From Elusimicrobiota bacterium (GTDB lineage: Bacteria; Elusimicrobiota; Elusimicrobia; F11), in assembly GCA_044221725.1 (NCBI GenBank), contig JBGAON010000003.1, positions 32,001-96,000 on the forward strand: DNA of 64,000 nt, read 5' to 3'. The translations under genes and the position numbers were made by a program. Below are positions 1-64,000 of this stretch, piece by piece (positions within the stretch are counted from its first letter, which is position 1; each line of letters starts with the position of its first letter). The notes under the pieces are model-generated. The model was given only the letters and a program-made list of their open reading frames with translations. It was not told the DNA's origin and did not search any database.

Positions 1-1
1 G

Positions 2-220
2 CCCACAAAATCCGTTGCCGGCATCGGCGACGGAGAAAACGATCACGCGTTTCTTTCGATGTGTGGATTAAGCGCCGCCGTTCAAAATGCCGTGCCGAGC
101 CTTAAATCCGAAGTGGATCTCGTGACAACCCAAGACAATGGCGCCGGTGTGACCGAGTTTATTGGACTGATTCTTTCCAACACATTGGTCCGATCCGCGC
201 GGCATTTTGGAAAACGGTAA
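2..220 (+). CDS. HAD-superfamily hydrolase (Cof/sucrose-phosphatase-like), C-terminal fragment truncated by the window edge
   Basis: Manual translation PTKSVAGIGDGENDHAFLSMCGLSAAVQNAVPSLK... contains HAD motif IV (GDGEND). Its TAA overlaps the ATG at 220. Confidence 0.8.
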   Translation, partial: PTKSVAGIGDGENDHAFLSMCGLSAAVQNAVPSLKSEVDLVTTQDNGAGVTEFIGLILSNTLVRSARHFGKR

Positions 221-1191
221 TGCCGAAACGGGCAACGGTGGGTATTGATATTGGGGGGACAAAAACGCTTTTCGCACTGTTTGACGAGAAATTCGGACTC
301 ATCGAGGAAATAAAAGAGAAAACGCGCGCCACAAAAGGCGAAAAGAATTTTTCGGCGATGTTGGCCGACGCGCTGGGCGCTCTCGTTAAGACCGCAAAGA
401 AAAAAGACCTCGCTATTTTGGCGGTGGGGGTTGGTTGCACCGGCACCGTTGACACGAAGACGGGCGAAGTCAAAAAGAGTCCGCACATTCCTTTCCTTGA
501 GAAATATCCGCTGAAGAGCCGGTTGAACAAACTGGCGAGCGCCAACGTTCGTATCGTGAACGATGTTCAGGCGGGTTTGTATGGCGAGCATCAGCTCGGC
601 ATCGCGAAAGGGCTTCGGCACGTCATTGGTATCTTTATCGGCACCGGAATTGGCGGCGCCATCATTATCGACGGGCATCTGCATCTCGGAGCCAAAGGAC
701 ACGCTGGGAATATTGGTCATTATTCGACTCATTCGCCACCCGCGGGTGAAATACCCGGTAACAGCATCTTAAATGAGGTCGTGAGCCGACCCGCGATTGC
801 GGCCGAAGCGGCGATGTTGGCCTCTCGGCATCAGGCGCCAAATTTTCTCAAGAATGTCGGCACGGACGTTTCGAAGATTACGAGTGCCGATTTGGCGCTG
901 GCCATTGCGCAAGGGGACAAGAACATAGAACAGGTGATTCGGAATCGATCACGTCTTGTTGGCAATGCGCTTTCCAATATCGTGGATTTCCTTAATCCCG
1001 AGATGATTGTGTTGGGGGGCGGACTCGTCGAAGCAATGCCTGCGTTAATTCGCCAAGAAGTGGAAGCCGGCGTCAAAGCAACATCCACCAAAGAAGCGTT
1101 CGATGGATTGGAAATTGCTGTGGCCAAGCTTGGGAATCACGCGGTCACAACCGGCGCCGCAAAGCTGGCGAGTGACGTGGCGCTGAACTGA
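220..1191 (+). CDS. ROK family sugar kinase (glucokinase-like)
   Basis: DIGGTK phosphate loop, GTGIGGA and GNIGH motifs. Confidence 0.9.
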   Translation: MPKRATVGIDIGGTKTLFALFDEKFGLIEEIKEKTRATKGEKNFSAMLADALGALVKTAKKKDLAILAVGVGCTGTVDTKTGEVKKSPHIPFLEKYPLKSRLNKLASANVRIVNDVQAGLYGEHQLGIAKGLRHVIGIFIGTGIGGAIIIDGHLHLGAKGHAGNIGHYSTHSPPAGEIPGNSILNEVVSRPAIAAEAAMLASRHQAPNFLKNVGTDVSKITSADLALAIAQGDKNIEQVIRNRSRLVGNALSNIVDFLNPEMIVLGGGLVEAMPALIRQEVEAGVKATSTKEAFDGLEIAVAKLGNHAVTTGAAKLASDVALN

Positions 1192-1208
1192 TTCTCGAAA
1201 AGAACGTA
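1185..1208 (+). promoter_or_regulatory. ECF promoter GAAC-N16-CGTA
   Basis: GAAC tgattctcgaaaagaa CGTA, 37 nt upstream of the ATG at 1246. Confidence 0.75.
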
Positions 1209-1245
1209 TTAAATTTGGACGAAAATCTTTTTTGGGAGCCATGTT

Positions 1246-1845
1246 ATGCGACACCAACACACCGTTGTATCCGATACGCCCGGACCTCAGGCGTCAAAAA
1301 AAGAAAGCGTGAGTGGCGTTCGCCCGCTTTCGAGAAGCGGTGAGCCTCTCGAGGCTCCTTTCGCGAACGGGATACGACTGGAGGAAGCGATCACGATCGG
1401 ACGACCTCTCCCCGAGCTGTATTCTTACTGGCGCGATTTTCGAAATCTCCCCAGCTTTTGCAAGTACCTTGAGCACGTCGAGTTCATCGACGAAAAGCGG
1501 TCGCGTTGGACCGCGATCGGGCCCGCCGACAAACCGTTGACATGGGAAGCGGCCATTATAGAGGAGACGCCGAACGAGCTCATTAGCTGGCGCTCGTTCG
1601 AAGGATCCTCTTTTCAGAACGCTGGCTCGGTTCGTTTCAAAAAGGCGCCCGCGGATCGCGGGACAGAAATCAATCTTACGTTTGCTTATTCTCCGCCGGC
1701 CGGCCCGTTGGGTTCGCTGGTTGCAAAACTCAGTGGGAAGGATCCGGCGTACATTTTGCACGAGGAATTGCGGCGGTTTAAGCAACTGATGGAAACGGGT
1801 GAAATTCCAACGACCGACGGGCAGCCGTCGCTCGAGAACCAATAG
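1246..1845 (+). CDS. SRPBCC/polyketide-cyclase-like protein
   Basis: YWRDFRNLP, ISWRS, GSVRF and KQLMETGEIPT motifs; usual partner of the downstream Zn dehydrogenase. Confidence 0.85.
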   Translation: MRHQHTVVSDTPGPQASKKESVSGVRPLSRSGEPLEAPFANGIRLEEAITIGRPLPELYSYWRDFRNLPSFCKYLEHVEFIDEKRSRWTAIGPADKPLTWEAAIIEETPNELISWRSFEGSSFQNAGSVRFKKAPADRGTEINLTFAYSPPAGPLGSLVAKLSGKDPAYILHEELRRFKQLMETGEIPTTDGQPSLENQ

Positions 1846-1854
1846 GGGAAATGT

Positions 1855-3033
1855 ATGCGCGCCACGTGTTGGTACGGGAAAAAAGACATGCGATCGGTTC
1901 GAACGACCGATCCAAAAATATTGAATCCTCGGGATGCCATCATCCGTGTGACGTTGACCGCCATCTGCGGATCCGATCTGCATTTGTATAACGCGAAGAT
2001 CCCGACCTTAAAGAAGGGCGATATTCTCGGTCACGAATTTATGGGAGAAGTGGTGGAAGTTGGATCGGCGATCAAAAATTTAAATATTGGTGATCGCGTG
2101 GTGATCCCGTTTCATATCTCGTGCGGCGCCTGTTTCTTCTGCAAGCACGAATTGTATTCGCTTTGCGACAATTCAAATCCGAACATGGTGATGGAAGAAG
2201 CGATGTACGGCCACGGAAACGCGGCCGCTTTTGGATACGCGCACATGTACGGAGGCTACGCCGGTGGCCAAGCGGAATACGTGCGCGTCCCGTTTGCGGA
2301 TGTGGGAGCACTGAGGATTCCGTCTGGAGTTCCGGATGAAAAGGTTTTGTTTCTTTCGGACATTTTCCCGACCGGTTTTATGGCGGCCGAGAATTGCAAC
2401 ATTCAGCCGGGGGATACGGTTGCCGTGTGGGGATGCGGACCCGTCGGGCAATTTGCGATTCGAAGCGCGTACTTGCTCGGTGCGGAGCGCGTGATTGCTA
2501 TTGATAACGTGCCCGAACGATTGGCGATGGCCAAAGATTACGGTCGCGCTAATATTTTGAATCACGACGATGTTGACATTCAAGATGCGCTGCTCGAGAT
2601 GACGGGTGGACGCGGCCCGGATGCGTGCATCGACGCGGTCGGCATGGAAGGGCACGGTGACAGCGGCGTTGGTGGGGCCTATGATGCCATTAAGAGTGCC
2701 GTGAAACTCGAAACCGATCGGCCGTACGCGCTGAGGCAAGCGATTCAAGCCTGCCGAAGCGGCGGGACGGTGTCGGTGCCCGGTGTTTATGGCGGGTTTA
2801 TCGATAAATTCCCGTTCGGCGCAATTTTTTCAAAATCGCTCACTATCAAATCCGGGCAAACCCACGTGCACCGTTACATGAAAGGTTTGTTGGATTTGGT
2901 GCTCGAAGGAAAAATCGATCCGAGTTTTGTGATCACGCGCCGCGTGGCTCTTTCGGAAGCTCCGGACGCGTACAAAAGATTTAACGATAAGGAACCCGGC
3001 TGGACAAAAGTCGTGCTCGTTCCGAACCATTGA
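1855..3033 (+). CDS. Zn-dependent alcohol/formaldehyde dehydrogenase (MDR family)
   Basis: [11 protein letters not shown], structural Zn Cys cluster CGACFFC...C, and GCGPVG. Confidence 0.92.
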
Positions 3034-3065
3034 GAATTTACGAATCAAAAAAACTAGGAGGCCTT

Positions 3066-3371
3066 ATGAAAAAGTTATTTGCTGCCGCAACGATGGGTGT
3101 GTTTCTCACCGGAGCAGTCCCTTCGCTCCACGCGAACCACTGGGACAAAAATCCCCAAGAACGGCAAAAGCACATGAACGACAAAATCGAAAAGATGACG
3201 AAGGAATTTAATCTTACGCCGGATCAGCAATCGAAAGTCCGAGCGGCTATGCAAAACAAGATGGAAAAAATGGAATCTGCCGAGCGGGAGTTTCATAACG
3301 AAGTAAAAGGCGTCTTAAACGCGGATCAAATGAAAAAATTCGATGAGAAAATGGAAGAGAAAATGAAATAA
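3066..3371 (+). CDS. Small secreted Spy/CpxP-like helical protein
   Basis: SD AGGAGG before ATG 3066; signal peptide; LTPDQ and LNADQ (LTXXQ-like) motifs. Confidence 0.6.
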   Translation: MKKLFAAATMGVFLTGAVPSLHANHWDKNPQERQKHMNDKIEKMTKEFNLTPDQQSKVRAAMQNKMEKMESAEREFHNEVKGVLNADQMKKFDEKMEEKMK

Positions 3372-3377
3372 AAGTCC

Positions 3378-3830
3378 GTGGAAAAGGACAAGGTTCCGAT
3401 TTCAAAGGCGGGGGAGTTTCTGCTGGACGAATGCCGGATGGTGTTGCCCGGTATTCAGGCTCTGTTTGGGTTTCAACTTGTCGCGGTGTTTAATAACCGG
3501 TTTAACTCGGTTCTGACGCATGCCCAACAGCTCATCCATTATTGTTCAATCGCACTGGTGGCCACGGCCGTGGCGCTGGTGATGGCGCCCGCTGCGTACC
3601 ATCGACAAACGCACATAAATGAGGTCACCGAGAAATTCCTTGTTGTCGCTAGCCGGTTGCTTTTGTTGAGCATGGGGCCGCTCATGATGGGCATTTCATT
3701 GGATTTTTATTTGATCGGCGTTACGATTTTCGAAAACCAAGCGCTCAGTGTTGTTTGTTCGGTGTTGCTGTTTTTTGTGTTCGTCGCGTTATGGTTTGTA
3801 TTGCCGCGATGGCGGAAAGGTCCGACGTAA
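3378..3830 (+). CDS. DUF6328-like membrane protein
   Basis: LLDECRMVLPGIQALFGFQL and PAAYHR motifs; about 4 TM helices. Confidence 0.7.
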   Translation: MEKDKVPISKAGEFLLDECRMVLPGIQALFGFQLVAVFNNRFNSVLTHAQQLIHYCSIALVATAVALVMAPAAYHRQTHINEVTEKFLVVASRLLLLSMGPLMMGISLDFYLIGVTIFENQALSVVCSVLLFFVFVALWFVLPRWRKGPT

Positions 3831-3889
3831 AACGGGTTTTTCAATTCGTCGCCACTTTCTTTCGCGTGAACGTCGAAGTCGGCTTTTCA

Positions 3890-4993
3890 TTAGCGCGACA
3901 TTTCTGACGCGTTAATAAATTTCGGTTTGTCGACCGGTGGCAGTTTCTTCTTTTGCGATGGTTCGGCGGACGGCTTTTCCGGAATGTCCCGCAACGAAAT
4001 CTTTTTGCCGGTTTTAGCCGCTTCGTATATGGCGCGTATGATTTTCACGTCGTTCAAACCTTCTTGGCCCGACGGCTCCGGTTCTTGGTTTTTAAGAATG
4101 CAGTCCGAGAAATAAATGAGTTCGGCCGCGAATTGGTCGTGTTTGCCGAATTTTTTGCGCGTGGTCTTTTCGTTTATCGTGAGCTCGTAGGCCAACGGTT
4201 CCGCGTACTCGTACGAGGGATTCATTCGCAGGGACCCTTTGGTTCCCACGATCTCAAAAGCGCCGGTATCGCTCGCACCGAAACTGCTGATGAAGGTGGC
4301 GAAGCGGTCTGCGGGAAAGCGCAGCAAAACGCTGGTCATTTCATCCACTTCTTTAAAGCGCGAATATTTGCCGCCCGTTGAAAAAGCCTGCACCTCGAGC
4401 GGCTCGTCGCGGAACAGATATCGTGCTGCGTTCACGCAATAAACGCCAAGATCCCAAACGGATCCGCCTCCGAGACCGGCTTTCAGTCGGATATCTCCTT
4501 CTTTGACCTGTCGCGAAAAAAGCGAACCGAAAAAGCGAACGTCGCCGAGTTTTCCGTTCTTCACGAGTTTGATGGCTTCGAGGTTGGCTTCGTCAAAATG
4601 CAAACGGTAAGCGATCATGAGTTTTACTTTGTTTTTCTTGGCGGCCGCGATCATGTCACGGCATTCTTTTTCGCTGGTGGCCATCGGCTTTTCGCATAAC
4701 ACGTGCAATCCCGCATCGGCTGCTGCAATCGCGTATGGGGCGTGCAGGGAATTTGGCAGAGCGATGTAGACCGCATCGGCCACACCGGATTTCAGAAATG
4801 TGTCGTAGTGGTCGTAATCCGTAACGTTTGGAACGCGATACTTTTTGCCAAGCAACTCTTGCTTTTTCGCGTTGCCCGAAATGAGCGCGGTCAAGCGGGA
4901 GTTTTTTGCGTGTTTAAAACTTGGAAGCACGGCCGCCTGCGCGATGTAGCCGAGTCCCACCACGCCGTAACGGATGACGTTGGTAGATGCCAT
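3890..4993 (-). CDS. Gfo/Idh/MocA oxidoreductase (glucose-fructose oxidoreductase-like)
   Basis: GLGYIA Rossmann motif, LCEKPM, and GGGSVWDLGVY. Confidence 0.9.
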   Translation of the reverse strand: MASTNVIRYGVVGLGYIAQAAVLPSFKHAKNSRLTALISGNAKKQELLGKKYRVPNVTDYDHYDTFLKSGVADAVYIALPNSLHAPYAIAAADAGLHVLCEKPMATSEKECRDMIAAAKKNKVKLMIAYRLHFDEANLEAIKLVKNGKLGDVRFFGSLFSRQVKEGDIRLKAGLGGGSVWDLGVYCVNAARYLFRDEPLEVQAFSTGGKYSRFKEVDEMTSVLLRFPADRFATFISSFGASDTGAFEIVGTKGSLRMNPSYEYAEPLAYELTINEKTTRKKFGKHDQFAAELIYFSDCILKNQEPEPSGQEGLNDVKIIRAIYEAAKTGKKISLRDIPEKPSAEPSQKKKLPPVDKPKFINASEMSR

Positions 4994-5169
4994 TATTTTT
5001 TTCGGGGGACTTTCGCCCCGGACTTCCGTGCTTCGGACAGCCCGATGGCAATGGCTTGTTTCCGGTTCTTAACTTTTTTGCCCGAGCGACCGGATTTGAG
5101 TTTGCCCTCTTTGTACTCGTGCATCACGCGTTCCACTTTTTTTCCGGCCTTTTTTCCGTATCTCGCCAT
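4993..5169 (-). CDS. 58-aa basic DUF6496-like protein (not in the ORF track)
   Basis: MARYGKKAGKKVERVMHEYKEGKLKSGRSGKKVKNRKQAIAIGLSEARKSGAKVPRKK; SD GAGGAGG; TAATG coupling to the Gfo gene. Confidence 0.85.
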   Translation of the reverse strand: MARYGKKAGKKVERVMHEYKEGKLKSGRSGKKVKNRKQAIAIGLSEARKSGAKVPRKK

Positions 5170-5201
5170 CGCTTTTCCTCCTCAGGATTTTCACTCCCTT
5201 G

Positions 5202-5254
5202 TACGCGCCGGGTTTAAAAAAGTTTATTTCCAACTCTTTATACGGTAACGCGTA
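5202..5254. promoter_or_regulatory. Divergent pair of ECF promoters (one-mismatch variants)
   Basis: Minus strand AAAC-N16-CGTA (5225-5202); plus strand CAAC-N16-CGTA (5231-5254), 8 nt before ATG 5263. Confidence 0.6.
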
Positions 5255-5262
5255 TCTATGGC

Positions 5263-6783
5263 ATGAGCACAGTTTGGGACGGCGTCCCGGTACCCCGATT
5301 TCCTTCTCTCCAGCAAGATGTTTCGGCCGACGTGTGCGTTGTTGGCTGCGGAATTGCTGGGCTGACCACCGCCTACCTGCTCCTGAAAGAAGGCAAGAGC
5401 GTCGTTCTCCTCGATGAGAAAAATCTCGGTCGCGGGGAAACGGGACTTACGAGCGCGCACCTGTCGAATGCGCTTGACGACCGGTATTACGCGCTTGAAA
5501 AGATTCACGGTGAACACGGAGCCAGACTGGCCGCCGAAAGCCACACCGCGGCCATCAACCGAATTGAACGGATCGCTCACGACGAAAATATTTCGTGTGA
5601 ATTCGCTCGTGTTGACGGTTATTTGTTCGCAGGGCGAAAAGAGCTGGAGCCGACATTGGAAGCAGAGTTCCACGCCGCGCGTCGCGCGGGAATATTTACC
5701 ATTGAGTGGGCCAACGCGGCGCCGTGGAAAGAATTTGACACCGGCAAATGTTTGCGGTTCCCCAACCAGGCGCAATTTCATCCGTTGAAATATTTGTTCG
5801 GGCTCGCGCAAACCGTAAAGAAAATGGGAGGACAGATTTACACGAATTCGCGTGCGGTGGAGTGTCACGGCGGCGCGTCGACGTCGGTGTTGTTAAAACA
5901 AGGCTCGATGGTACGGGCCAAAGCAATTGTTTTGGCCACGAATGTTCCCATCAACAACAGAGTCGCGATCCACACGAAACAAGTAGCGTACCGCACCTAT
6001 GTTATAGGTGTTCGAATTCCACACGGCAGTATTGAGCGCGCGCTCTATTGGGACAACGAAGATCCGTATCATTACGTCCGCTTGGAAAGCGACCCAAAAC
6101 ATTCCGCCGATGAGATTCTCATCGTGGGGGGAGAAGACCATCGAACCGGTGAGCCGGTGGACTACGAAAATCGATACGACCGCCTTGAAGCTTGGGCGCG
6201 CAGCCGTTTCCCGTTTGCGAAAGCGATCGAATACAAGTGGTCCGGCCAGATCATCGAGCCGGTGGATGGGCTTGCGTTCATCGGACGAAATCCGGCCGAT
6301 CATGACAACGTTTTTATCATCACCGGCGATTCAGGAAATGGCCTCACGCATGGCACGATCGGCGGAATGCTGATCACCGATCTCATTATGGAGCGCGAAA
6401 ATCCGTGGCGTGATCTTTACAACCCTTCGCGGCTGCCGCTTCACACGATCAAAGATTACGTGAAGCAGAACGCCGACGTTCTTCCGAAATACACGGAATG
6501 GGTGACGCCCGGAGAGATCAAATCCGAGTCTTATATCGAGCCCGGCACCGGAAAAATTATTCGCCGTGGCGCCCAAAAAATTGCCGCGTATCGTGACAAA
6601 GACGGCAAATTGCGTGAGCTCTCCGCGGTGTGTCCGCATCTGGGATGCATTGTCCACTGGAATTCCGCGGAACAAACGTGGGATTGTCCGTGCCACGGCT
6701 CTCGCTTCGATCCCGAAGGAACCGTTGTGAACGGTCCCGCCAACTCCAACCTTCACCCGATTCACGCCGAACTAAAAAAGTAA
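5263..6783 (+). CDS. FAD-dependent oxidoreductase with C-terminal Rieske [2Fe-2S] domain (YhfW-like)
   Basis: GCGIAG FAD motif; CPHLGC and CPCHGS Rieske boxes. Confidence 0.92.
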   Translation: MSTVWDGVPVPRFPSLQQDVSADVCVVGCGIAGLTTAYLLLKEGKSVVLLDEKNLGRGETGLTSAHLSNALDDRYYALEKIHGEHGARLAAESHTAAINRIERIAHDENISCEFARVDGYLFAGRKELEPTLEAEFHAARRAGIFTIEWANAAPWKEFDTGKCLRFPNQAQFHPLKYLFGLAQTVKKMGGQIYTNSRAVECHGGASTSVLLKQGSMVRAKAIVLATNVPINNRVAIHTKQVAYRTYVIGVRIPHGSIERALYWDNEDPYHYVRLESDPKHSADEILIVGGEDHRTGEPVDYENRYDRLEAWARSRFPFAKAIEYKWSGQIIEPVDGLAFIGRNPADHDNVFIITGDSGNGLTHGTIGGMLITDLIMERENPWRDLYNPSRLPLHTIKDYVKQNADVLPKYTEWVTPGEIKSESYIEPGTGKIIRRGAQKIAAYRDKDGKLRELSAVCPHLGCIVHWNSAEQTWDCPCHGSRFDPEGTVVNGPANSNLHPIHAELKK

Positions 6784-6816
6784 CCATTCGTTCGACCGGA
6801 GTGTCAGATCTTCGGT

Positions 6817-7758
6817 ATGGACAGTCGCTTGCGCATCGTTTCGTTCTCGGTTGTTGCTGCAATTTCTCTATCGCAGGTGATGAGCCTATTCGCTTTTACG
6901 GGAACCGACGGGGCAGCCTTTCTTAATATTCCGGTGGGGGGGCGTCCGGCCGCCCTTGGAGGCGCTTACACGGCCCTCGCCGATGACGCTTACGCTCCGA
7001 TTTTCAATGCGGGTGGACTTGGATTCGTGCCGTCGTCGCAACTAAGTCTCATGCACCTTTCGTACATCGATTCGGTTTCCTACGAGTTCGCAAGTTTCGT
7101 GCATCCGTTCTCGGCCGGGCACAGTATCGGTTTGTCGGTTCAAAACTTGCGAACCGGTAGTATCCCGTCGACCGATGCGAACGGCAATGCCAACGGAGAT
7201 TTCTCAAGTTCATCGTTCGCTTACTCGCTCGCCTACGGACAAACCATCGGAAAAATATTTTCGTTGGGTCTCGCCGCGAAATTAATTCAGTCCAGCATTG
7301 CAAGCGAATCGGCGAGCGCTTCGGCCGTCGATATCGGTGCGATGCTGCGGCCATCGGACGTGTTCGGATTGGGCGCGGCTGTCACGAACATTGGGTCGGA
7401 AATTAAATTTGTTGATCAGTCCGATCCGCTGCCGCTTACTTTTCGGCTTGGCGGATTTTATCGTCCGACAAATCACTGGGTGTTGGCGCTGCAGGGCAGT
7501 CATGCTCGCAGCGACTCCACGGACGGACAGGCGGGTTTGGAGTACAGTCCGGTCGAAATGTTTGCTTTCCGTTTTGGTTACCGGACGGAGACAGTCGACA
7601 AAATTGATGGTCTCACCGGATTTACGACGGGCGTCGGTGTACGGGTGGCGGGACAACAGTTCGATTACGCGTGGGCACCGCTTGGCGATCTCGGCAACAC
7701 CCAATATTTTTCCCTTTTATTTCAATGGGGTCTTAAGGAGCCGGGGGACGAACCATGA
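6817..7758 (+). CDS. PorV/PorQ-family outer-membrane beta-barrel
   Basis: Signal peptide; GAAFLNIPVGGRPAALGGAYTA..DD N-terminal signature; C-terminal DYAW..LG.TQYFSL strand. Confidence 0.75.
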   Translation: MDSRLRIVSFSVVAAISLSQVMSLFAFTGTDGAAFLNIPVGGRPAALGGAYTALADDAYAPIFNAGGLGFVPSSQLSLMHLSYIDSVSYEFASFVHPFSAGHSIGLSVQNLRTGSIPSTDANGNANGDFSSSSFAYSLAYGQTIGKIFSLGLAAKLIQSSIASESASASAVDIGAMLRPSDVFGLGAAVTNIGSEIKFVDQSDPLPLTFRLGGFYRPTNHWVLALQGSHARSDSTDGQAGLEYSPVEMFAFRFGYRTETVDKIDGLTGFTTGVGVRVAGQQFDYAWAPLGDLGNTQYFSLLFQWGLKEPGDEP

Positions 7759-9230
7759 GAAAACATGTTTGGTTCTCTTTATTAGCGACGATGGTGCCCG
7801 TTTCTCTCGCGACACCGCTCGAGGTCAGCAGTTGGTTGTCGTATCAGATTCAACATGAAGAGACCCTCAATCTGTACGCGCAGCAATTCACATCGGTCTG
7901 TGTATTCGCCTACGATTTCGATACGAGTGACAATTTGCGGCCCGCGCGTCCATGGGTTGATTCCGCGCTGGCGCGCCTGGTTTCCAACGAGCGCCCGGGG
8001 CAACCGATCTTCGTTACGATTGTGAACGACATCGAGTCGGATCCGCCCCGGCAACACAACGGAGAAATCATTTTACGGATCTTGTCGGACCCGCAAAAGC
8101 GTGCCGAGCACATTCGCCAGATTGTCGCTTTGAGCGCCCACGCGGACGGCGTCGATATCGATTACGAATCTTTGCTCCAAGGCACGCGCCCGTATTTCAC
8201 GCAATTTATTCAGGAATTGCGGGCCGCGTTGCCCGCGGGAAAAAAACTGTCGGTCGTTTGCCAGCCGAAGACCGATAACTCCGACGGGCCGCGCGGACAA
8301 GTTTTCGATTGGCCGGCCATTCATCCGTACGTGGACATCATGAAGATCATGACGTATTACTACGCGTACGGAGCAAGTTCTCCGGGCCCTTCGGCGCCAC
8401 TCGATAAAGTGCGGGCGGTCACGCAATTGGCCATCAGCGAAATCCCCAGAGAAAAATTGCATGTTGTCTTGACGCAATTCGGATGGAATTGGCCGGACGG
8501 TCAAAATGGAGAGTTCCTTTCCTTCGACCAAGCGATGCGGATCGCCCAAGCGCACGGCGTCACGCCGGTGCGTGATCCGGTATCGCAGTACTTGCGCGTG
8601 GACTACAACGATGGTGGGACTCCGCATCAGATTTGGGTTCCTGACGCGACGAGTCTTCGCTCGCAAATCGATGTCATCCAAAGCTTGGGCGTTAACAAGA
8701 TCGACGTCTGGGAATTGGGCGTGGGGGATCAAGAGTTTTGGAAATGGATTGCGGCAAACACGGTAAATCCCAACGGGAATCCAGCGCCCACGCCAACGCC
8801 AACCCCGACACCCACACCGACTCCAACACCGACACCGACGCCGCCACCGTCGGATCCAACGCCGACCCCGACACCTCCGCCGCCATCGGATCCATCCGAA
8901 CCTGCGCCGCAACGACCAACAGCTCCGGTTTCGACACCGGTGACCACGATTTCATCAAGCTTGGACGAGGCGCGCGTGTTCCCGAATCCGTGGCGATCGA
9001 ATGAACACGCCTCGATGTCGATTCATTTCGATCGGCTTACCACCGATGCCGATATAAAAATATTTACGGTGGCCGCTCAATGGGTGACGACGTTGCATTC
9101 ATCGAACGGAACAGCAACGTGGAATCTTAAAAATGATTCTGGAGAATCGGTGGCGTCCGGCTGTTATTTCTTTCTTGTGACCGATTCCGCCGGAAATAGT
9201 CGCACCGGCAAGGTCGCTGTCATCAAATAG
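7755..9230 (+). CDS. Secreted GH18 glycoside hydrolase with Pro/Thr linker and T9SS-type (FlgD-Ig-like) C-terminal domain
   Basis: DGVDIDYE matches DxxDxDxE; (PT)n linker; C-terminal VFPNP...IKIFT...WN..N..G..VASG.Y...GKVAVIK. Confidence 0.8.
   Translation: MRKHVWFSLLATMVPVSLATPLEVSSWLSYQIQHEETLNLYAQQFTSVCVFAYDFDTSDNLRPARPWVDSALARLVSNERPGQPIFVTIVNDIESDPPRQHNGEIILRILSDPQKRAEHIRQIVALSAHADGVDIDYESLLQGTRPYFTQFIQELRAALPAGKKLSVVCQPKTDNSDGPRGQVFDWPAIHPYVDIMKIMTYYYAYGASSPGPSAPLDKVRAVTQLAISEIPREKLHVVLTQFGWNWPDGQNGEFLSFDQAMRIAQAHGVTPVRDPVSQYLRVDYNDGGTPHQIWVPDATSLRSQIDVIQSLGVNKIDVWELGVGDQEFWKWIAANTVNPNGNPAPTPTPTPTPTPTPTPTPTPPPSDPTPTPTPPPPSDPSEPAPQRPTAPVSTPVTTISSSLDEARVFPNPWRSNEHASMSIHFDRLTTDADIKIFTVAAQWVTTLHSSNGTATWNLKNDSGESVASGCYFFLVTDSAGNSRTGKVAVIK
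8785..8900 (+). repeat. Coding low-complexity repeat encoding a (PT)n/PPSDP linker
   Basis: Degenerate CCNACN hexamers and two CCNTCGGATCCA copies. Confidence 0.85.
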
Positions 9231-9239
9231 GTTTATGCA

Positions 9240-9263
9240 GAACCAAGCGGTTTCGCACTCGTA
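9240..9263 (+). promoter_or_regulatory. ECF promoter GAAC-N16-CGTA of ku
   Basis: GAAC caagcggtttcgcact CGTA, 8 nt before ATG 9272; no SD present. Confidence 0.8.
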
Positions 9264-9271
9264 ATAAAACC

Positions 9272-10096
9272 ATGGCACGTCCGATTTGGAAAGGCCACAT
9301 ATCGTTTGGTCTTGTGAGCATTCCGGTAACGCTCTTCTCTGCGGAAGAACGTTCCGAGCTTCATTTTCATCTGGTCGACAGTCGCAACAACGCGCGCGTG
9401 CGCTACGAGCGCATCAATGAAGCGACCGGTGAAGAAGTGCCGTGGAACGCCGTCGCGAAGGCCTACGAGTATGACGACAACAATTTCGTTTTGTTGAAAG
9501 ACGAAGATTTCAAGAAGGCCGATGTGAAAGTCACCAACTCGATCGATATCACCGACTTCATCGATCGCAAAAATCTCGATTGCATGTATTTCGATAAGCC
9601 CTATGTGTTGGTCCCTGAGAAGAAATCCGAGAAGGGCTACGTGTTGCTGCGGGAGATTTTGGAGCGCACAAACAAAGTTGGAATTGCGCTCGTGGTCATT
9701 CGTACGCGCCAGTACGTGTCGGCGCTTATGCCACGCGAAAACGCTCTCGTATTGAATTTGTTGCGCTACGAGCAAGAGATGCGCAAGTTGTCCGACTTTG
9801 ATCTGCCCACGGGAAAAATCGAAAAATTTCGCATTTCAAAAAAAGAAATCGAAATGGCCGAGAAGTTTGTCGAAAGCCTCACCGCTCAGTGGGAGCCCGC
9901 GAAATACAAGGACGAATACCGCTCCACGTTGCTCAAGTGGATCAAAGAGAAAATAAAAAGCGGAGATACCGAACATAAAACGGAAAAAGAGGAAGAAGAG
10001 AAGCCGATGGATACCAGCAAGGTGGACATCGTTGAGCTACTTCGAAAGAGCATGCGGCACCAGAAAGACCACCATCTTGCTGGTTCTCGAAACTAG
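9272..10096 (+). CDS. ku: NHEJ protein Ku
   Basis: MARPIWKGHISFGLVSIPV, YFDKPYVL and YKDEYR motifs. Confidence 0.95.
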   Translation: MARPIWKGHISFGLVSIPVTLFSAEERSELHFHLVDSRNNARVRYERINEATGEEVPWNAVAKAYEYDDNNFVLLKDEDFKKADVKVTNSIDITDFIDRKNLDCMYFDKPYVLVPEKKSEKGYVLLREILERTNKVGIALVVIRTRQYVSALMPRENALVLNLLRYEQEMRKLSDFDLPTGKIEKFRISKKEIEMAEKFVESLTAQWEPAKYKDEYRSTLLKWIKEKIKSGDTEHKTEKEEEEKPMDTSKVDIVELLRKSMRHQKDHHLAGSRN

Positions 10097-10119
10097 TGTT
10101 TAACATTGGAGGAGAATTC

Positions 10120-10290
10120 ATGGACACGAAATCTGTTCGAAAGAAGAAGAAAAATCTTACGCACCGCGACGACACGCCGCTCGGAACCGAATTCCCGGAA
10201 CAGCGCAATGAGCCCGACCGCGGCGATGACAAACGCGGTCCACTGGAAGAAGAGAACGAGGGTGGCATCGTGATCGACGAGGAAAAATAG
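10120..10290 (+). CDS. Small hydrophilic hypothetical protein (56 aa)
   Basis: Strong SD GGAGGAG before ATG 10120; fills the gap between ku and ligD. Confidence 0.55.
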   Translation: MDTKSVRKKKKNLTHRDDTPLGTEFPEQRNEPDRGDDKRGPLEEENEGGIVIDEEK

Positions 10291-10293
10291 ATT

Positions 10294-12753
10294 TTATTCG
10301 GGGAGTGTTTGGCGCGTTTGGAAAAATCCCCGCCAAGCGTCGCCTTGGTGTTCCAGGCGTTCGATGACCGATGTCAAACTGAAGTTCAAAGGTTTCAAAT
10401 CCGTTGTTAGCTCGTCCCACGCGATCGGCATCGAGATGGGGGCCCCCACGCGGGCCCGTGTGGAATACGCACACACGGATGTCGCTCCCCGCCCGTTTCG
10501 AAAATAATCGAGGAAAATCTTTCCCGCCCGTTTCGCTTTGCTCATTGTTGCGAGAACTCTGTTCGGCTCCTGTTTCACAATGTCGTTCGCGATCTTTGCC
10601 GCGTATTCTTTGAAAGCATTCCATTCCTGTACGGGTGTCACCGGCACGACGACGTGCAAGCCTTTTCCTCCGGTCGTTTTTACAAAGCTCATGAGGCCTT
10701 CGTCCGCTAGGCGGTCGCGCACGAGCTTCGCAATCGAAATCAATTCTTTAAACGGCACATCGGGCGCAGGGTCCAGATCGAAAATCAGGCGGTCTGGCTT
10801 CTCGATGTTTTTCTCGGTGGCCGGCCAAGGATGAAACTCGAGCACGCCGAGTTGCACGAGCGACACCAGTCCTTTCGCGTCGTCAATTAAGATGTAAGGC
10901 GCGGTCTTATCTTTCTCTTTGATATCAATTTCGCGCACGGCCTTTGGCGATGACTCCGTGAAGTGTTTCTGAAAAAAGCAGGCCTTCCCTTCTCCGTTCG
11001 GGCAGCGCACGAGCGACATCGGACGGCCTTTCAAATGAGGAATCATCCATGGCGCCACGCGCTCGTAGTATTCGCAAATATCGCGTTTCGTTAAGCCCTG
11101 TTCCGAGTAAAGAATTTTGTCCGGATGCGTGAGCTTTACGCCCGCGACAGTGCCTTTGGACGGCTCTGCTCGCGCGGGGTCGGGTTGCGCTTGCGGGAGC
11201 GCGCGTTCGACGCCCACCTCTTTTGCCTTTTTGTCTTCCCGCAGTCCTTTAAACACCGGATGACGCAGCACGTTGTCGGACGTCCATCCCGAGAAAATTA
11301 CCTCGCAAACGAGTTCGGGCTTTACCCAGGATACATGGCGGCCCAGTTTGTCTTGGATTTTTTCGTGAAACGGACTCGATTTTTCGACGCGTGCCTCGAG
11401 TTCCCGAAAAACGCTTTTTAGCGACGTGTCCGTAAAACCCGTGCCCACGTGTCCGTTGTAAACGAGCTCGCCTTTTTCGTTGTACGTTCCAAGCAGCAGC
11501 GATCCAAAGAACTGGCGGCTTTTTTTGGGTTCGGTGAACCCTCCGATCACAAACTCTTGTTCGTGCACGCATTTGACTTTGACCCAGTCGCGCGAGCGCC
11601 GTTGCACATAGGGGCTGTCGATTTTTTTCGAAATGATGCCTTCGAGCGCGTAGTGGCACGCGTTTTTAAAAACGTCACCGCCGCTTCCTTCGATATGCTC
11701 GCTCAAGCGGACATTCTCGAGCGATGCCGACGCGAGGACCTCTTTCAATTTTTGCTTTCGTTCGATGAGCGGCGTACGCCCCAAATCCATGCCGTCCCAA
11801 AAAGGCATATCAAACACGTAATACACGAGCCTCTTGTCCGTGGAATTCTTTAGCGCGTTCTGCAGCGCTTGAAAATCCGTGGTTCCGTCCTCGCGTTGAA
11901 CGACCACTTCGCCATCAAGGATCGTGTTGTCGAGCGCCAATTTTTGGATTTCGTCGGCGATACGCCGAAAATAATTTGTCCACACTTGGCCGTTGCGCGT
12001 CACGAGCCGAACCTTTCCGTCTTCAATAAACGCGAGAAGGCGATATCCATCAAATTTGATTTCGTGAATCCAATCTCTGCCGATGGGCGCTTGTTCAACA
12101 AGAGTGGCCAATTGCGGCTTAAACGACGTCGGAAATACACTTTTCTTTGCGGAGGCCGGTTTCTTCGGTTGCGCCGCTCGTTTTGAAACGTGATCGGCGA
12201 TTTCGTTCATGGAGCGGCCGGTCGTGACACTTTCTTGATATTTTTCGACGATACCGTCGCGCGTCGACGCGTAACCGTCCTTTTCTTTAACAAGCAGCCA
12301 ATTCTTGCCTTCTTCGGACGCGGCACCGTGCATGCGAATCAGCGCCCAGGTGCCGTGCAAACGTTTTCCCTGAAGCTCGAACACGAGGTGTCCTTTCGCG
12401 TAGCCGGCGTGCGGGTCTCCGATCGGTTTCCAAGATCCGGTGTCCCACAGCATGACGGTGCCGCCGCCGTATTCGCCCTTTGGAATGGTGCCCTCGAAGG
12501 ACCCGTACTCGAGCGGATGATCCTCGACGTGGACCGCGAGTCGCTTGTCGTTGGGGTTCGTGCTTGGGCCTTTCGGAACAGCCCAGCTTTTCAGAACGCC
12601 GTCCAACGCAAGACGAAAATCATAATGAAGTCGACTCGCCGCGTGTTTTTGAATGAGGTAGAGCGTCGAGTCTTTCGGTGATGGACTCCCCTTGGGCTCG
12701 GCGGTCTTTTTGAAGTCACGTTTGCGTTGATATTCACGGAGATTCGTCTTCAT
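10294..12753 (-). CDS. ligD: DNA ligase D (phosphoesterase-ligase-polymerase)
   Basis: PE domain QKHAASRLHYDFRL and SWAVPKGP; ligase EIKFDGYR; polymerase FDLDP and KTTGGKGLH. Confidence 0.96.
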   Translation of the reverse strand: MKTNLREYQRKRDFKKTAEPKGSPSPKDSTLYLIQKHAASRLHYDFRLALDGVLKSWAVPKGPSTNPNDKRLAVHVEDHPLEYGSFEGTIPKGEYGGGTVMLWDTGSWKPIGDPHAGYAKGHLVFELQGKRLHGTWALIRMHGAASEEGKNWLLVKEKDGYASTRDGIVEKYQESVTTGRSMNEIADHVSKRAAQPKKPASAKKSVFPTSFKPQLATLVEQAPIGRDWIHEIKFDGYRLLAFIEDGKVRLVTRNGQVWTNYFRRIADEIQKLALDNTILDGEVVVQREDGTTDFQALQNALKNSTDKRLVYYVFDMPFWDGMDLGRTPLIERKQKLKEVLASASLENVRLSEHIEGSGGDVFKNACHYALEGIISKKIDSPYVQRRSRDWVKVKCVHEQEFVIGGFTEPKKSRQFFGSLLLGTYNEKGELVYNGHVGTGFTDTSLKSVFRELEARVEKSSPFHEKIQDKLGRHVSWVKPELVCEVIFSGWTSDNVLRHPVFKGLREDKKAKEVGVERALPQAQPDPARAEPSKGTVAGVKLTHPDKILYSEQGLTKRDICEYYERVAPWMIPHLKGRPMSLVRCPNGEGKACFFQKHFTESSPKAVREIDIKEKDKTAPYILIDDAKGLVSLVQLGVLEFHPWPATEKNIEKPDRLIFDLDPAPDVPFKELISIAKLVRDRLADEGLMSFVKTTGGKGLHVVVPVTPVQEWNAFKEYAAKIANDIVKQEPNRVLATMSKAKRAGKIFLDYFRNGRGATSVCAYSTRARVGAPISMPIAWDELTTDLKPLNFSLTSVIERLEHQGDAWRGFFQTRQTLPE

Positions 12754-12762
12754 TTAAATTTT

Positions 12763-12818
12763 TACGCGGCTTCGTTTCAAAAGTTCTTGTTGAGAACCTT
12801 TTGTCCCAGCTTAACGTA
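12763..12818. promoter_or_regulatory. Divergent pair of ECF promoters (ligD / DUF748)
   Basis: Minus strand GAAC-N16-CGTA (12786-12763), 9 nt before ligD; plus strand GAAC-N17-CGTA (12794-12818), 9 nt before ATG 12828. Confidence 0.8.
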
Positions 12819-12827
12819 CCGAAATGT

Positions 12828-13904
12828 ATGAAGGTGAGCCGCTTAAAGAAAATATGGTGGTTTCTGGTTATCCCGATCATTTTGTTGGTTGTTGCGCGGC
12901 TCTGTCTTTCGCCGTTTCTTAAGTGGTACGTTAACCGAACGCTCGACAAAATTCCCGGTTATTACGGGAAAATCGAAAACGTGCGCGTGCATTTGTGGCG
13001 CGGCGCCTATGAAATTGACGAGCTTAAACTGCTGAAAGTGAAGGGCCAGGAGCGCGTTCCGTTTTTCTCGCTGCGACACGCCGATCTTTCCATTCAATGG
13101 CGCGAACTGTTTCACGGCGCGTTGGTGGGAAAAATTATATTGGAGAAGCCGGATCTCAATTTTATTGTCGCTCCCTCCGCGGAAGAAAGTCAAACCTCAA
13201 TAGATGAAAGCTGGCAGGACCGCGTGCAAGAGTTGTTTCCGGTAGACATTAATTATTTTCACATTGAGAATGGCTCGATTCACTTTCAAAACCTCGCAGC
13301 CAATCCCCCGGTGGACGTTTATATGACCGATTTTTCCGCGACGGCAGAAAACCTTTCAAACAGCCGCAAGCGCTACGAGAAATTGATGGCAACGCTGGTG
13401 GCGCATGGAAAGGTGATGCAACAAGGTGTGTTTGATTTTAACGTGAAGTTTAATCCGTTCGAGACGCAGCCCACGTTTCAACTGCAAGCGGTGATCAATC
13501 AGTTGCGGCTGCCGGCGGTCAATTCGTTTTTAAAACATTACGCCGGTGTCGAAGCAAAAAAGGGCACCATCAACCTGTATTCCGAAATGGCCGCCAAAGA
13601 GGGGGGCTTCCGCGGATACGCGAAGCCTTTTATGCACGACCTGGAGTTCGCGAGCTTTCCGGAGAAGGATTTGAAATTCTCCGAGAAGGTTAAAGGTATG
13701 TTCGCTAATTTCGCAGCGTGGTTGCTTAAAAATCCCAAGAAACAATCCGATGCATCCAAAATAGAGTTCTCGGGTCGCTTTGACGCGCCGAAGATCCGCA
13801 CGTGGGAAGCCATCAAATTTGCGTTTCACCACGCCTATGTTCAGGCGCTATCACCGCGGCTCGAACACACGATCACCGAGAATACCGGAAAGCCCAAGAA
13901 ATAA
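12828..13904 (+). CDS. DUF748/AsmA-like membrane-anchored protein
   Basis: N-terminal TM followed by HLWRGAY and DLSIQWRELFHG motifs. Start moved to ATG 12828, downstream of the promoter. Confidence 0.7.
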   Translation: MKVSRLKKIWWFLVIPIILLVVARLCLSPFLKWYVNRTLDKIPGYYGKIENVRVHLWRGAYEIDELKLLKVKGQERVPFFSLRHADLSIQWRELFHGALVGKIILEKPDLNFIVAPSAEESQTSIDESWQDRVQELFPVDINYFHIENGSIHFQNLAANPPVDVYMTDFSATAENLSNSRKRYEKLMATLVAHGKVMQQGVFDFNVKFNPFETQPTFQLQAVINQLRLPAVNSFLKHYAGVEAKKGTINLYSEMAAKEGGFRGYAKPFMHDLEFASFPEKDLKFSEKVKGMFANFAAWLLKNPKKQSDASKIEFSGRFDAPKIRTWEAIKFAFHHAYVQALSPRLEHTITENTGKPKK

Positions 13905-13908
13905 CGTC

Positions 13909-14574
13909 TTACAACTGTCCCGCTTCCGCCGCTTTCTTTAGTTTGTCGTTCGCAAAGATCGCCACTTCGACGCGCCGATTCGCCTGGCGTCCGATCGCCG
14001 TGTTGTTGTCGGCCACGGGATTGTCTTCGCCATGGCCCACCGCCATAATGCGGGTCGGGTCGACGTTCTGAGTTTTCAAATAGGTTGATACGGCGTTTGC
14101 TCGATTTTCCGACAACGCGCGGTTGTATTGCGCGTTTCCGGTCGAATCCGTGTTGCCTTCCACAAGAACCTGCGTGTCTTTGTATTTGTTCATGGTTTTC
14201 GCCAGCTCGTTCAAGTTCGCCGCGGCGACCGGTTGGAGCTGCGCCGAATCGGAGGTGAACAAGATGCCCGAGTTAAATGTGATTTTGATTCCTTCCCCGA
14301 CGCGTTCGACTTTTGCGTTTTTCAAATCACGGCGCAGATCTTCCGCTTGTTTGTCCATATAGTGGCCGATGCTCGCCCCGGTAATTCCGCCGATGGTGGC
14401 TCCGAGAATAGCACCAACGGCCGTGTTCCCGGCCTGTTTGCCGATCACGCCGCCGATGGCGCCGCCGGCTCCCGCGCCAATCACGCCGCCTTTCGTTGTG
14501 CGGTTCATGCTCGAGCAACTTGTTAGAAATGGAATCAAGATCCCGCTCAACACAAATGTCTGGACTGTTTTCAT
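13909..14574 (-). CDS. OmpA-family lipoprotein with glycine zipper (YiaD-like)
   Basis: Lipobox LTSC; glycine zipper; EGNTDSTG, LSENRANAV and NRRVE motifs. Confidence 0.9.
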   Translation of the reverse strand: MKTVQTFVLSGILIPFLTSCSSMNRTTKGGVIGAGAGGAIGGVIGKQAGNTAVGAILGATIGGITGASIGHYMDKQAEDLRRDLKNAKVERVGEGIKITFNSGILFTSDSAQLQPVAAANLNELAKTMNKYKDTQVLVEGNTDSTGNAQYNRALSENRANAVSTYLKTQNVDPTRIMAVGHGEDNPVADNNTAIGRQANRRVEVAIFANDKLKKAAEAGQL

Positions 14575-14606
14575 GGTTTCACCTCGCAGTTTTCGTCTAG
14601 AAAAAC

Positions 14607-14663
14607 TACGCGGTATCACGAAAATGGTTCTAAACCGTTGAACTTTCAGAAATGACCATCGTA
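14607..14663. promoter_or_regulatory. Divergent pair of ECF promoters (OmpA / BON)
   Basis: Minus strand GAAC-N16-CGTA (14630-14607); plus strand GAAC-N16-CGTA (14640-14663). Confidence 0.8.
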
Positions 14664-14703
14664 AAGGTGGTTAACCGCTCGACTTGAGCGAATGGAGGAA
14701 ATT

Positions 14704-15492
14704 ATGAAGAGATTGAATTCCAGCATAATGGGATTGGCCGTGCTCATTGGAGCTTCCACGGTAATGGCCGCGGACATGGACAACCAAATCGAGAATAGTT
14801 TCAAAAATTCTTACACGTACAAGACGTATTTGAAAGACGACAGTATCAGCATGGATTCAAAGAACGGCGTTGTTACATTAAAAGGCAAAGTGGTTGATGC
14901 GTCGCATCGCTCGTTGGCCGAAGAAACGGCGGCTGAACTTCCCGGTGTGAAAAAAGTAGACAACCAGTTGGCTTACGGCGGGGATAAAGCCAATGACAGC
15001 TCGGACACCTGGCTCGCCACGAAAATCAAGTCAACGCTTCTGTTCCATAAAAACGTGAGCGCCACAAGCACGCAAGTGGACGTGAAGAACGGTGTGGCAT
15101 TTCTGAAAGGAACGGCAGAAAACGAAGCGCAAAAAGATTTAACGGCGGAGTACGCGAGATCGGTAGAAGGCGTGAAAGACGTAAAAAACGACATCACGGT
15201 TAACCCGCCGAACAACGCCAACAATGCCGGCAATACCGCGTCGGTAAACGACAATCGCAGTATCGGCGAGACGATCGATGACTCCTCCATTACCGCGCAG
15301 GTGAAACTGACGCTCATGTATCACAAATCCACAAGCGCCATGCGCACCAGCGTGAAAACGAAAGATGGTGTCGTAACGCTTCGTGGAAAAGCTCAGAACC
15401 CGGCGGAGAGAGACCTCGTAACGAAACTCGTGAGCGACGTGAAAGGCGTAAAAAGCGTCAACAACGAAATGACGGTCGAGAACAAAGCCTAG
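14704..15492 (+). CDS. Triple BON-domain periplasmic protein (OsmY-like)
   Basis: Signal peptide; three G.V.LxG...GVK.V.N repeats; SD GGAGG. Confidence 0.9.
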   Translation: MKRLNSSIMGLAVLIGASTVMAADMDNQIENSFKNSYTYKTYLKDDSISMDSKNGVVTLKGKVVDASHRSLAEETAAELPGVKKVDNQLAYGGDKANDSSDTWLATKIKSTLLFHKNVSATSTQVDVKNGVAFLKGTAENEAQKDLTAEYARSVEGVKDVKNDITVNPPNNANNAGNTASVNDNRSIGETIDDSSITAQVKLTLMYHKSTSAMRTSVKTKDGVVTLRGKAQNPAERDLVTKLVSDVKGVKSVNNEMTVENKA

Positions 15493-15518
15493 GTCGTCGG
15501 GGCCGGGATGACGGATTT

Positions 15519-17501
15519 TTATTCGTAGCGCAGCGCTTCGATTGGCGACAAAAGCGACGCTTTTCGGGCGGGCCAGAAGCCGAACACGATTCCGGTGCTC
15601 GCCGAAAAAACGAAGGCGAGCAACACCGAGTCGATCGAAACAACGGCGGCCCAGCCCGCGAGCGTCGACATCACGAACGAAACGCTTGAGCCGAGAAGGA
15701 TCCCCATAAGTCCACCGACGAGCGAGAGCGCTCCGGCTTCAATCAAAAATTGGGTAAGAATCGCGCGTCGCGTGGCGCCCACCGCCTTTCGCAAACCGAT
15801 CTCGCGTGTGCGCTCGCTGACCGACACGAGCATGATGTTCATGATGCCAATGCCGCCAACCAACAGCGAAATTGCCGCCACAATTCCGAGCAACAGTGTG
15901 AACGTCTGCGTGGTGCCAGCCAACGCCGCTTGAATATCGGCCATGTTGCGGATCGTAAAATCGTTTTCTTTAAAGGCCGGCAACCGGTGACGACGCCGCA
16001 TCAATGTTTCAATGTCGGTCATCACATTCGGGATATAGTGGCCTGACTCACATTCAATTGCGATTGTGTTTAAATATTTTTTACCGAGCACGCGTTTCAT
16101 CGCGGTGTTAAGCGGCATCACGATCACATCATCCTGATCGCGGAAGCCACCGGCTCCTTTCACCGGCAACACGCCGATCACGAGAAAGTTGATTCGGTTG
16201 ATCTTGATGGTTTGGCCAACCGGGTTTTCGTTTCCGAACAAGTTGTTCACAACGGTTTGTCCCAGCAAAGCAACGCGCGCCAGCGATTGATTTTCCTGAT
16301 CCGTATAAAATCGGCCGAAATAGGGGGATGCGTTGCGCATGGGCGCGTACAGCGGCGTGGTTCCGGTCGCCGACGTGTTGACGTTCTTGTCTTTGTAAAC
16401 GACTTGCACGGAACCATTGACATTTCCGTCGACGTGCAGCACGTGAGGGATTTTCTGAATATCTTTCACATCTTCCATGGTCAGGCGACTGTAATTGCCA
16501 AGTTCGCCGCGGACGCCCTGACTGGAGGGGGCTTCGGGCATAAGCATCAACAGGTTTGAGCCGAGACTGGACAAGCGTGCTTCGATGGCTTGCTGCGCGC
16601 CTTTGCCGATGGCGAGCATGGCGATCACAGCGCCCACACCAATTAAAATTCCGAGCACCGACAGGCCGCTGCGCACTTTATTGGCGGACATGGCCCGGAT
16701 GGCCGATATTAGGTGCTCACGAAATTCGGCAATGCGTGACCACACTGTGTCTTTCGCAGCGGCATTTCCTTTTCCGCGTGCTGTGGTGTTCGGTTCATGC
16801 GAGACACCGCGCGATGGTTTTTGGTTTTTGTTTATTTCGTCCGACACAATCTCGCCGTCTTTTAGCCGAATGATGCGTTTCGCGTGTTCGGCAATGTCCG
16901 GCTCGTGCGTCACCATCACAATCGTGATGCCGCTTTTGTTCAACGATTTGAGCTTTTGCAAAATTTCTTCGGCCTGGTCCGACGCAAGATTGCCCGTTGG
17001 TTCATCCGCAAAAACAATGCGAGGCTGGTTCACGAGCGAGCGCGCGATCGCTACGCGTTGTTGCTGTCCGCCCGAAAGTTGATTTGGCTTGTGGTCCATA
17101 CGGTCCGCGAGGCCGACATCTCTCAAAAGCTCTTTCGCGCGTTCCTGTCGGTCGGCCACCGCCGAATAAATCATCGGCAAAATGACGTTGTCGAGCGCCG
17201 ATGTGCGCGCCAGCAAATTGAACATCTGAAAAATAAAACCGATGGTTTGCGAGCGAATAATGGCGCCTTCGTCATCTGACAAACGCGATACATCTTTACC
17301 GAGGAGGAGATATTTGCCGGACGTCGGCCGGTCCAGCAGTCCGAGGATTTGCATCAGCGTCGATTTGCCGGAGCCGGACGGGCCCATGATCGCCACGAAC
17401 TCGCCTTCGTCGATTGTGAGGTTAATGTGTTTAAGGACTTTCAGTTCCGCCCCAGCGACCTCATAAGACCGCGTGATATTTTCTAATTCGATCAGAGGCA
17501 T
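15519..17501 (-). CDS. macB: MacB-type ABC transporter (fused ATPase and permease)
   Basis: GPSGSGKST, LSGGQQQR, GGIGIMNIMLVSV and PIEALRYE motifs. Confidence 0.9.
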   Translation of the reverse strand: MPLIELENITRSYEVAGAELKVLKHINLTIDEGEFVAIMGPSGSGKSTLMQILGLLDRPTSGKYLLLGKDVSRLSDDEGAIIRSQTIGFIFQMFNLLARTSALDNVILPMIYSAVADRQERAKELLRDVGLADRMDHKPNQLSGGQQQRVAIARSLVNQPRIVFADEPTGNLASDQAEEILQKLKSLNKSGITIVMVTHEPDIAEHAKRIIRLKDGEIVSDEINKNQKPSRGVSHEPNTTARGKGNAAAKDTVWSRIAEFREHLISAIRAMSANKVRSGLSVLGILIGVGAVIAMLAIGKGAQQAIEARLSSLGSNLLMLMPEAPSSQGVRGELGNYSRLTMEDVKDIQKIPHVLHVDGNVNGSVQVVYKDKNVNTSATGTTPLYAPMRNASPYFGRFYTDQENQSLARVALLGQTVVNNLFGNENPVGQTIKINRINFLVIGVLPVKGAGGFRDQDDVIVMPLNTAMKRVLGKKYLNTIAIECESGHYIPNVMTDIETLMRRRHRLPAFKENDFTIRNMADIQAALAGTTQTFTLLLGIVAAISLLVGGIGIMNIMLVSVSERTREIGLRKAVGATRRAILTQFLIEAGALSLVGGLMGILLGSSVSFVMSTLAGWAAVVSIDSVLLAFVFSASTGIVFGFWPARKASLLSPIEALRYE

Positions 17502-17502
17502 G

Positions 17503-18498
17503 TTACCGCCCGCCACTTCTCCCGGACCCTCCGCCGGATCCGCCGCGCTGTTGTTGCGATCGATTTCCCATCGTGAGCGGACTGGTCTGTGGCCCTTTCT
17601 GCACCGCATATTTTTTTGAGGACAAAAGAATCGTGTCTCCGGCGTTCAATCCGGAAGTTACCTCGATGTTCGGCCCACTTTCGATGCCCGTCTCAATAAC
17701 TTTCGGAACCGGTTTGTTTTTTTCGCCAGGAACGAGAACACGTTTTTCACCATCGCGATCTTGCACGGCCGTCGAGGGAATGAGCACCACGTTTTCTTTT
17801 TGACGCACAATGAGACTGACGTTGGCCGTCATTTGCGAACGGAAGAACGGCGGGATTTTTTTGGGCTCAATTTTTACATCGTACGTGATGACGTTCGATA
17901 CGTTTTTTCCTTCGTGCAAAATTTGAAACACTTTTCCGTCGATATTTTGGTCGGCGTATGCGTCCAGTGTGATGCGCGCCGACATGTTCATTTTCACCTT
18001 CCCAATATCCGCTTCGTCCACTTGAGCAACCACAATCAGCTTGTCCGACATCGCGAACAACACGGTAGAGGCGTCAACGGTTTGGCCGATCACAATGTTG
18101 CGCAAAATGATCACACCCGATAACGGGGCCAGCACCGGTGTCGGTTTGTACGCGTCTTGCCAATATTTGTATTCGTCGGGGCCTTGTGCGCGCGCCGCAT
18201 CCAAGATGGCGGCGCGGTCGCTCGAAGAAAGCCAGGCAAGAATGTCGCCGGCTTTGACGGTGGCGCCTTCATCAAAAAGCAGTTTCTCAATGCGGCCTGG
18301 GATCGGTGGCTTAATCTCGACACGATTTAGCGGCGATACTTCGCCGGTCGCTTCGACGGTTTCCTCTATATCGCCGGTCGTTGCTGTGATGGTTTGCATT
18401 TCCAACCGCGGGTCGCGGCTTTTCTTTGAGATCCTCCACGCGGCGGCGCTCGCAATCGCGAGCACGACGATAAGTATCAACGGCCATTTCTTTTTCAT
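17503..18498 (-). CDS. MacA-like periplasmic adaptor (MFP)
   Basis: N-terminal TM; lipoyl-like G.I.K and APLSG motifs; VDEADIG. Confidence 0.85.
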   Translation of the reverse strand: MKKKWPLILIVVLAIASAAAWRISKKSRDPRLEMQTITATTGDIEETVEATGEVSPLNRVEIKPPIPGRIEKLLFDEGATVKAGDILAWLSSSDRAAILDAARAQGPDEYKYWQDAYKPTPVLAPLSGVIILRNIVIGQTVDASTVLFAMSDKLIVVAQVDEADIGKVKMNMSARITLDAYADQNIDGKVFQILHEGKNVSNVITYDVKIEPKKIPPFFRSQMTANVSLIVRQKENVVLIPSTAVQDRDGEKRVLVPGEKNKPVPKVIETGIESGPNIEVTSGLNAGDTILLSSKKYAVQKGPQTSPLTMGNRSQQQRGGSGGGSGRSGGR

Positions 18499-19751
18499 AG
18501 AGGTTTTTGCAACTCCTTTCCTAAGGCTTTCATCCATTGGGCTTCGGCAACGACGGCGTCGCGCTGAGCACGCACCAACGTTTGTTCAAACGTCACACGT
18601 GTGGTCACGATCTGTTCCCAATTTTCGTACGTTAAGAGTCCATTCGAATAGCGGATATCGGCTTCGCCGTTTTGTTGGCGCGATGCTTCGAGAAATGCGG
18701 TTTGCACGGTCACTTGATCCTCGGCACCGACAAGATTCGCCCACACTGTTTCAAAGTTGCTGAGAACTTGGTTTCGGGTGGAGCGAAGATTTTGCTCGGC
18801 GCCTTCGAGTGCGCGTTTTGAGCCCGATACCGAATAGTACGCGGCGGTCGGACCTCCCGCGAACAGCGGATAACGGACGACGCCGGAGGCGGTCCAATTC
18901 ATTCCGGTGGGGAAGTAGTCGGGTCCTTGGTAAGAGCGATTGTAATTAGCGGACAGTGTGGGCCACAGAGCGCTTTTTGATTTTTGCACATTTGCAAGGG
19001 CGGTCTCCACGTTCGCTAGTTGAACCCGAACCGTCGGATGATTGTCCACAAGCGTTTTAAAATCTTGTCGCTCTTCGGTCGCGGTCGTGACCGTGAGCGT
19101 GCCCGTTCCAATATGCGCGACGAACTCATCTTCGCCCAGTTGATGACCAAGCTCTTGTTGGGCGGCCCGTAGGTCGCGGTACGACTGTTCCAAGTCTGCC
19201 TTTGCGCTTAGCAGCTCGGCTTTCGCACGCATCATGTTTCCTTTTGATTCACGTCCCGAGTTGTAGCGCAAGTTCACCATCTTTGAATTTCGGTCGCGGA
19301 TCTCGAGAATTGTCTTGGACACATCAATTTGTTTCTGCGCGTACAATAATTGTGTGAACGCCTGACGCAAACCAAACCGGGTATTTGAAGACACAACACG
19401 ATAATTCGCCACCGACCGTTCGTATTCCGCGGATGCCGCGTGGATGTTCGCAAACGCCGATTGATCAAAAATGTCCCATGTGGCCGAGGCGCCGGCGCCC
19501 CAGCGGCCGCTTCCATCATCGAAACGAAAACGGTTGTAGCTGGAGGAGAGATTGAGTTTTGGCATCACGCCGTTGTAGCTGCCTTTGTATTGCGCGCGGT
19601 TGGCTTCGACGCTGCGCTGGGCCGAAATTTGGTCGGGGTTGTTGTCGACGGCAATTCGCTCACAATCGTCCCAGGTTAATACCGGTTCCGCAGACGCGAC
19701 CGTGGATAAGATAGGAAGTGAGAGAAGAGCGAAAAATACGGATGGCTTCAT
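18495..19751 (-). CDS. TolC-family outer-membrane efflux protein
   Basis: Signal peptide; duplicated P.LxL / PLFAGG / RY.(S/N)G pattern; first gene of the MacAB operon. Confidence 0.88.
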   Translation of the reverse strand: MKPSVFFALLSLPILSTVASAEPVLTWDDCERIAVDNNPDQISAQRSVEANRAQYKGSYNGVMPKLNLSSSYNRFRFDDGSGRWGAGASATWDIFDQSAFANIHAASAEYERSVANYRVVSSNTRFGLRQAFTQLLYAQKQIDVSKTILEIRDRNSKMVNLRYNSGRESKGNMMRAKAELLSAKADLEQSYRDLRAAQQELGHQLGEDEFVAHIGTGTLTVTTATEERQDFKTLVDNHPTVRVQLANVETALANVQKSKSALWPTLSANYNRSYQGPDYFPTGMNWTASGVVRYPLFAGGPTAAYYSVSGSKRALEGAEQNLRSTRNQVLSNFETVWANLVGAEDQVTVQTAFLEASRQQNGEADIRYSNGLLTYENWEQIVTTRVTFEQTLVRAQRDAVVAEAQWMKALGKELQKPL

Positions 19752-19759
19752 ATTACATA

Positions 19760-19784
19760 GACGTTCCAATCGATAAAAAGTGTC
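19760..19784 (-). promoter_or_regulatory. ECF promoter GACAC-N16-CGTC of tolC-macAB
   Basis: GACAC tttttatcgattggaa CGTC, 8 nt before ATG 19751. A second copy lies at 20362-20387. Confidence 0.65.
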
Positions 19785-19817
19785 AGATTTCTTTGACTTT
19801 AGGCAAAATGACGAACC

Positions 19818-20393
19818 ATGTCAGTCAGCAACGATTTGAATGTCGTTCGATCGGTTCGAAATGGAAACGTTGAGGATTACGCGTTGCTCGTACGCGAACA
19901 TCAATCTCGCGTCATTTCGTTCTGTTTCAACTTGCTAAGGAACATCGCCGAAGCGGAAGACGCTGCCCAAGACATTTTTGTGAAGGCTTATTCTTCGCTG
20001 GATCAATTTCGCGGCGAATCCTCATTTTCAACCTGGATCTGCCGGATCGCGCACAACCATTGCTTGGATATTTTGCGCCGAAAATCGCGTCAAAAAACGG
20101 ACTCTCTCGACCAATTGATGGAAGATCGGCCCGCGACCGCCGAGGCCCTGTTTGCCTCAACTCCGTCTCCTAATAATAAGGAGGAACGTTTCCTTCTCGA
20201 AGAAGCGCTCGCCTCCTTGGGCAACGACGCGCGCGAAATCCTTACGCTGCGGGAAGTGGGTGGTTTGACTTACGACGAGATTGCCGGGCAATTAAATTGC
20301 TCAATTGACGCGGTGAAATCGCGCCTCAAGCGCGCACGACAAGAGCTTCAGCAAAAAGCGCGACACTTTTTGGGTTCATCCAACGTCCAATAG
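19818..20393 (+). CDS. ECF sigma factor (SigW/RpoE-like)
   Basis: AEDAAQDIF, FSTWICRIAHN and VKSRLKRAR motifs. Confidence 0.92.
   Translation: MSVSNDLNVVRSVRNGNVEDYALLVREHQSRVISFCFNLLRNIAEAEDAAQDIFVKAYSSLDQFRGESSFSTWICRIAHNHCLDILRRKSRQKTDSLDQLMEDRPATAEALFASTPSPNNKEERFLLEEALASLGNDAREILTLREVGGLTYDEIAGQLNCSIDAVKSRLKRARQELQQKARHFLGSSNVQ
20362..20387 (+). promoter_or_regulatory. Internal ECF promoter GACAC-N17-CGTC upstream of the anti-sigma gene
   Basis: GACAC tttttgggttcatccaa CGTC in the 3' end of the sigma gene. Confidence 0.6.
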
Positions 20394-20410
20394 ATAGCAA
20401 GGAGAAGAAT

Positions 20411-20845
20411 ATGAACCATGACCAAATAAGAGAACTCCTGTTTGATTATTACGATAACGAATTGCGGGGTGAAACCGCGGCGGAAGTGAAGTCGCACATC
20501 GCCGGTTGCCGTGAGTGCGCATCAAATATCCGGGGTTGGGCGTCGACCGCGAGGCTCGTATTCGACCCGGAGCGGCCGGCATCCGAGGTGTTTGTTCGAC
20601 GGGTGATGAACTGTGTGCGTCCGCAGCGCTCGGCGATTCCATGGCTGTTTCCGGCGTTATCGACACTCGCGTTCGCTGGTTTCCTTTTCGTGGTCCTCGG
20701 CTTTCACCGCGAAGAACCGCAGGTCTCGGTGGATTCGCTGCTGTTGTGTTCGAAAACCGAAACCGCACCGGTCGAATGGTTGCCGTCGTCCTCGGATTTG
20801 CCAAAGGACGATCAGGTATTGGATTACGCGTTGGGGGGAATATGA
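20411..20845 (+). CDS. Zinc-binding anti-sigma factor (zf-HC2) with one TM
   Basis: HIAGCREC matches HxxxCxxC; one TM helix; immediately follows the sigma gene. Confidence 0.88.
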   Translation: MNHDQIRELLFDYYDNELRGETAAEVKSHIAGCRECASNIRGWASTARLVFDPERPASEVFVRRVMNCVRPQRSAIPWLFPALSTLAFAGFLFVVLGFHREEPQVSVDSLLLCSKTETAPVEWLPSSSDLPKDDQVLDYALGGI

Positions 20846-21222
20846 AGCCTGTTGTGAAATACGGTGTGGCCTTTTTTTTCGTTGGTTTGCTCGTCGGCGG
20901 CATTGTGGGACGTTGCTTGTCTCCCGGATTTTTTTATCGACGCCTGCCGGCGGAAAAGCGCCAAGAACGCACCCTAAAAAGATTTGGTTCGAAATTAAAT
21001 TTGAATCCCGAGCAAAGGGAAAGCATTCGCAAGATTCTTGCGTCGCGGCGTGAACAAATCGATGGACTGTTGACGGAGGTCCGTCCAAAGTTCGAAGCGA
21101 TTCGTAACGAGACCGCCGACGAAATCCGCAAACAACTGAACGGAGATCAGGTGCAGAAATACGATGAGATGCACAAGCGCTACATGGAGCGGTGGAAAAC
21201 GCGCTTTCTCACCGATAATTAA
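20842..21222 (+). CDS. Membrane-anchored periplasmic helical protein (Spy/CpxP/heavy-metal sensor-like)
   Basis: ATGA overlap with the anti-sigma gene; N-terminal TM; LNPEQ and LNGDQ motifs. Confidence 0.65.
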   Translation: MKPVVKYGVAFFFVGLLVGGIVGRCLSPGFFYRRLPAEKRQERTLKRFGSKLNLNPEQRESIRKILASRREQIDGLLTEVRPKFEAIRNETADEIRKQLNGDQVQKYDEMHKRYMERWKTRFLTDN

Positions 21223-22442
21223 AGATAAACAACATCCTCGTTGCGATGAAACAGCGACAGGAACAGCAGCAAGTACCGCTGCAAATGCCCCGTTAACAAA
21301 AAGTTGTCGCGCACGTGCTCCTTCCCGTTTTGTCCCAATCGTTTCGCGTAATCCGGTGACTGCAACAATTGTTTCAGCGCGTACGCCGCTCCTTCGATCG
21401 AATGCGTGAGCAGTCCGGAATATTGATGCGTGATCTGCAACGGAATTCCGCCGACGGCGCCCGCGATCACAGGTTTTCCTTTCCACAGCGCTTCGGAGAC
21501 CGTTAGTCCAAATCCTTCCTTAATTGATTTCTGAAAAATCACGTTGCTCGCGCGTTGCAACGCGTTGATTTCAATGTTCGCCGTCGGTGGAAGATTCAAA
21601 ATATGAATATCGGGATCACCATCCGCGCGATTTTTTACCTCGGCGAGAACTTGCGCGCCTTCCGGGTCGTCGGTTGCCCCGCCGCCAGCCAAAATCAATT
21701 GGCAATCGACGTACGGCTTCGCCAGTCGGTACGCTTCGATGACGCCAAGCGGGTCTTTCAAATAGTCAAAACGCGAAATTTGCGTAACGATTGGTTTGTC
21801 GCGGGAGATTTGGAATTGGTCGAGTACCTTGTCAATGACGGACGGTTCGAGCTCCTTGTTTTTATCGCTCAGCGGATCAATGGACGGCGTGATGAGAACT
21901 TGCGGAATATCAAGTGCTTGGGCAAATGTCGGTGAAGAAAACACCGCGCTGTCGTATTGTTGCACGAGCGGCCGCAAGAAATCCCAAATCGCCGCGTTGG
22001 GATTTGAAAGATCGATGTGACAACGCCAAATCCAATGATTACCGAGTTCCTTTTTCTTTCTAATAAACCCGGCTGGTTGCGGGTCATGAATAAAAACGAT
22101 GTCGGCATCGAGCGATAAGGTTGCGAGGTTTTCGTCTTGGGTTTGGTCGTAGACATTTGTGTCCGCTTCGCCAAACTCCACGGGCGCGCCGTGCAGGCCG
22201 TTGTGCATTTTTTTCGTCACCGCGAAAAACTTTTCGCCGCCCTTGATCACGTCCCAGCGCGCGTCGATGTTCAATTCCTTCATCAGCGGAACCATACGGT
22301 TTAGGATTTCGGCCACGCCGCCTCCCACCGCCGTGGAATTCACGTGCAGTACTTTCTTGCCTTTCAGCTTTTCAGCGATCAATTGAAGGTCATCAATGAC
22401 CGCCTGGCCGACAATGGGTGCGTAATCAGTGAGCTGCACCAA
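21219..22442 (-). CDS. treT: Trehalose synthase TreT-like GT4 glycosyltransferase
   Basis: VNSTAVGGGVAEIL, IHDPQP, WRCHID, SRFDYLKD and EGFGLTVSEA motifs. Confidence 0.88.
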   Translation of the reverse strand: MVQLTDYAPIVGQAVIDDLQLIAEKLKGKKVLHVNSTAVGGGVAEILNRMVPLMKELNIDARWDVIKGGEKFFAVTKKMHNGLHGAPVEFGEADTNVYDQTQDENLATLSLDADIVFIHDPQPAGFIRKKKELGNHWIWRCHIDLSNPNAAIWDFLRPLVQQYDSAVFSSPTFAQALDIPQVLITPSIDPLSDKNKELEPSVIDKVLDQFQISRDKPIVTQISRFDYLKDPLGVIEAYRLAKPYVDCQLILAGGGATDDPEGAQVLAEVKNRADGDPDIHILNLPPTANIEINALQRASNVIFQKSIKEGFGLTVSEALWKGKPVIAGAVGGIPLQITHQYSGLLTHSIEGAAYALKQLLQSPDYAKRLGQNGKEHVRDNFLLTGHLQRYLLLFLSLFHRNEDVVYL

Positions 22443-23118
22443 TGGCCCCGTTTGGTTGCAACGTTTTTAGCCGCGATGTTGCGAAAAACAGAATGCGTTC
22501 ACGCAAACTTTCGAGTGTTTGCGTGTAAGGATCAAGTTTGGAAATCGCCTTTGCGAGACTTTTCTCTCCCAGTTCGCTCTCCAACCATTTCGACAAATCG
22601 TTCGATTCTTTTCCAACGCGGAGGCGAGCCTGAAAGATGTGATGATAGAGCGATAGCGAGCCAATTTTTTTGATTCCCTCGATAAATTCGCTGAGTGTGC
22701 TGGCCTGATAGGACGTTGGAAGAACAAAACTCTGGGATTTCATCAAATGGAATTCGGCACCGTCCCACGCTTTGCTGGTCACCACGTTTTTGGAGAGATA
22801 GCGTTCGATCACCTCAACAATTTTGTCGGCCAATTCGCGGATGGTTGAGAAGCGAACCGTATCGATGGCCGCCAATTGTTCGCCCAATCGATGTTCTTGC
22901 AGCACATGCGAAACCCAGTACGCGAAATCATTCGGTGGTTCGGGCGAAAGGAATTGATGCTGCTTGAGAAAGTGGTGCGTGTGGTAATAGAAAACGGAGC
23001 CGGGAGCGGACTTTAAATGCGTCAGCAGTTCTGCGAGCGTGTGCGCTCGAAGCCCGGTTACTTCGACCAGGTCAAATTGCGTCACAAACCGAAATGGATG
23101 TTGCGCCCGAGTTTCCAT
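22426..23118 (-). CDS. DUF5752-like protein (TreT-associated)
   Basis: Two repeats of S.(F/L)Y(Y/H)H...ND(F/L)..W....LA. Start uncertain (23118 or 23127). Confidence 0.7.
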   Translation of the reverse strand: METRAQHPFRFVTQFDLVEVTGLRAHTLAELLTHLKSAPGSVFYYHTHHFLKQHQFLSPEPPNDFAYWVSHVLQEHRLGEQLAAIDTVRFSTIRELADKIVEVIERYLSKNVVTSKAWDGAEFHLMKSQSFVLPTSYQASTLSEFIEGIKKIGSLSLYHHIFQARLRVGKESNDLSKWLESELGEKSLAKAISKLDPYTQTLESLRERILFFATSRLKTLQPNGAIGAAH

Positions 23119-23139
23119 TGCCAACATAGCCACCACCCA

Positions 23140-23196
23140 TACGGTGGCCGGCACGGAAAGTTCTGAGAATCCGAACCTATCCCAAGAAATTCCGTA
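23140..23196. promoter_or_regulatory. Divergent pair of ECF promoters (DUF5752-treT / glgX)
   Basis: Minus strand GAAC-N16-CGTA (23163-23140); plus strand GAAC-N16-CGTA (23173-23196). Confidence 0.8.
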
Positions 23197-23225
23197 TTCA
23201 GGAGTGCCTGACAAAGGAGGCGCTC

Positions 23226-25448
23226 GTGCAACTGAAACCAGGAATGCCTTACCCTCTTGGTGCTGTTTGGAACGGGTTGGGGGTCAATTTCGCGCTTTAT
23301 TCCGAACACGCGGAAAAAATTGAGCTTTGTCTTTTCGATTCGCCCGACGCGACCAAAGAATCCAAACGCATCGAATTGCGAGAAAAAACCGACATGGTCT
23401 GGCATGGATTTCTGACGGATCTTCTGCCAGGCCAGCTTTATGGATACCGCATTTATGGACCGTACGATCCAAACGCGGGGCACCGCTTTAATCCAAACAA
23501 AGTTTTGTTGGATCCGTACGCGCGTGCGATCGGCCGTCCGGCCCAGCTCGTGAACGAATCGTTTGGATACGAAATTGGTCACGGAGATCTTGACTTATCG
23601 TTCGACAAACGTGACAACGCGGCGACCGCGCCGCTGGGTGTTGTCGTCGACACCGCGTTCACCTGGGGAAACGATGCGCCGCCGCACACGCCTTGGCACA
23701 AAACCGTAATTTACGAGACGCACGTGAAAGGCATGACCAAGCTTCATCCGCTTGTGCCCGAAAAATTGCGCGGCACCTACGCCGGTCTGTGCACCGATGC
23801 GGTGTTGTCCCATCTGAAATCGTTGGGCATTACGGCCATTGAACTTTTGCCCGTGCATTATCACGTTCCCGATAAATCGCTGCTGGACAAAGGGCTGTCC
23901 AATTATTGGGGTTACAATTCAATAGGCTTTTTTGCGCCGGATGTCCGGTTCGGTGCCGACAAGCGTGCCGATGAGTCGGTTCGCGAATTTAAAAGAATGG
24001 TCGCCACGTTTCACGCGGCCGGCATCGAAGTGATTCTTGATGTGGTTTACAACCACACGGCCGAAGGAAATCAAATGGGTCCCACGTTGTCGTTGCGCGG
24101 CATCGACAACGCTTCCTACTACCGGCTTTCACCGCAAGATGCACGGTATTACATGGACTTTACCGGCTGCGGCAACACGCTAAACATGGACAACCCGCGC
24201 GTTCTTCAACTGATCATGGACAGTTTGCGTTATTGGGTGCTTGATATGCACGTGGATGGTTTTCGGTTCGACTTGGCGAGCACACTCGCGCGCGAGCTGC
24301 ACGACGTGAACAAGCTCGGCGCCTTTTTCGACATCATTCACCAAGATCCGGTGCTCTCGCGTGTGAAATTAATTGCCGAGCCGTGGGATCTGGGCGAAGG
24401 TGGGTATCAGGTGGGGAATTTTCCAATCGGTTGGACCGAGTGGAACGGCAAATACCGCGACACGGTTCGCAGCTTCGTGAAGGGCGACGGTGGCGTCGTC
24501 TCGGAGTCGGCGACGCGGTTGTCGGGAAGCAGCGATTTGTACGAGACAAGTGGTCGGCGGCCGTACGCCAGCATCAATTTTGTGACGTGCCACGACGGCT
24601 TCACATTAAACGATGTGGTCAGCTACAACGAAAAACACAACGAAGCGAACGGCGAAAACAATCAAGACGGTGAAAACAACAACCGAAGTTGGAACTGCGG
24701 CGCCGAAGGACCCACGGACAACGCGGAAATTATCGCACTGCGCGAACGGCAGAAACGAAATTTCTTAGCGATCCTCATGTTTTCGCAGGGAGTTCCAATG
24801 TTGTGCGGCGGCGACGAGATTGGTCGCACGCAGAAAGGAAACAACAACGCGTATTGTCAAGACAACGAAATAAACTGGTTTGACTGGAATCTCACGCCCG
24901 ACAAGCAAGCGCTGCTCGAATGGACGCAGCGCGTGATCCGCATCCGGCTCAACCAGCCGGTGTTTCAGCGCCGCAAATTTTTTCAAGGTCGATCGATTCG
25001 CGGCAGCGGTATCAAAGACATTTCGTTTTTTGAGCCATCGGGCCAGGAAATGACCGATGAAGCATGGGCCACCGATTTCGTTCGTTGCTTGGGCGTGCGA
25101 TTGGCCGGAGACAACATTGATGAAGTCGACGCGAACGGACAGAAGATTTTTGGTGACACGCTTTTGTTTCTTGCGAACGCGCACCACGACGCGATTCCTT
25201 TTACTTTGCCGGTGACCGCTGGGCAAAAAACGTGGGAGTGTGTGTTGGATTCGTCGGAACCCGAAATCACGTCCCGTATGTGCAAATCGGAAGTGCCTTA
25301 CGAATTGAAAGGAAGATCGGTCGCGCTCTTAAAAGTTGCGATGCCCGCCAAGAGAGTTCAGGACGTTACTTCCAAAAAAGATATCGGCAGCGGATTGAAC
25401 AATTCGGAAACCCGAAGCACCCACTCGTTGTCGACCAGCGTCGCCTGA
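23226..25448 (+). CDS. glgX: Glycogen debranching enzyme GlgX/TreX (GH13)
   Basis: [25 protein letters not shown] and CHDGFTL motifs. Confidence 0.95.
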
Positions 25449-28246
25449 ACGACACGGCCCGTGAACACGTCTCGGAACAGGCCGAGCGGTGAAAATGTTT
25501 TATTGACGAAAATGTTTGTCGTTTGCCAGGTGTCGGGAAAACGCGGAGGCGCATTTTCTTCGCGAAGTGTTTGAAAGAATCGGCCCGTCGCCGTGATTGT
25601 GCGCTTGTTATCGAGATCGCGAGCAAACGCGCACACGTGCTTTTCACGGTCCCCTCGCACCTTGAGCGCGTAATACGCACCGTCGCGCATGAGCTGTTCC
25701 TCTCGTCGACGAAAGTTCAATAGCCGGTTCGTCACGTAAAGCTTTATTAATCCGTCCTTCAACGATGCGGCGAGCTCGTGCATCGTGCCCAAGGGATTGG
25801 TTTCGATTTTCTTCCGGTTGTCGGAAAGCCACTTGCGTGGCGTTTTGTAGTCAACGGCCGCGCGATTGTCGGGGTCGACCAGCGTGAAATTCCACATTTC
25901 GGATCCTTGATACAAGTCGGGAATTCCCGGTGACGTGAGTTTTAGCACCTGTTGCGATAATGAGTTTAGTAACCCCGATTCAATAATGGATTCGTGGAAC
26001 TCGCCGAATTCTTTTGGAAATCGATTGTCGTGTGTAGGCGACAGCGCCGCGCGCACGAAATGCGATAGGGCTTTTTCGTAATCCGCGTGCGGGTTGACCC
26101 AGCTTGAATGAACCTTCGCTTCCTTAAGCGCTTTCTGCATATAGTTCTCAATGCGGCTACAATATTTCTCCCACTCTTTTTCGTTCAGGTACGTCATGGG
26201 CCAGGTTCCAACGAGTGTTTGATAGAACAAATATTCCTCGTTCGCGTCGGGTGCAAAGCCATGGTTCAGTGCCATCTTGTGCACTTTGTTCGTCGTTTGC
26301 CATTGAAGAATGGCGCGGTACCATTTAATCGGAATTTCGGACAGCACATTGATGCGGGCGCGTACGTCTTCGCTGCGCTTCGTATCGTGCGTGGTGGTTG
26401 CCAGCATGGTGTGCGGCCACGTTTTTGCGCGCTCTTCGTTTTTCCGGTGGAAATCATCAAGCGATGTGCCAAATAAATCCGGTCGCCCGCCCACTTCATT
26501 TAGTGAGGCCAGCGGGAAATAACGGTAAAAAGCCGTGTCTTCGACGCCTTTCGCGGTCACCGGGCTCGTGAGCTGTTGAAATTTAATGATGAAATTTTGG
26601 CGCTCGGAAATTTGCGATGCGCTCAGGCCTTGCGGGTCGTTTCGCAGCAGCACACTTTCGATGAAATCGAAAATCGATTCGCTCATTGACGGATTTCTTT
26701 CTTTGGCTTCGCGCACCGCCGTTTGTATGGAGCGCCGATCTTCGTCGTCAATCGTGTCATCGGCTTTGCGGTAATAGCTGCGGTAGGTGGGGAAGCACGC
26801 GATCACTTCGCGCAGCGCGAAACGCAAACTGTCGAAAGTGAAGTCGCGCGACCAGCGGTGATGTTCCGAAATTCGGTCGAGATGCGAGGCCAATACGTTC
26901 AACTCGCTCGCCAAAGACACATGCATGACGACCCGCTTGCAGGCGAACGCGACATCTTTGAACGATCGCGAATGGCCCGTGAAACGACGATAGAGGTCGA
27001 AAAATTTTTCGATGTATCTCCTATCGACAAACAAACCGTTCAACTGGTTCATGAAGTCGTAACCGGTGGTGCCCTGAATTTTCCACTGTTCGCGAAGCTT
27101 CTCGTTCGGCATAAGAATTTTTTCAACGACAATATAAGGCGTGGATGCACCGCCGTTTTCAACGGGAATCATGCTTTTTTGCGCGAGCTCTTCGAGGTAG
27201 CCGGTGGGATCGGCAAGGCCATCGACGTGGTCGATTCGCAACCCGTTCACGTGTCCGTCGGCAATAAGCCGGAGCGTAAGGTTGTGCACGGCGTCGAACA
27301 CGTCCGCCTCTTCGACACGGACGGCGGCCAAAAAGTTGATGTCGAAAAACCGACGGTAATTTATTTCGTCGGCGGCAACGCGCCAATAACACAAGCGGTA
27401 AACCTGATCGTTCAACAGATTTTCCAATCCGTCGAAGCTGTGCGGATCGCCGGGGCTTCCGTTCAGTTTTTCGAGCGCGGAGTCGAGCGCTTTGCGAAAC
27501 CGTACGTTTGTTTTGAGCAAGGCCGCGAAACGTCGCCGGATCACTTCCTTCTCGCGGTAGCGTTCCCGTACTTTTTCTGGACGCGTGTCCGTTCGAAGCG
27601 GCAGGTAATCGACAGCGGTGCGCACGCTTTCGAATTCCAGCATATCCGGTTCGTTTGCGTTTTCACTGTTCAGCTCACTCGCCATAAGCCCGAGAATCAG
27701 AGACCACGAGCGGGGGGCAATCGGATAACGAGACGTTTCGTAGCGAGCGACAAACAAACCGTTTTCAAAAGCGAGAGCTATTTTTTGATCTTCGAGCGCC
27801 TTTCCGTATTGATCGCCGAGTTCGGGCAACAGGATCTTGTTCGCAAGGTCCACCTTGGGAGGATGCCAGTCAATGTCAAAATAACCGGCGTACGGTGAAC
27901 TCGGGCCGTTTTCGAGAACATCGTTCCACCATGGATTTACGGATTCGGTAATGCACATGTGGTTCGGAACCACATCAAGGATGAGGCCAATATTGTTTTT
28001 CTTGAGACTTTCAGCGAGCCGAGCGAAGCTGGTGTCCGACCCGATTTCTGGGTTTAGCTGCCGATGATCAACGACGTCATAGCCGTGCTCGCTCCCAGGC
28101 CGCGCTTTGAAGATCGGCGACGCGTAACAAGCGCCAATACCAAGATCATCAAAGTAATCGACCAAAGAGCGGGCATCATCGAAAGTGAAGTTCCGATTGA
28201 ATTGGAGGCGATAAGTGGAAGTGGGGACGAAAACATGGCTCGCCAT
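25358..28246 (-). CDS. treY: Malto-oligosyltrehalose synthase
   Basis: [38 protein letters not shown] and LVDPDNR motifs. Confidence 0.95.
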
Positions 28247-28395
28247 CAGACCACGTTACGTCCTTGAATAAGCCGGACGAGAATCGCAATGATGGCCAGC
28301 ACAAGTAACACATGAATAAAACCACCCATCGTGTACGAGGACACCAGTCCCAACAGCCACAGTATTACGAGGACAACCGCAATTGTGTAAAGCAT
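28246..28395 (-). CDS. lmo0937-family 49-aa membrane protein (not in the ORF track)
   Basis: [62 protein letters not shown] coupling to treY. Confidence 0.88.
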
Positions 28396-28435
28396 ATAGA
28401 GCTCCTTTTGCCCCGATATTTTACGTCCCCCTCTT

Positions 28436-28459
28436 TACGCTTAATGAGTGGGAAAGTTC
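28436..28459 (-). promoter_or_regulatory. ECF promoter GAAC-N16-CGTA of lmo0937-treY
   Basis: GAAC tttcccactcattaag CGTA, overlapping the end of treZ. Confidence 0.75.
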
Positions 28460-30312
28460 ATGGCAGTGAACAGAAATGATGAAGTGGACGGAAGATGCCA
28501 CTGGGTTTTGAACTGCGGTTTCTTGTCGGTGCCGCCGTAACGTCGATCTTCGCTCGACCAGGTTAAATGCCACGATTGGTTTTCCGGTGCGGCGATCAGC
28601 GGTTCGGAGCACGGGTCGAATATGAAGTCGGGCCCGAGATTCGTAACGAGCAATCGATCGCCGTGCTCGGAATCAAAAAATCGAATGAGAAACGCATGGG
28701 ATCCCAATACGGCTGTGTCCAATTGAAACCGGTCTTGGCGCTCGATCGCAGGGTCCGCTTTGCGCAGCGCGATCAGATCTTTGTGAAGCAGGTAAATATC
28801 TTTGTGGTCGTTCCGCTCGTTTAAGTTTAATTTTGCGGACCGGAACGTGCGTTCGTCGGTAGGTTTTGGGAACGCCCTCAATCGTTCGGGCGCCGCGTCG
28901 TCGATAAATTGCGTAACGAATTTTCGGCGTCCTTCGTTCACGGAATTCGCAAGGTCTCCCTGGTGATCGCAAAAAAACGGGAATGGGCTTGTGGCTCCAA
29001 ATTCTTGTCCCATAAAGATCAGTGGGGTCGTTGGTCCAAGAAAGAGCACCGCGGCCATCGCGCGGTAGGTTGCCGAACTTGTGAGCGCATGGATGCGATG
29101 GCCGCCCACGTCGATGGAAATCTGATCGTGGTTCTGCAGGTACGTGACGAAGGCCTCCGCCGGTTGGAACGTCACTGGTTTCCCGCGCGGTCCGTTCAAA
29201 AAGACCGAATGCTGCCCTTGGTACAAAAACATGTCTTTTGTTAACGAAGCGAATTCTTGTGGGGGGCCGGCAAAGTCCGAAAAATAGTTCTTGCGATTGC
29301 CCGTGAGCGCGACGCGCGCCGCGTGGTGAAAATCATCGTTCCAGACGCCATCCAACCCATACCCGCCTTCCTTGATGGAAGTAATGAGCCGAACGTCTTG
29401 CGTGTCGTTTTCGGCGATAAGAATCAGCGATTTCTCTGGCGCGACGGATCGCACGGCCTTCGAGATGTCGGCGAGAATATGAACCGGACTTTTGTCGTAA
29501 ATGTTCTGCGTAGCGTCGAGGCGAAGTCCGTCGAAATGGAATTCTCGGATCCAGTAGCACGCGTTCTGGATAAAAAAATTTCGAACGTGCTCGGAATTGG
29601 GGCCATCAAAATTGATCGAGTCTCCCCAATCGGTTGCTTTGTGTTTGACCATGTAGTCGTCGCTAAAGGAACCGAGGTAATTCCCGTCGGGGCCCAAGTG
29701 ATTGTAAACCACGTCCAAAATCACGCCCATCCCCAGACCGTGCGCCGCATCCACAAATTGCTTCACCGCATTCGGGTCGCCGTAGACGTGATAAGGCGCA
29801 AACATCCCAACGTTGTCGTAACCCCAGTTCCATCGCCCGGCGTTTTCATGCAACGGCATTATTTCGATTGTCGTGATCCCGAGTGTCTTTAATTCCTTTA
29901 GTTCTCTTTGTGCCGCCGCGAACGTGCCTTCCTGCGTGAAGGTGCCGATGTGCAGTTCGTAAATGATTTGGCCGTGCATGGACACACCGGACCATTGGTT
30001 GTCGCGCCATTGGTAGAAGGCCGGATCAATGACAACCGAGTCGCCATGGGGGCCCTCGGGCTGAAATCGCGAACACGGATCGGGTGTTTCTCCGTCACCG
30101 TTCAGTCTGTACCTGTAGCGCGTGCCCGCGCGGAGGTTTGTTACCACCGTTTGGAAATAACCATCGGATGACGGCGATAGCGGAACGATGGAGGAGGGCG
30201 GGTCCTTTAATACGAGGTCAACCGAGCGACATTTGGGGGCCCACACAAGAAATTGTGTGCCCTCGCGTTTGAAATTCGCACCGAGCCACAACTCTTGCTC
30301 CAATAATTTCAT
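28441..30312 (-). CDS. treZ: Malto-oligosyltrehalose trehalohydrolase
   Basis: PDPCSRFQPEGPHG, WGYD, DGLRLDA, IAEND and QNHDQI motifs. Confidence 0.93.
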   Translation of the reverse strand: MKLLEQELWLGANFKREGTQFLVWAPKCRSVDLVLKDPPSSIVPLSPSSDGYFQTVVTNLRAGTRYRYRLNGDGETPDPCSRFQPEGPHGDSVVIDPAFYQWRDNQWSGVSMHGQIIYELHIGTFTQEGTFAAAQRELKELKTLGITTIEIMPLHENAGRWNWGYDNVGMFAPYHVYGDPNAVKQFVDAAHGLGMGVILDVVYNHLGPDGNYLGSFSDDYMVKHKATDWGDSINFDGPNSEHVRNFFIQNACYWIREFHFDGLRLDATQNIYDKSPVHILADISKAVRSVAPEKSLILIAENDTQDVRLITSIKEGGYGLDGVWNDDFHHAARVALTGNRKNYFSDFAGPPQEFASLTKDMFLYQGQHSVFLNGPRGKPVTFQPAEAFVTYLQNHDQISIDVGGHRIHALTSSATYRAMAAVLFLGPTTPLIFMGQEFGATSPFPFFCDHQGDLANSVNEGRRKFVTQFIDDAAPERLRAFPKPTDERTFRSAKLNLNERNDHKDIYLLHKDLIALRKADPAIERQDRFQLDTAVLGSHAFLIRFFDSEHGDRLLVTNLGPDFIFDPCSEPLIAAPENQSWHLTWSSEDRRYGGTDKKPQFKTQWHLPSTSSFLFTAMNFPTH

Positions 30313-30320
30313 ACCCCCTA

Positions 30321-30378
30321 TACGGTTCAAAGTGATTCAAGTTCAAGTCCAATGAACTTTTCAGACGGAGGGTTCGTA
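30321..30378. promoter_or_regulatory. Divergent pair of ECF promoters (treZ / OM barrel operon)
   Basis: Minus strand GAAC-N16-CGTA (30344-30321), 8 nt before treZ; plus strand GAAC-N17-CGTA (30354-30378). Confidence 0.8.
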
Positions 30379-30416
30379 AGCAAGGTGTCAGACAAAAGTT
30401 TACTGAGGAGGAGCTC

Positions 30417-30992
30417 ATGAGCAGATCTCGGCAATTGTTGGGTTTGTTGGCTCTCGCACTGTTAGCGACCTGCCCGTCGCTTTCTCGAGCCGATGATGCA
30501 GATGGCAACTGGAGTGCTGTTTCTTTCGGTCCGCGCGCCACGTATTTCAAACCGAAAGATGGTGACGGCGTATGGAGTGGAGGGGCGCAATTAAGAATTC
30601 GTCCGTGGAGATTTCTGGGATTTGAAGGGTCCGTTGACTACCGCCGCGAAAAGTTTGAATCGACGCGCGTTGATGTGTACCCGGTCCAGGCCTCTGTTCT
30701 GGCCTACATCCTTCCAATGCGGTCGGTGGATATATTTCTTTTGGGCGGTGGAGGATGGTATTACACGCATGTCGATCGTCCGTCTCCCGCGGATGACGAA
30801 ACGAAACATCGGTTTGGTGCGCACGCCGGCGCCGGGGTCGACATCTATTTGTCCCGCGCGTGGTCCATCGATGGAACGTACCGATATATTTGGCTCGAGA
30901 AATTTAATTCAACCGACGACAGCAATCTTCTCGACAAAGAACTGGACGACAGAGGCAGTCAAGTCACAATCGGGTTAAATTATCACTTCTAA
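30417..30992 (+). CDS. Small outer-membrane beta-barrel protein
   Basis: Signal peptide; alternating amphipathic strands; C-terminal GLNYHF. Confidence 0.8.
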   Translation: MSRSRQLLGLLALALLATCPSLSRADDADGNWSAVSFGPRATYFKPKDGDGVWSGGAQLRIRPWRFLGFEGSVDYRREKFESTRVDVYPVQASVLAYILPMRSVDIFLLGGGGWYYTHVDRPSPADDETKHRFGAHAGAGVDIYLSRAWSIDGTYRYIWLEKFNSTDDSNLLDKELDDRGSQVTIGLNYHF

Positions 30993-30995
30993 ATA

Positions 30996-32696
30996 ATGGA
31001 ACAGTTACTCCATCAACTGGCACCCGGAAAGTCCAAAACTCTCCGGGTGCTTTTGATTGAAGACGATTTGGAAGATGCCGAATACGTTTTTCTAACGCTC
31101 TCTCCACACGACACCTTCGACATCAAGGTGTCGCACGCACAATCGCTCGAGGAAGCGCAAAAACTCATGTCGCCCGCCATCGACATCATTTTGTTGGATC
31201 TCTCGCTGCCGGGCAGTCGTGGGATCGAAACCTTTGAAAAGGTGAGCGAGTTTTCCGATAAAACGCCGATTCTCGTGATCACGGGTTTGAACGACGAACA
31301 AACGGCGAGTGAAACGCTGCGGCGCGGCGCGCAGGACTTTATCGTGAAAGGCCAGTTCAACCGCAATTCTCTTTTAAAAGCGATTCGTTTTGCGATTGAA
31401 CGAAACAAGTTGCGGATCGATCTCACGAATCTCACGCAAAAATTGAATACCGCGAATCAGCAGTTGGATCGGCTCGCCCACAACGATCATTTGACCGGGC
31501 TGTTGAACCGGCGTGGCCTCGAACAGGCGTTGTCGCGCGAAATTGCCTGGTCTCAGAGAAACGGTGGCAGTGTGATGGTGCTGCTCATCGATCTCGATGA
31601 CTTTAAACGGATTAACGATACGCTGGGCCACGCGGCCGGCGACAACGTTCTCAAAGAAATCGCACGGCGGATGCAAGGGCCGTTACGCATCACGGATTTT
31701 TCGGCGCGCATCGGCGGTGACGAGTTTCTTATTTTGTTGCCGGATACCGAGCCGGCCGAAGGTGTTCGGATCGCGGAGAAAGTTCGAAAAGCCATCTGCG
31801 ACGAGTTGTTCGTGGTCGGATCGACACGCCTGACGGTGACCGTCAGCGTTGGCGCAATACCAATTCCGGAGGGGACCACCTCCATTGACGATCTGCTGAT
31901 TGAAACGCACCACGCGCTTTATCAAAGCAAGCGCAGTGGCAAAAATAAGGTTAGTTTTGGCGGTGACGTCGCGCCGTTGAACGGTTCCGCGCCGGGGCCG
32001 TTGCAGACGCTGATAAAGGAAAAATCGCTGCGGGTCATGCTGCAGCCGATTATGAATCTCGAAAACAATCAACCGATGGGGTATGAATTTCTGTGCCAAT
32101 CGCTGGTTCCTTCCTGTGAAAAGCCCGAAGATTTTTTCCGGATGGCGCAGGACACGAACGTGGTGTCTCAGATTGATCAGTTGTGTCTGGCGAGCTGCAT
32201 CGAAGTGGCGGAGACCATACCACCAAAACTACAGCGGCACATTAATATTGCCACAACGACGCTCAGTGAATTCTCAATTCCAACGTTGATTGATCTTTTC
32301 CGAGATGCCCACCAGGGGGAAACCTATTGTTTGGAAATTAATCAGCATCAGGTTGTCGGAGACCCGTCGTATTTAATTCGCCCGCTTGAGCTTTTGAAAC
32401 AGGAAGAGTTTCTTATCGCGCTCGAAAACGTAAGTTTTGGCCAAAACAGCCTGGAAACGGTGATTCTGCTCGAACCCGATTATTTAAAGATCAGCCAGCA
32501 TTACATCACCGGTATTTCAAAAGATCCGGCCCGGTTACGATCGCTGAACCGTTTCTTGAAAGTGGCCGAAAGTCTCGGAACCGCGGTGATTGCGGTTGGT
32601 ATTGAGTCGCAAGAGGACATGAACGTTCTTAAATCAATGGGCGTGAAATTTGGACAAGGTTTTCACTGGGGCAAACCATTTTTGAATTTTCCTTAA
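30996..32696 (+). CDS. REC-GGDEF-(degenerate EAL) diguanylate cyclase
   Basis: Receiver DLSLP; intact GGDEF with RITD I-site. In the EAL domain, EAL reads EFL and DDFG reads ENVSFG. Confidence 0.88.
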   Translation: MEQLLHQLAPGKSKTLRVLLIEDDLEDAEYVFLTLSPHDTFDIKVSHAQSLEEAQKLMSPAIDIILLDLSLPGSRGIETFEKVSEFSDKTPILVITGLNDEQTASETLRRGAQDFIVKGQFNRNSLLKAIRFAIERNKLRIDLTNLTQKLNTANQQLDRLAHNDHLTGLLNRRGLEQALSREIAWSQRNGGSVMVLLIDLDDFKRINDTLGHAAGDNVLKEIARRMQGPLRITDFSARIGGDEFLILLPDTEPAEGVRIAEKVRKAICDELFVVGSTRLTVTVSVGAIPIPEGTTSIDDLLIETHHALYQSKRSGKNKVSFGGDVAPLNGSAPGPLQTLIKEKSLRVMLQPIMNLENNQPMGYEFLCQSLVPSCEKPEDFFRMAQDTNVVSQIDQLCLASCIEVAETIPPKLQRHINIATTTLSEFSIPTLIDLFRDAHQGETYCLEINQHQVVGDPSYLIRPLELLKQEEFLIALENVSFGQNSLETVILLEPDYLKISQHYITGISKDPARLRSLNRFLKVAESLGTAVIAVGIESQEDMNVLKSMGVKFGQGFHWGKPFLNFP

Positions 32697-32706
32697 GGAG
32701 GCCATC

Positions 32707-33273
32707 ATGGCAAGCGATTCATTTGTGATCGATGTAAAAGCAATTCGGGACCGGGCCCGCAAACACATAGAAGATGGAGCGGTTACCGAGGGTTATCAAG
32801 GAAACCGTGACGTGGTACGAAGACTTTTGAACGAGGCGCTCGCCACGGAACTCGTGTGCGTGCTGCGCTACAAACGACATTACTTTATGGCCAAAGGCAT
32901 TCACGCGGAGGCAGTGGCGTCGGAATTTCAGGAGCACGCGGCCGAAGAACAGGCGCACGCCGACATGATTGCCGAACGCATCACCCAGTTGGACGGCGAG
33001 CCGGATTTCAATCCCGAGGGTCTTACCGCGCGCAGCCACTCGGAATACAAAGAGGGCACATCATTGACCGACATGCTCAAGGAAGATCTCGTGGCCGAAC
33101 GCATCGCGATCGATTCGTATCGCGAGATGATCAATTACATCGGCGCGAAAGATGCCACGACGCGGCGCATGCTTGAGGAAATTCTTGCCACCGAAGAAGA
33201 ACACGCGGATGACCTTGCGAAGCTTCTCCCGGCATCGGACAGCACGAACGGCAAGTCACCGGCCGAACTTTAA
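32707..33273 (+). CDS. Bacterioferritin/ferritin-like protein
   Basis: Di-iron E / EExxH / E / EEEH pattern: ATE, EEQAH, AE, TEEEH. Confidence 0.88.
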   Translation: MASDSFVIDVKAIRDRARKHIEDGAVTEGYQGNRDVVRRLLNEALATELVCVLRYKRHYFMAKGIHAEAVASEFQEHAAEEQAHADMIAERITQLDGEPDFNPEGLTARSHSEYKEGTSLTDMLKEDLVAERIAIDSYREMINYIGAKDATTRRMLEEILATEEEHADDLAKLLPASDSTNGKSPAEL

Positions 33274-33288
33274 CTTCTAAGGTTCGTA
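33265..33288 (+). promoter_or_regulatory. ECF promoter GAAC-N16-CGTA
   Basis: GAAC tttaacttctaaggtt CGTA, 32 nt before ATG 33321. Confidence 0.75.
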
Positions 33289-33320
33289 AAAAAATTAGAT
33301 TACTCTCATAGGAGGCGTGT

Positions 33321-33668
33321 ATGGAAGACATTGCAAAAGGGGCAGAAAAGAAAATCAACGAAGGCGCCGGGCGGGTGCATGAAGGCATCGAAAAGGCGCG
33401 GCGAAACACCGTTGATATGATCGAAAAGAACACCTCGGCCGATACCGATGAAATCATTCGTTCCGTTCGCGAGAGAGGGCAAGAATATCTTAATCAGGCG
33501 AAGCAAAAAGGCGAAGACCTTTTGAATGCGGTGAGCACCGGCGGTCGCGCCAGCATGAAAAACTTGGCCAATTATATTGAGAGCCGTCCGGCCCAAGCGG
33601 TCGCCATTGCTGCGTGCGTGGGACTCGTGGCCGGGTTGCTTCTCGCGTCGTCCAGCAAAGAGGACTAG
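33321..33668 (+). CDS. ElaB/YqjD (DUF883)-like tail-anchored protein
   Basis: Helical hydrophilic body and C-terminal YIESRP.QAVAIAA.VG...G.LL TM. Confidence 0.75.
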   Translation: MEDIAKGAEKKINEGAGRVHEGIEKARRNTVDMIEKNTSADTDEIIRSVRERGQEYLNQAKQKGEDLLNAVSTGGRASMKNLANYIESRPAQAVAIAACVGLVAGLLLASSSKED

Positions 33669-34048
33669 TGAACAATTCCCAAACACAAAAGCCTCCCAAC
33701 TTCGCCAAAGCGTTGCTCGGTCTCATCAAAGACCACGTTGAACTGGCGACGTTGGAATGTGTTTATGAGAAAGAAGCAGGGCAGCGCCGCGCTGTCGGAT
33801 TGGCAGCGGGTGTTGCTCTGCTCTTCTTTTCGTTTCTTTTCCTGCAGCTGTGCATCGTGGGGCTGTTGCACCGAATGGGACTCGGATTTGCTTCGATTGG
33901 GTTGATGGGCTGCTTGTTTTATGGGGGGATCGCTTATTACCTTCTAAAAAGGGCGTTGGCGCGTGACCCAGGCGTTGGGAAACCTTTTCAGTCGTCAATT
34001 CAACAGGTCAAACGGAGTTTTGAATGGATCGAGAGTCGTTTCTCTTAA
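33668..34048 (+). CDS. YqjE/holin-like two-TM protein
   Basis: GTG overlaps the previous TAG; HVELATLE motif; two TMs; YqjD-E gene order. Confidence 0.65.
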   Translation: MNNSQTQKPPNFAKALLGLIKDHVELATLECVYEKEAGQRRAVGLAAGVALLFFSFLFLQLCIVGLLHRMGLGFASIGLMGCLFYGGIAYYLLKRALARDPGVGKPFQSSIQQVKRSFEWIESRFS

Positions 34049-34239
34049 AACGCGACTTGATTGTACGGCGGATGGACGATGATCGCCTGCTCCTGTCGCA
34101 ACATCAATTCGGATTGTTGCGTGCGCTAAAGCCGTTGGCTGTTCCTTACCTTCTAAAAAGCGTCGCCACTGTCGCCGGCATTCCGCTGGTGCAATATTTG
34201 TTGCGCAAGAAAGGTTTCTTCAACCACCGAAACAACTGA
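34024..34239 (+). CDS. Small hypothetical protein in the YqjK position
   Basis: Third overlapping ORF of the YqjDE-like operon. Confidence 0.45.
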   Translation: MDRESFLLKRDLIVRRMDDDRLLLSQHQFGLLRALKPLAVPYLLKSVATVAGIPLVQYLLRKKGFFNHRNN

Positions 34240-34255
34240 CGATTGGATTTATTGG

Positions 34256-35263
34256 CTAACGAAAGTCGCGCGAGATGTCCTGCAGCAACGGTTCCGGAAC
34301 ATCGCCCATCAGCGTAAAGTAATTTTTACCTTTTTCCCAATGATAGACATTCCCCGAACCGGTCGCTTGAAGCGGGGATCCGTGTGCGGATAGTGCATTG
34401 CCGGTAGTGTTGGATGGAATCTTAACGGGCACCGGTGTCTGAAACAACGACAATGGTAGAACGCCGTCGGTGTACCGTACGTGTTTCACGGTTTTGCCGG
34501 TGATGTCCAAATAACTGATGCTTTCAAACGAAAAACCACCGGCCAATTTTTTCGAAAAGAGTTGCGCATCCTTTGCGCGCTGCGCATCGGCGGGGGAAAT
34601 CGTGTGCGTGGTATCAAGCGCTGCGTTGGTTTCAACTTCGGTAAGAAATAAATTGTTCGATGCCGACGTGTTCGGCACAAAGTCGGTGAAACGCGTTAAC
34701 GAGCCGCTTTGTGAATCATCGGTCGAATACTGCTTCGTTTCCAATACCACGTGCGTCTGCTGGTCCACGCGCATCTGATGGTGCGGTTTGCCAGGGATGA
34801 CCGGTGCCCAGTCCACAAGCCAGGTCGAGCGGCCCAACAACTTTTCTCCGGGTTTTACCGAGACCTTGTAGTTTTCAAGCAACAAACTTTTCTGATCTCT
34901 TGATTGCAGCGATTTTTGTGGGAACGTCGTGAAATAATTCTGAACAACCTGATCGTTTTTCAATAGTTGGGTCTCTTCTTTCACGCTGTTCGATAGCACC
35001 ACACGGTCGACAGATCCATCCGGACGCAAGAACTCCATGCGGTATTTGTCCGGAGGCTGGAAAAAAATGTTCACGTCTTCGGCCTTTGCTCCTTTGTCGG
35101 TCCACATACTGATCATAAGGTGACCTTTGAACGGCTTTTGCGGACCGCTGAGAATCATGTCGACCGTTTGAGCAGCGTCGGGCGCATCGCCGGCCGAAAC
35201 GAAAGCCAGCGTGGCAGAGACAAAACAGAAAGCAGCGGTGATCGTTTTGCGGATTTTAGACAT
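34256..35263 (-). CDS. RseB/MucB-like periplasmic sigma-E regulatory protein
   Basis: Signal peptide; LolA-like N-terminal domain; C-terminal YTDG...LSLFQ and LMGDVP motifs; third gene after sigma and anti-sigma. Confidence 0.8.
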   Translation of the reverse strand: MSKIRKTITAAFCFVSATLAFVSAGDAPDAAQTVDMILSGPQKPFKGHLMISMWTDKGAKAEDVNIFFQPPDKYRMEFLRPDGSVDRVVLSNSVKEETQLLKNDQVVQNYFTTFPQKSLQSRDQKSLLLENYKVSVKPGEKLLGRSTWLVDWAPVIPGKPHHQMRVDQQTHVVLETKQYSTDDSQSGSLTRFTDFVPNTSASNNLFLTEVETNAALDTTHTISPADAQRAKDAQLFSKKLAGGFSFESISYLDITGKTVKHVRYTDGVLPLSLFQTPVPVKIPSNTTGNALSAHGSPLQATGSGNVYHWEKGKNYFTLMGDVPEPLLQDISRDFR

Positions 35264-35732
35264 GGCTCTTTACGTGCGCCGTCTGTTCCGACGCCGCGAG
35301 CACACGTTGGTGAAGAAGGGGGCTGGTTTGTCCCATGTTGTGAGCCGAGATAAGCGAGTCCATTGGAATAAACTCCGCGTGTTGGACCTGATAGAGGTGG
35401 AAAACGCCCGCGAAAACGGCGGCCGTGGCCAACGCGCCACCCAACGCAAACTGTTGGGATAACTTGGACCACGACGACCACTGGAAGAAATGAAAACGTT
35501 GGGCGTCTTGTTGCTCGAGAAGTCGGCGTTCCAGAGATTCAAGGAAGTACGTGGGCGCGGCAACCTGAGGAAGATCGGCCACCAAATCTTTCGATTTCTT
35601 GATCCTTTCAAGCTCTTCGCGCCATTCGCTGGAGGTTGCCAACTGTTGTTGGACCATTCGAAGTTCCGAGCCGTTCAGCTCACGGTCCAAAAAGGCCGAC
35701 AATAATTCCGATTCTTTTGTGCCTACCACCAT
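35256..35732 (-). CDS. RseA-like anti-sigma factor (non-zinc ASD plus TM)
   Basis: ELLSAFLDREL N-terminus, one TM, no HxxxCxxC motif. Confidence 0.8.
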   Translation of the reverse strand: MVVGTKESELLSAFLDRELNGSELRMVQQQLATSSEWREELERIKKSKDLVADLPQVAAPTYFLESLERRLLEQQDAQRFHFFQWSSWSKLSQQFALGGALATAAVFAGVFHLYQVQHAEFIPMDSLISAHNMGQTSPLLHQRVLAASEQTAHVKSHV

Positions 35733-35749
35733 ACTCCTATCCCTCCAGA

Positions 35750-36307
35750 TTAAGTTGCAACACCCAGTTGCATTTTTTCAAAAGCTTTTCGTAACAAAAC
35801 ACGTCCTTGGAAGATTCGCGACCGCACGGTTCCAATGGGACAATCCAATATTTCTGCGATCTGTTCATACGAATAACGCTCAACATCGCACAACACAACG
35901 ACCGAACGGTACAGCATGGGCAGAGATTCGAGCGCCTTCTGAATTAGCGTGTTGGCCTCTTTCTGGTCCAATTCTTCGGCGGGCGAAGGATCGTTCCCCG
36001 GAATAATGTTTTCCCAGGACACATCCTCGACAGGAGACGGCCCATCCATCGACACCGTATGCTTTCGGTCGTACTTCCGCATACTGTCAATGAAGATATT
36101 TTTGAGAATTCGGTTCAACCACGGCTGAAAAGGACGCGAAGGATCAAACTTATCAATGTGCCTTAAAACGTGCGTAAAAGCCTCCTGTACGAGGTCACGT
36201 GCGTCTTGATCATTGCCACTCAATCGATAAGCGAAACTGTAAGCCTTATCAGCGTGCCGTCGAACCAATTCCCCTATTTCGGGAGTCTTGGCGTCAAAGG
36301 CGCCCAT
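35750..36307 (-). CDS. ECF sigma factor (RpoE-like), candidate general-stress sigma
   Basis: DARDLVQEAF, WLNRILKN, SYEQIAEIL and GTVRSRI motifs; preceded by the island-wide promoter motif. Confidence 0.92.
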   Translation of the reverse strand: MGAFDAKTPEIGELVRRHADKAYSFAYRLSGNDQDARDLVQEAFTHVLRHIDKFDPSRPFQPWLNRILKNIFIDSMRKYDRKHTVSMDGPSPVEDVSWENIIPGNDPSPAEELDQKEANTLIQKALESLPMLYRSVVVLCDVERYSYEQIAEILDCPIGTVRSRIFQGRVLLRKAFEKMQLGVAT

Positions 36308-36334
36308 GTTTACCTCTCATGGTGTCGATGTGAA

Positions 36335-36358
36335 TACGGACAGGTCGCAAAAAAGTTC
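36335..36358 (-). promoter_or_regulatory. Putative autoregulatory ECF promoter GAAC-N16-CGTA
   Basis: GAAC ttttttgcgacctgtc CGTA, 27 nt before the sigma ATG. Confidence 0.8.
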
Positions 36359-36446
36359 ACCTCAGCTAATTTATTCTTCTGTGGGCCAATTTGGTGGGTT
36401 TTCCGTCGAGGAACAGCAAAACCAATTGAATTCTAACAAAAGGTTG

Positions 36447-36470
36447 CAACTAACCGTCAAGCGCCACGTA
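36447..36470 (+). promoter_or_regulatory. ECF promoter variant CAAC-N16-CGTA of the SOD operon
   Basis: CAAC taaccgtcaagcgcca CGTA, 28 nt before ATG 36499. Confidence 0.6.
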
Positions 36471-36498
36471 GGAATATTGAAAACCCCAAGGAGGTTGT

Positions 36499-37155
36499 AT
36501 GCCCGTAAAAGAACACCCATCGCCCCATCAAAAGCCGGTCGGATCGGAAGCCACTTATCGCGCCCAAGACTATTCTCGCCTGTTCGGAATGTCGGGATTC
36601 AGCGACAAATTGCTGCAAACACATTTTAAGTTGTACGAAGGCTACGTCGCTCAGGCCAACCAGCTGAATGAAAAACTGCGACAGTTAATCGAACAAGGTC
36701 AGGGAAAGACCCCGGAATTTGCCGAAATGAAGCGGCGCTGGGGCTGGGAATGGAACGGCATGCGCCTCCACGAATGTTATTTCGGAAATCTCGTGGCGAG
36801 AAAGGGCGGGGAAAGTTCGGACATTCCGGCGGCGCTAAAAAGCCGGATAGCCGAACAGTTCGGCTCATTGGACAATTGGAAGAACGATTTCTTGGCCAGC
36901 GGTGCGATGCGCGGGATCGGTTGGGTCATTTTGTACGAAGACACCAATCAAGGCTGGTTGTTCAATTCATGGATTGAAGAACACGCTACGAATCATTTGG
37001 CCGGCGGCTATCCTCTTTTGGTGATGGATGTGTTTGAGCACGCTTATATGCCCGATTACGGCACGGATCGCGCGAACTATATTGAAAGCTTTTTCAAAAA
37101 TATTGATTGGGACGTCGTTGCGTATCGAACAACAAATCGCCGAACTCAACAGTAA
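36499..37155 (+). CDS. Fe/Mn superoxide dismutase family protein
   Basis: Metal ligands in THFKLY, RLHECY and DVFEHAY. Confidence 0.88.
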   Translation: MPVKEHPSPHQKPVGSEATYRAQDYSRLFGMSGFSDKLLQTHFKLYEGYVAQANQLNEKLRQLIEQGQGKTPEFAEMKRRWGWEWNGMRLHECYFGNLVARKGGESSDIPAALKSRIAEQFGSLDNWKNDFLASGAMRGIGWVILYEDTNQGWLFNSWIEEHATNHLAGGYPLLVMDVFEHAYMPDYGTDRANYIESFFKNIDWDVVAYRTTNRRTQQ

Positions 37156-37169
37156 TATAGAATACCGGC

Positions 37170-38060
37170 ATGACATTGGACGGCCGGCCCCTTCGCGTAT
37201 TGATGATTGACGATGACGAGGAAGAATTTGTCCTCGCGAAAGCGCATTTGGAACAGCCCGATTCGGCGGTGGATCTTGAATGGGCAGAATCCTTAACCGC
37301 CGGCATGGAAACCCTTTCCCAAAAGAAATTTGATGTCGTTCTTCTGGACCTTTTTATGTCCGATAGCCGCGGTCTCGAAACGTTCACAAAGCTTCGCGCG
37401 AAATTTCCGAATGTCCCTATCGTGATTATGTCCGGTTTGGATGACGAAAAGCTCGCCCTCGAAGCGGTGCGCGGCGGCGCGCAGGATTATCTCGTCAAAG
37501 GCCACGGCGACCGGAGCCGGCTGTTCCGCGTATTGAATTATGCAATCAATCGGCACGAGCGGCAGAAAGATTCGGCCGATGAAGCGTTAATCGACAGCTT
37601 AACGAAGCTCTACAATCGCCGCGGGTTCTTGGCGATGGCCGAGCAACACATGAAAATTGCCAGACGCGATCAAAAAACATTTTTCGTTTTCTTTGCGGTG
37701 TTAAACGGGTTTGAGCAAATCGTCGAAGAATACGGTGAAGACGAAGGACAGCACGCGCTGCTCACGACGGCCGACATTCTCGGCGAAAGCTTCCGCACCG
37801 GCGATATTCTCGCCCGAATCGGTCAGAACGAGTTCGCTATTATTACAACCGTGGAAGGTCATTTTGACCCCAAACTTATTTCCGCGCGCATCGCTAAAAG
37901 TCAAAAATTTTACGAATCGCAGTTTAACTCGGTGCGCTTCTCGTTGAGCTTGTGCTCGAGCTACATTGATCTTTCTCAGGACGAGCCGATGAGCGAGTTC
38001 GAAGCGCATGTCGACCGTATTTTTCAGGAATACCACCGGCGCCAGCCGGCCGTTTCTTGA
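37170..38060 (+). CDS. Response regulator with degenerate GGDEF domain
   Basis: Receiver domain; DSLTKLYNRRG; active site reads GQNEF. Confidence 0.82.
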   Translation: MTLDGRPLRVLMIDDDEEEFVLAKAHLEQPDSAVDLEWAESLTAGMETLSQKKFDVVLLDLFMSDSRGLETFTKLRAKFPNVPIVIMSGLDDEKLALEAVRGGAQDYLVKGHGDRSRLFRVLNYAINRHERQKDSADEALIDSLTKLYNRRGFLAMAEQHMKIARRDQKTFFVFFAVLNGFEQIVEEYGEDEGQHALLTTADILGESFRTGDILARIGQNEFAIITTVEGHFDPKLISARIAKSQKFYESQFNSVRFSLSLCSSYIDLSQDEPMSEFEAHVDRIFQEYHRRQPAVS

Positions 38061-38061
38061 T

Positions 38062-38868
38062 GTGGACTTTGTAAGAAAATTTCGAATTCTCAGCCAAGAC
38101 AAGTTTCGGCTAAAAGATTTTGATCCCTCCGATACGCATGGGTTTGAGAAAGAAGACGCATTGGCCCGCATCGAAAAGAATGTCGAACGCCTGTTCGAAC
38201 TCCAATATCTGCTGTACGCGGACAACCGTCAATCGCTGCTCATTATTTTGCAGGGGATGGATTCGTCCGGCAAAGACGGCGTTATCCGTCATGTGATGCG
38301 CGGACTCAACCCGCAAGGTTGCACCGTGGCATCGTTCAAGGCGCCGACGACCGAAGAATCGGAACACGATTTTTTGTGGCGTATTCACAAAATGACGCCG
38401 GCCAAAGGCGATATCACGATATTTAATCGATCGCATTACGAAGATGTCCTCGTTCCGCGCGTGCACCACCTTGTTCCCAAGAAGGCGTGGAAGGCACGGT
38501 ACGACCAAATTAATGACTTTGAGTGGATGTTGTCCGAAAACGGAACCCGGATTTTGAAGTTCTTTCTATATATAAGCAAGGACGAACAGAAGGAACGGCT
38601 CGAAGAGCGGCTGCAAAAGCCCGAGAAGAATTGGAAGTTTAATACGAACGATCTGAAAGAGCGCGAAAGATGGGGGGAATACATGGACGCCTACGAGGAT
38701 CTCATCTCGCGCTGCTCAAAAAAATGGGCGCCTTGGTATGTTATTCCCGCCGACAAAAAATGGTTTCGCAATCTCGCGATTTCAAAGATCGTGAACGACG
38801 AACTTCAGCGCATGAAACTCAAAATGCCGCCGCCGTTGCCGGGGGCGTCCCAGATTCGGATTAAGTAA
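38062..38868 (+). CDS. ppk2: Polyphosphate kinase 2 family protein (class III-like)
   Basis: QGMDSSGKDG, FNRSHYEDVL and PWYVIPADKKW motifs. GTG start assumed. Confidence 0.9.
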   Translation: MDFVRKFRILSQDKFRLKDFDPSDTHGFEKEDALARIEKNVERLFELQYLLYADNRQSLLIILQGMDSSGKDGVIRHVMRGLNPQGCTVASFKAPTTEESEHDFLWRIHKMTPAKGDITIFNRSHYEDVLVPRVHHLVPKKAWKARYDQINDFEWMLSENGTRILKFFLYISKDEQKERLEERLQKPEKNWKFNTNDLKERERWGEYMDAYEDLISRCSKKWAPWYVIPADKKWFRNLAISKIVNDELQRMKLKMPPPLPGASQIRIK

Positions 38869-38923
38869 GTCCTTCAAACCGCGGCTGTCGCTCGCGCCCA
38901 CAAAGAACCTGTCCAACAACCGC

Positions 38924-39769
38924 TTACCGGGGGAGTGGGAAGTGAACTTGTCGAATGACGCCGTCGGTGATCCAGCGGGAAAACCAGTTTCGCACCAGAG
39001 AAGTGTCCAGCAACGGGTGCTTTTTCACTAACGAAGACAAAGCTTTGCCCAGCGTTTTTTGGTTGCTGAGATGCGACAGCAATTCGAATTGAATGGGCGT
39101 GATGCGCGGCACGCGCACCCACTTGTCGGCGGGCCGGTACACAAGCACACGAAGCGGTCCGCGTTTCATGCTTTTGATTCGGCGTTGGTCCCACTTGCCG
39201 TCGTCGCGCCAAAGAAGATCAACCGGCCAGAATAGCTTTAGCAACGTCACAGCAGGGTCCAGCGTGAACGTGGCACGCAGCCATTTGGATGGCGGAATAT
39301 TTTCAAACGTTGCCAGAGCAAGAGGCGCTACATCGTCCGCAAAGAACGCCTGATGGGCGGTCCACTCGAGGTGGGCCAACTCGGGCAAGAACGGAAATTT
39401 CTTCGAAAGCGGGTGCTTTTTTAAGAACGGTGACATAGGAGCGCCCACATCATCGATGCTCTTAAAGATCGACGGATATTTCACAAGGTAAGCGCGAGCG
39501 AGATCATAGAAATCATTTTCGCCCACGACATTTCTGATCGAGCTGTAATTCGATTCCAATACCTCGATGATGCGCTGGAAGTAACCGTTGCCGTAAATCG
39601 AAAGTCGTGTTTCGCGGTCGACTTGCGGAGTTTCGCCAATCACTTTCGTGCAGCGATCCAGCGCGTGCGAATGGTTGTTCAGCGCGCAACCGACGCCGTG
39701 CGGATGCGTGAGCACCCAGCGCATCCACGTTTGCAAATCAGATAAGGACGGCGCGCTTATTGTTGGCAT
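38924..39769 (-). CDS. DUF2063 MNIO partner protein (BufC/HvfC-like)
   Basis: RLSIYGNGY....EVL...Y, AYL..YPS and LPELAHLEW motifs; overlaps DUF692. Confidence 0.85.
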   Translation of the reverse strand: MPTISAPSLSDLQTWMRWVLTHPHGVGCALNNHSHALDRCTKVIGETPQVDRETRLSIYGNGYFQRIIEVLESNYSSIRNVVGENDFYDLARAYLVKYPSIFKSIDDVGAPMSPFLKKHPLSKKFPFLPELAHLEWTAHQAFFADDVAPLALATFENIPPSKWLRATFTLDPAVTLLKLFWPVDLLWRDDGKWDQRRIKSMKRGPLRVLVYRPADKWVRVPRITPIQFELLSHLSNQKTLGKALSSLVKKHPLLDTSLVRNWFSRWITDGVIRQVHFPLPR

Positions 39770-40637
39770 GGGTCAGAATCTTTTCCTGAATTTGTTCGGC
39801 GTGTTTTGCTTCTTTCCAAAGTCTCTGGAACGTCGGAATCTTGTCGTCCCATTCAATCATCGTCGGCACGCGGCCGAACCGCTCGACCGCTTTCTCATAA
39901 AGTTTCCACACGGGGTCCGACACCGGATGATCGTGCGTATCGATCAAATGGGTGCCCATGTCCGAATAGCCGGCCAAATGCATTTGTGCCACGCGGTCGA
40001 CCGGAATTCCGTTCAAATAATCCAGACCCGAAAAGTTGTGGTTAACCGCGCTCACATGAATATTGTTCACGTCCAAGAGAATCAGGCAATCGGCTTTTGT
40101 CGCAACCTCTGTTAGGCATTCCCATTCGGTCATCTCCGAATGTTCGTAGGTCACGTAACTCGAAACATTTTCGAGCAAAAATTGGCGGCCGAGAAAATCC
40201 TGAACTTGTTTGATGCGCTCGACCAAATGATTGATGGTTTCTTTCGTGTAGGGCAATGGCAGCAAGTCGTGCAAATTGTGTCCATTGACGCCGGTCCAGC
40301 ACAAATGGTCGGACATCCACATCGGCTCGATGCGGCTCGCGAGTTTTTTAAGCCGCTTCAAATAATCTTTATCGAGCGGATCTTTGGATCCAATCGAGAG
40401 CGAAACACCGTGCATGACGATCGGATAATCTTTCCGTAAGTTTTCGAGAATCATAATCCCGCGGCCGCCCGACCCGGAAAGCGTGCCCATGTAATTTTCC
40501 GAAATAACTTCAAACCACGGTACCTTCGGCCGATTTTTGAGAATGTAATCGTAGTGCACCGTTCTGAGGCCGAGACCGACACCCAGGGGAGGCGGTTTGT
40601 GAAAAAACCGACGGGTTTCACTACGATTACGCTGCAT
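39738..40637 (-). CDS. DUF692 multinuclear non-heme iron oxidative enzyme (MNIO; BufB/HvfB-like)
   Basis: GLGLR, EVISENY, HGVSLS, SDHLCW, LENV, LDVNN, HLAG, DTH and EWD motifs; SD GGAGG. Confidence 0.95.
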   Translation of the reverse strand: MQRNRSETRRFFHKPPPLGVGLGLRTVHYDYILKNRPKVPWFEVISENYMGTLSGSGGRGIMILENLRKDYPIVMHGVSLSIGSKDPLDKDYLKRLKKLASRIEPMWMSDHLCWTGVNGHNLHDLLPLPYTKETINHLVERIKQVQDFLGRQFLLENVSSYVTYEHSEMTEWECLTEVATKADCLILLDVNNIHVSAVNHNFSGLDYLNGIPVDRVAQMHLAGYSDMGTHLIDTHDHPVSDPVWKLYEKAVERFGRVPTMIEWDDKIPTFQRLWKEAKHAEQIQEKILTHANNKRAVLI

Positions 40638-40661
40638 GACGTCCTCCGCTTTTACGTTAAT

Positions 40662-41141
40662 TTATTTGGACTTGCAGCCGCTCGCGCCTTTGCACGCGTT
40701 CGAGCTCTTGCATCCGTTGGAGTTGCCTTTGTGTTTTTCTTTTTTGCCCGCTTTCTCCTGATGATGCGCGGTGTTACACCCACCTTGGCCTTTGCACGCG
40801 TTTTCACCTTTGCAGCCGTTGGCGTTGCCTTTGCAACCGCCCTGACCTTTGCAATCGTTCTTTCCTTTGCACGAGTGATGAACCGTGGCGCATCCCCCTT
40901 TCCCTTGGCAAGAATTTTTCCCGGCGCAGCCTGCGTCGCCCGACTTGCAGCCGCCTTTTCCTTTGCAGCTGTTCATGCCTTTGCAAACGTGTTTATCCAC
41001 ACCGCTGGTAGCGGTCGCTTTTGCGTCGCCGCCCGTTGGGGCCGCGGTTTTTGTGTCGCCGGCGTGAACCAATGAGCCGGCCATTCGCGTGCTGAGGATT
41101 CCGGCAACCGCCGCCGTCAGCATTTTTGTCATTTTCTTCAT
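40662..41141 (-). CDS. Cys-rich secreted RiPP precursor (bufferin BufA2-like motif, five copies)
   Basis: Signal-like N-terminus; five C-x-(G/S)-x-N-x-C-(K/Q)-G-x-(G/S)-G-C units; SD AAGGAG; directly upstream of DUF692. Confidence 0.88.
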   Translation of the reverse strand: MKKMTKMLTAAVAGILSTRMAGSLVHAGDTKTAAPTGGDAKATATSGVDKHVCKGMNSCKGKGGCKSGDAGCAGKNSCQGKGGCATVHHSCKGKNDCKGQGGCKGNANGCKGENACKGQGGCNTAHHQEKAGKKEKHKGNSNGCKSSNACKGASGCKSK

Positions 41142-41155
41142 GCGTGTCTCCTTTG

Positions 41156-42904
41156 TTATTTTATCTCAAGCGTCGTTTTCAGTTTATCGACGGTGAAAAT
41201 CGGTAACGAACAACGTTTGTTCGCGCACACAAACGCCGCGGGTGTTTCAAGCGGTGGATATTGGACGTCCGGATTCATCAACGGTTTCCTGGCCGGATCC
41301 CAAAATTCCAACCGACGGTACGTGACCGGAAACGCCAGTCGCGCGGTCCTGAAAAGTTCGGTTGTTTTTGGGTTGGACGTCTTTCCTATAACGGTGACGT
41401 GCACCGGATCTTCGGCCATTTCCATTCCGGCCAACAAAATTCCCGATGGGGGCAATTTTTCGGCAACCGTCGGATGCGACAAATATTTCATCGCGTGTTC
41501 GGCCGCCGCTCGATACGCGTTGTTGCCCGTGTAATGCGTGAGGAGGTTAAAGAACCGCACCGCCGAAATATTTTCATCGCGCTGCGGTCGTGCTGAAAGC
41601 CCGGCCGTTCCGAATTGTGACGACAGAAAGCCATTGCTGGGCTGTTTAAACCTCGCGATAATAAAATCGCCGGCATCGCGCGCGTGGACGAGCCAATCGC
41701 GGTCTCCGGTCACCGAGTAAAGTTGCACGAAAGCGCGCGCCATGGCGAGCGTGTCCGCCAAATACGGGCCCGCCGCGTCCTGTTCATCGTGACGAAAACC
41801 ACCATTGGGCAGCGAGCGGTTCTTCTCAATCCAAGCGGCGGCTTGCTTCGCTTGATTCAGTGCGGTTTCGTCGTTCGTCACGCAATAGTAAGCCACGATC
41901 GCTTCGATCGCCCAACCGTTCTCACGAGCGTAAATGTGCTTATCGGTTGCCGGCATTCCGATTTTACGGCGTTCTTTGTCGGACTTTTTGAAATACGCAC
42001 TGCTGTGTTCACCGCGCACAACATCAGCGTCCTGGCTTGTGTAAAACGCGCCCTCCGGACTCAGCAGAAATTTTGTGAGGAACCGATAGATGTCGGTCGC
42101 GGACTTTAAGTCCGCAGGCCGCTTCCATAGCAAATAAGCCAGCGCGTACATTTTTAGATCGTTCGCCTGGTAGTAGATGATCTTTTCGAAATGCGGCTCG
42201 TCCCACCGCCCGCCCGTCGAATATTGATACACGCCGCCCCAAACCGGGTCAATCAACGCGCGCGCGGCATCGAGGGTCTGGGTTGCCATTCCCATCGCTT
42301 TGCGGTCGCCCTTCCACGACAAAATGAGAGCGTGTTCCATCAGATCGGGATCCATAAATTTGTGGCCGGTGCCCCAGCCGCCAAATTTTTCGTCGTACGT
42401 ATCAAAAAAACTTTTTTCAAGGCGCGCGCGCAAATCGGACGACAGCGTTGAGGCGTTCGACGCTTCACTCGTCGGCTCGGTCGTAACGGAAGGTCCTGGC
42501 GTCGGGTCGTCCACAAACGCTTTTAACATCGAGCGCATCTCAGCCGGTTCGATATACCCGGCGCGCTTCGCGAGCTCTTCGCCTTTCGAATTAAAGATGA
42601 TCGTGGCGGGCCAACCATAATCTTCATATCGGTTCGACAGGTCCGGGCGGGAATCCTGATCAACGCGAACCGAAATGTAATTGGACGCGAGCAATTCGCG
42701 CACCTTTGGATCGCTGTAGGTTTTCTCGTCCATCACGTGGCACCAGTGACACCACACCGCTTCCAAATCCAGCAGCACGAGTTTGTTCTCTTTTTGCGCG
42801 ATCTCGAAAATATCGCCGGACCACGACTGCCACTTCACGGGCGCTGCGAAGGCCCCGGTGGCCATGAACATGAGCGCACAAACAATTAATTTTTTACGGT
42901 TCAT
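41156..42904 (-). CDS. Secreted DUF255 (YyaL/SPATA20-like) thioredoxin-domain protein
   Basis: Signal peptide; WCHWCHVM, RPDL, GWPAT, HFEK and C-terminal CANKRCSLP motifs. Confidence 0.88.
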   Translation of the reverse strand: MNRKKLIVCALMFMATGAFAAPVKWQSWSGDIFEIAQKENKLVLLDLEAVWCHWCHVMDEKTYSDPKVRELLASNYISVRVDQDSRPDLSNRYEDYGWPATIIFNSKGEELAKRAGYIEPAEMRSMLKAFVDDPTPGPSVTTEPTSEASNASTLSSDLRARLEKSFFDTYDEKFGGWGTGHKFMDPDLMEHALILSWKGDRKAMGMATQTLDAARALIDPVWGGVYQYSTGGRWDEPHFEKIIYYQANDLKMYALAYLLWKRPADLKSATDIYRFLTKFLLSPEGAFYTSQDADVVRGEHSSAYFKKSDKERRKIGMPATDKHIYARENGWAIEAIVAYYCVTNDETALNQAKQAAAWIEKNRSLPNGGFRHDEQDAAGPYLADTLAMARAFVQLYSVTGDRDWLVHARDAGDFIIARFKQPSNGFLSSQFGTAGLSARPQRDENISAVRFFNLLTHYTGNNAYRAAAEHAMKYLSHPTVAEKLPPSGILLAGMEMAEDPVHVTVIGKTSNPKTTELFRTARLAFPVTYRRLEFWDPARKPLMNPDVQYPPLETPAAFVCANKRCSLPIFTVDKLKTTLEIK

Positions 42905-42920
42905 TCGATTTCCTATAGCG

Positions 42921-42951
42921 TGATACGCCGAGGCGTTGGATTTGGATTCAT
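42921..42951 (-). promoter_or_regulatory. ECF promoter ATGAATCC-N16-CGTATCA of the DUF255-precursor-MNIO unit
   Basis: Both boxes and the spacing are identical to the copy at 44336-44366. Confidence 0.8.
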
Positions 42952-43787
42952 TTGAAATGACTCGCAAGCGCTGCAACTTCGTCGTCCGTGTGATCTTGCA
43001 GCGACCCCGCACGGGCGTTGATTTCGCTATTAACTTTTGTGGTCACGACCGCTTTGTGATGCGTCGCTTCAAGATCCTGCGAGAAATTTGCACCCGAGAG
43101 AACAATGTGGCCCGTGCAAATGCAAACGTAGGTTTCGTTCGGCTCGTCGGTCTCCACAAAAAATCCAGTGCCGAGCGCTTTTGTTTTAAGAATCGGTGTG
43201 ATGACCGCGTAACGCGTTCCGGTTTTGACCAAGCTAATCGCGCCGCCGCGGTCCAAGTGAACGTCGAAGCCGTTCGGTGTGGACCGCACAAACAAATTGG
43301 AGTTGGGTTTCACCTTGATGAGCACGCGATCGGACAGCCACACTTCCGTTGTCCCCGTCGCGTTCGTAGTGAGGTGTTGCCCCTCGCGCAACAATCCGTT
43401 TGCCGCGGTGCTCCTATTATTAATGCGCACGTCTCCGTTTAACTCAGAAATATGACCAACGGCCGCCGGCTTAATGAGCGTGGGCAGAAGGATCGCGAGC
43501 AACGCGCACGCGGCCAGCGCGAACAGGAATTGGCTCTGCCACCAAAAACGTTTTGGTGCGGACGGTTTCTCAATGGCCGCAAAGATTCGTCCCTTGATGT
43601 GGGGCGGCGGTTGAACCGGTTCGGCCGTGCCGGCCATTTGAGTGGCCACACTGGCAAACAGTTCTTTCGTTGAGCGGCAGGCGTTGCATCCCGCAGCCAA
43701 GTGCGATTGCAGCGCCACGCGATCGGCGGGGGACAACGCACCCAGCGCGTCGGCGGCCAAAAGTTCTTCGATCTGTTCGTGACTCAT
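42948..43787 (-). CDS. Anti-sigma factor: zinc-finger ASD, TM and FecR-like periplasmic domain
   Basis: ALGALS...HLAAGCNAC; one TM; FecR-like TP...K..GT.F; Cys/His-rich tail. Confidence 0.8.
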   Translation of the reverse strand: MSHEQIEELLAADALGALSPADRVALQSHLAAGCNACRSTKELFASVATQMAGTAEPVQPPPHIKGRIFAAIEKPSAPKRFWWQSQFLFALAACALLAILLPTLIKPAAVGHISELNGDVRINNRSTAANGLLREGQHLTTNATGTTEVWLSDRVLIKVKPNSNLFVRSTPNGFDVHLDRGGAISLVKTGTRYAVITPILKTKALGTGFFVETDEPNETYVCICTGHIVLSGANFSQDLEATHHKAVVTTKVNSEINARAGSLQDHTDDEVAALASHFK

Positions 43788-44320
43788 GCCACTTCGACCT
43801 CCTTTTTCAGGAGTTCCGCGAGTTTCAGCATGCCAAGGCGCATGCGCGTTTTAACGGTTCCAAGAGGTTCATTAAATTGGTCGGCGATTTCCTGCTGTGT
43901 GAGGCCGGCGAAATAAGCGGCATCAATGACTTTGCGTTGCGCTTCCGGCAAACGGGCGAGCGCCTCGCGAACACGTTGGGACGACAATTTCGCGTCAACT
44001 TGCGCATCGATTGCGAGCAAGCCGTCCCCAACATCGTGCCCGGCGTCATCATCGCTGCCCGTGAGTGTAACAGGCACATGATTTTTACGGCGACGCAACA
44101 CGTCAATGCACCGGTTTCGCACAAACACATAGAGCCACGTCGAAATGCGACCGATGCTCGCGTCGAACTCTTCCGCGTGATTCCATAACGACACAAACGC
44201 GTGTTGCACCACGTCTTCGGCCTCCGTGCGATTGCCCAGCATTCGGCACGCCAGACCGTACGCGGTCGGCGCGCACTGGTCGTAGATGTCCGCGAATTTT
44301 TCCTTGTCGATGTTAGGCAA
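43784..44320 (-). CDS. ECF sigma factor (SigK/RpoE-ChrR-like)
   Basis: AEDVVQ, AYFAGLTQQEIA and PLGTVKTRMRLG motifs; TTG start with SD AGGAG. Confidence 0.92.
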   Translation of the reverse strand: MPNIDKEKFADIYDQCAPTAYGLACRMLGNRTEAEDVVQHAFVSLWNHAEEFDASIGRISTWLYVFVRNRCIDVLRRRKNHVPVTLTGSDDDAGHDVGDGLLAIDAQVDAKLSSQRVREALARLPEAQRKVIDAAYFAGLTQQEIADQFNEPLGTVKTRMRLGMLKLAELLKKEVEVA

Positions 44321-44335
44321 ACGCTCTCCTGAAAA

Positions 44336-44366
44336 TGATACGCGGCATTAGAATTTTCGGATTCAT
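44336..44366 (-). promoter_or_regulatory. Putative autoregulatory ECF promoter ATGAATCC-N16-CGTATCA
   Basis: ATGAATCC gaaaattctaatgccg CGTATCA, 15 nt before the sigma start. Confidence 0.8.
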
Positions 44367-45430
44367 TCAGGCCTGGCGTCGAGCATCTGGCGGCGAACGA
44401 GTTCCATTCGCAAATACGTGAAGAATGTGTCAATCGGAACGCGCGCGAAGAAAAGAAACGGCAGGAACACGATTAAACCCAGGACGAGCATCAAACCAAT
44501 GACCAGCGCCTTGTGGCTGGCCAGCGCCGCCACAAGGACCGCCATTAAACCCCCGACGAGCACGAACGGAAGGATGAGCGCCAACATTAATAGCGCCATT
44601 CCCGTTTCGAGCACGACGGCCGCAAACGCATAAAAGCCGGTGAACAAGATAGCGCGTCCGATGTGACCGAACGCCCAATTCATCACGGAACCGAGCGCGG
44701 CCGGCGCCGACTGTGATCGGAGGAACATAACCACCGGCACGAATCGAAGCAGCAAGAATAACACCGTGGACATCGCGATCAAAAACAGAAATCCGACGAT
44801 CCCGCTTAACACTGTTGCGATCGGGTGAAGTTTGATAAGAGCCGCGAACTCATGAAAACGAGAAACGGCCAGGAAAACGGTTGACGCGAACGCCAGCAGC
44901 GACACGGCGGCGAGGCCCAGATGGAGCCAAAACAAAGATTCGCCCGATTCTCGGTCGGTGTTCCAACGCGACCGAATAGAAACTCGATTTTCCTCAAGGG
45001 ATCTTAGCAGCACAAACTGCAAGCGACACGTGAGCCACAAGAACATCGCGGACAACAATAGGATGATGCTGAGCACAAGCGCCGCTAACGTCAAGATCAA
45101 ACGCCGATTTTCGTTCCAAAGTGTGCGTACCCAGGCGAGCGATTGATTCACTCGTACTCGGATCGCTTCGCGGGGGTTGGCGTTTGTCGACGTCGGTGTC
45201 GAAGCGGACACGTTTGTGGTTTGGATATTCGATTTTGACGCCGCGGTTCGACCGGCGCCGAAGTTCGAAGCTGGAGCGCGGAAATTGAAAGCGGAGAAGG
45301 AGCCGGTCACCAGAAACAGAAGTGCGAGGCGCGCCCAAATTCCGAAATGGAAAGGCCACAATAAATTTTTGGAGCGCTGAAATGCCTGTGTGCAGAGATC
45401 ACTGAACAGATCAATCACGCGGCGGAGCAT
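44363..45430 (-). CDS. Multi-pass membrane protein of unknown function
   Basis: 355-aa ORF with about 6 hydrophobic segments. Confidence 0.65.
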   Translation of the reverse strand: MLRRVIDLFSDLCTQAFQRSKNLLWPFHFGIWARLALLFLVTGSFSAFNFRAPASNFGAGRTAASKSNIQTTNVSASTPTSTNANPREAIRVRVNQSLAWVRTLWNENRRLILTLAALVLSIILLLSAMFLWLTCRLQFVLLRSLEENRVSIRSRWNTDRESGESLFWLHLGLAAVSLLAFASTVFLAVSRFHEFAALIKLHPIATVLSGIVGFLFLIAMSTVLFLLLRFVPVVMFLRSQSAPAALGSVMNWAFGHIGRAILFTGFYAFAAVVLETGMALLMLALILPFVLVGGLMAVLVAALASHKALVIGLMLVLGLIVFLPFLFFARVPIDTFFTYLRMELVRRQMLDARPE

Positions 45431-45499
45431 ATAAAAATCCCGCTGCGTTTAACGCAGATTTAAATCGAATCCTTGCGTGGAATTACCCCGATCTGCTAA

Positions 45500-46603
45500 A
45501 TGGAATTAACACCCCATATTCTTCGTACGAGGAGACCCTATCTGGGCAAGAAATCAGTTCTCATCACCGGCGGAGCCGGATTTATCGGTAGCAATTGCGC
45601 GGTTGGATTTTTAAAAAAAGGTTGGAACGTTACGGTGTTCGACAACTTGTCCCGCAAGGGCGCATCGAACAATCTCGAATGGGCGCGTACGTTTGGTGAC
45701 ATTGATTTTGTCTTCGGCGATGTTCGCAGCGAAGAGGCGATGGCCGAAGCCTTCCAGAACAAAAAATACGATTTGGTGTTGCACTTGGCCGCTCAAGTGG
45801 CGGTTACCACCTCTGTTGAAAAACCGCGCGAAGACTTCGAAATCAATGCGCTTGGCACATTTAATCTTCTCGAGCATGTTCGTCTCAACAATCCGGAAGC
45901 GTTTGTTATTTATTCTTCGACAAACAAGGTCTACGGCAAGATGGACGGCGTTGGTGTGAAAGAGAACGCCACGCGCTATGAATACAAAGATCAGCCGCTG
46001 GGTATTCCGGAGACCGCACCCCTTGATTTCTACTCACCGTACGGCTGTTCGAAAGGGTCGGCCGATCAATATGTTTTGGATTACGGCCGAATCTATGGAC
46101 TTAAAACCTGCGCGATGCGCCAGTCGTGCATTTACGGTTACCGTCAGTTTGGCACCGAAGATCAGGGCTGGGTGGCGTGGTTTATTATCGCGACCAATTT
46201 GAAACGGCCCGTCACCATCTACGGCGATGGCAAACAGGTGCGCGACGTTTTGTTTGTCGATGATTTGGCGGACGCGTACGAAGCGGCGTATTTGAATCAG
46301 TCAAAGGCCGCGGGCCAGTCGTACAACATCGGCGGCGGGCCGGCCAACACGTTGTCGTTATTGGAGTTGATTGCGAATTTGGAAAAGAATCAGGGTCAAA
46401 AAATCGCCACCTCGTTCGGTGGCTGGCGGCCCGGCGATCAGAAGGTCTACATCTCTGATATTCGCAAAGCGAAGAAAGATTTTGGTTGGGAACCGAAGAT
46501 CAATGTCGAAAGTGGTCTTAAAAAACTGAACGCCTGGGTTCTTGAAAACAAAGGTCTTTTCGAGACAAAAACCGATGCTGTACATACTACTTCCAGTATT
46601 TAA
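45500..46603 (+). CDS. NAD-dependent epimerase (CDP-paratose 2-epimerase-like)
   Basis: TGGAGFIG, SSTNKVYG, YGCSKG and EDQGWVAWF motifs. Start uncertain. Confidence 0.88.
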   Translation: MELTPHILRTRRPYLGKKSVLITGGAGFIGSNCAVGFLKKGWNVTVFDNLSRKGASNNLEWARTFGDIDFVFGDVRSEEAMAEAFQNKKYDLVLHLAAQVAVTTSVEKPREDFEINALGTFNLLEHVRLNNPEAFVIYSSTNKVYGKMDGVGVKENATRYEYKDQPLGIPETAPLDFYSPYGCSKGSADQYVLDYGRIYGLKTCAMRQSCIYGYRQFGTEDQGWVAWFIIATNLKRPVTIYGDGKQVRDVLFVDDLADAYEAAYLNQSKAAGQSYNIGGGPANTLSLLELIANLEKNQGQKIATSFGGWRPGDQKVYISDIRKAKKDFGWEPKINVESGLKKLNAWVLENKGLFETKTDAVHTTSSI

Positions 46604-47390
46604 CGAAGAAGCGCACATTCGTCAGCTGATCGCGGACATCGACGGTGTCCTCGGCAATCAGCCGCACGAAATTGTGGTTGTAAACGATGGGAGTCTCGAC
46701 CAGACCGCGCAAATTATCGAACGGCTGGAAAATCCGCATGTCACCGTGCTTTCTCACAACATCAACCTGTCGATTGGCGCTGTTTATTCGACCGGAATCA
46801 ATTACATCACGCAGAAAAGCGCCGACGACGACGTGATGGTGCTCATGGAATCCGATCTTACGAGCCCAGCGTCCATGATTAAAAATCTTGCGGGCGGCAT
46901 TTCGGAAAATGGTCACGATATTGCGATCGCCAGCCGGTACTTGGACAAAGGTGGGTACGAAAGTTTTCCCGTGCTGCGCACCAGTCTCAGCCTCGGCGCC
47001 AATTCTTTGATGCGTTACTTCTTTCCTATCAATAACGTGCGCGATTACACAATTTTCTTGCGCGGCTATCGCGTGGGACTTCTTAAAAAGGTTTCGGCGT
47101 TTTTCGGGGCGACCAATTTGCTGCAAAGCAAAGGGTTCGTGAGCAACGCCGAACTGCTGATCAAATGCGCTCTTTTCACAAATAAGATTCAAGAAATTCC
47201 GTTCCTGTACAACTACGCGAAAAAGAAAAACCCGAGCAAGTTGCGCATCATCGGCACCGTTCTCGAGTATTTCAGTTTCATTTTTTACATGCGCGAAATC
47301 ATCAATAAAGTGAAACTGCGTCGTTCCCGCGCGCTCGCCAACGAAGCGCTGCAGACGAAGAAAGAAATTCCGACCGAATTCGTTCGCTAA
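46575..47390 (+). CDS. GT2 glycosyltransferase (polyprenol-phosphate glycosyltransferase-like)
   Basis: ILLPVFNE, VNDGS.D and IASRY motifs; the DxD position reads ESD. Confidence 0.85.
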   Translation: MLYILLPVFNEEAHIRQLIADIDGVLGNQPHEIVVVNDGSLDQTAQIIERLENPHVTVLSHNINLSIGAVYSTGINYITQKSADDDVMVLMESDLTSPASMIKNLAGGISENGHDIAIASRYLDKGGYESFPVLRTSLSLGANSLMRYFFPINNVRDYTIFLRGYRVGLLKKVSAFFGATNLLQSKGFVSNAELLIKCALFTNKIQEIPFLYNYAKKKNPSKLRIIGTVLEYFSFIFYMREIINKVKLRRSRALANEALQTKKEIPTEFVR

Positions 47391-47402
47391 TTTAGCGATC
47401 CA

Positions 47403-49325
47403 ATGAACCTCACCGAATCAAGAACCTTTCGACAAACATTTGCGCAGCCGCGTGCGGAGCTGCCCTGGTGGAATCGCTACGGCCAGTGGATTCTGTTCGG
47501 CGTGTTTTTTGTCGCCTACGAAGTGGCGGCGGCGAAAATTCCATTAACGCCTCGCTTCGCGACATTTCCGGATTGGAGTCCATATCTGCGAAACACACTT
47601 CACCTGATGCACTTCGAGGCGCCGGAAATGTTTTGGCCTTTTGGTTACAGCCTCTTCCTCGGACCTTTCCTAGGTCCGGCGTCCCAAAATTATGAATTGA
47701 ACCTGCGCGGACTTTTAATTTTTCAAAGCATCTCGATTCCATGTTGTATCGCGTCCGTCGGTTATGCAATTCGATCGTCGATGCCGTTGTCCTGGAGCAA
47801 TTCGTCCAAACTCATTTTTTCTGCGGTTTTCTACACGTTCTTTGTTTTTTACGAATCCTCGTATTTGTACGCGCACAATGTGGGCATTGATACCGGCTAC
47901 TTGATCATGTCGTGCGCCGCGATTTTCTGTTTCGTGAAATTGTTGGAAACCGAACAAGTGAGATGGGCCGTTGGACTTTGCGTAACTTCAATTGTCGCCT
48001 ATTACATTCGTCACATCATCATGCCGGTGTTGTTCGTGTGGTTGCTGGGTTTTTATTTTTTGCACCGCACCCAGCGTAGGTTTAGAATCGCCGCCGCAAC
48101 TTTCGTTTTGTTTGCGCTCGCGGCACCGTTTGTTATCGGACTGATTAACCTGCATGAGTTTGGGCGTTTCCACGCTTCCTTTCTCACCGGATGGTTTGAC
48201 CTCGCGGAATACAACAGCGATAAAGCGGGCGGATATTTTTACGATCCGGAGAACACGTACAGCCACGACACGTTTTTGCAGGGTTTTCAATACGCGACGG
48301 CCGATGTGGCGGGCTTCGAACAATTTAATGATTTCGAGAAGGCGGAGGTATTTAAGAGTTGGGCCGTGCCTTGGATTAAGTCGCATCCGAAGAAATACGC
48401 GGTGCTTTGTGTAAAGCGGCTTTACAACGTCATGCTGAGCACGAACAACAACGACGCATCGCGGCCGCTCAAAGAGTTGATTCAATATCGCACCGTTTCG
48501 TTTATCGAGCTCCGGTATTACGTTCTGGCCCTCCTTATTGTGTTTGCGTTGGTCCACGGAAAGCGATCATGGCCGCTCGCCGTTTTTATCGGCATGCATC
48601 TATTGTTCTTTGCCGCTATATTTTCACGGCCGCGGCACCGGTGGGGATTCGAATACGCGCTCATCGGTGTTTGTCTGTATGCGATGGTTGACCTCGCTAG
48701 AGCGGCGTGGAATGTTGTTCGACGGTCCGAAAAGCCGACGTTCGCTCGCGTTGGTGCCGTCGTTTTTGCGGCGTTGGCGGTGGGGGGCATTCGTTTGTGG
48801 GCAGACCCGCTTCACAAGTTTCAGCGCATGCTGCGCGCAACGGAATTCCAGGAAATTCCGCACGCGGTCACGAACGGTTCGTTCGAAGATGCGTTGGCCG
48901 ATTGGACGTCTCCCGGAAATTGTTCCGGTACCGAACGGCCTGACGATCTTGGATCGACCGTGACCATTGTGTCAGATGCGAGCGACGGAAAATCGGCCGT
49001 TCAATTAAGTGCGGTGAAACACATCTTGTGTATGGCTTCGGTTGTAAAGAATCTTGAGCCCAATCATCTCTATGAGCTGACGTACCGAACGAAAACTATT
49101 CAGGGGACCGAACCCGTCGTGTATTTGGACGGCGCCAGCGGGGGACTTACGCAGCGAAAGGGCCGCGACTCTGATCTGGAAAATGGCTGGAAGCAGAAAC
49201 AAGTTTTTTTCGTGACGCTCGCCGACGACAATTACGTAACGATCCACATTTATGCGGACGCCAAGCCGGATGGTTACACGACTGTCCTGTACGACAAGTT
49301 CACAATTTCAAAAGCAGTCTATTAA
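47403..49325 (+). CDS. Multi-TM GT-C-like glycosyltransferase with C-terminal CBM-like domain
   Basis: About 11 TMs; PFGY loop and PRHR motif; C-terminal NGSFE...W domain. Confidence 0.6.
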   Translation: MNLTESRTFRQTFAQPRAELPWWNRYGQWILFGVFFVAYEVAAAKIPLTPRFATFPDWSPYLRNTLHLMHFEAPEMFWPFGYSLFLGPFLGPASQNYELNLRGLLIFQSISIPCCIASVGYAIRSSMPLSWSNSSKLIFSAVFYTFFVFYESSYLYAHNVGIDTGYLIMSCAAIFCFVKLLETEQVRWAVGLCVTSIVAYYIRHIIMPVLFVWLLGFYFLHRTQRRFRIAAATFVLFALAAPFVIGLINLHEFGRFHASFLTGWFDLAEYNSDKAGGYFYDPENTYSHDTFLQGFQYATADVAGFEQFNDFEKAEVFKSWAVPWIKSHPKKYAVLCVKRLYNVMLSTNNNDASRPLKELIQYRTVSFIELRYYVLALLIVFALVHGKRSWPLAVFIGMHLLFFAAIFSRPRHRWGFEYALIGVCLYAMVDLARAAWNVVRRSEKPTFARVGAVVFAALAVGGIRLWADPLHKFQRMLRATEFQEIPHAVTNGSFEDALADWTSPGNCSGTERPDDLGSTVTIVSDASDGKSAVQLSAVKHILCMASVVKNLEPNHLYELTYRTKTIQGTEPVVYLDGASGGLTQRKGRDSDLENGWKQKQVFFVTLADDNYVTIHIYADAKPDGYTTVLYDKFTISKAVY

Positions 49326-49335
49326 CGAAGACCCG

Positions 49336-49665
49336 TTATTCGCGTTCGTTTAGGTTGGCATTCTCTTTCGCCCAGTAGGGGATTTCGAGAATGCACGAGC
49401 GCTTGAAGCGGAGCACGGCACCATTCGGAACCTCAGGCCAGTCCGACGCAACGGTTGACCGCGAAAGTGGAAGAACAGTTCCCGAAACCGTTCCATCTTC
49501 GTGAACCTGCGAAATTTTCATATTGATGAGCTCGCTATAACCCGTATCGTCGGATTTTACGTTAACACTGACCAAATTTCCGACGTTAACATCCGAGCGT
49601 AAAACCGAACCTTTCCATCCCGTGGTTTCGCCGGGCTTCGGTTCGTACACGTAAAAGTTAGACAT
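49336..49665 (-). CDS. Hypothetical protein
   Basis: 109-aa ORF with globular composition; no family recognised. Confidence 0.5.
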   Translation of the reverse strand: MSNFYVYEPKPGETTGWKGSVLRSDVNVGNLVSVNVKSDDTGYSELINMKISQVHEDGTVSGTVLPLSRSTVASDWPEVPNGAVLRFKRSCILEIPYWAKENANLNERE

Positions 49666-49974
49666 CGATATTCCCAAACCGCTCTGGCCGCTTTGTCATC
49701 CGTTAGCTCCTTCATAAAAACGAATCGTTACGAGGGTGAAAAGAGTTGGTGAAAAATGACGTTTAATCACATTCCTCAATGAACGCATGCGATTAGAATG
49801 GCGTGATCCACTGAAATATTCAATGCGATTTTTCAAAAGCATTTGAATATTACCGAGATTTGTGGGCCGCAAAAACGATATTTTGCAACAGCCGGCGAAT
49901 ATTCGCCGTACAATCCAACAAGTTCTTATCGCAGGGCCCTTCACAATTTCAAATGCAATTTACTAGGATCCGGC

Positions 49975-50145
49975 CACACGCTTAATCGACGGCAACTTTG
50001 CCCGAGAGCGGGGAACCCAGGATGAAACATTCGTTGAGAATGCGCGAGTGTTGGGGTGAATGATCAAAGCGTCTTGCGAACTCGGATGCCACGAACTAGG
50101 GCCCTCCAGCCCGAACCCGACAGCTAACCCCGTCAGCCAACAAAG
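49975..50145 (+). ncRNA. c-di-AMP (ydaO/yuaA) riboswitch
   Basis: Ordered blocks GCTTAATC...GCGGGGAACCCA...TTGGGGTGAAT...TAGGG...CCCGAACCCGACAGCTAACCCCGTCAGC; candidate promoter TTCACA-N18-TAGGAT at 49940-49969. Confidence 0.9.
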
Positions 50146-50157
50146 GAAGAGCCAATG

Positions 50158-50184
50158 CCAAAGAGCCTGCTCTTTGGTTTTTTT
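50158..50184 (+). terminator. Intrinsic terminator, expression platform of the c-di-AMP riboswitch
   Basis: CCAAAGAG-cctg-CTCTTTGG followed by T7. Confidence 0.85.
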
Positions 50185-50216
50185 GTGCCCATCCAATTCG
50201 TCAAAAGGAGAGTTGT

Positions 50217-52166
50217 ATGTTTCAGAAGTTGCGGAATTTGGTGTTTGGCAAGCCTCGGGATTTAAACGATCCCCACATTTTCCACCACACGTCGCTTATT
50301 GCGTTTCTCGCCTGGGTGGGCCTGGGCGCTGATGGTCTTTCCTCCTCCGCCTACGGCCCCGATGAAGCGTACCGCGCGCTCGGATCACACACGCACCTGG
50401 CCATCTTTCTCGTTGCCATGACGGCCATCACAATTCTGGTCATCTCGTTTGCTTATTCGAATCTCATCGAATATTTTCCCGGGGGCGGCGGAGGATATCT
50501 TGTCGCGTCGAAATTGCTCGGCCCGAAAGCCGGTGTGACATCCGGATGCGCACTCTTGATCGATTATGTGCTCACAATTTCGGTGTCGGTTGCGTCCGGT
50601 TGCGATGCGTTGTGGTCGTTTCTTCCGGCGCATTGGGCGCCTTACAAATTGACCGTCGAGTTTGGCGTGCTCGTCTTCCTTATTATTCTCAACATGCGCG
50701 GCGTAAAAGAGTCGGTGACATTCCTAGCGCCAATTTTCATGCTTTTTATTCTCGCCCATCTTTTCATGATTCTTTACGCGGTGGGCAGTCATTTTTCGGG
50801 ACTTCCGGCTGTTTTTCACGACGCGCATGTCGATTTCCATGCATCCGTCTCCACGCTGGGGTTGGCGCCCGTCGCGTTTATTTTGTTGCGGGCTTACTCG
50901 ATGGGCGGTGGAACCTATACCGGTATTGAAGCGGTTTCAAACGGTGTCGCGATGCTGCGCGAACCGCGTGTCCAAACCGGCAAGCGCACGATGTTCCTTA
51001 TGGCCACCTCTTTGGCATTCACGGCGGCCGGCATTTTGTTTGGTTATTTGCTCACGAACGCGATGCCGATCGAAGGCAAGACGATGAACGCGGTGCTTCT
51101 CGAAAATCTCTACGGTGGATGGGGCATCGGAAAATATTTGATTATTGGGACGCTCATTACCGAAGCGGCGCTTCTGTTCGTTGCCGCGCAAGCCGGATTT
51201 TTGGACGGCCCTCGTGTGCTCTCAAACATGGCGCTCGATTCGTGGATGCCGCACCGCTTTTCGCAGCTGTCGGATCGGCTCGTTACGAAAAACGGCATTG
51301 TGCTGATGGGCTTGGCCGCGATGGGCACGCTCATGTACACACGCGGAAATATTTCGCTTTTGGTCGTCATGTACTCGATCAACGTGTTCCTCACGTTCAC
51401 GTTGACCGAGCTCGGCATGGTGCGCCATTGGATCCTCGAGAGAGGTCGTGAGCCAAAGTGGAAAACGCTGCTCACGATTCACGGGGCCGGGCTCGTCATA
51501 TGTGCGAGCATTCTGTGCATTACGCTGTACGAAAAATTTTCCGAGGGCGGCTGGGTGACAACCGCGATTACGGCGCTCACGATTGTTATTTGTTTCCTGA
51601 TCAAAGCGCATTACCGGCATGTTCAGCAGGGCTTTAAGCATCTCGATGATGTTTTAAAAGATGTTGAGTTGCCGGAGCTCCCCGATATCAAAAAGCACCC
51701 GCTAAACAAGGCCGCGCGCACGGCGGTGTTGCCGGTTCAGTCGTTTTCAGGGTTTGGTATGCATCATTTGCTGGCCATTCTCAAATGGTTTCCGGGCGAC
51801 TTTGAAAACGTGATCTTTGTTTCGGTGGGCGTGATTGATTCCGGAAGTTTTAAAGGTGTGGATGAAATCAAAGCGCTCGAAGCGCGCGTGCGCGGCGATT
51901 TGGAAAAATACGTGCGCTCCGCCGCCCAATACGGGATCAAAGCGGACTATCGAATGGAAATGGCCACCGAAGCCGTCCCGACCGTGGAAAAAATCTGTCG
52001 CAGTGTTGCGAAGGAGTTCCCGCGCGCCATGGTTTTCACCGGAAAACTCATTTTCCGTAAAGAACATTGGTACCAACGAATTCTCCACAACGAAACCGCT
52101 TTGTCGTTGCAGCGCCGGTTGCATTTGGACGGAATTCCGACGATGGTGCTGCCGATTCGCGCTTAA
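50217..52166 (+). CDS. KimA/YdaO-like APC-superfamily K+ transporter
   Basis: DGLSSSAYGPDE, GGGGY, DYVLT and TGIEAVSNG motifs; cytoplasmic C-terminal domain with LHN.TA. Confidence 0.85.
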   Translation: MFQKLRNLVFGKPRDLNDPHIFHHTSLIAFLAWVGLGADGLSSSAYGPDEAYRALGSHTHLAIFLVAMTAITILVISFAYSNLIEYFPGGGGGYLVASKLLGPKAGVTSGCALLIDYVLTISVSVASGCDALWSFLPAHWAPYKLTVEFGVLVFLIILNMRGVKESVTFLAPIFMLFILAHLFMILYAVGSHFSGLPAVFHDAHVDFHASVSTLGLAPVAFILLRAYSMGGGTYTGIEAVSNGVAMLREPRVQTGKRTMFLMATSLAFTAAGILFGYLLTNAMPIEGKTMNAVLLENLYGGWGIGKYLIIGTLITEAALLFVAAQAGFLDGPRVLSNMALDSWMPHRFSQLSDRLVTKNGIVLMGLAAMGTLMYTRGNISLLVVMYSINVFLTFTLTELGMVRHWILERGREPKWKTLLTIHGAGLVICASILCITLYEKFSEGGWVTTAITALTIVICFLIKAHYRHVQQGFKHLDDVLKDVELPELPDIKKHPLNKAARTAVLPVQSFSGFGMHHLLAILKWFPGDFENVIFVSVGVIDSGSFKGVDEIKALEARVRGDLEKYVRSAAQYGIKADYRMEMATEAVPTVEKICRSVAKEFPRAMVFTGKLIFRKEHWYQRILHNETALSLQRRLHLDGIPTMVLPIRA

Positions 52167-52195
52167 GTCGTCATCCCGACAAGCACCAAGCGATC

Positions 52196-54166
52196 TTATT
52201 TAACGTTGTAGCGCTGTTGCGTGTAGAGTTCGTCGGCCACCTGAAAGATGGCCATCGCGTCTTTTTTAACTTCTTCTTCGGCGGGCCCGACGCGGGAAAG
52301 AGGTTCCAAATTGTTGCGATCGGCCGATAGTTCATAAAAATCGATCGTTTTGTTGATGCCGAGCACAGCAAGTCGATTGTTCTTGAACAGCCCAACGTCG
52401 CGATTGTGGTGCATAACCGCCCAGGCTGTCATCGGGTCTTTTTTCAGAATGTCCTGTCCAAAAAAAGCGGATTTGTAACTTTTCCCAAGCATACCGAGCA
52501 GCGTCGGGCCCACATCCAGCGATCCGCCCAGCGTATCAATGCGTCTAGCAGAAATTCCGGGGCCAACGATCAACAGCGGTATCCGGTACGACGGAATTGG
52601 AATTTTCTGGCTTCCGTACACGCGCGCGCCGTGGTCCGCCACCACCGCAAACACGGTGTCTTTGTAAAAACTTTCTTCCTTTGCGTTCTTAATAAATTGG
52701 CCAATCGCCCAGTCGGTATATTTCACGGCGTGTGAGCGGCTGTGCTCATCCGGATTTTCAGCGATGCGCCCTTTTGGATAGGTGTACGGCTTGTGGTTTG
52801 AGACCGTGAGAAACGTTACGAAGAACGGTTTTCCGGAATCATGCAGCGTTTTTAATTCATCGATTCCTTTATTGAACAAATCTTCATCGCAAACACCCCA
52901 GATGGTTTTGAACGTGGGACTTGGAAAATCTTTTTGCTCGATAAACCGGTCGTAACCGTTCCGTGTTGTGAACGAGCGCATGCCGTCAAACACGCCTCGC
53001 CCGCCGTACATAAACAGTGTTTGGTAGCCCTGGCTGGCAAGCGTGCGGGCGATCGTGGAAACGTTATCCGATAGCGATCGCTTAACAATCGAATCACCGG
53101 GAAGCGGGGGAAATGAGGCCAACACGCCTTCCATTCCGCGTACCGTTCGGTTTCCGCTCGCGTACATGTTCGTGAACAGCCAGCCTTCGTGCGCGAGCGC
53201 GTCCATTTCGGGTGTCAGCGTCGGCTCTTTGCGCCCGAGAGAGCCCCAGAACTCCGATCCAAAACTTTCCACGAGAATGAGCACGAGATTTTTTGGATGG
53301 GGGCGATTGTCTCCCTTAATAATTCGCTCGGTGGAATATCCGTTCGACGTGAAGGTTCCGGATTTCGCTAACAGTGTGCGGCAGCGTTGGTACGCTTCCT
53401 CGCGCGGCAATGTCAAATAAAAATAGGGGTAATGCAGTTCGTGCGTGATCGCGGCATCAAAAAACGACTCAATGCCATTTAATGTCACTTCGTACACGAT
53501 CCGGTCCTGCGTAAAATTTCCGGGTTCGTGCACTTGAAGAAGTAAAAACACCGCGATCGTTGCGGTGTAGGTGATCATTCCCGTGAGGCGTCGTTGGACC
53601 GACGTCCTTGTTTCAACACGCCGCCGGTAGATCCTGTTTAAAATGAACGAAATTGTTACGCCAACGGCAACGACGGCCGTCAAAATTTTGATCACCGGAT
53701 AGCTTTGCCAAATGTTGACGAAGACTTCTTGCGGGTAGATCAGATAATCCACAGCAACCGTATTGAACCGCGAATTGAATTCGTCAAAGAACGCGTATTC
53801 GACGACGAACATAAACAGTTGTTCGATGAAATACAGAACCGTGACCGACTTGATAAGGAATTGGAACCAGCCCGAATTAAAAACTTTGTCCGAGACCATT
53901 TGCAGAACGAAGAACAATGGAGCCAAAACAATCAATCCGACCGCCGCGTCGCAGCGAAGGCCGGTGCCAAAGATGTGGACGAGAAGCCGCGGGTGATGAA
54001 ACTCCGACGGAACGAAATGCTTCAATAAAACAACGCGAAGTAACAGCCCGCCGATGAGATAAAAACCGAAGCACGCAAAGAAATACCAGTTGCGCCGAGT
54101 CACAATGCGCTCGTAGAAGCTGTAACGCGGTTGGGAAGAAATTGGGTTGGATGGATGTTGAATCAC
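52196..54166 (-). CDS. LTA synthase-family sulfatase/phosphoglycerol transferase
   Basis: About 5 N-terminal TMs; LVES, RT..G, SNHKPY and ADHG motifs. Confidence 0.88.
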   Translation of the reverse strand: MIQHPSNPISSQPRYSFYERIVTRRNWYFFACFGFYLIGGLLLRVVLLKHFVPSEFHHPRLLVHIFGTGLRCDAAVGLIVLAPLFFVLQMVSDKVFNSGWFQFLIKSVTVLYFIEQLFMFVVEYAFFDEFNSRFNTVAVDYLIYPQEVFVNIWQSYPVIKILTAVVAVGVTISFILNRIYRRRVETRTSVQRRLTGMITYTATIAVFLLLQVHEPGNFTQDRIVYEVTLNGIESFFDAAITHELHYPYFYLTLPREEAYQRCRTLLAKSGTFTSNGYSTERIIKGDNRPHPKNLVLILVESFGSEFWGSLGRKEPTLTPEMDALAHEGWLFTNMYASGNRTVRGMEGVLASFPPLPGDSIVKRSLSDNVSTIARTLASQGYQTLFMYGGRGVFDGMRSFTTRNGYDRFIEQKDFPSPTFKTIWGVCDEDLFNKGIDELKTLHDSGKPFFVTFLTVSNHKPYTYPKGRIAENPDEHSRSHAVKYTDWAIGQFIKNAKEESFYKDTVFAVVADHGARVYGSQKIPIPSYRIPLLIVGPGISARRIDTLGGSLDVGPTLLGMLGKSYKSAFFGQDILKKDPMTAWAVMHHNRDVGLFKNNRLAVLGINKTIDFYELSADRNNLEPLSRVGPAEEEVKKDAMAIFQVADELYTQQRYNVK

Positions 54167-54187
54167 GGGCCGATGCTACATTATGGT

Positions 54188-54217
54188 TTGACAGAGCGGC
54201 GTGACATCTGGTAGGTT
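54188..54217 (+). promoter_or_regulatory. Sigma70 promoter of the leuA leader
   Basis: TTGACA-N18-TAGGTT with an extended -10 TG; the leader ATG lies 7 nt downstream. Confidence 0.65.
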
Positions 54218-54224
54218 ACTTTCA

Positions 54225-54311
54225 ATGTTTTACGCCAGCTGTCTTCAAGCGAACCTAATTCTTACCCTCGGCCTTATTGGTCATCGGGGCGGGTTCGTTG
54301 CGGTCGCGTAA
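54225..54311 (+). CDS. Leu-rich attenuation leader peptide (28 aa)
   Basis: MFYASCLQANLILTLGLIGHRGGFVAVA; five Leu codons including CTA; precedes two terminators and leuA. Confidence 0.75.
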   Translation: MFYASCLQANLILTLGLIGHRGGFVAVA

Positions 54312-54342
54312 AGCATAAACATCAGAGAAGACTGAACAACAG

Positions 54343-54375
54343 AACCCATCCCGACGCGGATGGGTTTTTTGTTTT
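54343..54375 (+). terminator. Attenuator terminator 1
   Basis: AACCCATCC-cgacgc-GGATGGGTT followed by a T-tract. Confidence 0.85.
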
Positions 54376-54381
54376 AGGGCA

Positions 54382-54415
54382 GCCCATTCGCGATTATCGG
54401 AATGGGTTTTTTGTT
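54382..54415 (+). terminator. Second terminator-like hairpin before leuA
   Basis: GCCCATTC-gcgattatcg-GAATGGGT followed by a T-tract. Confidence 0.7.
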
Positions 54416-54432
54416 GTCCAAAGGAGACTATC

Positions 54433-55608
54433 ATGGACACAAATTCCCAAACAGAAAAAGTCGTCATCGCGGACACGACGTTGCGCGACGGCGAGCAGGC
54501 GCCCGGATATCACTTCACGCCGCAACAGAAAATCGACATCGCGCGGCAATTGCGCGAGCTGAACGTCGATGTTATCGAGGCCGGCTTTCCGATCTCAAGT
54601 CCGGCCGAATTCGAAACGGTAAAAACCATCGCGCGCGAGGTCGGTTCGGCAAGCGACGCGCCGGTGATCGGAGCGTTTGGCCGCAGCCGTCTGGAAGACA
54701 TCGAGCAGTGTTGGCAGGCCGTCAGGCACGCGGCGCGGCCGCGCATCCACACGTTCATGCCCGCGTCCGACATTCACTTGCAGCACAAAATGAGAATGTC
54801 GCGCGCCGAAGCGCTCAAGGCTGCCGTGCAGGGGGTGCGTTGGGCCAAGGAGCGCACGGGGGATGTTCAATTCACTCCCGAAGACGCGACGCGCGCCGAT
54901 CGCATTTATTTGGCCGAAGTGGTTGAGGCCGTGATCGACGCGGGCGTCACGACCGTAAACGTGGCGGACACGGTGGGTTACACCACGCCCGAGGAGTTTC
55001 GCGACCTGATCGGTTTCTTGAAACGAAATGTTCGCAACCTGCCGCGCGCGGCGATCTCCGTGCATTGTCACGATGATCTCGGAATGGCCGTCGCCAATTC
55101 GTTGACCGCAGTGTCCGCCGGCGCGCGTCAGGTCGAAGGAACCATCAATGGTATCGGTGAGCGCGCTGGCAATTGCGCGCTGGAGGAAGTCATCATGGCG
55201 CTGCGCACGCGGTCGGAGTTTTTTCGCTGTCGCACGAACGTGGCGTCGCCGCAGATCTACGCGACGAGTCGCTTGGTTTCGAACTACACGAGCGTTGCCG
55301 TTCCACCGAACAAAGCAATTGTTGGAGCAAACGCATTCGCCCACGCGTCGGGCATTCATCAAGACGGAATGTTAAAAAATCGAAGCACCTACGAAATTAT
55401 GACACCCGAAGAGATCGGCGCGCCGGCGTCGACGCTGCCGCTCACCAACCGCAGTGGACGTCGCGCAGTGGAACACCGCGCACGTTTCTTGGGTCTCGAT
55501 GTATCGCGCGAAGCGGTCGATAAACTGTTCGTGCGATTCAAAGCCTTTGCGGACACAACACGAACCGTCGGTGACGAAGATCTCGTAAAATTATTTCGAG
55601 AAATTTAA
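54433..55608 (+). CDS. leuA: 2-isopropylmalate synthase, short form lacking the C-terminal regulatory domain
   Basis: DTTLRDGEQ, HCHDDLG, GERAGN, NKAIVG.NAF.H.SGIHQDG motifs; 391 aa. Confidence 0.88.
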   Translation: MDTNSQTEKVVIADTTLRDGEQAPGYHFTPQQKIDIARQLRELNVDVIEAGFPISSPAEFETVKTIAREVGSASDAPVIGAFGRSRLEDIEQCWQAVRHAARPRIHTFMPASDIHLQHKMRMSRAEALKAAVQGVRWAKERTGDVQFTPEDATRADRIYLAEVVEAVIDAGVTTVNVADTVGYTTPEEFRDLIGFLKRNVRNLPRAAISVHCHDDLGMAVANSLTAVSAGARQVEGTINGIGERAGNCALEEVIMALRTRSEFFRCRTNVASPQIYATSRLVSNYTSVAVPPNKAIVGANAFAHASGIHQDGMLKNRSTYEIMTPEEIGAPASTLPLTNRSGRRAVEHRARFLGLDVSREAVDKLFVRFKAFADTTRTVGDEDLVKLFREI

Positions 55609-55687
55609 GGAGGTCTTCCATGGTGAAGCTGCGGGCGGAACTAATTTTTGGATTTGGGGCTTTATAATAATAAGGAGGAACACCATC

Positions 55688-56425
55688 ATGAGCCCAACAA
55701 CCGAACCAATTATTGATATTCGCCGCGCCAATGAACGTTTTTCGACGGACATTCCGTGGTTGGATTCGAAGCACAGCTTTAGTTTCGGTCCGCACTACGA
55801 TCCGAACAACACGCATCACGGTCTCCTGCTCGTGAGCAACGACGACGTGATTCGCGCCGGCACGGGTTTCTCCACGCACCCGCATCAAGATATGGAAATT
55901 GTGACGTGGGTGCTTTCGGGAGAACTTGAGCACAAGGATTCGCAGGGCAACAAAGGAATAATTTATCCGGGTTTGGCGCAGCGCATGAGCGCGGGGCGCG
56001 GCATCTGGCATTCGGAAATGAATCCGAGCAAAAACACGGATGTTCATCTCGTGCAGATGTGGGTGTTGCCCGACACGGAATCAATCAACCCGAGCTACGA
56101 GCAAATGGATATTACGAAAGAACTTGGAAAGGGCGGCTTGGTTCCGATTGCCTCCGGTCGCGGTCACAACGCGGCCATTGCGATCCGGCAAAAAGGGGCC
56201 GTGCTCTGGGGAGGGCGGTTAAAAGCTGGAGAGAAAGTAAAAATTCCGGACGCACGATTTGTGCACGTGTTTGTCGCAACAGGTTCCGCGGCTTTGGATG
56301 GTGCCGGCGTTTTGAATCAAGGCGATGCGGTTCGCTTAACGGCGGCGGGCGCTCCAATCTTAACGGCAGACGCGAAAACGGGCGCCGAAGTTCTTATTTG
56401 GGAGATGGCTTCCGATCAATGGTGA
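55688..56425 (+). CDS. Pirin family protein (YhhW-like)
   Basis: SKHSFSF, HPHQDMEI and AGRGIWHSE motifs. Confidence 0.92.
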   Translation: MSPTTEPIIDIRRANERFSTDIPWLDSKHSFSFGPHYDPNNTHHGLLLVSNDDVIRAGTGFSTHPHQDMEIVTWVLSGELEHKDSQGNKGIIYPGLAQRMSAGRGIWHSEMNPSKNTDVHLVQMWVLPDTESINPSYEQMDITKELGKGGLVPIASGRGHNAAIAIRQKGAVLWGGRLKAGEKVKIPDARFVHVFVATGSAALDGAGVLNQGDAVRLTAAGAPILTADAKTGAEVLIWEMASDQW

Positions 56426-57098
56426 TGCCGCGAACAATATCGTCGAGCTTGTCCAAATTCGGCGAGAAGTTCTCGGATGAAAGCTGATCCATAAACAGCG
56501 CGGCCATGCTGGCATCTTCGCTCACCGGCAAATTGTGCGCGGCGATTGGATGGACAAACACAATAAGCGATTGCCCGTCTTTCGATAGCCCTTGGAACGT
56601 GTAGAAAATGTTTTCATTGGTGGTCGGTGACTTGTCGACGGCGTAGCGTGTAACGAAGCGCACGCCGGATCCTTTCTCAAAACGCAAATAATTGACCTTG
56701 GCCCGAAACAATTGTGCGCCCTTGGCCGGCGGGAAAATCGGAATCTCGGAAGCCGCCTCGCCAATGTGGTCGTTGATCACGCGACTCAAGAATTGAATGC
56801 GCCGATCGAATTCCTTTCGCTCCTTTCCGACAAAAAGCGTACGGTATTCGGCAACAGGGAAAATCAGCAGTTGGCGGTCTCGGAAGCGAATCGTCTCCGG
56901 CAGTTTATCTTCGTCAAAACTGTAGCGCAGATGCGACGGCAAATTACCACCCGCGGGCATGTCCAAGCCGACGATGGTTTCCGCAATTCGGCCGGGCCCC
57001 ACCGACACATCCGTGAGTCTCAGTTTCTGTGGTGGTTTCGCTTGCGTGGGAACGCCGAGGAAAAAAAGCGTCACCGCCAAAAAAAGATGTTGCCACAT
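56394..57098 (-). CDS. Secreted hypothetical protein
   Basis: Signal peptide; GVRFVTRY and YTFQGLS motifs; family not identified. Confidence 0.6.
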   Translation of the reverse strand: MWQHLFLAVTLFFLGVPTQAKPPQKLRLTDVSVGPGRIAETIVGLDMPAGGNLPSHLRYSFDEDKLPETIRFRDRQLLIFPVAEYRTLFVGKERKEFDRRIQFLSRVINDHIGEAASEIPIFPPAKGAQLFRAKVNYLRFEKGSGVRFVTRYAVDKSPTTNENIFYTFQGLSKDGQSLIVFVHPIAAHNLPVSEDASMAALFMDQLSSENFSPNLDKLDDIVRGITIDRKPSPK

Positions 57099-57105
57099 GA
57101 TTGTT

Positions 57106-57882
57106 CTAGTACGCATGGTACATTCCCGCCTGTTTTACCAAACGCAACGGAACGTGAAAGAGCTCCGTGAGATTCGTTTCGGTAAGAATTTCTTTTTTGG
57201 GGCCATCCGCGAAGATTCTTCCATTTTTTAGCAACACGATGCGCTCGATTTCCGGAATGATATCCGATAAGTGATGCGTGACAAGCACGATGCCAATTCC
57301 GGCACGCGCCAGTTTTCGCAGCGTCTTTTTAACCAAAACCTGGCCTTGCAGGTCCAAACTGTTCATCGGTTCATCGAAAACAATAAGCCGCGGCGTGTGA
57401 ATGAGGGCTCGCGCGATGAGAACACGGCGCGCCTCGCCGGAGGAAATGTGAGCGAAGGTTTCGTTCTCGAGATGCGTGAGCCCCAACCACGTCAAGATTT
57501 GTTTTGCTTGTTTTAGCATCGCGGGCGTCACACGATTGTTTTTCCAAAGGCCAACGCTTGAGAAAAAACCAGAAAGAACCGCTTCGAGCGCCGTTACGTT
57601 TTTCGGAAAAAGCGCCTGCCAGTCGTACGAAACAATGCCAAGCTGCGAGCGCAACGCGAAAACGTCCCACGTTTTTGAACCAAACAGCGTCACGCTACCG
57701 CCCGTCGGATAAAGTTCACGCGTCATTGCCTTGATCAATGTGGATTTGCCGCTGCCGTTCGCACCCACGATGGCCACCTGCTCCCGCATCCCAATTTTTA
57801 GAGTGACGTCGGTCAAAACATCGCGTTCGCCGCGATGAACGGTGACGTTTTGGAACCAAACCGCAAATTTCTTTGTTGGCAT
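57106..57882 (-). CDS. ABC transporter ATP-binding protein (ModF/YlmA-like)
   Basis: GANGSGKST, ISSGE, FDEP and VTHH motifs. Confidence 0.88.
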   Translation of the reverse strand: MPTKKFAVWFQNVTVHRGERDVLTDVTLKIGMREQVAIVGANGSGKSTLIKAMTRELYPTGGSVTLFGSKTWDVFALRSQLGIVSYDWQALFPKNVTALEAVLSGFFSSVGLWKNNRVTPAMLKQAKQILTWLGLTHLENETFAHISSGEARRVLIARALIHTPRLIVFDEPMNSLDLQGQVLVKKTLRKLARAGIGIVLVTHHLSDIIPEIERIVLLKNGRIFADGPKKEILTETNLTELFHVPLRLVKQAGMYHAY

Positions 57883-57934
57883 CGTTAACGATCATCGCAT
57901 TTTCCGAAAAAAATTTTTTACCATAGTGATTCCA

Positions 57935-59050
57935 ATGAAAAATAAGAAAAGAATTTCGACGCCGTATTATCTGATCGACGAATCACGACTTCTGAAAAAT
58001 CTAAAAAAGATTGAGCTGCTGCGGGAGCGCTCCGGTGCCAAATGTGTTTTGGCGCTCAAATGTTTCTCGACGTGGGCCGTTTTTGATCTCATGCGAAAAT
58101 ACATGGACGGAACAACATCGAGCTCGCTGTACGAGGCGAAGCTCGGGGCTGAAAAATTCGGAAAGGAAGTTCACGCGTACAGTGTTGCGTGGTCGGCAAA
58201 CGAAATAGAATCCGTTCGTAAATTCGCCACGAAAGTTATTTTTAATTCGACGTCGCAGCTGCGTCAGTTCCTGCCGCGCGTGAAGCATTTGCCGATCGGT
58301 ATGCGCGTAAATCCGGGTGTCAGTCATTCGGGTTTTGATTTGGCGGATCCATCTCGAAAATTTTGCCGTCTTGGCGCGACAGAAATGAAAGATATTCAAT
58401 CCGTCATTTCGAATTTGTCCGGACTCATGTTTCACTGCAACTGTGAAAACGACAGTTTTGAGAGTTTTTCGCGGATCCTCGACACAATCGAGCGAAAATT
58501 CGGAAGTTTGCTTAAGAATTTAAGCTGGGTTAGTCTCGGTGGAGGAATCTATTTCACGAAAGAGAACTTTTTTTTTGATAAGTTCTGCTCGCGAATTTTA
58601 GAGTTTTCTCGACGGTACAACGTGCAAGTGTATTTCGAACCCGGCGAAGCGTCGATCACGCAGTCGGGTTTTCTTGTGACCAGCGTTTTGGATATCGTGA
58701 AGAACAAAAAAGATATCGCGATCGTGGACGCGGCTGTTGAAACGCACATGTTGGATTTGCTGATTTACAACGCGAACGCGAAAGTTGAGTTGCCGAAAAA
58801 TGGTCGGTACGCATACATGATTGCGGGAAGAACGTGTTTGGCCGGTGATGTGTTCGGCACCTACAATTTTCCAGAGAAACTGAAGGTGGGCGACCGCGTG
58901 ACGTTTTCAGACGCAGCGGGTTACACCATGGTGAAAAAGAATTGGTTCAACGGTGTTGCGATGCCATCGATTGTGGTGCGGCGCCTGAATGGTCGAGTCG
59001 AGCTGATTCGAGAATTTACGTACAGCGATTTCTTGCATAACTTGTCGTGA
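57935..59050 (+). CDS. nspC: Carboxy(nor)spermidine decarboxylase
   Basis: TPYYLID, LALKCF (PLP Lys), SLGGG, EPGE, TCLAGD and WFNG motifs. Confidence 0.92.
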   Translation: MKNKKRISTPYYLIDESRLLKNLKKIELLRERSGAKCVLALKCFSTWAVFDLMRKYMDGTTSSSLYEAKLGAEKFGKEVHAYSVAWSANEIESVRKFATKVIFNSTSQLRQFLPRVKHLPIGMRVNPGVSHSGFDLADPSRKFCRLGATEMKDIQSVISNLSGLMFHCNCENDSFESFSRILDTIERKFGSLLKNLSWVSLGGGIYFTKENFFFDKFCSRILEFSRRYNVQVYFEPGEASITQSGFLVTSVLDIVKNKKDIAIVDAAVETHMLDLLIYNANAKVELPKNGRYAYMIAGRTCLAGDVFGTYNFPEKLKVGDRVTFSDAAGYTMVKKNWFNGVAMPSIVVRRLNGRVELIREFTYSDFLHNLS

Positions 59051-59066
59051 TTGGGAGGAAGGTGAA

Positions 59067-60317
59067 ATGAAAAAGAATGTTCTGATTATTGGGGCGGGCG
59101 GCGTTGCCCATGTGACAGCGCACAAGTGCGCTCAGAATAACGATATTCTTGGCGACATTTGCATCGCTTCGCGTACGATCGAGAAGTGCGACAGAATTAT
59201 TGAGAGCATCAAACGCAAGAAGAACCTAAAAGATAAATCGAAAAAACTTTACTCCCGCAAGATCGACGCAATGAATGTGTCGGCCACCGTTGAGCTCATC
59301 AAAGAAACGAAATCCGAAATCGTCATTAATCTTGGGACCGCCTTCTTGAACATGTCCGTGCTCGAGGCTTGCATCGAAGCCGGCGTTGCGTACATGGACA
59401 CGGCCATTCATGAGGATCCGGACAAAGTTTGTGAGGATCCGCCATGGTACGCGAACCACGAGTGGAAGCGCGCCGCGCGCTGCAAAGCCAAAGGAGTTGC
59501 CGCAATTCTTGGTGTTGGATTTGACCCCGGCGTCGTGAACGCTTACGCGGCGTACGCTCAGAAAAATCATTTCGACAAAATTGACACGATCGATATCTTG
59601 GACGTAAACGCCGGTTCGCACGGTCGCTACTTTGCGACGAACTTTGATCCGGAAATAAACTTTCGGGAATTTAAGAAAGTGTGGTCGTACATCGATCGGC
59701 AATGGGTGGAAGACGCCGTTCACTCGAAAAAATGGATTTATGATTTTCCGGTCGTTGGAAAACAACCGGTGTATCTCACCGGGCATGACGAGCTGCATTC
59801 GCTGTCGAAAAACATCGATGCAAACAGCATTCGTTTCTGGATGGGATTCGGCGATCATTACATCAATGTATTCAATGTGCTGAAAAATGTTGGCATGCTC
59901 TCCGAGATTCCGGTAAAGCTCAGCGACGGCACCGAAGTCGTGCCGCTCAAGATAATGAAAGCGATTTTGCCCGATCCGGGTTCGCTGGCGCCGGGCTACA
60001 AAGGCTACACGTGTATTGGGGACCTCGTGAAAGGAACCAAAGACGGAAAATACCGTGAAGTGTTTTATTACAACACGTGCGATCACGCCGCTTGTTACAA
60101 AGAAGTGGAATCACAAGCGATCTCGTACACCGCCGGTGTTCCGCCTGTTGCTGCAGCTATTTTGCTCGCGCAAGGTGTTTGGGATCCAAAGAAAATGGTG
60201 AATGTGGAGGAATTGGATCCGGAACCATTCTTGAAGCTGCTCGATAACATGGGACTTCCGATGGTGATCGAAGACAAAACGGAGCCGAAAAAATCGACGG
60301 CGAAGGTGCTTGCGTAA
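59067..60317 (+). CDS. Carboxy(nor)spermidine dehydrogenase (saccharopine dehydrogenase family)
   Basis: GAGGVA, GFDPG, ATNFDPEINFRE and SYTAGVP motifs; follows nspC. Confidence 0.9.
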   Translation: MKKNVLIIGAGGVAHVTAHKCAQNNDILGDICIASRTIEKCDRIIESIKRKKNLKDKSKKLYSRKIDAMNVSATVELIKETKSEIVINLGTAFLNMSVLEACIEAGVAYMDTAIHEDPDKVCEDPPWYANHEWKRAARCKAKGVAAILGVGFDPGVVNAYAAYAQKNHFDKIDTIDILDVNAGSHGRYFATNFDPEINFREFKKVWSYIDRQWVEDAVHSKKWIYDFPVVGKQPVYLTGHDELHSLSKNIDANSIRFWMGFGDHYINVFNVLKNVGMLSEIPVKLSDGTEVVPLKIMKAILPDPGSLAPGYKGYTCIGDLVKGTKDGKYREVFYYNTCDHAACYKEVESQAISYTAGVPPVAAAILLAQGVWDPKKMVNVEELDPEPFLKLLDNMGLPMVIEDKTEPKKSTAKVLA

Positions 60318-60378
60318 CAGGCCCCAAGAAATTATTTCTTGACAGTCTAAAGAAGTTCGTGTAACTAAGCGGTGTTCT

Positions 60379-60440
60379 TCGGCGGAATTTGTGTCAACTT
60401 GCCCAGCCGATCTCCAAGGAGAAAATGGGGCTAAAGCGAC
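60379..60440 (+). ncRNA. SAM-II/SAM-V-like riboswitch aptamer 1 (transcriptional)
   Basis: P1 UCGGC/GCCGA; L1 GAAUUU; P2b UUGCCCA pairing with UGG-G-GCUAA; P2a GUC/GAC. Confidence 0.7.
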
Positions 60441-60452
60441 GATGAGATTTTT

Positions 60453-60493
60453 AACCCGTGTCAGCTTATGTGTTGACACGGGTTTTGTTTTTT
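60453..60493 (+). terminator. Intrinsic terminator between the two aptamers
   Basis: AACCCGTGTCAGC-ttatgt-GTTGACACGGGTT followed by a T-tract. Confidence 0.88.
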
Positions 60494-60509
60494 CCGGCAA
60501 CAAAAAACA

Positions 60510-60572
60510 TGGCGGGAATTTAGATTCCAAATTGCCCCAGCCAGCGAAAGCGAATAGGGAGCTAAATAGGAG
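60510..60572 (+). ncRNA. SAM-II/SAM-V-like riboswitch aptamer 2 (translational)
   Basis: P1 UGGC/GCCA; L1 GAAUUU; P2b UUGCCCC pairing with GGG-A-GCUAA; P2a UUCC pairing with the SD GGAG. Confidence 0.7.
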
Positions 60573-60578
60573 ACGTAT

Positions 60579-61961
60579 ATGAAGAAGGGCGTTCTATTGG
60601 TCCTGCTTGGGGCCGCCGCGATTCCGCGCGGTGCTGTTTTCGCGGAAGATGCCCCAGCCTCCGCCACCGTTCAAACCATTGAGCAGCGTTTATCGATTCT
60701 CGAACGCAAATACGAAATCGATAAAGAAGACGCCGCCAACAAAGCGAAAGACGCTTCGTTCGTTACAAGCGGAAATGATGGTTTCCAAATTAAATCTACC
60801 GACGGCAACTCGTATCTGCGAATTTCGGGGTTGTTCCAAGCCGATTACCGAGACTATCTCGCGGACCATGGTTCCACGCAGCTCAATGATCAGTTTTTTC
60901 TTCGTCGCGTGCGCCCGACGTTCGAAGGTATCGTGAACAAATATATTGGGTTTCGAATCACGCCGGACTTTGCGAATGGTGGAGGAACCACCTCCGGTCC
61001 GACGTCAACCTTGTTGCCCGACGCTTACGTGGATTTGTTGTACGTGAACGGCGCGAAGGCGCGTGTGGGAAAGTTCAAACCGCCGGTGGGATTGGAAAAT
61101 CTGCAGTCGGATCCGGTCATGCCGTTTGTCGAGCGTTCGCTGGTTACGAATCTCGTGCCGATTCGCGATACCGGCGTTCAGTTGAGCGGTGATTTCGTGG
61201 GCGGTGCGATTAGTTATCAGGCGGCGGTTGTAAACGGCGTAGCGGATGCCGCGTACAGTGAGAGTGACACGAACGATGCAAAAGATTATGAAGGGCGCCT
61301 CTTCTTGCAGCCGTTCAAGCAATCGGCCTCCGAGTGGATCAATGGCTTAGGGTTTGGTGTCGCCGGGAGTGTGGGAGATCAATTTGGGAATGCGACCACG
61401 TCCGGATTAACCGCGGGGTACCGCACGGAAGGTCAACAAAACTTCTTCACGTATCAGACGGGCGCGTTTGCGAGCGGACAAAGAAAACGGTTCTCGCCCC
61501 AGGGGCACTGGTATTTCTCCCATGTGGGACTTTTGGCGGAATACGTAGCGTCGTCCCAAGAGGTAACGCGCGTGACCACATCAACGGCGACCGCATCGAT
61601 TACGAACCACGCGTGGCAAGTAACCGGTTCGTACGTGCTGACCGGAGAACGCCGGTCGTACGGTGGTGTGAAACCGCGGAAGAACTTCGATCCAAAAACG
61701 CACGGATGGGGTGCCTTTGAAGTCGTCGGTCGCTACGCGGTTTTTAAAGTTGACGATGAAGCGTTCACGAAAGGGTTCGCGTCCGTAGCGACGTCTGCCA
61801 AGAAAGCAAAATCTTGGGGAGCCGGCCTCAACTGGTATGTGAATAACAACCTGCGGCTGGCGTCGAATTACGTGGTCACTTCGTTCGATGGCGGGGCCGC
61901 GAGCGGAAACGATCGTCCCGCAGAAAAAGTCGTGTTAAGTCGTGTTCAAGTGACATTCTAA
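60579..61961 (+). CDS. OprO/OprP-family anion-selective porin (probably sulfate)
   Basis: Signal peptide; LRRVRP, GKFKPPVGLE, RD.G and GLNWY motifs; C-terminal F; first gene of the sulfate operon. Confidence 0.85.
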   Translation: MKKGVLLVLLGAAAIPRGAVFAEDAPASATVQTIEQRLSILERKYEIDKEDAANKAKDASFVTSGNDGFQIKSTDGNSYLRISGLFQADYRDYLADHGSTQLNDQFFLRRVRPTFEGIVNKYIGFRITPDFANGGGTTSGPTSTLLPDAYVDLLYVNGAKARVGKFKPPVGLENLQSDPVMPFVERSLVTNLVPIRDTGVQLSGDFVGGAISYQAAVVNGVADAAYSESDTNDAKDYEGRLFLQPFKQSASEWINGLGFGVAGSVGDQFGNATTSGLTAGYRTEGQQNFFTYQTGAFASGQRKRFSPQGHWYFSHVGLLAEYVASSQEVTRVTTSTATASITNHAWQVTGSYVLTGERRSYGGVKPRKNFDPKTHGWGAFEVVGRYAVFKVDDEAFTKGFASVATSAKKAKSWGAGLNWYVNNNLRLASNYVVTSFDGGAASGNDRPAEKVVLSRVQVTF

Positions 61962-61988
61962 ATCTCGCTTCGAGAAAGGGAAAATATC

Positions 61989-62993
61989 ATGAAGATCAGA
62001 AAAATTTTTTTAGTAACGGTTGCCTCGCTGTTCGTGTCGGTTTCGGTATTCCCAAAAGACGTGACGTTGTTAAATGTGTCGTACGATCCGACGCGGGAGC
62101 TGTATCAAGATTTTAATAAGGCGTTCGCGGATTATTGGAAAACAAAAACCAGTGACAATGTCACTGTTAATCAGTCGCACGGTGGGTCGGGCAAGCAAGC
62201 GCGCGCCGTGATCGATGGGCTCGATGCCGACGTGGTGACGCTTGCGCTCGCGTACGACATCGATGCGATCGCCGAGAAAGGGCAGTTGCTTGCGAAAGAT
62301 TGGCAGACGCGTCTTCCGGCCAACAGTTCTCCGTACACGTCAACGATCGTGTTTCTTGTTCGCAAAGGAAATCCAAAACGGATTAAAGATTGGGATGATT
62401 TGGTGAAACCCGGTGTGGACGTGATCACGCCAAATCCCAAGACTTCCGGTGGCGCGCGTTGGAATTATTTGGCGGCGTGGGGGTACGCGCTAAAAAAATG
62501 GAACAACGACGAAGCGAAAGCCAAAGAGTTCGTAACGAATCTTTATAAGAACGTGCCCGTTCTCGACTCGGGCGCTCGCGGTGCGACCGTGACATTTATC
62601 GAGCGCGGAATTGGCGACGTGGCAATTTCTTGGGAAAACGAAGCGTTTCTTGCGACGAACCAGTTTGGAAAAGGCGATTTCCAGATTGTGGTGCCGTCCG
62701 TTTCAATTCTAGCGGAGCCGCCCGTTGCTGTTGTTGAAAAAGTCACCGCACGTCGCGGGACAACCGCTGTTGCGCAGGCGTATGTTCAATATCTTTACAC
62801 CGATGAAGGGCAAGAGATCGCGGCGAAGAATTATTATCGCCCGCGTAACGAAAAGGTGGCGGCGAAGTACGCGGCGACGTTTCCAAAATTAACCTTGTTT
62901 GATATCTCGTTGTTCGGCGGTTGGAAAAAAGCGCAGAAGACGCATTTCGCCGATGGAGGCGTGTTTGACCAGATTTATCAACCCGGAAAATAA
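61989..62993 (+). CDS. sbp: Sulfate ABC transporter substrate-binding protein
   Basis: [22 protein letters not shown] and NPKTSGGAR motifs. Confidence 0.96.
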
Positions 62994-63826
62994 TGTTTTC
63001 GCGTAAAGACCGCGGCGTTTTGCCAGGTTTTGGTGTGACGATGGGCACCACGCTGACTCTGTTGAGTCTGGTTGTGCTCCTTCCGCTTTCCACGTTGTTC
63101 GTAAAAGCGGCAACGTTGAGCCGCACCGAAATCATCGCGCTCGTGACATCGCCGCGCGTGGTTGCGTCGCTGCGTTTGACTTTCGGAATTTCACTGATGG
63201 GAGCGTGTATCAATGCTCTGTTCGGTGTTGTTGTCGCATGGGTGCTCGTGCGTTATTCGTTTCCCGGACGAAAAATTGTGGACGGCATCGTCGATCTGCC
63301 ATTCGCATTGCCCACCGCGGTGGCCGGTATCACGCTAACAACGCTTTATTCGCCGCACGGTTGGATCGGAAAACCATTGGCGGATCTCGGCATAAAAGTC
63401 GCTTACACGCCACTCGGAATCCTCGTCGCGATGACATTCATTGGGCTTCCGTTTGTGGTGCGCACGGTTCAACCCGTCCTCGAAGACTTGGATCGGGATA
63501 TGGAAGAAGCGGCGGCCACGCTTGGTGCGTCGCGTTGGCACACGATTCACGCGGTCATATTGCCGACGCTTTATCCGTCGATCCTCACGGGATTTACGCT
63601 CGCGTTTGCGCGGGCGCTGGGCGAATACGGATCCGTGGTTTTTATTTCGGGCAATATGCCGCTCAAAACGGAGGTTACACCGCTCCTCATCATGACGAAA
63701 CTGGAGCAGTTTGATTACGTGGGAGCTTCTACGATTGCCGTGCTTATGCTTTTGATTTCTTTTTCACTTATTCTTGTGATCAACGTTCTGCAGTGGTGGA
63801 CGCGAAAACGTCAGGGGATGGCCTAA
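62993..63826 (+). CDS. cysT: Sulfate ABC transporter permease CysT
   Basis: LPGFG, DLPFALPTAVAG and EEAAATLGA motifs. Confidence 0.95.
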   Translation: MFSRKDRGVLPGFGVTMGTTLTLLSLVVLLPLSTLFVKAATLSRTEIIALVTSPRVVASLRLTFGISLMGACINALFGVVVAWVLVRYSFPGRKIVDGIVDLPFALPTAVAGITLTTLYSPHGWIGKPLADLGIKVAYTPLGILVAMTFIGLPFVVRTVQPVLEDLDRDMEEAAATLGASRWHTIHAVILPTLYPSILTGFTLAFARALGEYGSVVFISGNMPLKTEVTPLLIMTKLEQFDYVGASTIAVLMLLISFSLILVINVLQWWTRKRQGMA

Positions 63827-63827
63827 C

Positions 63828-64000
63828 GTGGCGGGCGCGGTTTCACGTCTACAAACAAAATCTTTCGCCGGCGCGTCCAAAGGGATGTCGGAGCCGGCGT
63901 GGGTCAGACGAACGCTGGTCGGGTTGGCGCTCGGGTTTCTCGCGTTTTTCCTATTTATTCCTCTCGCAGCGGTTTTTTACGAAGCGTTGCAGAAGGGGAT
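63828..64000 (+). CDS. cysW: Sulfate ABC transporter permease CysW, N-terminal fragment
   Basis: GTG start; ...SEPAWVRRTLVGLALGFLAFFLFIPLAAVFYEALQKG; follows cysT and runs off the window. Confidence 0.85.
   Translation, partial: MAGAVSRLQTKSFAGASKGMSEPAWVRRTLVGLALGFLAFFLFIPLAAVFYEALQKG

Follow-up and report, generated by a model that had tools for sequence, protein, structure and literature searches.

A clustered ECF-type promoter motif and its predicted stress regulon around a sigma, anti-sigma and RseB-like operon in an Elusimicrobiota bacterium

Results

The sigma operon and the genes around it

The window, meaning the whole 64,000-nucleotide stretch of DNA that was analysed, contains an operon for an ECF sigma factor (type A), an anti-sigma factor and a secreted RseB/MucB-fold protein, together with genes preceded by the motif GAAC-N16/17-CGTA (Table 1). 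The host is an uncultured wastewater bacterium. Searches with Pfam and NCBIfam confirmed Ku, LigD, TreT, TreY, TreZ, the GlgX-type enzyme, the three BON domains, and the ferritin-like, DUF883/ElaB-like and SOD proteins, in agreement with the names given to these genes, trehalose genes included, in a preliminary description of this DNA. The TreZ product scored 611 bits with TIGR02402, which is above the cut-off.

Table 1. Predicted promoters of the window with the genes behind them, and the genes of the sigma operon. Exact, GAAC-N16/17-CGTA.
Feature	Coordinates	Strand	Details
Predicted promoter	1185..1208	+	Exact; before SRPBCC 1246-1845, Zn-ADH 1855-3033, LTXXQ/Metal_resist-like 3030-3371, DUF6328 3378-3830
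Divergent one-mismatch pair	5202..5254	both	5202-5225 (-), AAAC...CGTA, before DUF6496 4993-5169 and GFO/IDH/MocA oxidoreductase 3890-4993; 5231-5254 (+), CAAC...CGTA, before FAD/Rieske oxidoreductase 5263-6783
Weak candidate	6769..6792	+	GAAC...CGTT; before UPF0164 6817-7758, GH18-like 7755-9230
Predicted promoter	9240..9263	+	Exact; before ku 9272-10096, ATG 8 nt after CGTA
Predicted promoter	12763..12786	-	Exact; before ligD 10294-12753, ATG 9 nt after CGTA
Predicted promoter	12794..12818	+	Exact; before DUF748 protein 12828-13904, ATG 9 nt after CGTA
Predicted promoter	14607..14630	-	Exact; before OmpA-family/Gly-zipper protein 13909-14574
Predicted promoter	14640..14663	+	Exact; before triple-BON (OsmY-like) protein ending at 15492
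Predicted promoter	23140..23163	-	Exact; before DUF5752 22426-23127, TreT 21219-22442
Predicted promoter	23173..23196	+	Exact; before GlgX-type debranching enzyme 23226-25448
Predicted promoter	28436..28459	-	Exact; overlaps treZ 3' end; before DUF5670 28246-28395, treY 25358-28246
Predicted promoter	30321..30344	-	Exact; before treZ 28441-30312, ATG 8 nt after CGTA
Predicted promoter	30354..30378	+	Exact; divergent partner of treZ promoter; before OMP beta-barrel 30417-30992, RR-GGDEF-EAL 30996-32696, ferritin-like 32707-33273
Predicted promoter	33265..33288	+	Exact; before DUF883/ElaB-like 33321-33668 (site also at G003 orthologue), holin-X-like membrane protein (end 34048), small ORF 34024-34239
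RseB/MucB-fold protein	34256..35263	-	335 aa; secreted; AlphaFold model pLDDT 83
Anti-sigma factor	35256..35732	-	158 aa; single-pass; zf-HC2-type N-domain, one TM helix
ECF sigma factor, type A	35750..36307	-	185 aa; Pfam Sigma70_r2 + r4_2
Predicted autoregulatory promoter	36335..36358	-	GAACTTTTTTGCGACCTGTCCGTA; exact; 27 nt before sigma start codon
One-mismatch site	36447..36470	+	CAAC...CGTA; before SOD 36499-37155, RR-GGDEF 37170-38060, PPK2 38008-38868

The sigma factor was classified as ECF (group 4) by its domains, PF04542 and PF08281 only. It scored 108 bits with TIGR02937 (cut-off 42.9). The best NCBIfam models were SigE (156 bits) and SigW (136 bits), all under their cut-offs, and the RpoE model TIGR02939 gave less, 86.4 bits (cut-off 236). 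When region 4 is compared by itself, the best alignment is to E. coli sigma-E (PDB 2h27), and the two recognition helices are almost the same.

The anti-sigma gene overlaps or abuts the sigma gene. Pfam assigns only zf-HC2 to this family (13/15 members), and the alignment shows that the zinc ligands have been lost while the periplasmic tail of about 45 residues is conserved and carries a conserved motif. The best solved relative of the family profile is RsiW. The RseB-like protein is itself under the Pfam cut-off, PF03888 being present in two homologues; its top Foldseek matches are RseB 2v42 (E 1.7e-13, both domains) and MucB 6in8. RseC is absent at +3, where the next gene is the convergent small ORF 34024-34239 (+), and the operon has no protease gene. 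Elsewhere the genome encodes a single M50 protease and an RpoS/RpoD-like group-2 sigma factor. The site-1 protease PrsW (PF13367) was not found in the 94%-complete genome, and the genome search for PhyR (PF22029) gave only one sub-threshold match, of 24.8 bits, in another ECF sigma.

The motif recurs upstream of genes

The window holds 16 exact matches to GAAC-N16/17-CGTA, compared with 3.65 expected from dinucleotide shuffles (n=100, sd 2.09, largest 9), and 0/100 shuffles reached 16. Thirteen lie upstream of genes and three are intragenic, at 6457-6481 (-), 12379-12402 (+) and 15396-15420 (+). The preliminary count of exactly 13 is therefore right for upstream regions and too low for the whole window. 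All 13 listed sites were recovered in the right orientation, each followed by a start codon on the same strand 8-40 nt past its end. In the first 40 kb, just 2.1% of all positions fall between 5 and 45 nt ahead of a start codon, and against this null the correct placement of 13/16 matches has a binomial P of ~8e-20, a value computed with a hand-adjusted start-codon list on gene calls from a crude home-made caller. At 6/17 window sites the start codon comes 8-12 nt after CGTA, so these mRNAs are probably leaderless.

Exact matches in the whole genome number 228. The 32-kb bin with the cluster contains 14, and every other bin contains at most 7. A quarter of the matches (58/228, 25%) lie outside deep coding DNA, as against 11-22% for nine other -35 cores. 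The strict pattern occurs 15 times in this genome and 10 times in the reversed control. One-mismatch matches are frequent by chance, with 77 found versus 55.6 expected for the N16 form.

Several sites lie back to back, and the resulting inverted repeats, AAGTTC-N5-9-GAACYT, form four exact pairs and one near pair in the window, two more pairs on contig C3 and several in a genome of the same genus (G003). The repeats could be read as an operator for a dimeric transcription factor rather than as -35 boxes, a reading that we regard as extremely unlikely. The gap between half-sites varies from 3 to 9 nt, and 5/13 exact sites are unpaired, yet in these the 16/17-nt spacing to CGTA and the distance to the start codon stay fixed. 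The motif also has the architecture of an ECF promoter and matches the upstream region of the sigma gene itself.

The operon and its upstream site are conserved

In 29/29 related loci the sigma gene is adjacent to an RseB-like gene, which is kept at +2. The anti-sigma was detected by BLAST in 18/29, giving the order sigma, anti-sigma, RseB-like. A site resembling 36335..36358 lies upstream of the sigma relatives in 24/29 loci at a PWM score of at least 12, compared with a 99th percentile of 10.4 in the null; in the type-A clade of the tree the figure is 6/7. Conservation of the site supports the autoregulation proposed earlier from the motif copy before the sigma gene. The site was not found upstream of the G004 sigma.

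In G003, seven sites precede orthologues of genes of the predicted regulon: six exact ones (DUF6496, FAD/Rieske, ferritin, ElaB-like, treY and treZ2) and one with one mismatch, AAACTTTT...CGTA, upstream of SOD. Six of these genes are in the window and treZ2 is on contig C3. The treY, treZ and SOD genes also flank the sigma operon in G003. All four one-mismatch copies reported at the outset exist, and three are backed by G003, where the sites before both the DUF6496 and FAD/Rieske orthologues are exact; the fourth, 6769..6792 (+), found no support in the G003 orthologue comparison.

Four genomes of the family (G001, G002, G008 and G010) are without a close homologue of the sigma (best 35-38% identity, E 1e-23 to 1e-25); the RseB-like gene and TreZ were likewise not found in them, and each has 0-3 strict motif matches. 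Several type-A genomes have few strict matches (matches vs control: G004, 3 vs 7; G005, 2 vs 18; G006, 4 vs 8; G011, 3 vs 2). The cross-genome correlation of motif counts is confounded, because the counts in motif-rich G040, G034 and G027, and probably G019, are due to a different paralogue, type C.

Sites beyond the window

The genome-wide motif scan suggested in the preliminary description bore out the enrichment. At a PWM score of at least 16, 25 sites lie outside deep coding DNA, compared with 1.9 expected from the coding rate, and the top score of the whole genome belongs to the site before the sigma gene. Twelve of the 25 are in the window, whose sites are favoured in such scans because the PWM was trained on them. 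The regulon had been called self-contained, which does not hold. We estimate about 25-30 predicted promoters in the genome, about half of them outside the window. Isolated sites stand before hemerythrin, cupin, HAD hydrolase and AI-2E transporter genes, and contig C3 carries a second island, in which another ECF sigma is accompanied by a debranching enzyme (GDE) and a further TreZ-like gene. Across the region, metatranscriptome contigs from a single study are shallow and do not reveal where transcripts start; some cross promoters.

The C3 sigma (L002:7947-8621) is preceded by CAACTTTTT-N-CGTA, a near-consensus site whose back-to-back partner is the highest-scoring site beyond the window. Its neighbors include motif-bearing DUF2383 and methyltransferase genes, the GDE and TreZ-like genes are close, and it adjoins a hybrid kinase and a response regulator. 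It might be the real driver or a co-driver of the regulon. We consider this very unlikely, as the C3 sigma shares only 27% identity with the focal sigma, its orthologue was not found in motif-rich G009 (E 1e-25 or better), and its relatives in G008 and G010 have no upstream site, G008 having 0 strict motif matches. A cascade from the focal sigma to the C3 sigma fits better.

A paralogous, type-B module on contig C1 has the order DegS-like protein, sigma (C1:139786-140301), anti-sigma and MucB_RseB, and is the more canonical of the two, with Trypsin_2 and PDZ domains and with MucB_RseB above the Pfam cut-off. The two sigmas are 53% identical. The type-B gene is preceded by GAAG-N16-CGTA, and the type-B sigma and three orthologues share a -35 core one base off (GAAG or GAAT), N16/17 and CGTA, with AGTA in place of CGTA in one orthologue. 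This upstream motif is very similar, therefore cross-reading by the type-B sigma is possible. It could be argued that the type-B sigma reads the promoters wholly or in part and that the island, with its envelope proteins (OmpA, OMP, BON and DUF748), forms one branch of an envelope-stress response. We think this unlikely. The exact GAAC form precedes the type-A sigma and 6/7 relatives in the type-A clade of the tree, not the type-B ones, and it is the type-A operon around which the island is grouped, both here and in G003.

Discussion

A model for the predicted regulon

The predicted regulon is well supported as a real one. We favour, as a fairly probable reading, that GAAC(Y)TTT-N12/13-CGTA is the promoter read by the adjacent autoregulated sigma 35750-36307, which with its RseB-guarded anti-sigma would control a stress regulon. 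The co-transcribed single-pass anti-sigma would keep the sigma bound at the membrane, and the anti-sigma's short periplasmic tail may in turn be shielded by the RseB-like protein. On a signal from the periplasm or envelope, the RseB-like protein would be displaced and the anti-sigma would be cleaved twice, first by a protease acting at site 1 (possibly the DegS-like enzyme encoded next to the paralogous module) and next by the only M50 site-2 protease.

Once released, the sigma would boost its own synthesis and fire about 25-30 promoters, half of them within the 37-kb island. Island promoters would drive three trehalose routes (TreT; TreY/TreZ with GlgX), NHEJ (Ku, LigD), the OsmY-like BON, OmpA and OMP proteins, the ferritin-like, ElaB-like and SOD genes, the c-di-GMP enzymes and PPK2. 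The predicted programme is one of desiccation, osmotic and oxidative protection, with joint switch-on under drying, osmotic or oxidative stress. The "general stress" assignment is one that we infer from gene content and gene names alone.

Comparison with known systems

Like RpoE-RseA-RseB(-RseC) of E. coli and AlgU-MucA-MucB of Pseudomonas (ECF02), the module has a sigma, a single-pass anti-sigma and an RseB/MucB-fold protein at +2. The ECF02 promoter consensus in the supplement of PMC7826278 has GAACTTT at -35 and GTCT at -10; the -35 is identical here but the -10 is CGTA. Region 4 is closest to that of E. coli RpoE and an M50 protease is present here, whereas the whole sigma, far under the RpoE model cut-off, is not an RpoE equivalog. 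Unlike RseA, the anti-sigma is zf-HC2/RsiW-like with a short tail and lacks RseA_N, and RseC and an in-operon protease gene are missing. The label RpoE-RseA-RseB-type used previously is thus apt for the RseB/MucB fold and the gene order, but not for the anti-sigma, the RpoE score, RseC or the -10 element. The predicted regulon also differs from ECF02 in consisting mostly of cytoplasmic protectants (trehalose, NHEJ, ferritin, SOD). RseAB modules had been described as concerned mainly with envelope stress; against this there is precedent in AlgU-MucA-MucB, which, according to a review, Pseudomonas fluorescens requires to survive desiccation and osmotic stress (PMC8141521).

EcfG-NepR-PhyR (ECF15) of Alphaproteobacteria reads GGAAC-N16-CGTT, which nearly matches the GAAC-N16/17-CGTA found here. 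Ku-LigD is reported within the EcfG general stress regulon of Sphingopyxis (PMC7083833), and the overlap with the present predicted regulon includes ku-ligD and osmotic or oxidative protection genes. Both sigmas appear autoregulated, with a second sigma as a likely target. In contrast to EcfG, PhyR was not found here, the anti-sigma is not NepR but a membrane protein that has a partner in the periplasm, and control would be by proteolysis or periplasmic sensing instead of a partner switch in the cytoplasm.

SigW-RsiW of Bacillus subtilis, ECF245 in the 2021 classification, has a -10 of CGTA(T) according to supplementary material, as here, and RsiW is the closest solved relative of the anti-sigma profile. 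The focal sigma is under the SigW cut-off of 209 bits, its -35 is GAACTTT rather than TGAAAC, PrsW was not found in this genome, and there is an RseB-like partner. The promoter has the look of a hybrid, with an RpoE-type GAACTTT at -35, which fits the sigma-E-like region 4, and a CGTA at -10 as with SigW-type sigmas. The module is likewise a hybrid, combining this region 4 with a zinc-finger/RsiW-type anti-sigma and the CGTA -10 element.

A predicted ECF promoter is concentrated around its probable regulator

The motif GAAC-N16/17-CGTA, a predicted ECF promoter, was matched 16 times in the window, compared with a mean of 3.65 (sd 2.09, largest 9) in 100 dinucleotide-preserving shuffles, of which 0/100 reached 16. 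Three matches (6457-, 12379+ and 15396+) are intragenic. The other 13 end 8-40 nt upstream of a same-strand start codon, every one of them as the preliminary description had claimed; its count of 13 is correct for upstream regions, and the window-wide count is 16. The zone 5-45 nt upstream of start codons (hand-adjusted start list) makes up 2.1% of the first 40 kb, which gives 13/16 start-proximal matches a binomial P of ~8e-20. The consensus of the 13 sites is GAAC-Y-T-T-(T/C) ... CGTA-(A/T)(A/T). The window is C5:32001-96000 of a five-contig source genome of 2.82 Mb. That genome as a whole contains 228 exact matches; the 32-kb bin with the cluster holds 14 and every other bin holds 7 or fewer. 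In an independent genome-wide control of the -35 core, 25% of the 228 matches were outside deep coding DNA, compared with 11-22% for nine other cores. The island shows little variation in GC content (0.51-0.54).

One-mismatch matches are frequent by chance (77 observed, 55.6 expected). The four that had been proposed as additional promoters all exist. Three of them are backed by orthologues in G003, a genome of the same genus, and 6769+ lacks such backing. In G003, exact sites lie upstream of the DUF6496 and FAD/Rieske orthologues and a one-mismatch site lies upstream of the SOD orthologue.

Divergent promoters form four exact pairs and one near pair, in which 5-9 nt separate the GAAC boxes of the two back-to-back sites, giving the inverted repeat AAGTTC-N-GAACYT. 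The layout was found again in G003 and on contig C3 of the source genome. At each pair a single stretch of ~60 bp would have to serve two polymerases, in competition or in cooperation. The distance from CGTA to the start codon is bimodal. It is 8-12 nt in 6/17 sites, where a ribosome-binding site is missing, and 24-40 nt with a GGAGG-type ribosome site in the others. The simplest reading of the short spacing is that the mRNAs of these six genes are probably leaderless, and many regulon targets appear to be so.

Coordinates of the features discussed (positions without a contig or locus prefix are window positions)
Feature	Location	Strand	Remark
Focal ECF sigma, type A	35750-36307	-	185 aa
Anti-sigma	35256-35732	-	158 aa
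RseB-like protein	34256-35263	-	335 aa
Promoter site of the focal sigma gene	36335-36358	-	
Divergent pair	5202-5254		
Divergent pair	12763-12818		
Divergent pair	14607-14663		
Divergent pair	23140-23196		
Divergent pair	30321-30378		
FAD/Rieske gene, short spacing	5254-5263		no ribosome-binding site
ku, short spacing	9263-9272		no ribosome-binding site
ligD, short spacing	12753-12763		no ribosome-binding site
DUF748 gene, short spacing	12818-12828		no ribosome-binding site
DUF5752 gene, short spacing	23127-23140		no ribosome-binding site
treZ, short spacing	30312-30321		no ribosome-binding site
MacB-type ABC efflux pump, HlyD-like adaptor, TolC-like OEP gene	15519-20393	-	adjoins second ECF sigma; range takes in both
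Second ECF sigma	19818-20393	+	
RR-GGDEF-EAL	30996-32696		
RR-GGDEF	37170-38060		
MbnB/TglH/ChrH-family RiPP-modification enzyme with DUF2063 partner	38924-40637	-	just right of island
Third ECF sigma	near 43802-44287	-	
Type-B operon	C1:137000-143000		locus L064
Second island	C3, ~659.8-665.7 kb		PWM scan
Top-scoring site outside window	L002:7868-7891 = C3:659868-659891	-	
Single-domain response-regulator gene	L002:7339-7773	+	
Type-C sigma gene, genome G040	G040:C13:3071-3571		loci L107-L179
Type-C sigma gene, genome G034	G034:C1:16368-16901		loci L107-L179
Type-C sigma gene, genome G027	G027:C36:17593-18087		loci L107-L179

Genes of the island

Pfam and NCBIfam searches bore out the gene names assigned earlier and added others. 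The island encodes SRPBCC, Zn-ADH, LTXXQ-like and DUF6328 genes, DUF6496 with a GFO/IDH/MocA oxidoreductase, an FAD/Rieske oxidoreductase, Ku and LigD, DUF748, an OmpA/Gly-zipper protein, a triple-BON protein, DUF5752 with TreT, a GlgX-type enzyme, DUF5670 with TreY (TIGR02401, 982 bits), and TreZ (TIGR02402, 611 bits). These are joined by an OMP barrel, RR-GGDEF-EAL, a ferritin-like protein, a DUF883/ElaB-like protein with a holin-X-like membrane protein, the sigma operon, and then SOD, RR-GGDEF and PPK2. RR-GGDEF-EAL, RR-GGDEF and PPK2 are within motif-driven units, and signalling by c-di-GMP and polyphosphate may receive input from the regulon.

The block in the middle of the island containing the efflux pump and the second ECF sigma has no motif copy. 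A third ECF sigma is also encoded in the window. The RiPP-modification enzyme beside the island was assigned with an E-value of 2.6e-110.

The regulatory module combines features of two systems

The focal sigma contains regions 2 and 4 only. It scored best against the actinobacterial SigE model (156 bits), followed by SigW (136 bits) and RpoE (86 bits), all three under cut-off. Region 4 alone is closest to region 4 of E. coli sigma-E (PDB 2h27), with a nearly identical recognition helix, which agrees with GAACTTT, listed as an RpoE-type -35 element in the supplement of PMC7826278. The promoter may itself be a hybrid, the region-2 side of that idea being based on whole-protein scores.

The anti-sigma (alignment A2) has an N-terminal zf-HC2 domain, matched by 13/15 family members, one transmembrane helix, and a periplasmic tail of ~45 residues, at about 112-158, with the conserved motif IPLEPLLAAH-x-RY. 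The H-x3-C-x2-C zinc ligands are kept in more distant relatives and gone from the window protein and its closest relatives. The best solved relative in a profile search is RsiW (E 3.3e-6), and an RseA domain was not found. The RseB-like protein (P0002) has a signal peptide; its Pfam score is under threshold and sequence searches gave no PDB match. PF03888 was found in two of the three homologues that a protein search returned. Its AlphaFold model (pLDDT 83.2, pTM 0.79) resembles E. coli RseB over both domains (2v42, E 1.7e-13) and also Pseudomonas MucB, with LolA proteins ranking lower. The source genome encodes a single M50 site-2 protease, and PrsW was not found in it. Thus the 'RpoE-RseA-RseB-type' regulator of the preliminary description keeps its RseB fold and sigma-E-like region 4 and loses its RseA and, by whole-protein score, RpoE assignments. 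The module is a hybrid with RpoE/RseB-like and ZAS/SigW-like features.

Which sigma factor reads the motif

The source genome has ten sigma-70-family genes. The site 27 nt upstream of the focal sigma gene has the highest score in the genome with a matrix (PWM) trained on window sites. Relatives of the RseB-like protein were found in 52 of 151 genomes of the class, and a sigma homologue (48-71% identical) adjoins the relative in 29/29 loci fetched from other genomes. An anti-sigma between the two was detected by BLAST in 18/29. In the 220 nt upstream of the sigma relatives, the highest-scoring PWM site reaches at least 12 in 24/29 loci, compared with a 99th percentile of 10.4 among 400 random 240-nt pieces of the source genome; L040, L041, L052, L033 and L051 have no such site. 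Searching genome contigs with the focal sigma returned a single, unrelated match (32%) in a Verrucomicrobiae MAG.

A maximum-likelihood tree divides the sigma factors into type A, type B, and single copies of other families. Type A comprises the focal sigma and those of G003, G005, G009, G011, G004, G006 and G070 (support 85/84), and 6/7 type-A relatives have an upstream site. In G003 the sigma homologue, RseB-like gene and TreZ are all present; treY, treZ and SOD likewise flank the sigma operon, and strict GAACYTT-N13/14-CGTA matches number 23, compared with 10 in the reversed control. Four other genomes of the family (G001, G002, G008 and G010) have no close sigma homologue (best 35-38% identity), no RseB-like gene, no TreZ, and 0-3 strict matches. 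Because kin are not independent, this co-occurrence is a hint and not a test. Ku was found in only 2/40 relatives, neither with an upstream site since ku there comes after another gene.

Two sets of paralogues have similar predicted promoters. The type-B clade contains a source-genome copy on contig C1 and copies in G004, G007 and G009. The C1 operon encodes a DegS-like protease (Trypsin_2 plus PDZ), the sigma (53% identical to the focal sigma), an anti-sigma, and a MucB_RseB protein above the Pfam cut-off. GAAG-N16-CGTA lies upstream of the C1 sigma; across this gene and three orthologues the site is GAAG or GAAT, N16/17, CGTA (AGTA in one orthologue). As the type-B motif is one base from the island motif, cross-reading by types A and B is possible. 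Drift of the -35 box after duplication may insulate the two paralogues.

Type-C sigmas occur in other families (G040, G034 and G027) and also adjoin an RseB-like gene. They are 34-40% identical to the focal sigma and 47-52% identical within the type. GAACTTTTT-N-TCGTA is the sequence of the type-C sigma's own predicted promoter and of 20-30 others, and most of the genes behind them start exactly 8 nt after CGTA. Predicted targets include recA (G040, G034), mutS, comEC, a ComM-like gene, ERCC4, a DEAD helicase and a GIY-YIG gene, together with many ORF6N, IS200-type transposase, HNH, XRE and toxin-antitoxin genes. Such a gene set suggests a regulon for DNA repair, competence or mobile elements under ECF control. 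No type-C sigma was found in the source genome, so the high strict-motif counts of G040, G034 and G027 cannot be credited to orthologues of the focal sigma; G019 probably belongs with these genomes. Strict-motif count against sigma presence across genomes was downgraded as support, the richest genomes carrying a different paralogue with the same motif.

The predicted regulon extends beyond the window

The regulon had been described as self-contained, which a whole-genome PWM scan contradicts: there is a second island on contig C3 and single sites elsewhere. At PWM scores of at least 16, 25 sites lie outside deep coding DNA (12 in the window; 1.9 expected from the coding rate), and at 14 or above 38 sites do (14 in the window; 8.6 expected), counts that are rough because the matrix was trained on window sites and gene calls are crude. 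One arm of the C3 back-to-back pair is upstream of a gene for a further ECF sigma of 224 aa, which shares 27% identity with the focal one. Further C3 sites precede a DUF2383 protein, a methyltransferase and a 128-aa ORF, and alongside are a glycogen-debranching enzyme, a second TreZ-like gene, a hybrid histidine kinase and a response regulator. Single sites precede hemerythrin, cupin, AI-2E transporter, SDR and DoxX genes, and a HAD hydrolase gene just left of the window. In the motif-rich genome G009, no orthologue of the C3 sigma reached E 1e-25. This sigma is more probably a target than the driver.

The top-scoring site outside the window, on C3, is aimed at no convincing ORF. A transcript from it would run antisense into the 3' end of the single-domain response-regulator gene, and the product may be a small or antisense RNA. 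Rfam gave no match at this promoter.

Discussion

The observation is real and amounts to a well-supported prediction of an ECF regulon centred on its regulator; the regulon is clustered and not self-contained. Three trehalose routes, NHEJ, OsmY-like, ElaB-like and ferritin-like proteins, SOD, hemerythrin and PPK2 make, to judge by gene names, a plausible protection set against desiccation, osmotic and oxidative stress. The source genome also has a 276-aa group-2 sigma (RpoS model 265 bits, cut-off 379), so the focal ECF need not be the sole stress sigma. The stretch was found in bioreactor, wastewater and sludge metagenomes and in four wastewater metatranscriptome runs of one study, whose contigs are 100% identical at low depth; starts, strands and levels are unreadable from them, and DNA carry-over is possible.

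A tentative joint reading, which we regard as possible rather than probable, is that an RseB-gated, membrane-anchored ECF module was duplicated. One copy would have stayed with a DegS-like protease as an envelope-stress sensor, while the other became the master switch of a desiccation/general stress programme (trehalose, NHEJ, OsmY, ferritin, SOD), co-inherited as an island. If true, this would be a third, independent ECF-sigma route to the general stress response, sensing the periplasm rather than the cytoplasm. Sister paralogues in related families would use a near-identical promoter for recA, mutS, comEC and mobile-element genes. On the evolution of ECF regulons, the comparison indicates that close paralogous sigmas can retain near-identical promoters and yet govern different predicted gene sets, and that a regulon can be built physically around its own regulator and come or go with it as one unit within a genus. 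Should the RseB-like protein act as the sensor, a cytoplasmic protection programme would be responding to envelope or lipid perturbation. What emerges is a concrete list of candidate targets, a consensus for their promoter and a predicted switch of three proteins, all open to testing in E. coli with no need for a culture of the organism.

In the available literature naming Elusimicrobia with ECF sigmas or stress responses we found no stress regulon or such a system, and in that on ECF, ligD, trehalose and desiccation no description of one; absence from print is unproven in both cases. The available portions of the 2021 ECF re-classification and its supplement (PMC7826278) describe a separate RseB at +2 for ECF02 only, and no group with GAACTTT plus CGTA was found there. 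In Sphingopyxis, ku-ligD belongs to the EcfG general stress regulon, whose promoter is GGAAC-N16-CGTT (PMC7083833). PhyR was not found in the source genome. A further paper (PMC8141521) cites AlgU, a sigma under the control of MucA and MucB, as critical for P. fluorescens to survive desiccation and hyperosmolarity.

Follow-up and report, generated by a model that had tools for sequence, protein, structure and literature searches.

Why does the leader of a sulfate uptake operon in an Elusimicrobiota bacterium hold the same pseudoknot twice, and what might the two copies sense and control? The window analysed here (the whole stretch of 64,000 nucleotides, GCA_044221725.1 JBGAON010000003.1:32001-96000) has an intergenic leader at 60318-60578, with a carboxynorspermidine synthase-like gene on one side and a gene of the porin O/P family on the other. 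The original prediction placed in it tandem SAM-II/SAM-V-like riboswitches, one transcriptional and one translational. We consider it probable that the leader acts as a SAM-OFF switch that controls sulfate import at two levels, and that both of its aptamers are copies of a single uncatalogued SAM-II/SAM-V type. The leader and the operon are laid out as follows.

60339..60367, plus strand: probable promoter, with a perfect -35 box TTGACA (60339-44) and a weak -10 region
60379..60440, plus strand: aptamer copy 1, an H-type pseudoknot of the SAM-II/SAM-V type
60379-83 and 60406-10, plus strand: P1 of copy 1, UCGGC with GCCGA
60384-91, plus strand: third strand of copy 1, with UUU at 60388-90
60393-95 and 60438-40, plus strand: P2a of copy 1, GUC with GAC
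60399-404 and 60428-35, plus strand: P2b of copy 1, UUGCCC with GG (60428-29) and GCUAAA (60430-35); the feature table gives the 3' side as 60428-34
60411-22, plus strand: P3 of copy 1, the inserted hairpin
60453..60494, plus strand: intrinsic terminator, a 13-bp stem (60453-84) followed by a U-rich tail; -22.4 kcal/mol
60491..60518, plus strand: linker hairpin, -7.9 kcal/mol, part of the minimum-energy fold of 60485-60590
60510..60572, plus strand: aptamer copy 2, the same pseudoknot type
60510-13 and 60540-43, plus strand: P1 of copy 2, UGGC with GCCA
60519-21, plus strand: UUU of copy 2
60525-28 and 60569-72, plus strand: P2a of copy 2, UUCC with GGAG
60532-38 and 60557-65, plus strand: P2b of copy 2
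60568..60573, plus strand: Shine-Dalgarno (SD) sequence AGGAGA, overlapped by P2a of copy 2
60579..61961, plus strand: gene of the porin O/P family that opens the operon (PF07396, E 2e-40)
61989..62993, plus strand: sulfate-binding protein Sbp (NF008022, 556 bits, cut-off 288)
62993..63826, plus strand: sulfate permease CysT (TIGR02139, 404 bits, cut-off 246)
past the window end, plus strand: cysW and cysA (TIGR02140 and TIGR00968, over cut-off)

Every pairing that had been named for two diverged pseudoknots with their own P1 and P2a is present, and both copies show full pairing with compensatory changes; the inserted hairpin of copy 2 has only 2 bp. The proposed tie of copy 1 to a terminator agrees with the position of the 13-bp terminator and its U run between the copies, and the GGAG strand of copy 2 P2a (60569-72) covers the SD, as claimed, 6 nt 5' of the porin ATG at 60579. 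The sulfate ABC operon expected downstream was also borne out, with Sbp, CysT, cysW and cysA all over their family cut-offs. An EamA-type transporter gene (G000:C5:97726-98577, L284) that scores below its family cut-off lies 3 nt 3' of cysA and may be part of the operon.

A strict promoter scan found no promoter at the leader. A TTGAC-like word stands 37-44 nt 5' of P1 in 37 of 88 family aptamers, at 41 nt in the window, and transcription would start near 60374. The carboxynorspermidine decarboxylase (over cut-off) and synthase-like genes (57842-60317, plus strand) end 20 nt 5' of the promoter. No terminator was found between this gene pair and the promoter, and transcription could possibly read through from these genes into the leader. 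The genes upstream of the aptamer leader differ in relatives.

Is the element more than a chance arrangement? A strict motif finds only copies 1 and 2 in the 2.82-Mb genome, and a looser structural descriptor finds the same two sites. The looser descriptor also gives 0-3 matches (mean 1.75) per simulated genome in eight simulations, so that a single copy is not significant by this measure and homology has to carry the case. Model R1 was built from 3 sequences and model R2 from 24; the only convincing R2 matches in this genome are copy 1 (47.8 bits) and copy 2 (54.5 bits), both of which were used in building it. At the level of sequence, the element is established by the pairing of copies 133 nt apart together with homologues, and it is a real, well-supported RNA element.

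Homologues are numerous. R1 matches occur in 10 of 11 other genomes of the window's taxonomic family, and R2 matches in 39 of 151 genomes of the class, of which a few of the weakest are false. Around a Gemmatimonadota genome R2 matches occur in 8 of 101 genomes: the central genome, five real cases, one that is not real (L293) and one left out as flagged unpublished. A pattern scan of a genome collection gave 69 loci, 52 of which hold model matches; the remaining 17 have no R2 match and were treated as chance. The titles of the 52 read Elusimicrobia or Elusimicrobiota in 17 cases, FCPU426 in 14, Firestonebacteria in 2 and Gemmatimonadota in 2, and the other 17 are unclassified ("bacterium" or, in 6 cases, "proteobacterium"). 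The host is thus probably non-alphaproteobacterial, as had been supposed. From genomes and metagenome contigs 144 unique copies were parsed; the first parsed set had 88 copies, and the set used for expression platforms had 140, with two incomplete rows left out and one chance row included. That row is a viral-scan match (L069, 24.9 bits), which was dropped from the 144. None of the 43 matches of the viral scan has both P1 and P2 on reading. A loose pattern run on 401 genomes of the phylum matched 210, with similar numbers in controls, and was swamped by chance. The R1 matches L121, L195, L199, L200 and L206 and other weak ones are coding or unrelated sequence, as is L293. A metagenome pattern aimed at SD-type copies returned eight terminator copies and one SD copy. 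Double and triple arrays occur, and the genomes G431, G433 and G434 hold 9, 8 and 10 copies.

The homologues, aligned as leaders from which new models were built, show the covariation that had been proposed as a check, in P1, P2a and P2b. The covariation score is 0.264 compared with 0.122 in shuffles (0 of 500 as high), and all slid controls are lower; the alignment (MAFFT, 24 hand-picked copies of similar length) was not fitted to structure, and relatedness inflates such scores. In it 87% of cells pair, and both partners vary in 9 of 17 pairs. P1 occurs as CGGC, CGGU, UGGC and ACGC, each with a matching partner. At the fourth position of P2b, 129 of 140 copies pair C with G and 6 pair G with C; at the second position of P2a, 7 copies have G-C, and window copy 1 and L243 have U-A. 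Inserts of as much as about 80 nt are tolerated in loop 3. These observations bear on whether the repeats could be DNA or RNA sites bound by a protein, or else a dispersed repeat, and not a metabolite sensor at all. Sequence conservation is high, tandem copies are multiple and at least one LysR-type regulator is encoded in each of five genomes tested. However, the pseudoknot covaries, the copies are placed strand-specifically before sulfur genes, they are complementary to a terminator arm, their loops accept the long inserts and they do not have the form of a palindromic operator. We regard a protein site or dispersed repeat as extremely unlikely and treat the element as an aptamer.

Why have the standard models not found it? 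The expectation that they would miss both copies was correct, as cmsearch-type Rfam scans with RF00521 and RF01826 gave no match at the locus. At the gathering threshold neither copy scored with any Rfam model, and at E 10 no SAM family appeared in 60000-60800. RF00521 (SAM-II, gathering 36 bits) did not reach its threshold at the locus, which was also not listed in an own-genome search with 150 of 524 candidates scored. The same holds for RF01826 (SAM-V, gathering 41 bits; 121 of 121 candidates scored), and RF01726 (SAM-II long loops, 44 bits) gave no match at the locus with 150 of 1176 candidates scored. No Rfam match at gathering level was found in 38 homologue loci (20 + 18). Weak matches to wcaG, anti-hemB and a snoRNA at the locus are terminator or chance matches. 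In the accessible riboswitch and noncoding RNA literature no description of the family was found, and supplements or subscription papers could list members. The main text of a 2026 preprint on noncoding families (bioRxiv 10.64898/2026.10.21.760802) does not contain SAM, sulfate, metY, peroxiredoxin or FCPU426 as whole words, and its supplements could list such RNAs.

Statements taken here from papers cited by PMC number refer to the accessible parts of those papers; PMC10907184, PMC7583470 and PMC12667848 also served the comparison of SAM riboswitches. With SAM-II (RF00521, SAM_alpha; the metA motif, PMC1273637) the family shares an H-type pseudoknot with a UUU third strand, a P1 stem and P2 pseudoknot backed by covariation, a promoter just 5' of P1 and usually a terminator next. 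Both window copies have the core UUU / UUGC / GCUAAA with P2a in the RF00521 register. The family reads CC-NNC-UUGC opposite GCUAAA-NN-GG, and the RF00521 consensus is CC-GGC-UUGC opposite GCUAAA-gA-GG, which includes the C before UUGC; that C was dropped as a new pocket change. Sulfur genes lie downstream, as methionine/SAM or sulfur genes do for SAM-II (the sulfate ABC operon here, metY, metH and cysK in relatives). In contrast to SAM-II, the family has a 4-bp P1 core where SAM-II has 6 bp, a longer purine-rich start of loop 1 (GAGGC is commonest), extra P2b pairs after UUGC, a hairpin in loop 3, which is unstructured in SAM-II, and a P2 internal loop with AAC and GC. The hosts also differ, and the gene set is one of sulfur uptake. 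The loop-1 word GAUUU of SAM-II is replaced by GAAUUU in the window copies. This had been taken as a signature, but C precedes UUU in 68 of 88 family copies.

With SAM-V (RF01826; PDB 6FZ0, PMC6061858) the family shares a 4-bp P1, a P3 after P1 (variable in length and missing in a few copies), an extended P2 and the same ligand-contacting nucleotides. The inserted hairpin and extended P2 that were proposed as variant traits are therefore ordinary features of SAM-V (PMC6061858), and the RF01826 consensus has both the post-P1 hairpin and the longer P2. Copy 2 keeps the A18/A50 opposition (numbering of PMC6061858) and would occlude the SD through P2a as in SAM-V; four other copies have a similar anatomy. 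Copy 1 and most family copies have C at position 18, with AAC in 126 of 140. The SAM-V consensus CYRUA-UUGUGC / ACUAAAAARG (PMC2704228 supplement) shares the register and differs in the letters of P2, and SAM-V is described as translational, whereas of 140 family copies 117 have a terminator next, 5 overlap an SD and the finder assigned 18 to no class. The aligned letters suggest that the P2 core resembles SAM-II and the frame around it SAM-V. Since the score tests of RF00521 and RF01826 failed, the element is filed as working like both and a member of neither, and the family is a new variant of the SAM-II/SAM-V superfamily. Both window copies belong to it, so the tandem is not one SAM-II plus one SAM-V aptamer as originally thought. 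SAM-II long loops (RF01726, PMC2864571) resemble the family in having a SAM-II core with enlarged loops, but they are listed for Bacteroidetes and marine samples. A metagenome tandem (L246:534-719) consists of a near-canonical SAM-II, a terminator and an SD-type copy; it scores below threshold with RF00521 (24.2 bits) and RF01826 (22.6 bits), its second copy scores 31.2 bits with R2, and these scores point to continuity between the family and the known ones.

Several variants were seen among the copies. Enlarged loops occur as a two-hairpin insert of 39-60 nt in loop 1 in 13 of 88 copies; 12 of these directly precede a peroxiredoxin gene (L138, L139, L140, L143, L149, L152, L154, L156, L158, L162, L182 and L188), where the insert could possibly provide a second input or a tuned affinity. 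The position equivalent to U8 is G in L107:85-174, L129:983-1056 and L180:2104-2195; in SAM-V, U8 contacts the adenine-binding U47 (PMC6061858). L173:1347-1473 has GAUAAA; all four are natural pocket variants. A UUGG/CCUAAA sub-variant stands before TPR-repeat proteins in L248, L250 and L251. A divergent copy with the same letters (L249:221-286) lies 5' of a SAM hydroxide adenosyltransferase gene with a hairpin over the SD; no terminator was found for it, and it could act as an ON switch for an enzyme that destroys SAM. In most copies the loop-1 word GCUUUA is exactly complementary to UAAAGC in the 3' strand and does not covary with it; GC persists in copies that have A at that position, which leaves an alternative GCUUUA/UAAAGC helix unsupported.

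What does the aptamer bind? A riboswitch of the SAM-II or SAM-V class is expected to bind SAM and to reject SAH more than 1000-fold. The pocket positions equivalent to U8/U9/U10, U19-U20-G21 and U47-A50 of SAM-V (PMC6061858) are kept: U9 and U10 in 88 of 88 copies, U8 in 85, GCUAAA in 84 and AAC before UUGC in 84. These counts are partly built in, as the parser required the pocket anchors and four P1 pairs and the search patterns required several anchors. SAM is most likely the ligand, judging from the conservation of every contact position and from members that precede metH, metY and a SAM-cleaving enzyme.

The downstream genes were surveyed with Pfam in 39 proteins chosen from 66 arrays to cover types, plus 12 more (one repeat), or 50 distinct proteins. 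The 39 comprise 14 porins O/P, 6 metY-type Cys/Met PLP enzymes, 3 1-Cys peroxiredoxins, 3 binding proteins, 2 DsrE, 2 ExbB, a permease, a nitrite/sulfite reductase, a hexapeptide transferase and 6 without a family. The further 12 comprise 3 MetH-type methyltransferases, 2 TPR proteins and seven single cases: a SAM hydroxide adenosyltransferase, a cysteine synthase-type PLP enzyme, an ABC ATPase, an NMT1-like binding protein, a DUF3034 protein, an enzyme of metY type and the transferase that is the repeat. No metK was found among the 50. The genes form a sulfur-starvation set: porin-sbp-cysTWA, metY, 1-Cys peroxiredoxin, cysK, ExbB and metH. Sulfur starvation raises cysAWT, cysND, sbp and lsfA, which encodes a 1-Cys peroxiredoxin, in Pseudomonas aeruginosa (PMC12581299), and by analogy the family's gene set suggests a similar response, where the likeness to LsfA is one of 1-Cys peroxiredoxin class only. 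The window's genome encodes cysC, cysH, cysM and a NirA-type reductase, and metH and metK were recognised by short signatures. In G434 an island punctuated by aptamers holds genes for peroxiredoxin, cysK, cysE, a family 2A encapsulin with its desulfurase, ExbB, a TolR/ExbD-type protein and a TonB-dependent receptor, and a triple array lies 5' of porin-sbp-cysTWA-cysD-cysN (cysT and cysW read by eye). Islands of this kind, with 9-10 aptamers, triple arrays and encapsulin plus cysteine desulfurase, are present in G434 and G431 (L279-L282), and in G431 a double array lies 5' of an encapsulin-like gene.

This gene set, which consists of sulfate uptake, cysteine synthesis and antioxidant genes and not SAM synthesis, could also be read as a sign that the fold and the switching are the same but that the ligand is another metabolite of sulfur status, or the pocket is relaxed (SAH, methylthioadenosine, APS/PAPS). 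The C in place of A before UUU in most copies would fit such a change, ligand-switched variants of the SAM-I, FMN and guanine riboswitches have been reported in the accessible literature, and the genome has a separate SAM-I riboswitch with a terminator (G000:C3:296849-296963, L283, 81.3 bits) before a threonine synthase-like gene, so that two SAM riboswitch folds may coexist in it. However, the sulfonium-sensing U20:A48-U9 triple and the amino-acid-binding A50 (PMC6061858) are kept, both window copies retain A before UUU, and the metH, metY and SAM-cleaving enzyme genes noted above also speak against it. We find a changed ligand decidedly unlikely, and SAM is retained as the ligand below.

How would binding be passed on to transcription? 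The original prediction was an antiterminator between the 5' loop of copy 1 and the 3' arm of the terminator. Two antiterminator helices can be drawn in the window.

60386..60484, plus strand: helix A, 60386-98 paired with the terminator 3' arm 60472-84, enclosing helix B
60434..60467, plus strand: helix B, the aptamer 3' tail 60434-41 paired with the terminator 5' arm and loop 60459-67, with one bulged A

Helix A exists as predicted with 13 of 13 pairs, 3 of them G-U, and is the strongest of 75 family loci, but it is not family-wide: over the 75 terminator loci its mean is -6.6 kcal/mol compared with -5.8 for shuffled arms, and it is significant in 7. Direct reading shows it in G402 (two loci), G350, G242, G282, G337, G318 and G403, all genomes of the window's taxonomic family; in G403 the GC tail is lost and helix A has 9 bp. 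The word GUUG in the terminator loop or 3' arm is found in only 9 of 117 terminators. Helix B has a mean of -10.6 kcal/mol compared with -6.6 for shuffled arms and is individually significant in 38 of 75 loci. With arms swapped between loci the value is -10.4 kcal/mol, so the support comes mostly from conservation and not from locus-specific covariation. In the window helix B alone is -6.5 kcal/mol, which is not significant against shuffles (z -1.0) where the family is mostly at -10 to -20, and it is part of the minimum-energy fold of transcripts ending at 60468-72. The predicted family-wide antiterminator is the pairing of the aptamer 3' tail with the terminator 5' arm, helix B; helix A is real but largely limited to the window's lineage and nests with it.

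The tail itself is informative. Among terminator copies, 111 of 117 retain the GC that follows GCUAAA, and all 5 SD copies, window copy 2 included, lack it; the Fisher value of 2e-6 is overstated as the sequences are related. Where the tail is GCGC, in 7 copies, the P2a 5' strand always contains GC and the downstream sequence GCGC; of the 122 copies with a GCGG tail, 14 have downstream GCGC and 108 CCGC. From these letters the GCGC change was probably one evolutionary event that altered three strands together. This is a rare case of an expression platform that is legible from covariation, with one tail serving P2a or the antiterminator and rewritten in copies that act on translation. The switch is therefore directly testable by a few point mutations.

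From the sequence, the pairings, the covariation and the gene context we infer the ligand, the direction of switching and the activity of both copies. When SAM is low, P2 of copy 1 would be unlocked and its 3' tail could pair with the emerging 5' arm of the terminator (helix B). In the window's lineage the freed 5' strand would then take the 3' arm (helix A) and polymerase would read through, while copy 2 would leave the SD open. The modelled ON state is likely a double strand exchange in which B forms before A. When SAM is high, the ligand would bind the UUU / UUG / CUAAA triplex and hold the tail in P2a so that the terminator forms, and any mRNA that escapes would have the porin SD locked in P2a of copy 2.

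Would both levels operate? Termination might be largely independent of ligand, or folding of copy 2 might be blocked by the linker hairpin (60491-60518), and either would leave one level only. The terminator fold (-40.4 kcal/mol) lies 2.5 kcal/mol below the best antiterminated fold without ligand (-37.9 with helix A forced and enclosing B), a comparison in which the pseudoknot and ligand lie outside the folding program. The linker hairpin takes the 5' strand of copy 2 P1 in the minimum-energy fold, and could capture it in the RNA. A linker silences one aptamer of a Pelagibacter tandem (PMC11508383), and the metA SAM-II of S. meliloti has a constitutive terminator after it (PMC9373788). On the other hand both copies are fully paired with compensatory changes, helix A is unusually perfect in the window, and the terminator-plus-SD layout recurs 5' of porin genes in G402 and L127. 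Loss of one level is unlikely on this balance, and the two-level switch remains the preferred reading. RNA contigs at the locus have a depth of 2-5 and give no indication of transcript starts or stops, and one contig of depth 2 crosses the terminator and may be DNA.

The layout as such is already in print, which limits the surprise: 149 SAM-II/SAM-V and 44 SAM-II doublets have been described as bi-mechanism tandems, with aptamer 1 at a terminator and aptamer 2 over the ribosome binding site (PMC9481103). Here, by contrast, both aptamers are of one new family, most family tandems are terminator plus terminator, and triples occur; no triple SAM-II is mentioned in the accessible parts of PMC9481103. 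What makes the unannotated family interesting is its size and reach, its set of sulfur-starvation genes with stacked arrays and a switching mechanism that can be read from sequence. It adds to the SAM-II/SAM-V superfamily a sizeable branch that is invisible to Rfam and mixes traits of both, and it suggests that in some uncultured phyla sulfur-starvation genes are run by one riboswitch used singly, doubly or triply. There is a slim chance that the family is a ligand-switched SAM-II-fold offshoot that senses a metabolite other than SAM and, as master regulator, governs the entire response to sulfur starvation in Elusimicrobiota, FCPU426 and their neighbours. If that were true, with uptake, TonB import, cysteine synthesis, peroxiredoxin and encapsulin under its control, stacked RNA switches would do the job that CysB does in Proteobacteria.

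The window also holds a c-di-AMP riboswitch (RF00379, 49969-50153, plus strand, 61.3 bits). Directly 3' of it is the gene of a 649-aa transporter of the amino-acid-permease family (50217-52166), which may be a KimA-type potassium transporter.
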